Positions 1 to 64,000 of a stretch of DNA of 64,000 nucleotides are shown piece after piece. Positions within the stretch are counted from its first letter, which is position 1. Every line of letters starts with the position of its first letter. The DNA is from Rhizophagus irregularis (lineage: Eukaryota): NCBI RefSeq assembly GCF_026210795.1, contig NC_089429.1:124001-188000 (forward strand), in the 5' to 3' direction. The notes beneath the pieces are model-generated. The model searched no databases, was not told the DNA's origin, and saw only the letters and a list, made by a program, of their open reading frames with translations. The position numbers and the translations under genes are program-made.

Positions 1-1905
1 CCGTTCCTTCTGGTCTTCCTATCAACAAAGTCCAAGTGATTACCTCTCCTCATAATACTACTACTCCTGTTGAAACTGTTGACGCTTCTATCCATGCTCT
101 CACTAACACCAGTAGTAAAGGCAAAGCTGTTGCCTTCAAAGTCCTGGAACGACAACCATCCCCAATGGTAATGCTGCCGCTATCAAATCTGCACCCTCTC
201 GTTATCATGCTGTAGCCTATCTACACGACGCACCTGACACGTTTAAAGCTAAATTCACCACCAATCGATCCATGTGTGACGAAATGGATTGTTCACTCTC
301 CCACTACCCTTCCTATAGCACCCGCGCACGTTGTGATGGATCAGGCTATAACAAAAAAATCCTTGTCTACTTCAATAATCATGAAGATTTTACCGATTGT
401 GTCAACTTCCCACGTACCAATCTCCTCGATTTGGCCTTTACACATTATTCCCCTGCAGATGTCAAGCTTAGCGACGAAGCGAAATCTTTATTCGTCACCG
501 ATATCCCACTTTTTCTAAACGAAACACAAGTCCGTTAGGCGTTTTCTCAATATGGTACTGTGATTAAGTGCAAACTTACCCCTAGGAAACATTACTGTAA
601 TGGACACATCCAATTTTCTTCTGCTGATGCAGTTACCCAATTTAATGATATCTGGGCGATCATTTGCTTAGGCAATTCTTTACGTGTCTACCTGGCATCT
701 TTCTTAAAATTCCAACGTGATAGTCGTAGAAAACATGTTGCTATCCTTGCTTGCATTCCAAAAAAATATTAGGGAAGCTGACCTTTTAGAAATTGCTAAC
801 CAAGTCAACGCTAAGGCTCTTAACGTCCCCCTTTCTATCAGTTCTTACAAGCCTAAACCCTATGTATATATGAATTTCTCCTCATTTGACACTCTTGAAG
901 CTGCAAAAGAGATGACTGTAGCTTTCCGCGGCAAAGGGTTGATGTGGCACCCTCCCAATGATGCACACACTTTATGCCATGTTTGTGAGAGTCCTGGTTG
1001 TTTCCTTTCTGTGTGTAATCCTCGTTTTACACGTAAAGTGAATGATCGTCTTACCAAATTATATTCATGCTTTAATGCTATTCCTCAACGTGGTCATCAG
1101 GATTCGCACCAATCACATGACAAATCCAATTCCCATTCAAGATCGCGATCCAATTCTAGATCCCGCAATAATTTTTTTTCACCCCGATCCAGCAATAGCA
1201 ATAATAATCCTAATATTTCTCGTCCTGAAACCTCCTCATATAACAACCAGAATAATAACAATAATAATAACAAACCCAGAAATAATGAAACTTCTTCAGG
1301 TTCTACTCAATCTTCACACAAATCTTAGCCTAATAAATCTATACCTGTTTCTCCATCTAACAATTCTGCCTTTACGCTTCCTCAACATATTATTGATGAT
1401 TTAAAAGCGCAGATTAATAAGATTGCTAATACCCTCTATACTCTCAATGAAACTGTCTCCTGGATGTAGGAAACTATCACGCAACATGAGTATAGACTAT
1501 CTGAGCTCGAATCAATGATGAATTATGATAATCCTGGTGACTCAGATTTATATCTGCCTCATGATGATCATGAAAACTATTCCCATGGTAATGGATAGGA
1601 TGATGAACCAACCCGAAAAACGAATTCACGATCCAATCTTCCTCCTTATACTTCCTCTTCTCTTATAGACACCTCTCCTAATACCTCCTTTTCAACTTTG
1701 GATCCTAACTCCGTCTTATCTAGTAGACATGTCCCTTTACCAAACTCATGATCCAACATTATTGCCCCTGATGCTACTACTTCCCGTCTACAATTGGAAA
1801 TTTCTAATGTTACTAATGTACATAAGAATCTTTCTGCTCAACTTGGTTTGATTATGGATGAATTGGACTCCTTCTCCCTCAAACCTTTCCCCTTCTAATG
1901 ATTAA
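1..1905 (+). pseudogene. LINE A ORF1 (RRM plus Cys-knuckle nucleic-acid-binding protein), disrupted
   Basis: ORF fragments 272-538, 560-772 and 717-1328 match ORF1 of copy B (LFVTDIPLFL, KPKPYVYMNFS, CHVCESPGC). Confidence 0.9.
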
Positions 1906-2050
1906 ACACCAACTTAATTTGGGTGATTTACAGGGATTTTACCCTACTAATAGTGCGATACCTGATAATGCTAATCATAATAATTTTCCCCTTTCCTCTT
2001 CCCCTCTTATTAATTTTGGACAAATCAATGTTAATGGTTTATGTTCCCCT

Positions 2051-2250
2051 CACAGGTCGAAATGCTAAAAATCGGCAAAAAAAATGGCGCGATAAGCAGT
2101 GGCTATTCTTGGCTATTCTTGGCTATTCTTGGCTGTTTTTGGCTATTTACGAATTAACCTATACTATTTGTAAATAGTTTATACAAATTTGCGAATAGTT
2201 TATGCGATTTGCGCCATTTTTTTTGCCTATTTTTGATCATTTGACGTGTG
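2051..2250. mobile_element. 200-bp non-autonomous CMC/CACTA-type MITE (CACAG ends)
   Basis: Ends are CACAGGTCGAAATG and CATTTGACGTGTG, with a 3-bp TSD cct (2048-2050, 2251-2253). It is absent from LINE copy B at the homologous site. Internal ggctattctt occurs 3 times. Confidence 0.92.
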
Positions 2251-4618
2251 CCTGTTAGACGATTACATTTGTTAAATTATTTCTTGCATTCTTCATTTGA
2301 AGTTCTATCTCTAAATGATACTCGTCTTACTTCGTCTAGTGCTAAGTTTATATATCAACATGATCATTCCCAATATAATTTTAAGTTCTATTAGGCTCCT
2401 TTCCCTTCTAATTCATGACTCCATGATGGTGTTGGTCTTTTACTTCGCCATCCTTTACATAAACATGTTCAGAAGATCGATCCTTAGAAAGGTCATCTTT
2501 TAAAATTAGATTTTTTCTTTTACCAAACTAAAATTTCTATTATTTCAGTTTATATTCCTCCTTATCATTCTATTCATTACAAAGAACGTGATGCTATTTT
2601 TGCACAACTTAATTTATGGCTTGATAAAGCCCGTTCTAATAATTATCACGTAGTCATCCTTGGTGACTTTAATGCAGATAAACTTTCACATTCGCATCTT
2701 CCTCAACATCATTTAAAAATTTTGCGATCACTTTCTTCTCGATATTTTACAGATCATCAATCCTATATTTCTTCTATTTTAGGTCCTAGTCCTACCTTTT
2801 ATCATTTGAATGGTTCTTCAAGATTTGATTATATTTGGTTATCCCCTGGATTTCCTGCTCCTGGTCTTTTCTCTCAAGTTGAATCTTGCCCGATGCTGAA
2901 TGATCATCAATTTACTGATCACTGTGTACTGCCTTTGATTTTAGCTCTTGTTTCGCTACTCTAGCTAAAGCTAGATTAAAACAAAAAAGCGAACAACACA
3001 CTATTTTTCTTTACAAAAATATTAAAGATGATACTTGAGTGACATTTTCCAATGAAGTTAACTCGCGTCTTAAGTTGTATTTGGCTACACATCATCCCTC
3101 CATCTCTTCACTCTCAGCTCTTTCCTTGGACAAACTTTGGCACGTTCTTAAACGTTCTATTCTTAGGGTGCCATTGATTCTCTACCATTTCAACATGTAT
3201 CCAATACTCACTATCATAAATATCCTCCCGAGCTTACTATGCTTATTGCTATCAACAAATTCTTGGATAGATTATTGTTTAAATTGACCACATCTAGGCC
3301 TAGTCGTCCTGCTCAAATTTCACAAATGACTAATTCTTTACCTACCCAATTAATCCTTCTTAAATCTCTTTTAACAGATTATACTATACCTTCTTATAGT
3401 ACAACACCACTTTCCACTTTTGTCAAATTTTTGCCTCACAAAAAGCTTTGGTCTCTGCTTATTTATCCACGCTATTTCATCAACATCATACAGACTCGAT
3501 TGAGTATTATACTGCTCTTAGAGATGAACATTTTTCTACGTCTCTGGGCTCCTTTATTTATTCAGCCCTATCAGTAAAACATCGCTCTATCGTTCTCGAT
3601 AGAGTTTTGGTTGTAATCGACTCCAAACCCACTTTACTTACTGATCCCTCAGACATCAAACAAGCTGCTATTAAACATTTCCAATCGGTTGTTACTTCTC
3701 TTTTGGTCCAGTATTCTTCTACGGATTTATTTCCTCCACGTTGGAAAAGAGCATATATTCCTCTTTCTGATATTGATTCGTCATTATATAACTTGGTCAT
3801 GTCTCCTATTTTGGATGAATAATAAAATAACACTATCATGTCCATGCCTAACAATAAGACCTCTGGTCCTTCTAAGATTTCTTATAAGATCATCAAACAC
3901 TTGATTGGAGAAGCTTTCAATTTGTCCCTCATTTTAGCTAATGCTTGCCTTATTCATGGAGATATTCCTGCTGATTGGCGTGAAGCGCTTGTTTATCCTA
4001 TTCCGAAGCTTCATGAATTTGACGTTCAATTAAAGTATACACGACCTATCATTTTATTAGAAACTGTACGAAAATGTGTGGTTAAGATCGTTTCAACTCA
4101 ACTTTCAAAAATCCTAGCTGACAACCAAGTGCTGCAAGGTGGTAATTTTGCTGGATTGCCGGGTGGTTCTACTGACATTCCTATTAAGATGCTTGATGCT
4201 ATTATTCATCAATGCCGCTTCAACAAAACTGATGACCAAGAATTATGGATTGTTTCCTAAAACATTTCTAAGGCCTTTGATTCGATTGATTTAAATATGC
4301 TTAGACTTTAGACTGGCTTTGATCCATCTGCATATACCGTCTTTGTTGATTAAATTTATTATTAACCTTTTTACAAGACGTAATAATAAAATTATTACCC
4401 ATCATTGTGATACTTCTGGATATAGAGTTAGAATTGGTATTGACCGGGGTGAAATTATTTCTCCGTTATTATGGGTCATTTATTTGGATCCTTTACTTAC
4501 AACACTTAATAGAGAAGCTTGTGATCCCTTTATTTTGAAATCTTCTGCATTATTGGACTACTTCCCGATTGAATATGAGCAACATAATCTTCCTATTTCG
4601 CATATTACATTTATGGAT

Positions 4619-6749
4619 CACTAGTTGAACGATGTCAAATCGGGGACCAATCAGATGACCGAATTCCACCCGATTGGTCCCTATTTTTTTAAAAATTTTC
4701 ATCAATCGGTAAACCCGATTGCTGCCAAAAGATGGCGCAAAAGAAGGATACTCGGGTACCAATCAGGATATTCAATAGAGTATAATCGGGTATTAATAGT
4801 TACCAATAGGATATTTACTGGATATTTACTATTTGATATATCAGTATACCGATTGATAACTTTTTGATAAATTTATAACAATAAGAAATCTGCCGATTGC
4901 ATACATTTTTATTTAAATTTATTTGATATTTTACAATAATTACATTTAATAATTTAAATTTATTAATTATTAAAAATACAAAATCAGAAATACTACTAAT
5001 ACTAAAATTTTATCTGGAATCCGATATCCAGGTTGGAGCAAATTCCCTACAAAAGAAATAAAAAAACATTAAAGAAAGTTTTTTTAAAAAAGTTTCAAAA
5101 GTTAAAACTTACTTATGGGATTCCGGTATATACATCTATCAGAGTCGATTCCCTATAATAGAATAATAAAAAAACATTTATTACCGTTTTTTTAATAGTT
5201 TTGAAAAAAAATTTCCAAAACTTATTACTTATGGGATTCTATGGGATTCGTTATACCGATTGTCTATAATAGAACATTTAAAAAAAAACGTTAAAAACGT
5301 TTTTTAATAGTTTCGAAAAAATATTTTTCGAAACTTACCTATAGGATTCGTTATACTGATTCCCTATAAAAGAATTAAAAAAAAATGTTAACATTTTTTT
5401 AATAGTTTCGAAAAAATATTTTTTGAAACTTACCTATAGGATTCATTATACCGATTCCTTATAATAGAATTAAAAAAAAACATTAGTTAACGTTTTTTTA
5501 AAAGTTTCAAAAAATATTTTCGAAACTTATCTATGGGATTCGTTATAACCGATTCCTATAATAGAATAATAAAAAAATTTTAGTTAACATTTTTTTAAAA
5601 GTTTTGAAAAATAATTTTCAAAACCTATCTATGGGATTCATTATAACCGATTCCCTATAATAGAATAATAAAAAAACGTTAGTTAACGTTTTTTTAATGG
5701 TTTCAAAAAATAATTTTTCAAAACTTACCTATGGGATTCGTTATAACCAATTCCCTATAATTGTATATTAAAAAAAAAGAGGTTTAAAAAATTTTTTCAA
5801 AACTCACCTATGGGATTCGTTGTAACTGATTTCCTATAATAGTGTATTAGAAAAAAACGTTATTAAAAACGTTTTTTAATAGTTTCGAAAAAGAATTTTT
5901 TGAAACTCATCTAGTATGGGATTCGTTATAACCGATTCCCTACAATTGAATAATAAAAAAAAATGAGTTTCGAAAAATTATTTTTCAAAACTCACCTATT
6001 GGATTCATTATAACCGATTCCCTATAATTGAATATTAAAAAAAAGTGAGTTTTGAAAAATTATTTTTCGAAACTCACTTATGGGATTCATTATAACCGAT
6101 TCCCTATAATTAAATATTAAAAAAAAAGTGAGTTTTGAAAAATTATTTTTTGAAATTCACCTATGGGATTCGTTATAACTGATTCCCTACAATTGAATAT
6201 TAAAAAAAAAGTGAGTTTCAAAAAATTATTTTTCGAAACTCACCTATGGGATTCGTTATAACCGATTCCTTACAATAAAATGTTAAAAAAAAATGTTAAA
6301 AATCGTTTATTAATATCTTCAAATGTAAAATGTTTGAAACTTTTGTGGGATTCCGGTATCCAAATCGGAACCAATTTCCTAAAAAAAAAAAATTTTTTAA
6401 AAGTTTCAAAAGTAAATGTTTGAAACAAAATGTTAAAGATAGTATGAAATAGTTTAAACTTTTTTTTAGGTTTCAAAAGTAAATGTTCGAAAAAAATGTT
6501 AGTGTAAATTTCAATAGTATAAAATAGTTTAATTTTAGTTAAAGAAAAATAGTTTATCAATAGTCTAATTGAAACAATAGAAATCAATCGGTAAATTTAA
6601 ACTGAACGATAGTTATCAATCGGGTATTAACCTGATTGATACCCGATTGAAGTGTACACCAATTTCTAACTATTGAATAAATCAGGTAACCGATCAAAAA
6701 AAAAGTTACCAATCGGGTAGGTACCCGATTGGTCAGCGTTTTACCTGTG
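4619..6749. mobile_element. Non-autonomous CACTA-type element with internal tandem array; right boundary tentative
   Basis: It begins CACTAGTTGAACG exactly where LINE A homology stops. Dense ccgatt/aatcgg subterminal motifs occur at both ends. The candidate right end is CGTTTTACCTGTG, with no matching TSD (adjacent deletion). A homologous left end lies at 49631. Confidence 0.7.
5040..6380 (-). repeat. Tandem array of about 13 units (80-115 bp), each with splice-signal-like motifs on the minus strand
   Basis: Recurrent aaact(t/c)acctatgggattcgttataaccgattccctataat plus A/T tracts. Confidence 0.9.
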
Positions 6750-9439
6750 ACCTGATCATCTAATTAAGCATTTTGATTGGCTAAAATAATATATAATTAA
6801 TAAAAAAATTTTTATTGATTTTAAAAAAAATGTATTGATCTTGCTGTGATTTTAATCAAAATTTAAATAAACTGCTTGTTTTATATTCTATAAAATTATG
6901 CAAAGTTTTTTAAAAAATCCGAATTTTAATAAAAAATTTTTTTTAAAACAACCTCAAAATAAATATCAAGAGTTTTGCAACGCATATACATATTACAAAT
7001 AAGCAACACTCTGTAATTCAAAGTTAAATCGCCAGCAACTAATGGAAGAGTGTACAACTGTTTGGAAAGAAGTTAGAAAAAATAACATCACTTTTATTGA
7101 AAATAAAATTTGTGAATATTATGATACTGTACCTTCTACTGTTCGTTTTCATCAAAAAATTTTTATGTCACGTAATGTGACTAGTAGTTTTCATCATACC
7201 TCCACTCCAAAACACACCTCTACTCCAAGACAATTAGTTGGATTTATTGATACTACCAAAATACCAAAAAATGCTACATGACAACGTAATGCAGCTGAAA
7301 AAATCAATTTAGCTATTAAAAAGATATCTGAATATGAACAAATGATGGAAATTTCTACGGATGACTCAATAAAAGTTACACTATTATCAAAAATAATTGA
7401 TGAACAAAAAATATTATCAGAACAAAGGGCTCAACTAAATAAATTAAAACGTCATGCTGGTGCACAAGCAAAGTTAACAACGAAAAAATTAAAGTTGCTA
7501 GAAGAAGAAGGAGTTGTAGAAAAATATAATACTCCAGGAAGACCATCTGCAGCTATGAAAGACCCAGATCTATGGGATAAGATTCATAATAGTATTGAAT
7601 TTGGAGCTGCTCATGCTAAACGTAGAAAAGTAATTATTAAAATAAGAACGGTAAAGCATTTACGCGAAGCCTTAGAAGAAAAATATAATACCTATTTATC
7701 TCGTCAATACTTGTCTACTTATCTCCAACCGTGCCATCAAAATACTTTTGCAGCACGTCGTCATCATCGTCTAGCAAAAGTTGGTCTCGCATCTGTAGCA
7801 CGAACAGAAATGAAATCTCATGTTGATGAACACTATTGTTTAGCTTCTGTTAAAGCTGCAAAAATGTTTGCTGAAGTTTTTGCGAATGAAGCAGTTATTA
7901 TTTCCCAAGATGATAAGGCAAAGCAAGGTGGGATTAGGAACACCTGCAGTTGGCCGTACATTTAAGACAGTTCAAACTGTTAACGAACCAGTAATTATTG
8001 AAGATCATGATTTTCCAGTTGGTTCAAAAATGAAACTCATACCTTTTGTTTATCTAACTATTGATCCAACTGATTCAAGTAATACTCTTCGAACTGGTAA
8101 ACTTTCCATATTCATTAGACCAGAATATTTTATTGGAACATCATTAGAAACCCATATAGCGGATTTAGAAAGCATTGTTTCTAATGAAGAATTTTTCACT
8201 ATCATAAAAAAAGATGATGAAGTTAAACCTATTTGGATCCTTCTTGTTGATGGTGGACCTGACGAAAATCCAAAGCATATGAAAAATATTATTCAATATG
8301 CTCACCTTTTTCGTGCTCTTAATTTGGATTATTTAACAGTTCGTACTCATGCTCCAGGTCAAAGTGCATATAATCCAGTAGAACGGGATATGACTTCTTT
8401 ATCTGCAAAACTTGCCAGTATCACTTTACCTGTAAATGAGTTCGGTTCACATCTAGATAGTCAAGATAATGTAATAGATAAAGAATTAGCATGACGAAAT
8501 TTTGAGTTTTCGGGAAAAAGATTATGTGATATATGGAGAAGAGATGACATACATGGAAAGCCTGTAACAGTGAAATATATTGACAAGGAAATAATTCCAT
8601 TTAATGAGTTTGATTCTTCAACATCATGGGAATGGATAGAGAACCATGCACAAATTTGCCGCTATTCACTAGACATAAAAAAATGTAAAAATCGGGAATG
8701 TTGTAGTGAAAATAGAGCCACAGATGCAATGTTACTTTTGGATGAAAATGACGGATTCCTTTTTCCGATTACAAAAGGAAAAGACGGTCATTTCATTAAT
8801 CCAATTCACACCCTTCAATATTATGATAAGCTTAAAATCTTACTATATGACCGTTGTTGTCCTTCAATTTCACAAGAACTACACCAGCAGCTGTATTGTA
8901 ATATTTGCGGTAAATACTTTCCAACTCTAAAATTTATGAAGGAACATAAACGCAACGTACATTCTAAACGTCACTCTCAAAATAACAAGCAATTAAAAAG
9001 AACTCATAACGAAACAGAATTGGAATGTGTAGTTATTCCGTTTTGAAATTTTAATGTTGCAGAAGATATAATCCAAGGACAAGACTCATGGCAGAAAGTT
9101 ATTTTGGATTATCGCGAAGTTCAGTCAGATGAAGACTAGTTAAATTAGTGTTTTCTTTCTTTTTGTTTTTTCTTTTATAATTAATAAATAAATGAACGTT
9201 AAATTACTTTTTTTAAACATTTTTTATGGTATTTTAAACTTTATTTATTTTTAGACATTAGTGATATATAAATACGTTACATAAAAACTCAGTGTTACAT
9301 TTTACGGATTTACCATATTCCATATTCAATTTTACTAATAAATAATTAGCCAATAAAATTACAAATACTTATCATGTGGATCTGATTTATAGCTTAACCT
9401 CCCACCCCCTCTTAAATCAGCTGATTCCTGGCACGCCCC
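6750..9439 (+). mobile_element. Zator DNA transposon, left end deleted
   Basis: It contains a Zator-type transposase. The right end ...gattcctggcacgcccc is followed by TAA (9440-9442), where LINE A resumes. GG termini and TWA targets are established Zator properties. Confidence 0.75.
6898..9139 (+). pseudogene. Zator (TP36/ISAzo13-related) DDE transposase with C-terminal C2H2 finger, disrupted
   Basis: ORFs 7042-7281, 7342-7965, 7868-8494 and 8570-9046 carry the motifs SQDDKAK, DHDF, VDGGPDENP, APGQSAYNPVER and CNICGKYF...H...H. Start and end are approximate. Confidence 0.8.
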
Positions 9440-10569
9440 TAATTTCAAGTCCTACTTTTACTTTAAAAGCGTTAGCTTTATCCACATCTTTCCATTTTCT
9501 AGGTGTTTGGTTTTGTCTTTCGGCCTCTTCTCGTTTTGTTCATACACAAACCACTTCCATGGTTAAGGACATGGGCGCTCTACTCAGTCCTAAAAAGCTT
9601 TTGGCATAACACGTGGCCTATCTTTATAATATTGTGTTACTTTTGAGACTGGAATTTCGCCTACAAACTACACTTTTTGCTGAATCTACCATTAATCGCA
9701 TAGTTTCTTCAATGCTTTCCCTTATTCGACAGAAGGCTGGCTTTCCCCCAGTCACACCTATTTCCGCACTTTTTACATTGTTGCCGTTCTCCATTCAACA
9801 AGCATTTGGTCGATTTTTATCATCTCATGTGGCTTCATGGCAGAAAATTTTTTCTCACCCTTCATATAAGCTTTTTGCTAATTATATGATTACTTATCTC
9901 CAAGGTTTTTTGGACTGCAATGCCTGTCCTTCTACTATTGATTTGGAACCATGGTCCCATACATTTTCCTTGCGAACACATTCTTTGTTCAATTCTCTAT
10001 TGTTCTCTTCTCGATTGAATATTACGTGGTCTTTATTGTTCCGACCTCTGAGAAAAGATCTACGTCCGGCGATTTCACTCTGGTCTATTTTACCAAAGAT
10101 TTATTTACTTCCATGAAAAATGTTCGAAAAAATTTCTGCACTCATTATCTTGCCCAATTGATTACACCGTGTAGCTCTCGACTTCTCTCATAGAAAGATT
10201 TACGCTTTCTTAAACGAGTTTCGAACAAAGGATCTGTGCCTGCCTGGTTTAATTATTTATTTAATCTTATTGTTATTCCTAATTCCCCTTTTTTTTCTGT
10301 TTCACCACAATTTAGAATCCCTATTTCCCATACTGTAGCTTCTACAGTCAACTCCCTCTATAGTCACTCCCATTATAGTCACATTCTACTATATAGTCAC
10401 ACCAGTTGAATGTTCAAAACACTTTATTATTAAAATCTATCCTATATAGTCACAATCTATCTATAGTCACTATCACACCTATCCTCAAAAATCTTATATT
10501 AAAAAGAACCGTTTATAATCACAGTTATATAAAGAATATATTAAATAACTTGGCATCTAATAATCGTAC

Positions 10570-11150
10570 AAAGATGTATCATAGCTTGTTAGAATTGTCT
10601 CACTGAGACGAATCGAATGGTGGTAGTTTTATCCTTTTCCGATCACTGGCTGACGAGTTATTCAACAAAATGTTAAACATCAGCATTATAATATTTCTTG
10701 ATTTACGTTTACTGCGCCATTTAACATTTTGCTAGATTTCTCGGTACCTAGTGATTGTAAAAAGACGATTTATAGCTCGTTGGAATCGCCTCATCGAGAC
10801 GAATCGAATGGTGGTAAGCTCATCACTCTGTGATCAATATTGACGGAGTTATTACTTAAAAACAATTTAATATTTTTTAATTTCGGAAATTGATCTAGTG
10901 ATTGGATTTCGATGTATCATATACCATTAGATTCGTCTCATCAAGACGAATCGAATGGTAGTAAGATCGTCTTTCTAGGATCAATATTGACAGAGTTATT
11001 ACACAAAAACCATTAATATTTTTTAATTTCGGAAATTAATCTAGTGATTGGATTTCGACGTATTTTATACCATTAGAACCGTCTCATCAAGACGAATCGA
11101 ATGGCGGTAAGATCATCTCTCTGCGATTAATATTGGCGAAGTTACGATAC
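10570..11150 (+). repeat. Four ~145-190-bp internal units of the MITE, each centred on an imperfect palindrome (ttcgtct-catca-agacgaa)
   Basis: gacgaatcgaatgg occurs at 10607, 10798, 10945 and 11091. Confidence 0.9.
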
Positions 11151-11407
11151 AATAAAGTTTTAAGTATAATTCTGCTAAAATTATGTTAATTTATGGCCGG
11201 AATTATGATATACAAATATAAGAAATTTTTTATATAGTCACATCTCTTTATAATCACCAAATATGGAGGATCATCGCAACTCTTTCCTGAATTTTTGAAA
11301 ATACTAATAAAAATTTATTTTTGAAATTTTCGTTCGAAAATTTCTAAGTGCTCGTTTAAAATACTAATATTTCCACAGTTGCTTTCCTCTTTACTGAGCT
11401 CTAAACT

Positions 11408-14400
11408 ATGTCTACACCTCCAGCTCCTTCTGTTATTAACCCGGATATTCCGCCGCCACCACGTCCTGTTATTTCTACTCCCTCTGGAGACCGACCTTTA
11501 TCTCCCACTAGTACCGCCGGCGCGCCCAACAAACGTTCACGCGTTGTCTCTGATGACGCTATGAATGTTGATATAACTTCACCTTCTGCTTCAGCTCCCA
11601 TCCTTATTTCTACCGCTCCCTCAGGTCTTCCTGTCAACAAAGTCCAAGTGCTTACATCTCCTCAAAATACTACTACTCCTGTTGAAACTGTCGACGCTTC
11701 TATCCATACTCCCTCTAACACCAGTGGTAAAGGCAAAGCTGTCGCCTTTGATGTCCCTGAACGACGACCATCCCCCGATGGTAATGCTGCCGCTATTAAA
11801 TCCGCTCCTTCTCGTTATTATGCTGCGGCATATTTACGTGATGCGCCTGACGCGTTCAAAATTAAATTCACCACCAATCGCTCCATGTGTGACGAAGTGG
11901 ATTGCTCACTCTCCCGTTATTCCTCCTATGGCGCCCGTGCACGCTGCGATGGATCAGGCGATAACAAGAAAATCCTTGTCTTCTTCAATGATCAGCATGA
12001 TTTTACCGATTGTATCAGCTCCCCACGTGCCGATCTCCTCAATTTGGCCTTTAGTCACTACTCCCCTGCAGACGCCAAGCTCAGTGATGAGATGAAGTCT
12101 TTGTTCGTCACTGATATCCCGCTTTTCCTAACTGTGACTCAAGTCCGTCAAGCTTTCTCCAGATATGGCACTGTTATCAAGTGCAAACTTACCCCTAGAA
12201 AACATTACTATAATGGACATATCCAGTTTTCTTCCGCGGATGCAATTACCCAATTTAATGATATTTGGGCGATCATTTGCCTTGGTAATTCTTTACGTGT
12301 CTGCCCGGCATCTTTTTCGAAATCCCAACGCGATAGCCGCAGAGAACATGTTGCTATCCTTGCCGGCATCCCTAAGAATATTAAAGAAGCTGATCTGTTA
12401 GAAATCGCTACTCACGTCAACGCTAAGACCCTTAACGTCCCTTTGTCTATCAGTTCCTACAAACCTAAACCTTATGTATATTTGAATTTCTCCTTATTTG
12501 AATCCCTTGAAGCTGCCAAAGAAATGACCGTGGCTTTCCGCGGCAAAGGATTAACATGGCACCCTCCCAATGAAGCACAAACTTTATGCCATGTTTGTGG
12601 GTGTCCTGGTTGTTCTCCCTCTGTATGTAATCCACGTCCTACTCGGAAAGTGGACGATCGCCTTAACAAACTTTATTCTCGTTTTAATGCTGGACCTAGA
12701 CATGGTCGTCAGGATTCGCGCCAATCACGTGACAATTCCACTTCTCGTTCAAGATCGCGTTCCAACTCTAGATCCCGCAATAATAATTCCTCTTCATCCC
12801 GTTCCAACAACAACAATAATACTTCTAACACTTCTCGTCCCAATACTTCTCAAAATAACAACCGGAACAATACTAATACTAATAATCATAGGAACAATGA
12901 AAATTCTTCTGGTTCTACTCAACCTCCACACAAACCTCATTCTGTCAATTCTACATCACCTACACAGGTCGAAAGATGCCAAATCAGTCACCAACCAGGC
13001 ATTAATCGGGTATCCGATTGATGCCTGGTTGGTAACTGATTTTCTCAATTTGATACCAATCGGGCTGCCCGATTGATAGTTGATTTCCGCCAAAATCCGA
13101 CAACAACCGGCTATCATCCGGGCTGCCCGATTGGTGACAAATTGAGAGTCAATTGATGGCCGAACGATGGTCAATTAATGGTCAATTGATAACCGATTGA
13201 TGACTTATTGGATTTGCTTAATCCGACAGCAATCGGGCAGTATCTGATTAATGACCGATTGGTAGCGTATTAATGACCGATTGATAATGTATTGATGACT
13301 GATTAATAGCTGATTTGTAATAGCCGATTGGTAAAATTGGTTTTATAAAATGTTTATGATGCACCTATTTTATTTATTATATATTTATTTACGCATTATT
13401 AATTACAAATTATTAAAAACAATGGTTTTAATTCCAGCCTACATGCGCTTTATTAATTACAATTTACAATATATTCAAAAATTTGATTGTACAATCATAG
13501 TTGTAAATATAATTTATTTCAAATGGGAACTTATATCAATGTATACAATCATAATAAAAGTAATATGATTAAGCGAAAATCGGTACGTTTTTGTTTCTGA
13601 TTGTTCTGATTGCTAACAGGAACGAATTTAAAAATAAAGAATTAATAAATGTTATACATTAAACGAACAAACAAGTTATTAGAAATAAATGGTGATGAAA
13701 TCTTGCTTACCAAACTCCTAACGAATGTCCGTCAGAAATCGAGTTTTCCGATTACTGAAAGTAGGAACAGCTTAAAGACCATCATGTTAATCATCGAATG
13801 AATGAAATTCGTCAAAATCGATAGATATACAAATTCGTTTCTAAAAATGAAATAAAATACGGTTCATTTCTGATTTTTTGAGAAATCTTGCGAATTAGAA
13901 TATGAATAAGGGCGTACATTAATCGATCAATCAACATGAGCAACTATTTAATAAAGAACCGCTGACAAATGCAATAATTAATTTTCGCTCCTCGGCACAG
14001 TACTTCTACATTTCGTCAGAAATCGAGTTATCCAATTGCTGAAAGTAGGAGCAATTTAGATCTGACCGAAACGTTAATTATTGACACGTTAAATATCTCA
14101 AACGAATTGTGCTAAGAATGAACTCACCTTTAATAAAGTTCGTCAAAATCGGTAAATACACAATTCGCTATTGATCGCAGAAAATATGTCGGTAGGGTGA
14201 GAATCGGCAGTGTTTTTGATTTTTCAAGAAATCTCACGTATTAGCTAATCTTACAAAATATGAGTAGTAAGGTGTACGTTAATCAATCAATCAACGCAAC
14301 CATCAAATGGCACGACCACTACATCTTCACCGCTAACAAACTGTAGACTTTTCGCTCCCTTTGATATACATGAAAAAATACACATAACTATGTTATATAT

Positions 14401-17400
14401 CAAAAAAAAAGCATACCTATTTGTACCATTAGCCCACCATAAAACTGGTCATAGTTACTGATATCAGAAATCGAGTTTGCCGATTGCTGAAAGTAGGAGC
14501 AATTTAAAGATACCGTCACGTTAATTATCTAAACAAATTGTGCTAGGAATGAACTCACCTTTAAAGTTCGTCAAAACCGGTAGTTACACTTCGCTTCTGA
14601 TTGAAGAAAATGAATTTAAAAATATATGTCGGTATGGTGAAAATCGGCAGTGTTCATTTCCGATTTTCGAGAAATCTCATGTATTAGCTAATCCTACAAA
14701 ATATGAGTAAGGCATACGTTAATCAATCAATCAACGCAACCATTAAATGGCACGATCATTATTACATCTTCACCGCTAGCAAACTGAAGGCTTTTCGCTC
14801 CTTTTGATATACATGAAAAAATACACATAACTATGTTATATATCAAAAAAAAAGCATACCTATTTTACTCCATTAGCCCACCATAAAACTGGTCATAGTT
14901 ACTGATATCAGAGATGAGTTTGCCGATTGCTGAAAGTAGGAACAATTTAAAGATACCGTCACGTTAATTATCTAAACGAATTGTGCTAGGAATGAACTCA
15001 CCTTTAAAGTTTTTCAACACCGGTAGATACACTTCGTTTCTGATTGCAGAAAACGAATTTAAAAATATATGTCGGTAGGGTGAAAATCGGCAGTGTTCAT
15101 TTCCGATTTTCGAGAAATCTCATGTATTAGCTAATCCTACAAAATATGAGTATATCAATCAATCAACGCAACCATTAAATGGCACGACCACTACATCTTC
15201 ACCGCTAACAACAAACTGAAGGCTTTTCGCTCCTTTTGTCTTTGAAGTATCCGTTACGAGATAGTATTCCCAACGTGTGATTTTACAAAAAATGTCCGCC
15301 CTTGATGTGGAAGGTACTTAGGAACCACCTCGTCTCCCGATTAATGAGACCCTAGATCAGAGGAGGCTAGCCTATCAGGTACAAGCACCTTACAACTTCA
15401 TTCCTAGGTAGTCAAAAATCTCGGGTGGTTCCAGACCACAGCGTACTATATGTAAAAATATGCATGAAAAAAAATACATAACTAGAATGTTATATCAAAA
15501 AAAAGTATACCTATTATTACTTACCATAATACCATTAGACCCATCAGTTAGGCTTGCCTCTAAATGAAGTTTATCAAAATCGGTATATATACATTTCATT
15601 TCTGATCGCTGAAAACGAATAAAGTTTATTTCGTTAGAAGTGAAGATCAGTACAAATATTCGCTTACCATTTTTAAAGTTACACTCAGTAAAATGAAAAT
15701 CGAAAGAAATATGCATTGTCGTTCTATATTTCACTTCGATTGAGTGTGAGGAGCAAAGAAGTATTAAATTCATCAAAAAATCGGCATGTTCTCGCACCTA
15801 TAAAAACAGGAGGATATTTGAAACACAACTCAATGAAACCTGTTTTACAAAAAGGAAATAGTGAAGGTTAGCGATAAATAACAGTTTCCGTATCTGTCTC
15901 CAGAATAAAATTGGAATATTCCCGTTCACGATTGTTGAATGTGAAAGTGCTTATTATTATTAATTTGTTATAAACTCGTACAGCTGAGTAACTGACATAC
16001 CAGTATGTCAACCATTGTCAGTGAACGAGTCCAATAATTTCACACCATATATTATGGGCGTAGAAAGTAAACGGTGATATAATAAGCAAAAATAAACAAA
16101 AAATAGGCAACGCATTCGTAAGATGGTATAAGAAAAATTCGCAAATAGGCAAAACGGCAAAAGAAGAAAAATTCGCAAATAGGCAAACGGCAAAAAGAAG
16201 AAAAATTCGCAAATAGGTAAAAAGGTTGTTGTAAACAAAATGTGCTTATTTCCATATTTATTGTAATCAAACAGAGATCTGGCCAATCAGATTAAATTTC
16301 GATGATCCAGATCACTAATCAAATTGGACTATTTGCGTATTATAACAATCAGTATATTTGCAAATACGGATACCGATTTATTAGTTAGCCCGACTCGTGA
16401 AATTTACAAAATTTAGCAACTTTGCGTATATATGTCGATTTCTAAATTAATGTCAAAAATAATCTGGCTGGTAATCCGCAGCTAGATTAGCTGTATATCG
16501 GTATGATTGTCAGTTGATGAAATAAAATAAAAAAATTAGGTATTGTGAAAATTGAACCAAAAAGATTGTCAGTCTTTAATTTCTTTTCAATCTGTTTGAC
16601 TCAAGCATTATATTTACTGATATATTTATTAAATTTACTGATATTTATTAAATTTACTGATATATTTATTAAATTTACTGATATATTTATTTATATTTAT
16701 TAAATTTACTGACATATTTCATTTATTTTGTAATTTACTAATCGCCTTGGCAACTGGATTTTTTAATGGCCCATCGTAGCCTGATTTCGTCCAACTAGGC
16801 GCGCTATTCGGCGCCGTTTCTTCAACGTACTCACCAGGCTTGTACACCCGTTCACGCTTTTTATCGCCTTTTGTTGTATTACTGTCAACATAGTACAAAA
16901 ATCTGCGCAGCTTTGTTTTAAAATGAATTAGCATATGCCAGTTATATGTAACCCATTTCAATAAATTCACTTACAGTACTGGAGCGTCATCGCAGGTTAC
17001 GCACGACAATTATGTTTCGCTCGTCCTCGCTTTCTGAAATTTCCGGGCTATGATAGCCGTTTTCTGTGATTATTGGCCGCAATTCTTCGTTACTGAACTT
17101 TTCAATCAACGGATCATTAATTTTTTTTAAATTGTTGATCGTCTTTGATCTTTTTTTTCTTTTCTATTTTATAAAAAACTCGTAAATAAATAATGATGAT
17201 TAGGATGATTAGTAAAATATAACATTTATATTTACCTCCGATCATCGTGAATTTTGGTGTTTCCGTCCTGTTTCTTTCTTTATATCATTTTCTGATTTAT
17301 TTTTGACCCGAAGATTGTCCCTTTTGTGGCGGTGCCGCTGATGGATCATCTCGTATATGACACCTTCCCCTATGGTGTAGGTGTCAAGATCCAATGTTTT

Positions 17401-20400
17401 CATTAAATTTGGCACAATCGTTTTAACTACAAGATCCTTTTGAAGCTCGAACGTTTTTTCGATATCTAATTGAGTTTCCTGAGGCATTCTTGCCTGATTC
17501 CAGAATAGATCTCTCTAAAAATATATTATTATCAGTAAATTTATAAAAAATAAAAAATACAGCGAAAGTTTTGTTTACCCTTAATGCTTCTCTCAAATCT
17601 TTGGGCATTTCAGATACATGTTGGTATCGTCGTTCTTTTGACCTTTTTCTTTTCTTGTCATCTCTTGGCCTAGAATCAGAATCAAGAATTTGAGTGCCTT
17701 CCGGGTTTAATTCTATCAATTGTATATTGACCATTAAGCAGTGAATCAGAATGTTTAGAACACAATAAGCAGAATTATACGACATACTAAATGTACCTAG
17801 TTCTGATTCCGATTTTGATTCTGATTCCGAACTAGATTCGTATAAGATTTCTGATTCCGGGCTGCTTTTTGTATAAATTTATAAATATATCTCAATTTTT
17901 GATAAGTTAACTGACACGAAGGGTTACTTACTCTTCCTTACGAAGCTTTTTGTTTCCCATTTTGTAAACTCTATTGAAAGTTATGTTGAAAAAAAAAGAG
18001 AAAGTTATGTATCGGTTAGCCTCCGAGGTTCTCTGGGATAAAAAAGGTCCGGTTTTTTATCTATTAGGAAGCCTTGTTGGTAGAGGGCTTGGAAGCCTTC
18101 AGGCTTTTGACTTCGGTCGTTGCAGAAATCCAACGACAAGATTTTATAACTTTACTTACTATAAAGGACTGAAAGAACTGAAAATTTTAGACCAAAAAAA
18201 AAAAAGACTTATAATATGGTAAAAAAGAACAACGTTTCGCTCTGCAATATAATTAATTCGCGAATGTCGGTATCGTTCTTAACCCACCACGCGGTGCTGA
18301 CCCGCATAATATATTTTAATAAGGGTCAAGATGATGTCACCAGAAGGGTCAAGTCTGATATTTTTGCAACTAAATCATTTGAGCGAATTACCAAAACGGA
18401 CGGACCGCGTGATAATTTTCTGGTTTCGCTATAGTAAAACCCGATTAATATTAATTTTTCATTAATACCCCGTACAATTTCCTATCTTCACATGCCATTA
18501 AGCAATAATAGTCTATTCAGACCGGACTAATATATGAAATTGTACATATTAAAAGCTCTTTATTCGTCGATTTGACATTCATAAATAGGCTATAAGATAC
18601 ATACGTAGAAATTCTCAAATTTTTCATTGAACGCTTCGATCTTACTAAAACATAATCATGTCTACAAAACTTAGATATAAAGTATCATGTGATTGCAAGG
18701 AATGCAATGGCAAATATGTTGATGAAAGAACCAGAAAAAGACATCTAGATTTAGAGCGTCATTTAGCGTCTAGCGTTTCCGGATTTGTCCCTTTTTTACC
18801 CGGAAACAATCGGATTAAGCCAGCACATACCGTCTATCATAGTCCGATCGTAGAAGGATCATCAAGATCAAAAGAAATGACCGGACAAGAAGAGTCAACA
18901 TCATTTAATAATAATTATGAATCAGATTTTGCCGGTTTTGTCCCTCAAAAAAGGCGTAGACAAGACCAGTTTCGGGAACCAGAAACCAATAAGGAAAGCA
19001 ATGAACCGATTAATGAATATGAATATGAAGGTGACATTTCTCCAGAAGACAATATGGATTTGGACGACGATCCTGTTGAACAATTTGCTGCACCCGAAAA
19101 TGATTCAGAATTTGCATATCCCGACACAAATGTTAATATTGCGGATTCTTGGATATTAACATGGATATTCAAATATCAAGCAAGATTTTGCTTGCCGGAT
19201 GTTGCACTAGATTCTTTAATAAAGTTTTTTCATCAAGTATTAATGGATGCTAATCAGACGAGATTCAAAGATTTCCCGTCTTCTTTATACACTGCGACTA
19301 AGTTATTACGAATCGACAACCAATCTATGACTTACGCAGTATGTCCGAGCTGTAATACATTATATAATATAGCTGATGTTGTTGCGGATGAAGGATTTAA
19401 ATGTACGCATATAGAATTTCCAATGAAACCGAAGGAAAAATTTTGCGGAATGGAATTAACTGTGCAAGTACCGCATGGTAATGGAAATAAAAGACGCCCC
19501 AAATTGTTATTTCCATTGCCGAATTTGAAAATACAGATAAACAATTTGTACCAGAGACCAGAATTCAAGCAACAACTACGAAAATGGACCAATCGGGATG
19601 TAAATAATGGTATGTTAGCAGATATTTATGACGGTAAAATCTGGAAAACTTTTCCAGACACTTCAGACGTCCCATTTTTTACACCAGAGACCGCAGATTC
19701 CCACTTGGGAATTATGATTAATCTCGATTGGTTTCAGCCTTTCGAGTCATCTGTATACAGCTGTAGGGCTATTTATGGGGTTATTTGTAACCTACCGCGT
19801 GAAATTAGATTTAAAAAAGAAAATATGTTGACGCTTGGTCTACTACCAGGACCAAGCGAGGTTAAGTTACACAAAATTAACCATTATCTCACTCCGATTG
19901 TTGATGAGTTATTAGAGTTCTGGGATGGGATTGAGATTCCCGCCGCTGAAAAAAATATCCGATTGGCATTAATATGCTGTTCGAATGACATTCCTGCAGC
20001 GATAAGCTCTGCGGTCACATATCAGCATCAGTGAGCTGCCATAGGTGTTATAAAACTGCAAATTCAAATGGAAATGGAAATAAGTCAAATTTTGGCGGCT
20101 TTGATGATATGGTTGACTGGTTTGTAGAAAGAGATTTGGATGAACATCGACGGAATGCTGAGCTTTGGAGACTGTGTAAATCTGAGGAGGAAAGAAAACG
20201 TCATGTGAGTTCAACCCATGTTAGATGGTCCGAACTGCTTCGATTGCCGTATTTTAATCCGATAAGGTACCTTGTCGTAGATCCAATGCACTGTTTGTTC
20301 CTCAGAATAGCCCATTGGATAATTAAAAAATTATGGATCGATGGCAACAAGATCACGAAACAAGATCTAGAAAAAATGGAAAAGCGAGCAAAATACATAC

Positions 20401-23400
20401 AAATACCCGCGGATTTGGGGCGTATTCCAAATAAAATCGCAACTGGAGAAGGATTTTCCAGATTTACGGCCGACCAATGGAAAATGTTTGTTCTAATTTA
20501 TGCTATCCCGTTGATGTGGGATTTGCTCGCTGAACCAGATCGACAAATTTTGGGGAATTTCGTTAGAGCTTGTTCTCTGCTAGTTTATCGAATTATTGAC
20601 TGTGACATATTGAACGAAGCTCACGAACGTTTGCTCAAAGTTGCAACGTTAATTGAAGAAAATTATGGTCCGGAAAGAATAACCCCAAACCTCCATTTGT
20701 GTCTTCATATTGCCGATTGTTGCCGGGATTATGGTCCATTATATTCTTTCTGGTGTTTTTCCTTTGAAAGAATGAACGGTATCCTCGGTAGGTATTTTGT
20801 GAACTGTTTAATCATTTAAGCTTGCTAATAATTTATTAAATAATATATCAATAGGCTCTTTTCCCAATAGTAATCGTCAAATTGAACCCGAACTTTTACG
20901 AATTATAATGCGGAATTGGAGACTTGATAACCTTGTATCCGTTCAATCAAATAATGTTAAGCTTGTTGAAGCTTTAAAATTAATTCAACCACGATCAACT
21001 TCCGGAAGTTTGGCAGCTTACGATAATTTTAATTACACTGAGCTGTATCAATTTAGAAAGGTATTCTTCCAAGAAGTTGATGAAACGATTGTCGGTAGCG
21101 AACCATTTCCTGAAGAAATGCTTACGCCATGTAAAAATCGGGTTGCCTTGCCTGATGATATTTATCAAATCCTAACCGAATATTATAATATTGCTTACGA
21201 CTTGCAATTTGTAACAATTGCTGAGTCAACATCAACCAGTTCAAGAGATGCAATAGTTGTGCCAAATATGGTTGATCAATTTGGGCGGGTTAGGATCTCA
21301 GCAGAAGTGTTTGGATCGGCAATGGCGCCCCGATACCTGAAAAACGCGAATGTTTTGGCGAAATTTATCCAAAACAATGAAACGACCGACTTATTTCCAG
21401 GTCAGGTACAGTATTATTTTGAACATACTGTGAGAATTTCGGGTGAACTTAAAACACATCGATTAGTATTTGTTAAATGGTATAAACCGGCGCCAAACCA
21501 GAAAACCCGATTTTATACAAGTATTGATGGTGATGAAAAAAGCTCAAATATTGAACTTTGGCGAAATGAATTTTATGAGATAGAGCGAGATTGTTTAATT
21601 CCAATTCATTACCTATATAGTCGCTTTGTATCTGGTGAATTTGTAATTGGCAAAAAGAATCCTATCACATATAATGCTGTAATCCCAATAAATAGGCAGT
21701 TTCATTTGTGAGAATTTTTACTGGTATAATAGAATTCTATTGTTTGGTGAAAATATAAATTTTAAATATGCAGATTTACTTTAACATTTAATGGAAGTGT
21801 ACGATGTATTATATTTTTATTTTGAGTAATTAATTAGTTACACGACTATTTCAATTCAAGTAACTAAAATGATAGTTAAATAACCCTTCGACTGTTGTTA
21901 ATATACAAAAAAGATCAGAATATCAAGACTTGGGCCGGTCCAAAGGACTCACGGCATCCAAGCCAACCGGTCCAGAGAACTCACGGTCATGGTCAAATAT
22001 TCTGGAAAGTAATGCATACAGCAGGTACTGAACTCAGAAATATAATCCAGGTATTACATTCCCTAACCAATACGCCACTGCAGCATTAAAGTTACAATAA
22101 AAAAGTTCCAATATAATTTATTTGATTGATTTTCTTATAAGGTAATCATGCATGAGTAATTAGTCTGTAAGCAGCAATAAAAATCGTGCCGATTATAAAA
22201 AACTCATGATAAATAAGTTCATCAGCTTTCTGCCGGTCATCTCTTACGTTTGAAAGTTTTTTTGAAAGTGGATTGTAATTTCAAAATTTTATTACAGGTA
22301 TACCGATAATGATCAAATGGAACAAATTTACTTGAAAATTTAATGCATATCCTTCAATTTTAATAGGTCAGTGAAAACAAAGATTACATTCAAGTCAGTT
22401 TCTTTTTTACGGTTATCGATTTTCTTTTATATAAACCGATTCCGCTTTAATATAATAATAAACATTCTTAACAATTATCTTATACTGTATATTCATACCA
22501 GTTTTTTCTTATAGTTATTGGTCTTTCGTACGAATATCACAATATTCGGTTTTTATATCTGCATTTTTTTTTTTATCTCATTTTTTTGTAAATAGTCAAA
22601 GGTTATAAATTGATTTTTATTTTAATCCTAGGGGTTATAATGGGCCGAAAGCATAAACATAGTAGCCTTAAATACATTAGGCAAAACCTGATACGAAAGA
22701 ATGAGAATTTAACGCGAGTAAATGACTCTTTACAAATAATGTCGAATCACGCAACGATCAGGGATATAGAATCTTGGAAAAAGGTTGTAGAATTAGAAAA
22801 CTGTAATCGTGCGTTAACGGAAATCATGAGTATGCAGAAAGAAGCAAATGATTTTCTACAACAAAAGATCGATATATTAGAAACTCAACTATCCCTACTT
22901 AATAATTCAGAAATGGGAACTTTATTAAATAATCAAGAAGTGAATTCGTTTAGCAGTGCTCTGATGTTAGCATCCTCTGTCAAAATAAATAATATCAGAA
23001 GTGAGGAGGGTGAGGAGGATGAAGACGGTAAAATTAAAATACGTGAAATATGCGAGTAAGTCTTATTTCGATATAATATTTGTCAAATAATAAAGTCAAA
23101 TAATAAATAATAGAAAAGTTTGTAAGTCAATGATATATCTTATTAAATAACATATAACATATACCGGTGTTGCTTAATTTCTGCAAATTTCGCGTATCAT
23201 ATTACATCATTACATCGTTACAGTCAAATAATAAATTATAGAAAAGTTGTAAGTCAATGATATATCTTATTAAATAACATATGACATATACCGGTGTTGC
23301 TTAATTTCTGCAAATTTCGCGTATAATATTACATCATTACATCATTAGTCTAATGATTAATTGTCAAGATTTTAATTTATTAAATTTATTAATCATTTAA

Positions 23401-26400
23401 TTGTTAATTGTTAGAACAATTGAAAATTGTTAAAATTGTTAAAAATAATGAAAATAATCGATCTGAAAAAAAAATACTGATTTCTTTCTATACTGTGGAT
23501 ATTTTTATGTTTTTTAAAAAAATTTAAAAAATTTGAATTAAATATGTCCAATAAGAAAGATTTAGAGAAAGTAGACGAGCTATTGGGTAAGTTGATCGGC
23601 GGACAGCAGATATTAGGATATTACTAAAAACTAATGATTATCTAAATTAATAGCTTTTACCCAACAAGCCAAATATTTTTTTGAAAAAATTGCGAATATT
23701 ATACAAGGACAACAAGAACAGCAAAATAATGAACCCTACGGGGTGCCAGGTTCTTCACGGGCTGTTTCTTCACGGGCTGTTTCTTCACGGGCTGTTTCTT
23801 CACGGGGTTCTTCACAGGCTGGTTCTCAAGCAAGAACCAATTCTTATATCGTCAGATGAGGATATAACAATTAAAATGGAAAAAAGCGACACCGCTGTAA
23901 CTAGCGGTATTAGTGAAAAAGGTGAAGAAAGCGCTGTAACCAGCGCCACTAATGAAAAAGAAGATGTAAGCGCTGTAACCAGCGCTACTAATGAAAAATA
24001 CAGGGGTACTAAAAAGGCCGTCAAAAAAAAAAATACTAACGATGGCGACAAAAATTCCAGAAAAAGCCATCAGCGATAAAGCAAAGGGAAAAGCCCCAGT
24101 CCAATCAAGTTCAGACGATTCAAGTGATTCGGACAGCTCCTATAGTTCAAATAGTTCAAATACTCCCTTCTATTTGACGAAGAGTGATATGCCAAAAGAT
24201 CTAAAAGAAGCCTTAAGGGTAAATAAGGATATCTCAAATTAATTTTATATATATTTATTAACTGATATTGTTGATTTTATATAGAAGGAAGTTATTTGGA
24301 AGTATGATGCGTTACCAGAAGGGAGAAGGATTGATTTGGGTCAAACATTCACTAATCAGCGAAATCGCGTTATTAACGATATTATACCTAGTATAATGGA
24401 AAATATTAATAATAATATATTTCCTATTTCTAACGAAATTTTATATGATATAATTCACTCCCCTTCATCGTCATCGACGTGAAGAGCACCTTAAAAAGAA
24501 TCGGTCATCGTCAAGAAAAAAACTGCAAGAAAAAAGAAAACATTCCAATTCCAGACGCCACGACGTGAGTAAATAAAGTTTTGTACAGTGTATATATTTG
24601 CTTAATACTAACTTCTTATCTAATACAGAAAAGATTAAAAAGGGGAAGACTAATAAAACATTTACAGATGGTGAAAAATTCATTAGTCAAGAAATTTAAG
24701 GACGAAGACTTACAATTAATAATTGACAATAACGCTTACCATTCACCCGAGGAATCCGAGACTGATTGCGAAAACGGGAGAAGCAATATTATTGTCAAAG
24801 ATCTTAAGTGGAGATCTGACACAGTGAGTATTTCTTCCTGCTTTTATTATTTTTAATTTTACCATTTCTGACTATTTTTAATTTTACTAACTATTTCTAC
24901 CTATTTTTAATTTATTTACTAACTATTTCTAACTATTTCTAACTATTTCTAACTATTTTTAATTTTACCAACTATTTTAATTTTTTTAAGTTACGATTAT
25001 TTTTGCGTGAATATATTGACCGATTAAGAACTGAACAACCAAATAATAGAAAATTACGTGAGCGAGTTATGGGCAATTGTTTTTGTAATAATGAACCGGC
25101 GGCGCCTTTGTTGGCGCCACATTGGACTCGTTCTGGATATAAAGGAAAGTTAAAGATCGCAGTCACCCAGCAGCTGGACCAGCGTCAAGACCAGCAGTAT
25201 GACTTGATGAAATTTGCGGAAAGTGAAAAGTCCTTTAATGATGGATATGATGCTGGACGTTGGAGAAGGAGGAAGAAATGAAGAGACTGTTTTATTAACA
25301 AGTACTGACCAACCTTCCAACCAATCTTCCAACCAACCTTCTAACCAATCTTCCGACCAATCCTCTAACCAACAACCTTCCGATCAATTCTCCAACCAAC
25401 AACCTTCCGATCAATCCTCCAACCAACAACCTTCTGGCCAATCTTCCAACCAACCTTCTGGCCAACCTTCTGACCAACTTTCTGACGATGATTATCTTGA
25501 AATGGACGATTGATGGTAGTGATTGTGGTGGTGTTGTGATGGTGGTGATTTCCTATATTTTGTATTCTATTTACCTATTTTTCACTAATAACCGATCCCC
25601 CCTCCCCTGCTTTTGCGAATTTTATGTATATTAATTAGTACATACAGTTAATTTTTTTTTTTTCTAAAAATACTTCCTTCAAATAATATTATTGTAATAT
25701 TTCTTTTTTCAATTATTTCTTTAATCATCCAACGATATTCTTTTTTATAAAAATCTTCGACTTTCTGCCTATTTTTTCTTTATTAAATATCATTCCTTGT
25801 ATATTCCCTTGTTTATTTTGTACACATTATTTCATCATGTATAGTCAAATGATAAATTTTCAGTGGTAATTAGAAGAATTATTAAATCTTTTAATACAAT
25901 TGGTGACAAAATTGTTTATTATTTAGAATAAATCATTTACTAGCTTATGCAATATAAAAGAATGTGGGTACATACATTTTTATTATGATTTCCATCATTG
26001 TTCAGTTTACTAGTAACAGTTAAAATAAGTCGGCCAGTAGTATCGAATTTTTATTCTTCGATAAGTCTTAGATCAGATAAAATCATAAAGCACATTTATT
26101 GAATGAGCATCAATCGGCTACATACAAATCATCTATTACAACTATTTGCAAAATAACGGACCAGCTAATTCGATTTTCGATTGCGTATGAATATTTCATA
26201 CGCAGTCATATACGCATAGTTAACTGCTAGAATTATTGTGATATAACTGCAGATGATTACATATGAAAAACTCAAAAAATGAGTTTGACGGTCTGGGCAG
26301 ATATTACCATGCGTATAACTGCGTATGAAAATTTCATACGCAGTCGAAAATGAATTAGGTGGTCCATTATTTTCGCAAATAGCTGTAAGTGGTCCGTTAT

Positions 26401-27333
26401 TTCGCAAATAGCTGTAATCTGTATCAATCGGACATATGCCTGATTGGTACCCGATTGACAATAATTCGACCTGCTGATAGCCGATTGATGACTGATGGTC
26501 AACAATATCCAATCGGCAACCAATCGGTCAACTTCCAATATAGATGACAGATGGCTGATTGTTTACCGATTGTTAAACTGGCACCAATCAGTCACCAATC
26601 GGCACCAATCGGTCATACAACTGATGTGTAGCCGATTGAAATAAATGCCTGATTGATGACCGGTTGGTATCTGAATGAATGAATCAGTAACAGATCAGCT
26701 ACCAATCAGGTACCAATCAGTTATATGACCGATTGATGATCGGTATATTATATTTCGACCTGTGCTACTTCTCCATCGGATAATCCTGCCCCTATGCTTC
26801 CTCAACATATTATTGATGAATTAAAGGCGCAGATTAAAGAGATCGCTACTACCCTTAAATCTCTTGACGAAACTGTTTCCTGGATGCAGGATACCATCAC
26901 GAATCATGATTATAGAATTTCTGAGCTTGAATCAATGATGAATTATGATTGCGGTAATCCCAGTGACTCAGATTTGTACCCACCTCATGACGATCAAGAA
27001 ACTCATTCCTATAATCATGGATGGGATGATACTCCAACCCAAGACACGAATTCTGGATTCAATCTTCCTCCCAATACCTCTTCTTCTCTTATGGACGTCT
27101 CTCCTAATGCTTCCTTCTCAGCCCTGGATCCTAGCTCCATCCTATCAAGACGACATGTCCCCTTACCTGTCTTCCGACCTACTAATACCACCCCTGATGC
27201 TAACGCTTCTCGTTTGCAATCAGAAATTTTTAATGTTACTACTACACAAAAGAATCTTTCTGCCCAACTTGGTTCGATTATGGAAAAGTTGGACTCCTTC
27301 TCTCCTTCAAAACCTTCCCCTTCCAATGATTGA
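11408..27333 (+). CDS. LINE B ORF1 (~706 aa after joining 11408-12962 and 26768-27333): RRM-like domains, Cys knuckle, S/R/N-rich region, coiled coil; split by a CACTA insertion
   Basis: Removing 12963-26767 rejoins the frame (…NSTSPTSPSDNPAPMLPQH…). RRM-like LFVTDIP…VRQAFSRYGTV and CHVCGCPGCSPSVC are present. Confidence 0.9.
13700..15240 (-). repeat. Degenerate tandem array of 3-4 units (~300-450 bp) inside the CACTA element
   Basis: Recurrent cagaaatcgagtt…gattgctgaaagtagga, gaactcacctttaa and aatcaatcaatcaacgcaacc. The segments ~14365-14805 and ~14805-15235 are near-identical. Confidence 0.85.
16719..17960 (-). CDS. CACTA accessory gene 1 (about 6 exons, unknown function)
   Basis: ATG at 17960. 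GT-AG introns link ORF pieces 17423-17785, 17242-17487 and 16719-16970. Homologous to the gene at 23544-25513. Confidence 0.7.
18658..21711 (+). CDS. CACTA/EnSpm Tnp2-family (Transposase_21-like) transposase; one frameshift near 19996, intron 20788-20854
   Basis: Motifs DIYDG, NLDWFQPF, LLPGPSE, NDIPA, RWSELLRLPYF, VDPMH, PNLHLCLH, YGPLYSFWCFSFERMNG and FPGQVQYYFEH. Confidence 0.9.
22640..23059 (+). CDS. Small coiled-coil protein inside the CACTA element (hypothetical)
   Basis: Open frame MGRKHKH… of ~139 aa, with a heptad-like L/I/E/Q/N pattern and an acidic tail. Confidence 0.5.
   Translation: MGRKHKHSSLKYIRQNLIRKNENLTRVNDSLQIMSNHATIRDIESWKKVVELENCNRALTEIMSMQKEANDFLQQKIDILETQLSLLNNSEMGTLLNNQEVNSFSSALMLASSVKINNIRSEEGEEDEDGKIKIREICE
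23095..23343 (+). repeat. Direct tandem duplication of ~125 bp
   Basis: gtcaaataataa…ccggtgttgcttaatttctgcaaatttcgcgtat…acatcattacatc occurs twice. Confidence 0.9.
23544..25513 (+). CDS. CACTA accessory gene 2 (multi-exon, low-complexity repeats, apparent frameshifts), paralogue of gene 1
   Basis: ATG at 23544 and GT-AG introns. Motifs MPKDLKEALR, YHSPEESE, LKWRS and APHWTRSGYKG. Coding minisatellites of 15, 39 and 12/15 bp. Confidence 0.7.
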
Positions 27334-30300
27334 ACACCGATTTATATCGGGTGCATCACAGGGATTTCACCCCCCTAATAGTGCGATACCTAATAATAAT
27401 AGTCCTAATACTCCCTCTTTTCCTTCTTTTTCTTCCCCTCTTATTAACTTTGGACAAATCAATGTTAATGGATTATGTTCCCCTGTTCGACAATTGCATT
27501 TGTTAAATTATTTTCTCCATTCTTCTTTTGGCGTTTTATCTTTAAATGATACTCGTCTTACTTCTTCTGGTGCTAGATTTATTTATCAAAATGAACATTC
27601 ACAACATAATTTTAAGTCCTATTGGGCTCCTTCCCCTTCTAATTCCCGACCTCATGATGGTGTAGGTCTTTTACTTCGCCACCCTTTACATAAACATGTT
27701 CAGAAGATTGATCCTTGGAAAGGTCGTTTATTAAAACTAGATCTTTTTTTTCATCAAACAAAAATTTCTATTATTTCTGTTTATATTCCTCCTTATCATT
27801 CTATTCATTATAAAGAACGTGATGCTATTTTTGCTCAACTTAATTTATGGCTTGATAAAGCCCGCTCCAATAACTATCACGTAGTCATCCTTGGCGATTT
27901 TAATGCAGATGAAATTTCACATTCACATCTTTCTCAACATCATTTAAAAATTTTACGATCACTTTCTTCTCGATATTTTACAGATCATCAATCCCATATC
28001 TCTTCAATTTCAGGTCCTAGTCCTACCTTTTATCATCAGAATGGTTCTTCAAGACTTGATTATATTTGGTCATCCCCTGGATTTCCTGCTCCTGGTCTTT
28101 TCTCTCAAGTTGAAACTTGTCCTAAGCTGAATGATAATCAATTTACTGATCATTGTGTACTTATAACGGCCTTTGACTTTAGCTCATGTTTCGCAATTTT
28201 ATCCAAAGCTCGATTAAAGCAGAAGAGCGAACAACGCACCATCTTTCTTTACAAAAACTTGAAAAATGACACTTGGAATAAATTTTCCAATGAAGTAAAC
28301 TCGCGTCTTGAGTTATACTTGACCACGCATCATCCTTCAATATCTTCAATTTCAGCTCTTTCATTGGACAAACTTTGGCACGCTCTTAAACGTTCTATTC
28401 TTGGTGGTGCCATTGATTCTCTACCATTCCAACACGTATCCAACACTCATCACCATAAATATTCTCCGGAACTTACTATGCTTATTGCTATCAACAAATT
28501 TTTGGATAGATTATTATTCAAATTGACCACTTCTAGGCCTAGTCGTCCTGCTCAAATTTCACAAATGATTAATTCTTTATCTACTCAATTAATCCTTCTT
28601 AAGTCTCTTTTGACAGATTATACTATACCTTCCTATAGTATAACACCGCTTCACACTTTTGTCAAATTTTTACGTTCACATAAAGCTCTGGTCTCAGCTT
28701 ATCTCTCCACGCAATTTCATCAACATCGTGTAGATTCTATTGAATATTTTACTGCTCTTCGAGATGAACATTTCTCTACATCTCCAAGCTCTTTTATTTC
28801 TTCAGCCCTATCAGTGGAACATCGCTCTATCATTCTTGATCGAGTCTTAGTTGTTATTGACTCCAAGCCTACATTACTTACTGATCCTTCCGACATCAAA
28901 CAAGCTGCTATTAAACACTTCCAATCGGTCGTTACTCCTCCTTTGGTCCAGTATTCTTCTACTGAATCATTTCCTCCGCGTTGGCAAAGAGCATATACTC
29001 CTCTTTCTGACTTTGATTCGTCCTTATATACTTCGGTTATGTCTCCTATTCTGACCGATGAATGGAAAAATACTATTAACTCTATGCCTAACAATAAAGC
29101 CTCTGGTCCTTCCAAGATCTCTTATGAGATGCTCAAACATTTAACTGGAGAAGCTTTTAATTTGTCCCTTGTACTAGCCAACGCTTGTCTCACTCATGGA
29201 GATATTCCTGCTGATTGGCGTGAAGCGCTTGTTTATCCCATACCAAAGCCTACTGAATTTGACGCCCAATTGAAGAATACGCGACCTATCACTTTATTGG
29301 AAACAGTACGTAAATGTGTGGTTAAGGTCGTTACTACTCGACTTTCAAAAATCCTAGCTGACAATCAAGTGCTTCAAGGTGGTAACTTTGCTGGATTGCC
29401 AGGCGGTTCTACTGACATTCCTATTAAGATGCTGGATGCCATTATTCATCAACGCCGTTTTGACAAATCTGATGACCAAGAATTATGGATTGTTTCTCAG
29501 GACATTTCTAAGGCCTTTGACTCAATTGATTTGAATATGCTTAGATTGGCTCTAATCCGTCTACATATACCTTCTTTGTTGATTAAATTTATCATTAATC
29601 TTTTTACTAGACGTAATAATAAAATTATTACCCATCATGGTGATACTTCTGGATACAGAGTTAGAATTGGTATTGACCAGGGTGAAATCATTTCTCCATT
29701 ATTATGGGTTATTTACTTGGATCCTTTGCTTACTACACTTAATCGAGAAACTCGTGATCCCTTTATCTTGAAATCTTCTGCATTATTGGATTATTCTCCA
29801 ATTGAATATGAACAACACAATCTTCCTGTTTCACATATTACATTTATGGATGATTCTACTTTAATTGCTTCATCCAAACGAGGAATTGAAGATCGCCTTT
29901 CCATTACTGCTGAATTTTATACTTTAAATAATACTCAAGCAAATTTAGCAAAATATATCCTTCTTTCTTCTGAACAATTTTCACAAACTATAGAGTTTGA
30001 TCTTTCTTTTTCTCCTTTAATTTTAAATCCTACCCTTACTTTAAAGGCGTTAGCCTTATCTACATCTTTTCGGTTTTTAGGTGTTTGGTTTAACCTTTCA
30101 GCTTCTTCTCGTTTCGTTCATAACCAAACTGTCTCCATGATCAAAGACATGGCCGCTCTACTCAGTTCTAAAAAACTTTTAGCACAACATGTAGCTTACC
30201 TTTATAACGTTGTCCTACTTCCGAGGCTAGAATTTCGCCTACAATCCACATTATTTGCTGAATCCACCATTAATCGCATGGTTTCTCCAATGCTTTCTCT

Positions 30301-33111
30301 TATTCGTCAGAAGGCTGGTTTGGCCTCAGTCACTCCTCTGTCTGCGCTTTTCACACTGTTGTCGTTCTCTATCCAACAAGCGTTCGGTCGATTTCTATCA
30401 TCTCATGTGGCTTCATGGCAAAGAATTTTTTCTCACCCTTCATATAAGCTTTTTGCTAATTATATGATTACATATCTCCAAGGATTTTTGGATTGTGATG
30501 CTTGTCCCTCTACTATTGATTTGGAACCATGGTCTCATACTTTTTCTTTACGAACACATTCTTTGTTCAATTCTTTATTGTTCTCTTCTCGATTGAATAT
30601 CACGTGGTCTTTATTGTTCCGACCTCTGAGGAAAGATTTACGTCCGGCGATTCCACTCCGGTCTATTTTACCAAAAGATTTATTTACTTCCATGAAAAAT
30701 GTTCGAAACAATTTTGGTACTCGTTTTCTTGCCCAACTGGTTTCTCCGTGTGGCTCTCGACTTCTCTCATGGAAAGATTTACGCTTTCTTAAACGAGTCT
30801 CGAACAAAGGATCTGTGCCTGCTTGGTTTACTTTTTTATTTAATCTTATTGTTATTTCTAATTCTTCTTCTTTTTTTGTTTTACCACAATTTAAGATTCC
30901 TATTTCTCATACAGTAGCTTCCATTTCTTTTATCGACGTTAGTCGAAATTATTGGTTTAACCCTCAATGGGCTATTTCTTTTAATCGTAATACTAACTCT
31001 TTTCTGGTTGGCCGTGTGATCACTACCTATCCTACTCCACGTAATGAAGCTCTTATTTCACATTGGATCGCGTCATCGGTTGATGACTTGCTTTCTGAAT
31101 TTACTGCATGCCAAGGTTGTGCCTCTGCTATTCCGCGATCCTCTACTTCTAAGACTTTGATTAAACGATGTCCCTTCGAAGGATGTTTTTCTTACGTTCC
31201 GTTATCAAGTTTGATCCGTTATCCTACGAAACCTCGTACTTATATACATGCGGATACTCGCTCAGTTTCACTTTCTGCCTCGTTAGGCTATGCCAAATCT
31301 CTTTTATTATTCCAGCTTTTTGCTCCGGTTCAACTACCTCCTATGACTGATCAAGTGTCTAGGACTTCCGATATCCAACTTCCTTCTTCGGTGTCTACAC
31401 TTTATATTGATGGTTCCTTCCTTTCTCCTCCTAGTCATCCGACATCCTCGATGGCCTACGCATGGACTGCTATAGATCCTGATAGATTTGTTTTGGAATC
31501 TCACTATAATATTATTTCTTCCATTTTTCCTTCTGCTTTACGTTCAGAAGTTTTTGCTTTATTACATGGATTAGGCTCCCTCCCTCGGAATTCTAAGATA
31601 ACTGTCGCCACTGATTGTGCTCAATTACTTTCTTTATGGTCTTTATATGTGGATGCTCCTTTTATTCCCAGAATGCTTAAAGAATCCAACCACCTTTTGT
31701 GGTTCTCCATACGCACTATTATGTTGCAAAAGAATCTGGATGTTACCTTGATCAAGGTCCCTGCTCATGCTGACGATCCTTTGAATAATCATGTGGATGC
31801 ATTAGCCAAAGCCGCTCATACTGACTCACAGCTTTCTTCTTGTCCACTATTGGATTCGATGGCTCCTTGCATTTTACAATTTAATTCCTTACCTGTGGAT
31901 AGAGCTTGGACTCGCACTCATGTAACTCGAGTTGACTCGAGTTGAACTCGCACTCGAGTCAGAAATTTCTTGACTCGAGTCAACCGAGATCACGTGGTTT
32001 ATAGTGCCGGCTGAACCTATTTGTAATTCCTGCCGGCACTATGACCATAACGGTCTAGGTAAAATTATGGATAAGTTTTTTAGCCCGCACTTTGACTCAA
32101 ATTAAGCTCGAGTCCTGGACTCCCGAGTACTCTTCAGTCAAAAAAATTCTTGATTCATTTTATCGAGGTTATTTCATCCATTCAGTCCAAAGCTCACCTG
32201 TGGATATGAATATCCGGAAATTTATTAGAGATATTTTTGACGCCAAAAGTCTTTTAACTCTTGCTGTATTACCAAGATTTAATTCCTATTCTTCAACTTC
32301 TGATATTGATTGGGCTTGTACCAAATTTTGTCTCAATAACAATAAGCAGTTTGCCTCTCATCGGAATGGCCGTTCTGAGTTTTGCGGTTTCCGTATCAAA
32401 TTACTTTTAGATATGCTTCCAACACTTACAACTCTTCAGCGACGAAAGCCTCATCTTTATGATCCAAGTTGGCTTTGTCCTCAATGTAACTCCTTTCCTG
32501 AGACCTTAGACCACTTGTGGACTTGTCCTTATATTTTACCAGAATTTAGCCCTTTAAATACTTTTAAAACACTTTTATTGGCTCTTCGGACTAATTATCT
32601 TGACAAGTTCTTTTCCGCGTCATCTTTAATACCTTTACCGGACTAATTCGCTGCTGAATTTATGTCTCTTGATTGTTGGAATTGTGACCCTCCTTCAATC
32701 TCTTGCCTAAGACTCGTACGAGGACTTATACCGACATCCCTTACAGAATTTCTTGGAACCTATTTTTCTCCACTTACCTTATGGTCTATCTTAGATACAC
32801 TGTTGCACAACTTTCATTTTGACCTTTATGTCCAAATCTGGTTGTGCCGTTCCATTTTCTTTCATCATTGGGAACTAGCCCAAGGCATTACAAAAAAAAT
32901 GAAATCATCAGCTCTTGGGCCTTCTTCTATTCTTTACCCTTCCTCTAACATTCCTCTTGACTCTTCGACACCTTCCCTGGCGACAGCTTCCTTGGATTCC
33001 TGGGTTTCTTGGGTTTCCTCTTCTATAATCCGTGGGGGATCTTGGATTTCACATTTGGATTTTTGGCGCCGCTTAACAGTTCAGCCTCTACTTAGGATTT
33101 CTTTTTGGTAA
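27326..33111 (+). CDS. LINE B ORF2 (~1826 codons after removing the MITE): APE endonuclease, reverse transcriptase, RNase H, C-terminal CCHC knuckle; one internal stop at 32644-32646
   Basis: GQINVNG, GDFNA, SRLDYIW and FTDH (EN); DISKAFD, QGEIISP and FMDD (RT); YIDGS, RSE, ATDC and AHADDPLNNHVD (RNase H); CPQC…HLWTC. The ATG at 27326 overlaps the end of ORF1. Confidence 0.95.
31902..32195. mobile_element. 294-bp MITE (hAT- or Mutator-type) in LINE B ORF2
   Basis: TIRs GAGCTTGGACT and AGTCCAAAGCTC, with flanking duplication acctgtggata. It contains ctcgag-rich subterminal repeats and is absent from LINE A. Confidence 0.9.
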
Positions 33112-35561
33112 CGGATTGGATCTTAGGACATGCTGGATAGTTGACTCACACTGGCCTTCGGGTAAAGTTGGGGTATGCGTATTCTGTAATAGTTTAGTTT
33201 TTCTTTACTTAATTTTATTTTGTTTAGATTTCTTTACTTGTATGAATCGTGAAGCTAGTTCTTTTTATTTTTTATGTTATTTTCTATATTTGATATTTGT
33301 AATATTGTTCGATTTGTTTGTTGTACTTTTCGTTTAAAATTAATAATAAAAGATAAAGTCATAAGACTGTTTGCTCATAATCACCAAATATGGACTGTCC
33401 CAAATGTGTGACTATAAAGAGAGTTGACTGTATTTCTTTTATAGATATTAGTCAAAATTATTTGTTTAACCCTTAATGGGCTATTTCTTTTAATCGCAAT
33501 ACTAACTCTTTCCTCGTTGGCTGTGTGATTATTACTTATCCTGCTTCGCGAAATGAAGCTCTTATTTCACATTGGATAGCGTCATCTGTTGATGACTTAC
33601 TTTCTGAATTTACTGCATGCCAAGGTTATGCCTCTGTTATCCCGCAATCCTCTACTTCTAAGACACTAATTAAACAATATCCTTCTGAAGAATGTTTTTC
33701 TTATGTTCATTTATCAAGTTTAATCTGTTACCTCACGAAACCTTGTACTTATATACACGCGGACACTCGTTCGGTTTCACTTTTTGCCTCGTTAGATATT
33801 GCCAAATTTCTTTTATTATTTCATCTCTTTGCTCCGGTTCGATTAGCTCCCGCGTTTAATCAAGTGCCTAGGATTTCTGGTATCCAACTTCCTTCTTCAG
33901 TGTCTACACTTTATATTGATGGTTCTTTCCTTCCTCCTTCTGGTCATCCGATATTTTCAATGGTTTATGCATGGACAGCTATAGATTCTGATGGATTTAT
34001 TCTTGAATCTTCTTATAATATAATTCCTTCTATTTTTCCTTCTACTTTACGTTCAGAAGTTTTTGCTTTATTGCATGGACTGGACTCCCTTCCTCGGAAT
34101 TCCAAGATTACTGTCGCTACTGATTGTGCCCAATTACTTTCCTTATGGACTTCGTATGTGAATACTCCCTTTCTTCCTAGAATGCTCAAAGAATCTAACC
34201 ACTTGTTGTGATCTTTCATACGAACTATTATGTCACAAAAGAATCTGGATGTTACCTTGATCAAGGTTCTTGCTTACGCTGACAACCTTTTGAATAATTA
34301 TGTGGATGCATTAGCTAAAGCTGCTCATACAGACTCGCATCTTTTTTCTCGATCGTTGTCCAAATTGCTAGCTCCTTGTGACTTACAATTTAATTTTTTA
34401 TCTGTAGATATGAATATCCAGAAGTTTATTAGAGATATTTTTGACGCTAAGAGTCTCTTAACTCTTGCTGTATTGCCAAGATTTAATTCTAATTCCTCTA
34501 TTTTTGATATTGACTGGGCTTGCACCAAATTTTGTCTTAACAACAAAACACAATTTTTCTCCCGTCAGAATGGTCATTCTGAATTTTGTGCTTTCCGTAT
34601 TAGATATGCTTCTGACGCTTACAACTCTTCAGAGACGAAAATCTCATCTCTATGACCTGAGCTGGCTTTGTCCTCAATGCAACTCGTCTCCTGAGACTTT
34701 AGACCACTTGTGGACATGCCCTTATATTTTACCTGAATTTAGCCTTTTCACTACTTTCAAAACACTCTTATTGGCTCTTCAATCCAATTATCTTGATAAA
34801 TTCATTTCTGCAACATCTTTAAAACCTTTGCCAGATTCTTTTACTGCTGAATTTACGGCTATTGATTGTTGGGTTTGTGACCCACCTTCGTCCTCCTGCC
34901 TGAGACTTGCACGTAGACTTATACTGATGTCCCTTACAGGATTTCTTGGAAATTATTTCTCATCATCCACTATATGATCTATTTTAGATACACCTTTACA
35001 TGACTTTCATTTTGACCTTTATGTTCAAATCTGGTTGTGCCATTCCATTTTCTTTCATCATTGGGAATCGAGTTTCAGCATCGCTAAAAAGATGAAATTG
35101 TCAGCTCTTAGGCCTTCTTCTATTTTTCGTTTTTCCTTCAATATTCCTCTTGATTCTTCGACACTTTCCTTGGCGACAGTTTCTTTGGATTCCTGAGTTT
35201 CTTGGGTTTCCTCTTCTATAATTCGTGGTGGATCTTGGATCTCGCATTTGGATTTTTGGCGCCGCTTAACAGTTCAGCCTCTACTTAGGACTTCTTTTTG
35301 GTAACGGATTAGATCTTAGGGTATGCTGGATAGTTGACTCATACTGGCCTTCGGTAAAGTTAGGGTATGCATATTCTATAATAGTTTAGTTTTTCTTTAC
35401 TTAATTTATTTTGTTTTGATTTCTTTACTTGTATGAATCGTGAAGCTAATTCTTTTTATTTTTTATGTTTATTTTTATATATTTTGTAATATTGTTCGAT
35501 TTGATTATTGTACTTTTCATTTAAAATTAAATAAAAGATAATGTCATAAGACTGTTTGCTC

Positions 35562-35615
35562 ATAATCACCAAATATGGACTGTTCCAAATGTGTGACTAT
35601 AAAGAGAGTTAACTG
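35562..35615 (+). mobile_element. Right terminus of Tc1/mariner MITE copy A (host of LINE A)
   Basis: 52/54 identical to 33377-33430 and followed by TA. Confidence 0.9.
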
Positions 35616-35769
35616 TATTTGGTTTGAAATTTGATTTATAAATTAGATTTGAATTTGAAAACCAGATCTCAATTTAAATCAAAAAATTTAACTGGATTAT
35701 TTAACCAATCTGAATTTTAAATCAAATAATAAATTAAATTAAATATTTGATTTGTAGTTAGTTTAATAA

Positions 35770-36061
35770 GGATCCTGGACATTTCTTATAGAACTCACAA
35801 CTGACTTTTTGCCAAAAAAAAACCCAATTTGCTCTTTTTTTATTTTCTGTTTTTTGCGATTATCTCAGTATCCAGTGATCTGATTCATATGGATTTTTTT
35901 TATTTTGTAGAGCTCGATGAAAGCTACAAAACAAAAAAAAATTTGTACAAATTGGACTACTGGATGCTGAGATAATTGCAAAAAACTGATTTTTTTTTGT
36001 GAAATTTAGGTCAATTTGCAAAAAAGTTGCCACTGAGTTGTATATGTAATGTCCGGGTTCT
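35770..36061. mobile_element. Mutator-type MITE, 292 bp
   Basis: 9-bp TSD gtttaataa (35761-69, 36062-70), imperfect TIRs ggatcctggacat/atgtccgggttct, and a central palindrome. Confidence 0.8.
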
Positions 36062-36229
36062 GTTTAATAATTTACTTAGTTATATTATTAAATATTTATA
36101 TTTTTAAATGATATTAATTAATTATTTCCAATTAATTTATAACTTAACTTGTATTTAAATTTTACCTGAACATATTATAAAAGTATTATGAGAAGTCAGC
36201 AGAAAATTAACCATGTAAATGTTTAAGTA

Positions 36230-36324
36230 CAGTTAACCCTTGTTATAATGAATCCTAGGGGAAATTTATTATAGTTATCTGAAAAATTCACTATATTAAG
36301 GGTTCGCTATATCAAGTTTGACTG
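36230..36324. mobile_element. ~95-bp Tc1/mariner-type MITE
   Basis: TA-cagttaaccct…agtttgactg-TA. Confidence 0.55.
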
Positions 36325-36901
36325 TAGTAGACTTATAGTACAAATTATGTATTCAAATTACATAATAAATATACAGGTAAAAGATATTTGGTTTAAATAT
36401 TCAAACTAAATTTTAATGATAAATCAAGATTATTTTAGAAATTTGAATTTTGATTCAGATTTTACAATTGGTTACAATATGCAATTCGATTGTATAATTC
36501 AAATTTAAATTCAGTTTTTTTATCAAACTTAGTAAATCACTTATTTGATTATGAAAATTCCATTCAAGAATTTGGAAAATCTGAATTTAAACTGGAATTC
36601 ATAAATTTAATTCTATGCCCTATCTATAAATATGTATTATATTTAGTACTAAGGCCACACCAATTCAATTTTTCATTTAACATAATCTTCCCTCTATTTT
36701 TGGATTTTTTATGTAAAAAAAATACATATAATTTAGGCTGAAATTAGACAAATCTTTAAGTTTTGACCAAAATTATTATTCAAAATTTTTGCTTACTCTT
36801 TTAGTTAAAATTTTGGCTAAAATTAATGGTAATTCTAACCATGTATTTTATTTTATATATCATTTTTTGTCTTCTTTTTCTTTAGATTGAAATCCCGAAC
36901 C

Positions 36902-38074
36902 AGGACCTTGAACAATACATATAATACTGGGATCCAGTTTTGTATAAACTTATTATATAATTTTCCAATAAGTCATATATTTGATTTTGTATAGCTTGTT
37001 GGTAATTTTTCGGTAAGGCAGATATGTATTTGTATAACAGTGATAATCTTTAAATCAAGTGAGATCTTTATTTTGTATAATGATACTTGTGTAAATAAAT
37101 TATATATACGTATATAAAAAATTTTTCTTTAAAAAAATTTTAAAAACTTTGTAAATTTACAAATTATTACATATTAAATACTTTTGTATCAGTTTTTATT
37201 ACCTGTATTTTGTGAAAATATGGATATTTTATATAATTCATAATACATTTATTCCTAAATTTTTCTTTTTACTTTCATCAAACTTTGGAGTGTAATTTTA
37301 CCATTTTAGCCAAATGAAATCGACTTTCTTTATTAAGAGAAAGTTGTTTAGCGATGCCAAAACTACTTGAATCTAAATTTTTATAGCAATTGGAGTAATA
37401 CTTATGGAGTACACACATATTTTTATAATTATATTGATTTTAAATTTGCTTTTTTCGTTTATTAATTTTGGAGCGTAATTACGGCATTTTAGTCAAATGA
37501 AATTGACTTCCTTTATTAAGAGAAAATTGTTCACAGAAGTCAGAACTACCTATACCTAAATTTTATAGTAATTGGAATAATGCTTATAGAATACGAGCAA
37601 TTTTCGCACTCTCAATTTTTTTTCAATCATCCAATCAGTAACTTCAGAGCGTAATTTCAGCATCTTTATCAAATGAAATCGACTATCTTTATTAATTGAA
37701 AGTTGTTCAGCAGATTCAAAACTACCTAGATTTAAATTTTCGTAATCATTAGTATATATAATACTTGTAGAAACATTTGTATTTTTCACAACAGTACTAA
37801 TTTTTGAATTATGACAATTAAGTTTTTTTAAAATTTTTTTTAAATTATGAATTTTTGAATTGATAAATCATTATTGAAATAATTACATAAAATTAATAAA
37901 TAAAATAATTTTTGTTTTATATAAACTCAGATTTAAAATTGTATAATTTGTAGTAAAATTTGAACTTATATAATGATTTATTTTGTATAAAGCTTTTAAT
38001 AAAATTAAGTGTATAAAGTTATATTAAAATTTTTGACCTTAGATCTGAGTTATATATATAATGTTCAGGGTCCT
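36902..38074. mobile_element. Old TIR element (Mutator-like ends) with three ~180-bp decayed internal repeats
   Basis: TIRs aggaccttgaacaatacatataa and ttatatatataatgttcagggtcct, with flanks cccgaacc/cccaaacc. The repeat gagygtaatt…caaatgaaatcgact…ttattaa occurs at ~37287, 37470 and 37646. Confidence 0.6.
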
Positions 38075-41000
38075 CCCAAACCCCTTATATTATATTAAAC
38101 AAAGAATTGGTTTGAAGTAGCCTAACTTTTGCTAAGCATTTTTTTTCCATATTTATAAGCAGATGCTAAAGTTTTAGAATCAATTTTATTATAATTTTGC
38201 ATTTCATTTTTTTTTAAAACAGATAAATTTAATTTTTTTTTAGAAAAAAAAAGTTTTACTTTATATCAATATTTAAATTTAAGTAAAAAAGCAAATTTCC
38301 ATCAATGCATTCATAAGTATCAAATAACTTATAAACTTTAGATAGATGATCAATAACTGTAAAACTCTTTCCTGTCATCTGAATTATATATTTATCAAAA
38401 ATTTCTTCAGAATAATAAGTATTTAGAAGAGTGATATTATCTTTACTATTAAACAGATATTAAAAATATATATGATCATTATAATCAGATTTATAATCAA
38501 GATCAACTAAACTAGAAAAAAGTCTAATTGCTTTTTTTATTACTTCAGAATTAGGCCTAAATTCTTTTTGTGCAAGTAATATGATAAAAGTAAACTTTTC
38601 AGTTTCCAGTATATATATATTAATAAAATCTCAAATTTAAAATAAAAGTTTTATATAATTTTAAACAAATATACCATATATTACAGGCCATAGTACCTCC
38701 CTATGCATAGTACCCTCCTTGAAAAATTTCATAGAATTGTATAGTACCAGGGAAATATTTTACAATTATCTCGTGATCCAGTGATCAGATTTGAGCCATC
38801 TTTTTTTTGTTTGATAGCTTTCATTGAGCTCTTCAAAATAAAAAAAAATCGTTCAAATTGGACTGGTAGATCGTGAGATATTCGCAAAAAACAGAATTTT
38901 TAGGCTTTGTTTAGTACCTAGAGGTACAGGGTCAAACCTCCGATTTTTGCAAGATACTCGGAGTACTGTGATCTGCTATATATGGTACTTGTCAGCAAAG
39001 TATTGAGTTAGAAGTAATATTTAAAGTAATCAATATGATATTACTAAAAGTAATTAATACAGTAATATTCTAAAGTATTTTAAAGTAATAACTATATAAA
39101 AAAGAATTTTAGGAAAACAGAAATATAAAATGATATAAATTTAGTAGTACTTCAAGTTATAATAATATATAAAAAGAAAACAAGAAATTATAATTTAGAA
39201 TATTATTACTAATCATAGTGATAGATAGGAAAGAAGTTAAGAATAAAGCTATATACAGTATAAGTTAACTTGTAAGCTAAAAGTACTTTAAAAATATATT
39301 AGCTTGCAAGCCAATTTATAAGCTAATATATTTTTAAAGTACTTTTAGCTTATAAACTAATTCATGTAAAGTTTTAGTCAAAAAGGCAGAAAGGTTTAAA
39401 AGAATACAAGAAAAATGGTATAAAAATAATATAGTCTGAATTAATTTAGCTCTTCATACCTTATCTTTAGCAATCAAAAAGGTTATAAAAGGCAGGATTA
39501 TAAGAATAACATAATATCAACACTTTATACTTCATCTGGTAATTAAGAAATAGCAAATAAGTTGTAAAATATTTGACAAATAGATGGATTGCAAACTTAG
39601 TACTTTATATATACTTTTTTTTGGCAATTAAATAGACTAATCAAAATAATATAAATTATACCTTTGATTTTCTAACTAATTAATTTACCAAGTTGAAGCT
39701 AGAAAATTACTTAAAAATTATTTAAAAATGATAAAAGAGTTTTCAAAACTGGTGAAAAACTAAATCATATGATTAACACAGTAAAATGCAATAAAATTCT
39801 TTTTTAATTTTAATTAGCATTATTCCATATTTTTTTTTAAAACTTGAAGATGCAATAATTTAGCATCCAAATATATGATTTATGTGGTCTTAATATCATT
39901 GAAAAGCTCTCAACACCCTTATCTAAACAAACTCAAAGCTGTATAAATCCAATTACAGGAAACTAAAATATTCTACTCTAAAGATCAGATCAAAAATATA
40001 GTATAATACTAGTCAAAATCTAATTCATAAATTTACTATATCATTCAATAAAATGTGATTTTTGCAATTAAAACTGGCTAAATATTTTGATTATAAAATG
40101 GTCACAAAATAATAAATACAGAAAGGTAAAATCATATAGATAGTACCTTATTATAAAAAGTTATAGAACTCATCAAAAACAGTAAATTATAAATTTATAT
40201 ATAAATAGGTAATAGTTTATATAGGTAAGTAACAGTTTGATGCAAATAAGTTGCAATATTATATATATATATATTACAATCTACTATTAAAACTAAAAAT
40301 TTAAATATTACATTATAATTTATAAATGAAAATCTTATACAATAAAATAAATAATTTATATTAAAAATATTAAGTTTGGTTTGAATTAATAATTCAGTAA
40401 TTTTGGCCAAAATCATAAAAACTTAATTAACTAGTTAAATAATAATTAAATTATAATTAACCATTAATTTTCTATTTCTAATTATTACTTTGCAAATTAT
40501 TATATAGGTTTAATTTACTTAATTATTAATATTGATAATTTAAATAATAGTAATAGTAAATTTGATTAGTTTTGAATTTTTTTGTTTAATTTTTATTTTA
40601 TTTACAAGGATTTACTAATAGGAACATTACCTTTTTATATAATTTTCAGAATTAATTTTATGAAAAATTATATTAATATAATTATATTATGAAATTTGAT
40701 TTAAAATTATAATAAAAAAACTTTGATACTATTTATATATAAAGATTAACAAGAAGGTCTTTTTTGTTATACATAAAGTTTTAAATATATGTAGAAAAGT
40801 TTGAAAATAAATTATTTATTCCTATGATATTATATGATAAAATATTTCTAATGTTACTTTTTTTTAAATTTTGCTATGCTTTATTAGTTAAAAAAAAGAT
40901 ATAAGTATACAAAATATAAGAGTAAACCAATTCTAATTATAGGATACTAATAAATTACTTGTCAATTTCAAATGTTACTGTACATTTAACAAGTTTTAGA

Positions 41001-41386
41001 ATAATAGTTTTATTATTTCTCTAGAGATATGCCACTTTTTCAAATATCATTATTTGTACAATGATCAAATGTTAATATATTCTACTAGAAAGATTCTATG
41101 ATTATGTGACTCACACCACGTTTTCATCAAAAGAACAAGAACCACTATGTTCTTCTAAAATTAAATAAATAAAAAGTCTAAATTATAATAAATAAATGTA
41201 ATTACTAAAAATACAATGTAATCGTAAGATGGTACAAAATCTAAATATTATTAAGAGTAGATTTAATTTATTTTAGTTTTTAAATCAGGTATATTAATGA
41301 TAAAAATTATTAGATTATTATTAGTTTAACGAGCTCATTTATTTTTAAAAAGAATGAAAAAAAAAAGTCTAAATAAACATTATATA

Positions 41387-41993
41387 CTATGAATCATTAT
41401 TTTCATCATCATCATCATCTCGTTTAACATAATCATTTGGAACTACTTATAATAATAAATAATGAGATTAGAATATAAGTTATAATAAATATATAAATAT
41501 AATATATAATAAATATACTTACTGTTATCAGGAATTTCAAGAAATTCTTGCATAGAATCTGTAGTTGATAATCTTTGTATTTCTTTCTTTCCATTCAGAA
41601 CTTTATTATTATCTTTATTATTATTATTATTATTATTAATTTGAGGATTAACAATATCTTCTATAATAAAATATATAAAAAAAATAAAAAATTAAAAATA
41701 AAGATCAAAACCTAGAAAAGGAAGGAATATAATTACTTACTTTCGATTTGCTTTTTTGGAGCAGGAGTTGGAAGAGTTATTTTCCCTTCAAGAACATCAC
41801 TAACGGTTACAGGACGATCGAATGTAAACTGATTTGTTTGTTGTTGATTTTCGTCTTGTTTTTTACTTATTGTATCTTGATCATTATTAAATGTTTTCTC
41901 ATCAAATTGTTCCGTTTCAGTATCATTGGTGTTATATGTAGAAGTTTGTATTTCACTTGTGATAGAACGTTGGTTTTGATTATCTGAACCCAT
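41387..41993 (-). CDS. Small hydrophilic hypothetical protein, 3 exons (41993-41741, 41660-41523, ~41442-41387), ~150 aa
   Basis: GTAAGT donors and TAG acceptors join in frame (…KKQIEK-DIVNPQ…STTDSMQEFLEIPDN-IPNDYVKRDDDDDENNDS*). Confidence 0.7.
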
Positions 41994-43496
41994 ACTATAT
42001 TGTATATATATAATAATGATTTGTAGGGGAAATTTTTATTTTTTAATAATAATCAAAAAAGAAACTTTTGTGCGATATTTATAAAAAAAAAAAGTACGAT
42101 TAGTAATGATTTTTCTAGAAAAAAAAATCATTTAAGCTTTACCTTTTCCGAGTTCTTTTAGTACGACAACAAAAAAAGAACACCATACTTATGGAAAAAG
42201 AAAAAAAAAGCTTCTTTAGGGGAAAAAAATATGATTTTATAACATTTTCTTTTTGGAACTAGAATTTTTTTTTAAAGCCGAATACCGTAGCTTATTAATT
42301 TCAGCATTTATTTCCTTATTTCTATATTATCAATTTTTGGATTTGTAATGTCATACTGTAACAGTATGTCATTCCACATATTTGGACGATCCTGATTTGC
42401 GTAACTATGAAATTACCTAAAATAAATCCGGGAGAACGGAGTTACCAAGATTACAAAGATTACATTGTTTTTTTTTAAAACTTAATTTATGGAATTTTAA
42501 TTCCGGAACATGATTTTAACTGAAAAAGGTGTTAATACTGATAAAATTTCGATCGATTGATTGTTTGTAAATGTAAAGTTTATCATAGAAAAAAATAACT
42601 ATATCTTTTGAGTTGGAAAAGTAGAATTGAGGCTGAAAGGTGATTATTCGAATTAAGTTTAAAATTTCTTCTCATATAGACGCCATTTTTTTTTTTAGAA
42701 ACGATAGAATATTCTATCGAATATCAAATATTTAAGATATTTAATGAATATAATTATGGAAATGAATTTCATAACATGGAATACACAAAACTAGCAAACA
42801 CCAGGTAAATTAAAATGAAAAATGGAACACCAGGTAAATGAAATTATTTATTTAGTAATGATAAATCAAATTTTTTTTTGTGTTTATGTGATCCTCAAAC
42901 AAAATGTTTTTTTTCCCCTAGAATGTGTGTACAAAAAAAATTGTTATGTTTATAAAACAAAAGATTTTTTTTTTAAAAGAAATAAGAAATTTCTTTTTTT
43001 GAATGAAAATTTATTTTAGACAATTTCATTTTAGTCACATTTTACTTTTTTAATGACAATCAAAACTAAACTCCTTGTCAAGGGGCTCAAAATGGGCGTT
43101 ACGGTAAAATAAAAATGAAAATTTCCTTCATTTATAATCACTTTTAAAAAACAATCCGATTTTTTTTTTATTGATAAAAAAAATATTATATTTACTAAAA
43201 ATACATTCCATTAAATAAATATTCTATAAACCCTTCGCTTAATTAAAATAATAAAGAAAATTTTTTTATTTGTACAAAAAAAAGAAAAAAAATGATTTTT
43301 TTAAAAATTTTATGATCGATTTTAAATATTTTCAAAAATTCACCGAATTCGTACACGCTGTATCGGAAGAAACCGATTCGGATTGACTTATTGACCTTAA
43401 TAAGCCAAATTAATAGCGCTAAACTTTTTTTTTTCCCCAAGGATATCCTTGGATTTTCCGTGCAATTGAATCCGTTTTTACGTCTTTTTTCTCTTT

Positions 43497-43811
43497 TTAA
43501 TTTGAATTATTTCCGGTTGATTTATGAAGACGACCAGCACGTTCGTGCATGGCTCTTAATTTTTTATATCTGTCCATCTTACGTTCTATTGGAGAGGGAC
43601 AATTTGTTATAAAAGAGAATGATAACATTTCTTCTTCAATTGACGCTGGTTCTTCGCAAAAATTATTTTCAGGGAAAATTACTACCGCATTTGATTTTGA
43701 AATGTTAATTTTTGGTAATTGCGAATGATGCATCGCTTGTTTTGTTTCTGATGTTGTAGAATTGGTTGAATCAGTGCTTGAAGTTATTAAAGTTACAGAT
43801 GAGGTAGACAT
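43497..43811 (-). CDS. Small hypothetical protein (104 aa)
   Basis: ATG in an A-rich context and protein-like composition in otherwise non-coding AT-rich DNA. No recognised domain. Confidence 0.45.
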   Translation of the reverse strand: MSTSSVTLITSSTDSTNSTTSETKQAMHHSQLPKINISKSNAVVIFPENNFCEEPASIEEEMLSFSFITNCPSPIERKMDRYKKLRAMHERAGRLHKSTGNNSN

Positions 43812-46639
43812 TTTTATTTTTTACAAAAAAATCAAAAAGAATTATGTATATATATTATATGTACGTATTATAAATTTTCAAAAAAAAAATCAAAATTGCT
43901 TTTTTTTTTTTCTGAGAAAAACTATTTTTTTTTTATTTTTTTTCGAGTTCGAGAACCTTTATATTTATATGTTTTAAGAATCCCAAGGCTTTTTGCTTTG
44001 TTGTACAAAATAACATACCCTTCTATATGGAAAAAAATTATTTAAAGTAACATTTTTTGCATATAAAAATTCCAGAATATAACTTTAAATGGTATGACTT
44101 ATTAAACATTCTATTTTTATTCATATGCAATATATATATGCACTTGATATACTTGATATACTGAATATGGTGATTTTAACGAATAACTTAAGACACTTAT
44201 GACTTATGCAATGTAAAGTAATATATAAAATCCGACCATACGGAACCAATTAGGTCATATTTCCGTAAATCCAAATATAACTATTTTTAATAATATATTT
44301 ATTATATAGTATGTTACATCATCATAAATAAGTGAATTCCCGGGTAATGTAAACTTTACGACATTTATGATATAAATCACTAAATTAACAAAACTTGACG
44401 TGTTACTCGGACTTTTCCACGGATATATAGTTTTTTTATTCTCGGGTTTTCTTTATATTCTTTCAGTGTCAATATAATTGTCGATCATGTCTATCAATCT
44501 TGGTTTTAAAAAAAGAAAATTCCTATAAATAATTTACTTGAAACAAATTGCATCACCACATGGTTAGCAAAAAAAGAAACTTATTAAATTTTCAACTAAA
44601 GAAAATTATTAATAAATTTAAATTTGAATTTATAATAATCTTTCATTATATTATTTTGTTTTCTTTCCATTTTTTCTCAATGATTTACTCATGTTATTCT
44701 TTTGTTTACGTTATATGTTTAAAAGACCTTTGTCTTAATGTTCCAGACTTAGTTATCAGTCCATTGAATGATACTAATATATCTCATTGAAACAATAATA
44801 TATATTATATTATATTATATTTTATATTTTGTATACTTTACTTATACACTGTATATATTTATATATATATTTTTTTCTATGAAATTTTTTGATTTTTTTT
44901 TAATAATTAATTTTGGAAATAGTTGAATAATTACGCATGACCTTATTAACCGCATGAAAGCCATGACATCTACTCATACTCATCGCACCTTACCGAATTA
45001 TTACAATTCTTCTCCCCCCCTCCTTTGCCCCTTCCAAGCTTCATACAGATCGAACGTTTATTGCGTTATATAATATTTATAATATTTATTTATAATATTT
45101 ATTTCTGAATCGAGCTTCATTATATTTCCATATTTAGGAAAAATTAACAAAAAAAGAATCTTCTTTTTTTATTTTTCCAAAAGAAATATTTATATACTAA
45201 AACTATTAACATTCTCGAAATTCAAAAAGGCTTGTTTACTATAATAATACCCAAAACACTTGTCGATCGAAAACTTGTTTGTGTAAAACGAAAAAAAAAT
45301 CACAAGTTTTTCTTTTGTTTTGTCAACGAATTCTAAATTCTAGAAAAAAAAAAATATCGGGAGATTCGGATCTTTGCGATAACATACTTGTAAACAAAGA
45401 AAACTTTATCGCCAACAAATTTTAGAAGAGTATTTGTAGTAAATACAGTACTTAAATATCATGATATTTAGTAGCAGCTAACCTTCCAATAGGAATTTTC
45501 GACAAGAAAAAACTTTGTTCTAGTTGGAGATGATCTATTTGTTTTATTATTACAGTAAATTTATTTGGAGATTCTTGTGTATTTATTACTTTTTATAGAA
45601 TTCAATTACCCTTCTAGGTTTTATCCTGTATTAGTATTTGTTGTTACCATCTCTTTTTTTAATGTCACGATATAGTGAGTGTAATTGGTAATAATTGTAA
45701 CCACATATACCGTACTACGAATATCTGATATTTATTACATAGAATTGCATGGAAACTACCAAATATATTATACAGAAAAATTTCAAAAGTATTACTTTAT
45801 ATTATAATTATTTCACTATTGGCAACCGTCATATTCGTATATACGATATAATTAATTATTATAAAGTTCAAGTATTTATTTATACGTGATTAAATTAAAA
45901 AATCAAAAGTTTTCTTACAATTAAAGTCAAAGATCTTCAGTGGTGGGAAGATTTTTTGTGATTCCAACATTACTAATGTAGTAATGCACAAATCAAAATA
46001 GGAACATACTAAAACGATCCTACTTGTAATGATGATTATTATAACATAGCGTATCTCGGAAAAAGTTCTCTGGAATTTTCTAGACGGTATATGGTTTATG
46101 TAATGTGCCAAATTTTTATCTTAGATTAATTGATAGGGGAGCTACGTCACTCATTAAGTCAAAGGTTGTAATTCGTGACGTACTCGATATTTATAAATTA
46201 TTTTAAATTTCTCTGTGACGTTATTGACGTAACTTTGTTACGGCAGTAACTCCCCTAACACAACAAATATAATAAGTTATCTCCCCCCCGTAAAAAATAC
46301 ACTCCAGAATATTTCCGTTATAAATCCGTAATTATGCTTTCAAATCCGTAAATATTCAGTGTGCCGTAACTGATTGAACATGCAATCCGTAATTTTTCCA
46401 TAATATTATTTATAGAAAGATTTTAAACGGATCAAAAATTTAAATTTTGCAAACTCATTTTATTGTTAAGTTACTGATAAATTCGCCAATAAAAATGGAA
46501 TAAATTTTAATCACAAAAAATGGAATTTAAATGGAATTAAGATATAAGTTTTGCAAATAACTTCGTTATTAAATTACTGAAAAATTCACCAATAAAAACG
46601 GAATACTAACAATATACAGTAAATATGAATTACTAAATA

Positions 46640-48160
46640 TAAATTAATAGGATATTTAGTACGGTACGATTTTGCAAATCAGCATCAGTATCAATTTGAT
46701 TAAATAAAAAAATGTAAAAATCATCGAAATTTAATTTGATTTTCTCGATCAATGATATAAAACTCATCTTGAGAAATCCAACATTTCTACAAATTGCACT
46801 TACATTAATTACTTCAAAAGCACTATTATCTCGAAACTTTAATGGTCCATGTCCAGAAGGCTGAGGATTTCGTACCCACTGCACGTATGCTAGCATAGAC
46901 CGGTGACTGTTGTATTGATGTGAAAAAAAATATTGTACTTCTCCAAAGAATTCACGCTCTTCCAAAATAACTGGTGCATTTGGGCGATGTGCATTTTGGT
47001 CAACTAGAAGTTTGACCTAATTAAAGAAAGCTAATGTTAAAATGGTAAAAACATTAAAAGCTGATGATATACATACAGAAATACAGTAATTTGTGCGTGT
47101 CACATCACCCTTGCGACTTGACAATTTTGAATTAATTATTAATTCATTTTTGGTTTGAAGTTTACCATATTTCTGAATGGAATTTGTAATTAACTTAAAT
47201 GAAATATATTAGAAGACTTTAAGATTCTTTTAAGATAAAAATTTAAATAATATCAAAAGATGCTTACTGAAAGTTGGTTTGCATTCCTATTTAATGCTGT
47301 CACATAATAAGCTCTTAAGCGCTGTATCTCAGTTCTATTCATGCAATATTTGTGTGATAGTGAATATAGAACTTCTTCAGCACTATTAGTAGTAAAAACA
47401 TGGCTTTCTGATGATTTTTTTGAATTTGTACCAATAAGCTTTTGATGTATATCAGGTTTATATTGAAGGTGTAAAACTGAGTCCACATAGTAATCTGATT
47501 TTGAAGAATTGTATAAGGATGTTGCATAGAGCACACCAGAGGTAATAGCATTCCACATAATCTTTCGATTGGATATTGCCAGGTCGCCCATCCAGATCCA
47601 GTATTATAAATTGAATCAGCAATATGTAACAGATAATAATAAGAAATGAGTGCAGCTGGGAGTCGTGTAGAATTATTCTGGATATATTCTCTATTAAATA
47701 TTAATTATATATCTTAATAATACTAAAATTACATTATAAATAAGGTAGATAGAAATAAAATAAAGTATACAATACTTTTCATAATATGTGATAAATTCAC
47801 AAAATAGCCTTCTAATTTCTGTTAATTCTTTCATACTGATGATATGTTTGAGACAAAGCTTTGTTGCATGCACAAATTTTGCCCATCCATTTAAATGCCT
47901 GAATATATTAATTAATACTTATTAATAGCAACAAAAAATAATATGCATTTGTGGTCTACAAATTATGTTATTACCTTTCTGGAAGACAGCCCTATAAAAG
48001 TGGAAGTGAGTATAATACCACCCAATTCATTCACTTTTTTGCCTTAAATGCAGCTGAATGTTGCTGAATATTAATAGATGGATAACCAAAATCAGAAGGC
48101 ATATTTTTTCTGTTTTTTTTCCATTGATTTTTTAGGATCCCGTCTATTATTAAGATAGGT
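46640..48160 (-). pseudogene. 3' half of a second CACTA/Tnp2-type transposase, intron-containing, decayed
   Basis: Minus-strand translations include YSLPLL, WAKFVHA, YLLHIADSI…WATWQYPIERLCGML and FFGEVQYFF…LAYVQW. Confidence 0.75.
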
Positions 48161-48299
48161 CACCCTGTGGCCTAAGATAAGGTTTATATATAAAACTCTT
48201 TGAAGATCCTACTATAAAAGGAAATTTTATGTTACATTGTTATGATTTTTTTCTTTTTAGTTAATTAACCAATAGAATTTAAGCAAATCCTAAGGTAAG

Positions 48300-49630
48300 A
48301 TTTCATATGAAAGTGAAATTTCTACTGGTAACATATCTTAATAGTAAGCAGAGTCTTGAATAAAGTAAATCACAGTTTCTTACCAATTAGCAGAAATATC
48401 ACTATGAGAAAGACAGTATTTAGCAAGTAAAAGAGAAAATTCCAAAGCATTATTCAGCAAATGTTTTAATATTTTATACAAAATTTTTGAAGGACCAGAC
48501 ACTTTGTTATTAAGTATAAAAGAAATAGAAGGATGCTGATATGATAAAAAGAGGAGTATACACTTTTTGTCATCTAAAGGAAAAAGAAGATGTAGAAGTA
48601 TATCGAACTAATGGAGGGGAGACAATTAATTGAAAATGAGTAATAGCAGCTTGCTTAATATTTGTAGGGTCTGTAAAAGAATAAGTTTTGAGTCTAAAAT
48701 GACTAATATATATATAATTAAGTACAATAGAATGCCATTTAACTGAGAGGATGGAGAAGATGAAATTGCCAAGAGAAGATGAAAAATGGTCATCTTATAA
48801 GTGGTATAATATTTTATTGAATTCGAAAAATATTAAGCAAATTTGGTTAAAGGGTAAGCAGACACTAAATTTTTCTAAAAACACAAGAAAGATTTGAGAG
48901 AAAAAAGCAGGATTACACTATATGTAAGAACTGAATAATCAGGAAGTAGGAATATAAGATCTTGAAATTACTTAGGTAAGATAATAATTATTTGAAAGAT
49001 TTGGGTGGGATGACCGATGACTAGGCTATATAGTTGTTAATTTAGTAAACAAAAATCGATCCAAAAATTTATTAATGGTGATTAATTTAGTCAACTTAAT
49101 TAGGAGGATAGAAGTGATGGTGAACATTTGAAACATGTTGGATGAGTAAAGTTTCAATGGCAGTACCAATAATTATTCTTTTAAGTGCATGTCAAAGACT
49201 ATTTAAAGATATAAGAGAAAAATCACCGATATATGGGCAATTGGTAAAAAAGTAATTTTGAAGATGGGTATTAACTTCTAACAAAAAATTAATCCATTGT
49301 AAATCAGAAGTTGAGTTGTAGGTAAAGATAGTTCATGTTTCATTTTTTTGCTTAAGACAAAACTTCACAAGAATAGCCATACAGGTACTAAAGTTGAAAG
49401 CTGTGATGAGGACTTTATGATCAGTGAAAGGATGATCATTCAAATCAGAATAAGAGACAACTTGGGAGAAAAGTCTAGGAGCGGAAAATCCAGGTGAGGT
49501 TCAAATGTACTAATCAAGTCAAAAGGAATCATTATCATGGAAATAAGTACAATCAGAACCAGTAAGTAGTAATGAATACGTTTGATGATCTGTCAAATAA
49601 TGGGAAGAAAGACGATAGAGGAGTTTAAAA
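48300..49630 (-). mobile_element. Old, heavily decayed fragment of a related LINE ORF2 (EN end to RT start)
   Basis: The reverse complement matches copy B, e.g. cctggattttccgctcctagacttttctcccaagttg and tctggtccttcaaaaattttgtataaaatattaaaacattt. Confidence 0.8.
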
Positions 49631-51444
49631 CATTAGTCAAACGATGTCAAATCGGGAACTAATCAGGTGACTAAATTCCACCCGATTGGTCCCTATTTTT
49701 TTTAAAATTTTCATTAATCAGTAAATCTGATTGCTGCCAAAAGATGGTGCAAAAGGAGGATACTCAAGTACTAATCGGGATATTTAATAGAGTACAATTG
49801 GGTATTAATAGTTACTATTAGGATATTTACTGGATATTTAATATTTGACATATCAGTATACTGATTGATAACTTTTTGATTAAATGTCAATGTATTGATT
49901 GATTACTTTTCAATTAATTTATAACAACGCATTTTTATTTAAAATTATTTGAAATTTACATTAAAATTACAAAAACCAGAAATACTAATTACTAAATTAT
50001 TTAAATTATTTAATAATTTCATATATATTTACTAATATTATCATTGAATTCTTATACTTTCAAAACTTTACCAATTCAAATTCAAGTCAGGATCAGAACT
50101 GATAGATCTACAAAATGAAGAAAAAAATTAAATATTTTTTAAATATTAAAGTGTTTCAAAATGAAACTTTTCGAAACTTACTATTACCGATTTAAATTCA
50201 AGTCCAAAATCAGATCAAAGCTGATGGTAACTTAAAAAATAATTAAAAAAGGTTTGAAACGAAAGTTTTTGAAACTTACTGTTATTGATTCAAATCCAAG
50301 TCAAAGATCGGTATTGTACCTACAAAGTAAAGAAAACTATTAAATATATTTTTTTTAAAAAATATTTTTAAAAAAAAGTTTCAAAATGAAACATTTCATT
50401 TTGAAACTTACTGATCAAAAAATCCAAATCTAAGTCCAGGATTGGTGTTAATAATTCCTACAAAACAAAGAAAAAAAATTTAAATAATTTTTTAAATATT
50501 AAATAAAAGTAAGAAAAGGTTCAAAATAAAAGTTTTCAAAACTTACCATTATTGATCCAAATCTAAGTCCAGCCGATAGACCTAAAAACAAAGGAAATAA
50601 AATTAAATACAATATTTTTTTTCAAAAAAAATATTAAAAATTTCGAAAGCTAAGCTAAATTTTTGAAACTTACCGATCTCATATCGAAGTCTAGGATCGT
50701 TCCTAAAAAAAATTTGAAAATGAAACATTAGTAAAGTTCACTAAGGCCATACAAACTTGATTTTATGGTTTTCATAATATAAAAATTTCATCAATAACCC
50801 GGCAATCCGGCTTTTAATTTTTTTTTTCAAAAATTTTATATGCGAAATTTTTTTTCAATTTTTAAAAAATTCTCACCCGGCATAGTAATAATATAAAAAA
50901 TTTTTTTTTGAGACTTAACAAAACTGACCTGGCCAGACTATGAAAACCATTTTTACCACTTTGTGTCGCCTAATGTTCCTAATTTAAAAAAATTTTCACC
51001 TCCCCACTTTATTTACCTTCTGAGATGTTTCGTCAGTTCTAAAGCGTCTTAAGAGTCTTACAATAAAAAAAAAGAAAATGAAATGTTAGTAAATGACACT
51101 AACGTCCATAATTTAAAAATCCCCCTTCCTTTCTTTATTTATCTTCTGAGACATTTCGTCAGTTCTAAAGCATCTTGAAGGTCTTACAATAAAAAAAAAG
51201 AAAATGGAATATTAGTAAAGTTCACTAATATTCCTAATTTAAAAAAATTCCCCCCTCCTCTCTTTATTTACCTTCTGAGACATTTTGTCAGTTCTGAAGC
51301 GTCTTGAGGGTTCTACAATAAAAAAAAAGAAAATGGAATATTAGTAAAATTCACTAATGTTTTTAATTTAAAAAAATTTCCACTCCTCTCTTTATTTACC
51401 TTCTGAGACATTTTGTCAGTTCTGAAGCGTCTTGAGAGTCCTAC
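49631..51444. mobile_element. Left part of a second copy of the CACTA element family seen at 4619, with different internal tandem arrays
   Basis: The first ~250 bp align with 4619-4870 (acgatgtcaaatcggg…cccgattggtccctatttt…gattgctgccaaaagatgg). Arrays lie at 50060-50700 and 51000-51444. Confidence 0.8.
50745..50970. mobile_element. 226-bp MITE with TAA duplication (Zator or PIF/Harbinger type)
   Basis: TIRs ggccatacaaac…atggttttcata and tatgaaaaccat…tttgtgtcgcc, with TAA on both sides. Removal restores the array unit ttagtaaagttcactaatgttcctaattt. Confidence 0.85.
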
Positions 51445-51765
51445 TAAGGTTGCTTACCGAAACCTAAAGGTTTAGGCAAGATGGCATTTCACCGAAAAGT
51501 GAAATTCTGCCAAAACTATATTAAAGTTATATTAAAAAACTGGCAAAACTTTGGAGAAAGGTGAAACAGAACCCGAACAATATATATATAGGTCAGATAA
51601 AAATTTCAAAATTTATTAAGATCAATAAGCAAACTATTTTCAATCCTGCTAAGCAAACTCTTATTATAACATTAAGATTTTTTATACTACTAAGCAATTT
51701 ATTTTGTGACTTTATAAAATTTTATCTTTTATTTATTGATTACTTTATTAACTAAATTGATATTA

Positions 51766-52930
51766 TTACATCATATTAATAATACTATTTTTAATAGTAT
51801 TACGGTTAAAATAATTAAAAGTATTATGTGCTACTCCTGTTAAAGTTAATGAACTATCACCAATTATTACTTCATTTGATTTAATATGATATATAATATT
51901 TTGAGGACAATGATGAGTAAATAACGTATAACCTTCCACAGTTTGGCTTGCAAAAATATTGAGATAAATAGGTAAATATACTTGTAACAAAATATATGAT
52001 AAATCTTCAATCTGAGTTACCACATTTTGACTATAACAATGGTTACCATAACCTTCATAATACATTGCTATTACTTTAGCAATACAAATTTTCATCCCAT
52101 ATAGTACAATTACATAGTCACATTGCTGTAATGGAAAATCTTGAGTAATATTTGCTGATTCAAGATAAATGACTAAGTAAATAGCAAATTATTAATATTA
52201 AAATTATGTAAATAAATTATATATTTGATATTATATTTACTTTTGTTTGTAATTCTATCAATTTGTTTTTGTCTTGATAATTCAAATTGTTGTAAATTTG
52301 CAAGATTAGCTGTCATTATTTTCCAATTTTCTTTTCATCGCTTTTCACGTTGTTTTACAAATCGTATTTTAGGATCATCATTGTTTGTAAGATGTGAAAT
52401 TATATGACTAGCCTTATTTGGATTAATAGTATTTTCTTTTTCATAACCAATTATATATGCACGATTTTGTCTTTCAATTGGTCTTGAATTGTATGCTTCA
52501 TGATGCTTTCGTAATGCAATCATAACCGAATAATTTAGCTCTCCTGTTTGAAAAATATATCTAATAGTAGGATCTTTTAAGATTATGTTAATACTTAATA
52601 ATGTATTATTAAAAGTTTCAATAAATGTATAAAAAAAATTAATAATAATACCATGAGTAAGTTGCTCATTATAAAGTATTCTTGTATTATTTAAAGTTGA
52701 AATAATTTGTGTCTGGATTTGATCATCGATATTCTCAATATTTGATAGATCAAGAATATCATCAACTGTTTCAATAGCATGTGAAGCTTGACTAATTGCA
52801 TCAGAAATTTCTCTATCAATTTCAAAAAATTCATTTGGGTCATTTCCAAATTCCGAACTTGACTTATTGATTCCAGTTGATATTTCCAAATTTTGCTCTT
52901 CTATTATTACAAATGGCTGTAATAATGAAT
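51766..52930 (-). pseudogene. 3' part of an intron-containing, probably TE-encoded gene, truncated by the MITE at 52933
   Basis: ORFs 52335-52930 and 51766-52095 are linkable via short introns, with an in-frame stop. Family not recognised. Confidence 0.5.
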
Positions 52931-52932
52931 TA

Positions 52933-54885
52933 CAGTCAACTCTCTTTAGAGTCATACATTTGGGACAGTCCATATTTGGTGATTATAAAAAGATGTGACT
53001 ATATAAAAAATTTCTTATATTTGTATATCATAATTCCGGCCAAAAATTAACATAATTTTAGCCAGAATTATACTTAAAACTTTATTGTATCGTAACTTCG
53101 CCAATATTAATCGTAGAGAGATGATCTTACCGCCATTCGATTCGTCTTGATGAGACGGTTCTAATGGTATAAAATACGTCGAAATCCAATCACTAGATTC
53201 ATTTCCGAAATTAAAAAAATATTAATGGTTTTTGTGTAATAACTCTGCCAATATTGATCCTAGAGAGACGATCTTACTACCATTCGATTCGTCTTGATGA
53301 GACGAATCTAATGGTATAAGATACATCGAAATCCAATCACTAGATCAATTTCCGAAATTAAAAAATATTAAATGGTTTTTAAGTAATAACTCCGTCAATA
53401 TTGATCACAGAGAGATGAGCATACCACCATTCGATTCGTCTCGATGAGGCGATTCCAACGAGCTATAAATCGTCTTTTTACAATCACTAGGTACCGAGAA
53501 ATCTAGCAAAATGTTAAATGGCGCAGTAAACGTAAATCAAGAAATATTATAATGCCGATGTTTAACATTTTGTTGAATAACTCGTAAGCCAGTGATCGGA
53601 AAAGGATAAAACTACCAGGGGTTGGTCACCCTATCTCAGTGGTTAGTCACTGAGACCCTCATTAAGCCTGAGTATGGTGAGGTCGCAGGTTCGATTCTGC
53701 TACCACGGAAATAAAAAGAATTTTACTGCGACGCTACAACCAATAGCGTGAAGGTACAGGGATTAGTGTAGTTGGACTGCATCATGGTGAATTAGTGTGT
53801 ACGGTTAGGCCGCACATTTCAACTAAGGGTCATAGTGTCTTCAACGTTCCCACTGTGAGCCACGTTGGCATGTGCGCAGTCCTGTCGTGAAGTCACTACT
53901 ATACCTTAGGGGGACTTCCTGTCTGGGTGGTCACTCTACGATACCGCTTGGGGTCAGTAATGGCTAGATGGTCATCCTAGATGGTAAAGCTGAGGGTGCA
54001 ATGTCTTAGTGGTAGTTAGACCTTCTGTTAGGTCAGGACCATGCAGGTGTTCGTGCGCATGAACAGGTAGCATGGCTATGGGGTTCGATTCCCTACTCCT
54101 TGGGTCCTGGTTGGTGATCCCTGGTGGTTGATACCCACCATAAAATGGTGATCCTGGACAGATGCCTGCTACTTCCTGTCTGAGTGGTCACTACAAAGTA
54201 TACCACTTGGGGTAAACAACTGTACTATCGGTGCTAGGTAATCGCGGGCTGTAGTGGCCTTTGAGTGAGGACTTAGTACCTAAAATGGTGGTATGGAAGG
54301 GTACTAGATGGTTGATGTTACCTGTCGAAAGTCCTCCATGAAAGTAGATGTTCTCTAAAGGTCGTTAAATAAATTGAGTATCGTGTCATGCAATGGATAT
54401 AGGATGAGTAGGCGGCGTGTCTTTAGCTTGGTCAGTACAAAAATGGCCCGATGGGGGATGTGTATAGTGGTGCTGTTGCAGAGGAATTAAGTACTTTCGG
54501 TATAATGGTTGCCCATTGAAGATGATAGGACGCGAGCCAGAATTAGTTTCGCCAAGAGGCAATGGGTGGTCGGCCGTAAACACTTGCAAAGGAAAAGGAT
54601 AAAACTACCACCATTCGATTCGTCTCAGTGAGACGATTCTAACAAGCTATGATACATCTTTGCACGATTATTAGATGCCAAGTTATTTAATATATTCTTT
54701 ATATAACTGTGATTATAAACGGTTCTTTTTAATATAAGATTTTTGAGGATAGGTGTGATAGTGACTATAGATAGATTGTGACTATATAGGATAGATTTTA
54801 ATAATAAGGTGTTTTGAACATTCAACTGGTGTGACTATATAGTAGAATGTGACTATAACGGGAGTACTATAGAGGGAGTTGACTG
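52933..54885 (-). mobile_element. Tc1/mariner MITE copy C (no LINE; carries a SINE)
   Basis: The reverse complement is nearly identical to 10345-11267 plus 33395-33430, with TA on both sides. Confidence 0.95.
53618..54590 (+). mobile_element. 973-bp tRNA-headed SINE-like retroposon
   Basis: 20-bp TSD ggaaaaggataaaactacca (53598-53617, 54591-54610), A-box-like tatctcagtgg (53632) and B box ggttcgattc (53688). Much higher GC than the flanks and no coding capacity. Confidence 0.85.
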
Positions 54886-54887
54886 TA

Positions 54888-55082
54888 TTCTTTACATAAC
54901 TGCGACTATAAACAGTACTTTTTAATATGGACATTTTCAAAAATAGGTATTATAAAGTATCTATAGATAAATTCGCGACATATAGAATAGTATTTTAATA
55001 ATAAAATATTTTCAACATCCAACTGGCGCGACTATATAGTAGAATGTACTATAATGAGAATGATTATAAAGGGAGTTGACTG
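54888..55082 (-). mobile_element. Terminal fragment of an older relative of the same Tc1/mariner MITE
   Basis: Ends gactatatagtagaatg…ataaagggagttgactg-TA. Confidence 0.75.
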
Positions 55083-55481
55083 TATTTACTAATGTTCAGT
55101 GTGTTCAGTATGTTTGTTTATATTTAGTGTATGTTCAGTACAAATTTTTATATTTTCAATTTTATTTATATTCAAAAAATGACAAAAATAATTTTTATAT
55201 AAAGTTATATATAAATACTTCAAGTTTGCATAATTTTTGTATATATTCATAATGTATTTAATGTATTTGGTATAAAATAGTCAAAATTTCAGATTGTTAA
55301 TATTTCTGAAAATAGCAATAAAATAAAGAAAAAATTAGCCAAAAATATTGTAACAATTTCAAATTCTTCATCAATAGCAGATAATAGTTCAAGTATTAGT
55401 ATAGTATTTTATGTTATATTATTAAAATGCTTTTTTTACTAATTCAAGAATTTGATAAAAAAAGCTATTTAGTTTTAATTA

Positions 55482-56042
55482 TACATGCCACCCAAATTAT
55501 TTTGGACTGCCATAAGGCCACTCCAATTTAATAGTTTGTTTAACGTACCCCACCCCCCTCATTTTTGAAAAATTTTTAAAAATAAACAAACATATGTTAT
55601 ATCACGTGACTTATAATACTAACATCACCGATCTGTATAATATTTAAAAGAATTTCTTTCCAGTGCATTTGAATCTACCAAAGAAAATATTCCTAGTAGT
55701 ATAATTAATAAAAGTAATATACGTAAACTTATTAATTGCATTATCTGTAATAAACCAAGATGTATTTTTAGTAAAAATGCATTGAGTGATAAAGAAAAAA
55801 CTATGTTTATTTTTAAATGTTTACTTAATTTGATCCCCTCCCCCCCCTCAATTTTTATATAAAGTTAGGACGTTAAACAAACTATTAAATTGGAGCAGCC
55901 TAATTATAAGTAAAATCCCAAATTCAATTATGACATCCCAAATTATTTTGGCACTTTACATAGTAAATTATATATAAACTGAATGAATTATGGCATCCTA
56001 AATTATAATTATGACATCCCAAAATAATTTGGGCAGCATGTA
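55482..56042. mobile_element. TA-flanked MITE (TACATGC ends) hosting a nested GG…CC element
   Basis: TIRs tacatgccacccaaattattttgg and ccaaaataatttgggcagcatgta. Confidence 0.75.
55516..55900. mobile_element. 385-bp TAA-flanked deletion derivative (Zator or PIF/Harbinger type)
   Basis: 31-bp TIR ggc(ca/tg)ctccaatttaatagtttgtttaacgt and TAA TSD. An internal coding remnant reads …LINCIICNKPRCIFS…. Confidence 0.85.
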
Positions 56043-59000
56043 TAGTTTTAATAATTTTCTGATTCTTTTAATATATTTTGAATTAATATGAGATTAATTA
56101 TTTATATAAATGACTAATAATTAAATATCTCTTAATATTTTATTTTATTTTTTAAAATATAGAACTTTTTTGCAGTATCTTTACTAGCAAGATGTAATAC
56201 AATAGTTTTCTGTTATAAATGAATTAAATGAATTTAAATTTTTTTAATCTTATAGCAACTCTATTTTAATAGTCTAATATTATATTTGCTTCATTATTCC
56301 CAAAATGATTTTTAAAAATCATTTATATTAATATTTTTGTTAATATAAACCATTAATATTGATTCTACACTACAATCATCTAATTCAATTATGTCTAAAT
56401 ATTGTAAAACTGGAGAGTAATTTGATATATACTTTATTACAATTGCCAGATTTTTTGCAGGTGAAATTCACTAGGGGTGATTTCCACCATATTACGTGAT
56501 TTATAGTTATTATATTAAAATTTAAACCTTTTCATTTTGAAAAAAAAATAAAAAATTACAATTTTTAATATAGCATTATATAATCAAAATATAATATAAA
56601 TATAATATAAATGAATAAAAATATGTAGAATTTTTTTCTCTTACTAAAGAATATTTATTAGCAGGTGAATTTCACCATAAAATTTATTAAATTTATGCAT
56701 ATAAATCATGTTCCGGTGAAATTCACCAGAGGAATGTAAAATTAATCCCAAATATGTATGCACGAATTATATTTTTACAATTTAATAATTCTAAAGCCTC
56801 TAAAGCCTTGCTAATCAGATAATTTTCTTTTGATCCGCGAAAAAAAACTCCAAATCACTGGCGATTACAGTGATGTTTAAATTATTCGCCACAGGATTAG
56901 CACCATTTTGGCACGTGTTGTTGTTTCGTATAATCACTTTACATTAAAAATTGGATTAGCGAAATTCATAAATAACTAATTAATGGTAAAATGAAATTTC
57001 TAAATTCTAGTTTCAAAGTTAGTTAATCTTTAATTTCATATCACCAATTATATATATTCTATATACTATAAATAAAACATCGCAATAAAAATACCAAATA
57101 AAAAAACCGATTATAATCACAAGACACAATAATAATGTATCAAAAGATTTTGTCGTTATAAGAGGTGCCTAATAAATTTATGTTAAAAGTTCAAATTTAC
57201 TTATTAATCAAAAAGATTCTTATAACAATAATATAATTTACCGTAACGGTTGAATCCTGAATTTCTATGGTTGAACTATGTGAATAATGAGAATTGTGTG
57301 AACTTCTTGATGCTTCTTGGGCAAAATATTCTTTCAGTTTATTTTTCATTTCGATATATTCGATTGGCATATTTACTATTAATACACGTTTTAATAAATA
57401 AATAATATTTTTCTTAAAAATATTTCCGGCTTTATACGTACATTCTTTTGAATAAAGATCCATTTTTACAATAGACTGATTAGAGTTTACCATAAAGATA
57501 AAAAAGAAAAAGAAAAAGAAGAAATTCCAAAGTTCGTGTCGTTGTTTAAATATTTCATAGTAAAACGAATAATTTTTAATATGCAATCGTATGTCATTTA
57601 CCCATGATATTTGCATTTGCATTAAAAAATGCACGATAATGTTTGATATTTTTAACTGATCAATCATTCACGCAGAACTTTGCCTTCAAAAAATAACTAA
57701 AATGGATTTTATTCATTTTTTTTAATTGCTATTTGATTATAGAATGAAACTAAGAAAATTTACTTCATCATAAACAGCATAATAATTATAATAATCGTGG
57801 AAATAAAACTTTTATTTTGTACTTAATAACATTACTTTGTTATATCGAAAAAAAATTACTTTTTACCCTCTATAGTTATTGTCGTTCCCATAATAAAACA
57901 TAAATTTACGTTTTTATGATATAATCGTTAAAATTGCCAGTTAAGCCAAATTCATAGAACTAATACTAAACGTGTTTAATATCTTTGATCTTGTACTTGT
58001 TCGCAAACAAAATTCCTTTTTATCAATTTGATATCATAATAATTCTTTCCAGATAAATGAAAGAACAATATTTTTTTTTAAGACATTACAATGACATAAT
58101 TATATGAGAATTTCGGAAAAGAAACAAATCGTAATATTACTTTTATTTTTTTCTGAGAAAACGAAAATAAAGTAAAATAAAAAAAAAATGATGTTTAACA
58201 AAATTACTTGTTTTCTTTTAATTATCACTTATCACATTCTTGTCTACTTTAGTACCTTTCACGAAGCTGAAGCTCATGAAGATAAACATAAATGAAATAA
58301 TTATAAATGTACATCAACTTACTATAAATCGATCATGCCGGCCTACAAACCCATCTACGTAGCCTCTACTGAATACATGACCTTTACAAGACCGTCTATA
58401 AGATTACGAGACAAAGTATCGTAAGCATACAGTACCCGGGTCTTATTCAAGAACCTTGATTTTTAAAATTGAATAGTACCCGTGGGTACTGTGTGAGGAA
58501 CCGGTACTATTCCTGGGGATATACTATGTGGAGTTGTTTTTGCAGGGGTACTGTGCATAGGGATCTCGGTTTAATTTGAGATAGATGATGCCGAAAAGAT
58601 TTTTATTCGCTGGATATTAACTACTTTGTTCCCAAAAAATAAATACAGCGGATACTACTAAACCAATGCAAATACCACACATATTTATACCGCAGAGTAT
58701 AAATTCACATAGCGAAATTAGCAAAAAGAAATTTCGCATATCAGTTCCTTGAAGGTCTGTGAAGATTAGAAAAAAAATGGGTATTAAAAAGTTATTTTAT
58801 AACCACAAGTAGGTACCTAGTAAAAACCAAGTAATCAATAGGCAATACACGAAATAAGTAGCTTCGTTTATCCTTCGTTAAGCCAACGAATCCAGCGGAG
58901 ACCAAGAGACTTGTTTCCTCGCTCATCAAACATAGCCCACAGAAACAATGTTTTTTGATGCTTGGAATCATGTCCCGATTAAACCTACCCATAGAACCTT

Positions 59001-61155
59001 GCTCAGAGTAAGTTACATACACCCACGCCGACTTGGGTGAGACTATGCGCATAGAGTCATCACTCATACATACCTTTCAGAATTTTCATTTATTTGGAAA
59101 CTATTAACTGTTAAGTTCTATGAAGACAAGACCAGTTAGATTACCAGAACCGAACCGGTTACCTCAATTTACTATTAATATGTCAAATCTCATGATCTAA
59201 CCGTTGTATCTATGAATTCATCATGCAATTAATATTCAATACTTACAACATCAAATGTCAAATTCACAAATCGAACAAAGTTGAGAATTTTCTCCTTTTT
59301 GTTTTGATTCTCGATAGTTTTCCAGATGTACATTATGTATTCATCTTTTTTCAATGCGAGCTTCATTATTTGTCGTTTCTTTCTTTATCCACCTCCGCAA
59401 AATCTTCAAGAATTTCTGCAACAAATTCTGCTACTTCGAAGAGATACTATCATTAAATTTTCTCTTAAGGGATCAAATTCGTGTTAGCGCAAGGTCGCTC
59501 CATCTACCCTTTTCATCTATCACTGTTCCACGCGCCATTTTATTTCTCATCTTTTTTTTGAAGCTACTTAGTAGCTCAATAGGATCTATTAAAAACCTAT
59601 ATTTTCAATTATGAAATTTATCATACATAAAACGTCAGCATTTTCGAAGTCAAGATGTTGCTTTGCGACAAAAGACTACGATTTTGGATTATGTGCTCAT
59701 TGTCCATAGGAAATAATTTATAGAGAGTCTTTAATAATTTATAGAAAGTCTTTTCAAGAATTTACGAAAGGTTCAACAATAGCCCCTTGTTCATCATTGG
59801 CGAAGGAAAAGGCTTGTTTCACCGGTGGGTGAAGAATCCCGAGTTTTCACGTTATTATTCTCTCTGCCAATTACTTTACTATAATCTCCGTTGGCGGTCT
59901 CTTATACCTACTACTATTGTAACTGTTGGCAGTCGCATGTGGTCCAATAGCAATGGTAGATGCGTAAAATCAAGTTTTTTTTTTCTTTGCAGGAAGACGA
60001 ACTCTTTTTTACTTAGCTAATTGAATACCATGGTATGCGCTGTGGACTTTACAGAAGGCCTTATCGCTGGATAAAATATCGTAAAGTGAGTTATGAAATA
60101 TCTAAATCAAAGTGACGCGCGTGTACTTTGGATTTATCACGTGATTATAAGACTATTCGCGGTATCGCCACAAAATTTTTTCACCCCACGTGACTTGTGT
60201 GACGCGGTGGCACAATCAGTTTATATTTGTTTATTGTTTATTCGTTACAACAAAACTATTTCTCTCTCCCTGTTTTCTTTTTTTCTCTCCACTTTTTTCA
60301 CGTTAAAATATTCTTTAAAAAATCCATTAAACAAAAAAAAATTTAAATATTTTTGAAAAGCTAGAGTGTAGAATATTGTTATAAAGCTATAGTTAATTTT
60401 TATTTACAATAGACGCGTTTTTTGTAGATTTTGTGAATATTTTAGCTAAATAAAACAAGGTTTTAGCGCTTGAAGAAAGTTATTTAACAAGTATGTATAT
60501 TATTTTTGTGCAAATATTGGTGTTTTTTAAAAGAAATTACTGAGCTGTATTTGTTTTTTATTTTGTAGTGTAATTTCAGGACTTTAGTTAAATGTTATAG
60601 GTTTAGGTAGCTTAGACTAAGTTGTTTAACAGGTATGGAACCACTCAAATATAATATTTGCAACAATATGTATGGAAACTACTGTGCCGCACGCGGCTGA
60701 TTTTTTCACTTTACGGCGTAATTTTGGTGCTTTTGTTATATGAAACAAGCCTTTAGAGATTAAGTAAAGTTATTAGCAAGTGTAGGATTACTTAGATATT
60801 GATTTTTATTAAATTAGCTTTAATATTTATGGAATAATGTACTTGACTCCAAATACCAATAAATATTTATTTGTTTATTAAAATTAAATTAAATAAAGTG
60901 AGAAGAATTATTTTAAAATGTATTTATTATAAAAGTAATAAAATGATTAATATATTAAAGGAAAAATATCAATTTTTTTTTTTCCCAAGATAAACGTTAT
61001 AATATGTATTCGCGGTACACATCATGTGATTTTTGTTAAAAAACGTAAAAACGAAAAAACGCGTTTCATGCTAAATATAGTATATTGTGATCAGTCATCG
61101 CTTCTAAAAATAGAATTTTAGTATCGGTTAGTCCCTATTTGTCACGCACTTCACG

Positions 61156-61375
61156 GGTAAATCTTACCACACCACCTCGCGTAGTACAGGTGATGATTTT
61201 GTCACATGGTCACGTGATGGCGGCGGCCTCGTTGTTTATATTTATCTCAGCGACTTAGAAATTTTTTTGCGGTCTGATCTCTATTTGTCACTTGCATAAA
61301 ATGTCACGCCCTTTATGCAGTGTAACCAACACTATTAATATTCGTAACACGCGAGGTGGTGTGGTAAGATCATCC
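61156..61375. mobile_element. 220-bp Mutator-type MITE upstream of HIRA
   Basis: TIRs contain atcttaccacaccacctcgcgt (perfect inverted copy), with a 9-bp TSD cacttcacg (61147-55, 61376-84). Confidence 0.88.
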
Positions 61376-62203
61376 CACTTCACGTAACACCAACAATTTG
61401 CTTCACGTGATCACGTATATTGTTAAGAATTATATTTGCGTTTCCAACATCATCCCCTTGTTCATTACCGACATTACCGACTCAAAAAAATTCCACCCCT
61501 GCGTCGATCCCAATATTCTAGCCATCTGAGGATCAATAAACTATGGCTATGTTATTTATGATAAGAAAAAAATGAAGCAGTGCGAATACGATACGGATAC
61601 CATGGACAAATAATGTTTCAAGCATTCTTACTTTATAAAATATTAATATTAATAGTTTTGTGCTCAGTTTTCCTAAAACTTTATTTTCTAAACCTTGCTT
61701 TTTTCCCCTGACTTTAATGAATTTAATATTCTTAACTGAATTTATTTTTTAGGATGTGATGTTCCCAATTCAGCATCAGGTTAAAAAACTAAATCTATAA
61801 ATCACGTGATTAATGGCCAATTTCAGAGGTTATTTAAAAAGTTAATTACAATAATTCGAATGGCACTCATTACATTATATTGTATTTCTAAGTAATTTTA
61901 AAGATTTATAATAATAAGATTTCTCGTCGTTTCTTTATTTTCTAATGAATCGATCCAAGCATGTTATATAATTTCACGTGGCTCATTATCAAAAATCATG
62001 ACGTATTTGCCACAAGCGTTGATTCAACTGTCAAGCCTCTCAAGCCTCATCGTTTGTGTTCATTCGCAAAAAGCTTGTATAAAAAGGTAAAGTATTTAAT
62101 GCAACTCTAATTTTTGCATTTTTTTTATTGTACCGCGTTGTAAAGTTGACGCGTGTCAATTTTTTTTTTTTTATTATTTTGTCCCAACTTTTATACGTTT
62201 GAA

Positions 62204-64000
62204 ATGCACTTAGCAAAACCTAGCTGGCTTGCTCATTTAGGTGAATACTATTTTATACTATTTCAATATTAATCGAAACAACAATAGTAATAATGAAATG
62301 TTTGTTTGTCATTTCTCCTAGATGATAAGGGCCAAAGAACTTCGATTTTCTCAATACACGTACATCCTGACGGAACTAGAATAGCAACGGGCGGACTTGG
62401 TAAAGTTTCAACTTCAGATATAGATTTCTCGTTTGATATATTTTTGATAGAATTTAAAATCTACAATTTCTATACTTGAAATTACCGTGTAATTCTAGAT
62501 AATAAAATCAAATTATGGAGTACTATACCTATAATCGATGGTTCCAAAGCTCGTGATCCTAATTTTCCGACATTATTATGTACCTTGGGTTTACATAACG
62601 GTTAATAACACTTATATATATTATATATATTATCTTTATTATTTTTATAATTATTGTGCCCAATTAACGCGATTTAATGATTGATTTTTTTACAGGTTCG
62701 GTTCTTTGTGTAAGATGGTCTAACAGAGATGGACGTTATTTGGCATCTGGTTCAGATGATCAACTTTTATTAATATGGGAATGGGACAAGTAATATTTTT
62801 TTGATTGATTTATTTCATATTAATAATTATTAATTTTTTAATGCCATCCTTGTTTTAGATCAACTGAAGCTTGGGCTGGTCAAAGCATTTTTGGAAGTGG
62901 TGAGCAAAATATTGAAAATTGGAAACCAGTACGTCGTCTTACGGGACATCAATCAGGTAAATAGCTTTTTTATTATTAATTCTTATGTTGAAATTAATTA
63001 AATATTTGTTTAATTAATCACCGTTTAAAAGACGTCGTGGACCTTGCATGGTCTAGAGACAATACTTATTTAGCTTCATGTGGATTAGATAATTTGGTTT
63101 TCATATGGGATGGTAGAAAATTTGGTAAGGGTTTACTGTATCTGACATATATAATTTAATCATCCGGGTAAATTGATTGATTAATTTAATTTTATAGAGA
63201 AGCTGCATAAATTAGACGCACATCAAGGATTTGTTAAAGGTGTGACCTGGGACCCTGTGGGAGAATACCTTGCAACTGAGGTAATTTTAAAAAAATAATC
63301 CGATCTATAAATGGGAATAAGTTTTTGATCTTTCAAGTAAATTTACAGTCAGATGATAAAACTGTCAAAGTTTGGCGAACGTCGGATTGGAAAGTACAGG
63401 CGGAAATCAGCGAACCATATACAAGTTCTCCCACAACAACATTTTATCGCCGATTAAGGTAAAATTTTCATTGATAAAAAGTTTTAATCTTATTTGATTA
63501 AATTAAACATATCATTATACTTTTTTTTTGCAGCTGGTCTCCGGATGGATCGCATGTTGCTACTGCAAATGGTGCACAAGGACCTGTTCCAATTGCTGCT
63601 ATATTTAATAGAAATGATTGGAGGCCTGATGTCTCACTGGTTGGTCATGACTCTGCGATTGAAGTCGTGGTGAGTATTCAATGACTTTATATCTTAATTT
63701 AGTTGATACGCATACGTTTTTATATATACACACACACGTTGACTTTATTCTAATAATAATTATTAATTTAGTCATTTAATCCAGTTATTTTCATGATACC
63801 CGAGAGCGATGATGCTGATCCGGATTCTGCTAGTGTTGGCAGTGTATGTGCAGTAGGAAGCCAAGATCACAGTATTTCCGTGTGGGTAACTCGGAATGCG
63901 CGGCCTTTGTTTGTTTGTCAAAAACCGTTTGATCATAGTGTTTTGGATTTAGCATGGTAAGATTTATAGTTAATTCATTATTTTAATTTTTATTAATCAC
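62204..64000 (+). CDS. HIR1: HIRA/Hir1 histone H3-H4 chaperone, N-terminal WD40 exons; continues beyond the window
   Basis: The spliced translation reads [45 protein letters not shown]…[11 protein letters not shown]…YLASGSDD…[22 protein letters not shown]…[19 protein letters not shown]…TTFYRRLSWSPDG. Confidence 0.95.

Follow-up and report, generated by a model that had tools for sequence, protein, structure and literature searches.

The window, a stretch of 64,000 nucleotides from Rhizophagus irregularis, contains two LINEs, A and B, that encode an APE endonuclease, a reverse transcriptase (RT) and an RNase H and whose closest named relatives are from the same species. The elements are nested on the forward strand, with the MITE carrying LINE B at a duplicated TA within LINE A. 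LINE A is represented by a 5' part comprising ORF1 and the EN-RT start of ORF2 (1 to 4618), which was detected by tblastn and by self-BLAST to B with 79-87% identity and whose 5' end is situated beyond the upstream border of the window, by a middle part (9440 to 10344; self-BLAST) that carries the C-terminal half of the RT up to and including the TA duplicated upon insertion of the inner MITE, and by a 3' part with the RNase H, the C-terminus and the 3' UTR (33433 to 35561) that is 84-86% identical to B. LINE B (11268 to 33376) measures approximately 8.0 kb without its two inserts. Its ORF1 (11405 to 27333) specifies an RRM (PF00076, E 7e-5), and the ORF1 stop overlaps the ATG of ORF2 at 27326. 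ORF2 (27326 to 33111) specifies the APE endonuclease (PF03372), the RT (PF00078), the RNase H (PF00075) and a CCHC knuckle that was read from the translation. LINE B is not intact, since a CACTA-like insert of 13.8 kb (12963 to 26764) with 12-bp inverted ends and CTA on either side splits ORF1, a TIR element of 294 bp, which made an 11-bp duplication, interrupts ORF2 at 31902-32195, and ORF2 contains one in-frame stop at 32644-32646. The N-terminal position of the APE endonuclease together with the RT in ORF2, the RRM of ORF1, the variable target duplication and the absence of LTRs assign both copies to the APE-type LINEs; self-BLAST of the window detected no terminal repeats in them. A fold check revealed no significant structure at the LINE 3' ends or the SINE 3' ends.

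The inner host element is of the Tc1/mariner type and non-autonomous. Its left part (10345 to 11267, forward strand) carries a 23-bp TIR starting with CAGTCAACTC, TATAGTCAC repeats and 147-bp tandem repeats, and is 98.3% identical over 922 columns to MITE copy C (52933 to 54885, reverse strand), which is flanked by TA on both sides. The empty element measures 959 bp; copy C extends over 1953 bp only owing to a SINE-like insert of 973 bp with a 20-bp duplication. The classification is based on the TA, duplicated with respect to the uninterrupted sequence of B, and on TIRs that begin with CAGT and match at 21 of 23 positions; no ORF of at least 150 aa was found in the MITE interior. P0136 matched the opposite strand of the MITE weakly (E 0.002), and this match was set aside. 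The SINE-like insert (53618 to 54590, forward strand) is antisense in copy C, at a site other than the LINE target. Its tRNA-like head contains box-like motifs (A and B) recognized by eye and a cloverleaf-like fold (z -2.4), and neither ARAGORN nor Rfam yielded a tRNA call for it. A BLAST comparison of the SINE with LINEs A and B (word 7, E <= 0.05) revealed no shared 3' tail.

The 18-mer ATAATCACCAAATATGGA was found at 11250, 33377 and 35562 on the forward strand and at 52969-52986 on the reverse strand of the 64-kb window; these four matches, from a search tolerating up to two mismatches, compare with a chance expectation of 0.03. Both LINEs have the same 3' junction, in which ...GTCATAAGACTGTTTGCTC is followed by the 18-mer and the right end of the MITE, and in both the insertion point is separated by 54 bp from the right terminus of a TA-flanked element of approximately 960 bp. 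The preliminary description had equated the 3' junction of LINE A (35561/35562) with that of LINE B and had taken copy C as the unoccupied site; both points held, since the same junction sequence was read in A and B and the 18-mer is present once in copy C. Two stretches on the forward strand comprise the target and what follows it in the MITE: the 3' target copy with the inner MITE's right end and TIR (33377 to 33430), and the target with the right end of the outer MITE, the host of LINE A (35562 to 35615). Each is followed by TA, and the two agree at 52 of 54 bases. There is no poly(A) tail at the LINE B junction, and the right MITE arm of LINE A ends in the TIR plus TA, likewise without poly(A). 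The 5' copy of the target (11250 to 11267, forward strand) had been described as part of a perfect 18-bp target site duplication. Although the 18-mer occurs on both flanks of LINE B, a junction variant shorter by one G and the junction in P0002, both presented below, suggest a true duplication of 15-16 bp; the apparent 18 bp would then include GA shared as microhomology with the 5' end of the LINE.

The sequence difference between A and B, which had been localized for instance to the ORF1 C-terminus, is real there but is spread over the entire element, with 81-88% identity along its whole length. Across 2141 codons, dS was 0.46, dN 0.085 and dN/dS 0.18, whereas a neutral simulation yielded a dN/dS of 0.69, with a minimum of 0.57 in 200 simulations. 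A and B have thus diverged as active lineages under purifying selection. The 14 stops of LINE A imply approximately 5.5% decay since insertion. The MITE arms are 96-98% alike, and the two differences among 54 bases of the right arms have a probability of 3.5e-8 at the synonymous rate and of 0.014 at 14%, but of 0.12, which is not significant, at the 3' UTR rate. The purifying dN/dS and the far higher divergence of the LINEs than of the MITE arms indicate that A and B were likely inserted independently, as the preliminary description had proposed. Alternatively, one ancestral insertion could have created a composite element, and A and B would then be copies that arose as this composite spread in the manner of a DNA transposon. 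In agreement with such a spread, both filled elements retain TIRs and TA flanks, and the inner one could have transposed with B already in place. The observed dN/dS does not fit a single ancestral insertion, and the dS in comparison with the similarity of the MITE arms, the two 5' junction types, an on-site copy with another 5' UTR and the tandem junctions all speak against it, which makes this origin of A and B highly improbable. Composite spread as the sole cause appears largely refuted by these comparisons, while composite jumps may add further copies.

Copies outside the window were analyzed in three DNA runs (X2, X4 and X5) representing three studies. The loose ends listed cover 24 of 242 rows for the LINE 3' end and 19 of 55 for the 5' end, a coverage that single-copy scattered flanks may escape, and contig depth in these runs does not equal copy number. 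At the 3' end, the loose ends listed comprised the empty MITE (25, 28 and 8 contigs in X2, X4 and X5, respectively) and diverse flanks beyond the TIR. An unrelated flank was found neither behind 33376 (24 of 242) nor before 11268 (19 of 55) among the loose ends listed in the three runs; in record 23 of X5, the 41 bases that precede 11262 are unmatched, and this piece may represent an off-target or a diverged copy. The 5' junction shorter by one G occurred in 9, 5 and 5 contigs of X2, X4 and X5 and in 6/12 RNA reads. Another copy combined the MITE-left junction with a different 5' UTR, and three RNA reads joined a LINE 3' end, the target and a LINE 5' end. Two contigs starting exactly at 11250 were rejected as tandem junctions, since their length of 60-61 bases fits ordinary variant bubbles. 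Gene models reading through the LINE end were identified for 3 of 336 proteins, corresponding to two loci on different contigs that both enter the target: P0260 runs on from the LINE into the right end of the MITE, and P0002/P0236 proceeds through five target codons to eight residues and a stop that match the SINE head exactly. Including A and B, all four LINE 3' ends with a readable flank are therefore on target.

These data bear on the possibility that the LINE merely cuts AT-rich TTAT/AA steps widely, with most copies elsewhere and several caught by an abundant MITE. The inferred nick does resemble the short L1 consensus 5'-TTTT/AA-3' (excerpts of PMC1950540), the listed loose ends are a fraction of all rows, the SINE copy of the window occupies another site, and the 5' piece of record 23 carries unmatched bases. 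Against this stand the four on-target flanks, the lack of an unrelated flank at either LINE end among the loose ends listed, and the rough depth of the MITE ends, which is approximately 3-16 times that of the LINE ends in the DNA runs, so that targets are not limiting. A mere hot spot is accordingly unlikely. The preliminary description had called for a check of whether most LINE copies have unrelated flanks: none was listed, and both gene-model loci outside the window are on target, this check covering the listed rows and full-length ends.

The shared 3' junction could also have been inherited rather than targeted, if the 54-bp right end of the MITE had joined the LINE transcript by 3' transduction. 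RNA reads extend beyond the LINE and cover the MITE end, with a depth of approximately 45 at 33384-33399 as compared with approximately 4 in the MITE left part, in a library that reads both strands equally and thus leaves the strand of the read-through unproven; moreover, the left side of LINE A lies beyond the window. However, LINE B has a MITE left arm and a duplication, full-length 5' ends showed no unrelated flank among the loose ends listed, the right arm of A ends in TIR and TA and lacks poly(A), and P0002 has the SINE head, not the MITE end, after the target. Transduction is thus a very unlikely source of the common junction. Outside the window, both the head and the tail of the SINE were detected at the LINE target: a tail present before the target in 5, 7 and 3 contigs of X2, X4 and X5 agrees with the 3' end of the SINE, in X2 at 12 of 13 bases. 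Together with the SINE copy of the window, these junctions indicate that the SINE inserts at the LINE target but elsewhere too.

The predicted endonuclease model superimposed on L1-EN with a Z of 25.9 and an rmsd of 2.6 over 223 residues. The catalytic positions are kept, with D replacing E43 of L1 across the close family. In a weak alignment (E 0.12), the hairpin loop matches that of R1Bm in length without gaps and is two residues shorter than that of L1-EN. L1 ORF2p outscored R2 in a profile search, a score that does not place the clade. ORF2 of the Tx1 clade is not known to carry RNase H, whereas the Pfam search detected this domain in ORF2 of the present LINE, and it was also found in 9 of 10 distant relatives checked. 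A representative search yielded 276 related proteins at E <= 1e-30, with R. clarus among ten that were looked up. An RT tree of 123 rows, calculated by a quick method, placed A and B within one supported clade of 50 rows with weakly resolved subfamilies; its rows are unnamed or from Rhizophagus, with no named Tx1 reference, and it is not evidence for the independence of A and B. The same species contains LINE sister families that are approximately 60-78% identical. A metagenome scan with the LINE 3'-end pattern returned three loci, all of them chance matches without similarity to the window, and nothing was found in viral and prokaryotic collections.

Taken together, we consider it quite probable that an APE-RT-RNase H LINE family occupies one base of the MITE, likely by independent target-primed insertions (TPRT) with a strong site preference. 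The endonuclease would nick the bottom strand at 5'-GGTGATTAT/AAAGAG-3', a TTAT/AA step similar to that of L1, with a second nick 15-16 bp away in the top strand. The 11-mer TTTATAATCAC also occurs in the MITE left part and is unused there in both checkable copies, which argues that the specificity extends beyond the TTAT/AA step. Priming would probably be helped by read-through transcripts that contain the target sequence, and the target duplication would regenerate the site, making tandem insertions possible. The tRNA-headed SINE probably borrows the machinery of this LINE or of a sister LINE, using the site but not exclusively. The multicopy MITE may serve as a self-renewing safe harbour for the LINE. 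More tentatively, and less probably than not, an RNase H-bearing fungal lineage outside Tx1 may have evolved strict specificity independently for a 15-20-bp site in a transposase-binding subterminal MITE repeat, with active mariner-type transposition renewing targets and carrying filled composites and the tRNA-headed SINE riding along. Such a three-tier chain of parasites would have arisen convergently with the crocodilian one and would make a candidate tool for site-specific insertion in an arbuscular mycorrhizal fungus.

Residence of LINEs inside non-autonomous DNA transposons is a strategy described in animals, to which this case would add a fungus and an RNase H-bearing lineage, pointing to repeated convergence. 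A short, exact, multicopy target with specific and sister families in one species would make the sources of APE endonuclease specificity comparable, the candidates being a protein loop, RNA-DNA homology and tethering. For repeat annotation in R. irregularis, it implies that nested arrays yield chimeric gene models such as P0002.

R1Bm, which carries RNase H, is likewise a sequence-specific APE LINE with an equal hairpin loop length in the weak alignment, but its target is the 28S rDNA, whereas that of the fungal LINE is a transposon. Among R. irregularis LINEs, families labelled L1-Tx1, L1-R1, I and others have been reported (PMC11075540), and the present family may already be within that library; the main text contains no whole-word hits for 'nested', 'MITE' or 'target', and the consulted passages and the supplementary tables give no target site. 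A search of the open-access literature found no description of the R. irregularis LINE/MITE case; Repbase, journals behind subscription, the TE library of PMC11075540 and Supplementary Fig. 1 of that paper may bear on its novelty. The presumed novelty thus stands for a fungal, RNase H-bearing case in the literature found but not for the principle of LINEs targeting DNA transposons, which is already known, non-autonomous Mariner elements of crocodilians harbouring both LINEs and SINEs (excerpts of PMC4494074). In Xenopus, the APE-type LINE Tx1L inserts at one site in the non-autonomous Tx1D (excerpts of PMC4494074 and PMC1950540). Tx1D is of the piggyBac type, whereas the fungal host element is of the Tc1/mariner type; the hairpin loop of Tx1L comprises eleven residues, whereas the fungal loop aligns without gaps to the shorter loop of R1Bm; and the specificity of Tx1L-EN was assayed, whereas that of the fungal LINE is predicted from sequence. 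The closest resemblance is to the crocodilian Tx1-Mar LINEs and SINEU elements, which target the non-autonomous Mariner-N4_AMi (Kojima 2015, excerpts of PMC4494074). In both systems, a LINE and a SINE have a common non-autonomous Mariner target, with tandem insertions around a duplication, for which 16 bp is quoted for SINEU-3. The layout is similar as well, with an antisense SINE near 280 and a sense LINE near 905 in the fungus, as compared with used regions near 240 (antisense) and near 830 (sense) in Mariner-N4_AMi. The fungal system differs in its host, in the RNase H of ORF2, in the tRNA-like instead of U1/U2 head of the SINE, and in the youth of the MITE copies, which are 98% alike, whereas the crocodilian Mariner copies are 86-89% identical to their consensus (excerpts of PMC4494074).

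Self-comparison of the window revealed a nested array in which LINE A (1-4618, 9440-10344 and 33433-35561) contains the inner MITE (left part 10345-11267, right end 33377-33430), which in turn harbours LINE B (11268-33376). With the uninterrupted LINE B sequence as reference, the inner MITE was located at a duplicated TA of LINE A. LINE A ends at 35561 and is followed by the same 54-bp MITE right end and a TA; the shared 3' junction noted in the preliminary description was thus confirmed, as was the unoccupied LINE site in MITE copy C (52933-54885, minus strand). The empty MITE comprises 959 bp with 23-bp terminal inverted repeats (TIRs) starting with CAGTCAACTC; TA flanks and CAGT ends are hallmarks of Tc1/mariner elements. 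It carries seven TATAGTCAC repeats, and the start of the 18-mer target, which occurs four times in the window versus 0.03 occurrences expected, falls within TATAATCAC, a variant of this repeat. An older MITE left-end fragment (54886-55082, 82% identical) adjoins copy C at a TA.

Three lesions have inactivated LINE B: an insert of 13.8 kb that is CACTA-like, a TIR element of 294 bp and one stop. The CACTA/Plavaka-like element (12963-26764) lies in ORF1, has 12-bp inverted ends starting with CACAG and CTA on both sides, and includes Transposase_21 (18649-21711); further internal repeats were seen at 13732-15521 and 25286-25498. The 294-bp element (31902-32195), located between RNase H and zinc knuckle, is presumably Mutator-like, judging from its 11-bp duplication. 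LINE A is split by a 4.8-kb insert (4619-9439) that starts with CACTAG and contains tandem repeats of about 100 bp as well as decayed ORFs that include a C2H2 finger; at the right junction of the insert, LINE A lacks about 166 bp. The first 253 bp of this insert are 89% like 49631-49883, which adjoins a third LINE, a decayed sister-clade fragment (48359-49629, minus strand) with 40-52% protein identity and lost ends.

Four of the 24 listed runs, namely the DNA contig sets X2, X4 and X5 from three studies and the raw poly(A) RNA run X24, were compared with positions 33000-33460 (2288, 1574, 574 and 3640 records, respectively) and 11195-11345 (702, 1177, 117 and 21 records). Among the 24 of 242 loose ends listed for the 3' junction in the four runs, none lay behind the LINE 3' end at 33376; 25, 28 and 8 contigs contained empty MITEs before 33377, and 7 and 9 contigs showed diverse flanks just past the TIR. 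Among the 19 of 55 rows listed for the 5' junction, no unrelated flank preceded the LINE 5' end at 11268. The flank check at the LINE ends yielded no unrelated flank among the listed rows; one record of X5 (record 23), in which 41 unmatched bases precede 11262, may be an off-target or diverged copy. The listed 5' rows further included the empty site in 19, 4 and 6 contigs along with an older empty variant, a junction shorter by one G in 9, 5 and 5 contigs and in 6 of 12 RNA reads, an X5 contig (record 22) that has the MITE junction but whose 5' UTR differs beyond 11301, and three RNA reads with a tandem junction, running from the 3' end of an A-type LINE through the target into a LINE 5' end. 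MITE ends were about 3-16 times deeper than LINE ends in summed depths, a rough measure that does not give copy number. An abundant X24 transcript class has the 3' UTR segment 33181-33314 in common with the LINE but differs upstream of it, and near 33314 it departs into short A-rich ends; its source is probably sister LINEs or non-autonomous partners.

The target site is probably also used by a SINE-like element, whose copy in the window (53618-54590, plus strand; 973 bp, tRNA-like head, 20-bp duplication) lies elsewhere, antisense in MITE copy C near element position 280. It is long for a SINE and has a second B-box-like stretch near 54080. Among the listed rows, 5, 7 and 3 DNA contigs carried a tail before 11250, and its X2 consensus AAACACTTGTAAA matches the 3' end of this insert at 12 of 13 bases. 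Moreover, three of 336 stored proteins read through the last bases of the LINE. The model P0260 (GET52153.1), the sole match of a search for read-through into the target, continues with HNHQIWTVPN, which corresponds to the target and the right end of the MITE. In P0002 and its isoform P0236 (GET59005.1, located on another contig), the LINE part is followed by HNHQI, Y and GWSPYLSG plus a stop, the latter matching the SINE head at 53620 as the only such match in six frames of the window; this junction thus comprises LINE, about 15 bp of target and SINE in the same orientation. All four readable LINE 3' flanks (LINE A, LINE B, P0002/P0236 and P0260) are on target. Insertion of LINE B inside the MITE stood, while the duplication is probably shorter than the 18 bp proposed: the one-G-shorter junction and the P0002 junction suggest a true length of 15-16 bp, the apparent 18 bp probably arising from GA at the LINE 5' end.

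LINE A and LINE B share 81-88% identity in all six segments compared; their proposed divergence was verified and is not confined to places such as the ORF1 C-terminal region. Over 2141 codons, dS was 0.46, dN 0.085 and dN/dS 0.18, versus a dN/dS of 0.69 (minimum 0.57) in 200 neutral simulations in which LINE B was mutated randomly with the observed spectrum, including CpG context. The 14 stops of LINE A imply about 5.5% decay after insertion. The left arm of the MITE holding LINE B is 98.3% identical to the empty copy C, and the right arms at the two LINEs differ at 2 of 54 bases, which is very unlikely at the synonymous rate (P = 3.5e-8) but fails to reach significance when the 3' UTR rate is applied (P = 0.12). 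These values support independent insertion and suggest that both lineages split over rounds of retrotransposition, well before landing in young MITEs.

The LINE encodes an RRM in ORF1 and an APE endonuclease, RT, RNase H and a CCHC knuckle in ORF2. Among named relatives, gene models of R. irregularis come closest, at up to 96% identity, and an R. clarus relative is about 50% identical in the RT, which makes R. irregularis the probable origin of the window. RNase H was found in nine of ten distant relatives checked. The predicted endonuclease structure (pLDDT 88.6) superposes on L1-EN with Z 25.9 and an rmsd of 2.6 over 223 residues; exonuclease III homologues score equally well. Catalytic positions are retained, with the metal-binding glutamate E43 of L1-EN replaced by aspartate in close family members and 60-85% relatives (27440-28180).

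APE LINEs nick the bottom strand and then perform target-primed reverse transcription. The nick would fall at 5'-GGTGATTAT/AAAGAG-3', close to the L1 consensus 5'-TTTT/AA-3' (PMC1950540). Since AT-rich DNA offers many such steps and copies of the 11-mer TTTATAATCAC in the MITE left part (10512, 54709) and at 43131 are unoccupied, the recognised sequence probably extends further downstream. The hairpin loop can be aligned gap-free with that of R1Bm, a weak match (E 0.12); the R1Bm loop is described as two residues shorter than that of L1 and also shorter than the eleven residues of Tx1L (PMC1950540), and an R1Bm-like loop length is offered, from the alignment, as a lead only. RNA depth was about 45 at 33384-33399 in the MITE right end versus about 4 in its left part (unstranded library), and this continuation suggests read-through LINE transcripts that carry the target. 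Specificity could derive from protein recognition, RNA-DNA homology or tethering to bound transposase, all compatible with the data.

Taken together, the evidence gives good support for a LINE that prefers one site, inserts there independently and shares it with a SINE. R. irregularis LINE families are listed without target sites in the available part of PMC11075540, the available portions of PMC8869645 and PMC3956500 yielded no pertinent information on the fungal case, and, in line with the preliminary description, no fungal LINE-in-MITE case was found in the literature searched, with Repbase outside its scope. Tx1-Mar LINEs and SINEU prefer Mariner-N4_AMi, where they occupy two regions in opposite orientations and form tandems that flank a duplication, and Tx1 in the piggyBac-type Tx1D is cited in the same study (Kojima 2015, PMC4494074). 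The fungal LINE/MITE/SINE system works like Tx1-Mar/SINEU; its LINE, in which RNase H is present, is not classed as Tx1. The principle is therefore already known from Tx1-Mar in crocodilian Mariner, and the fungal case is a variant of it.
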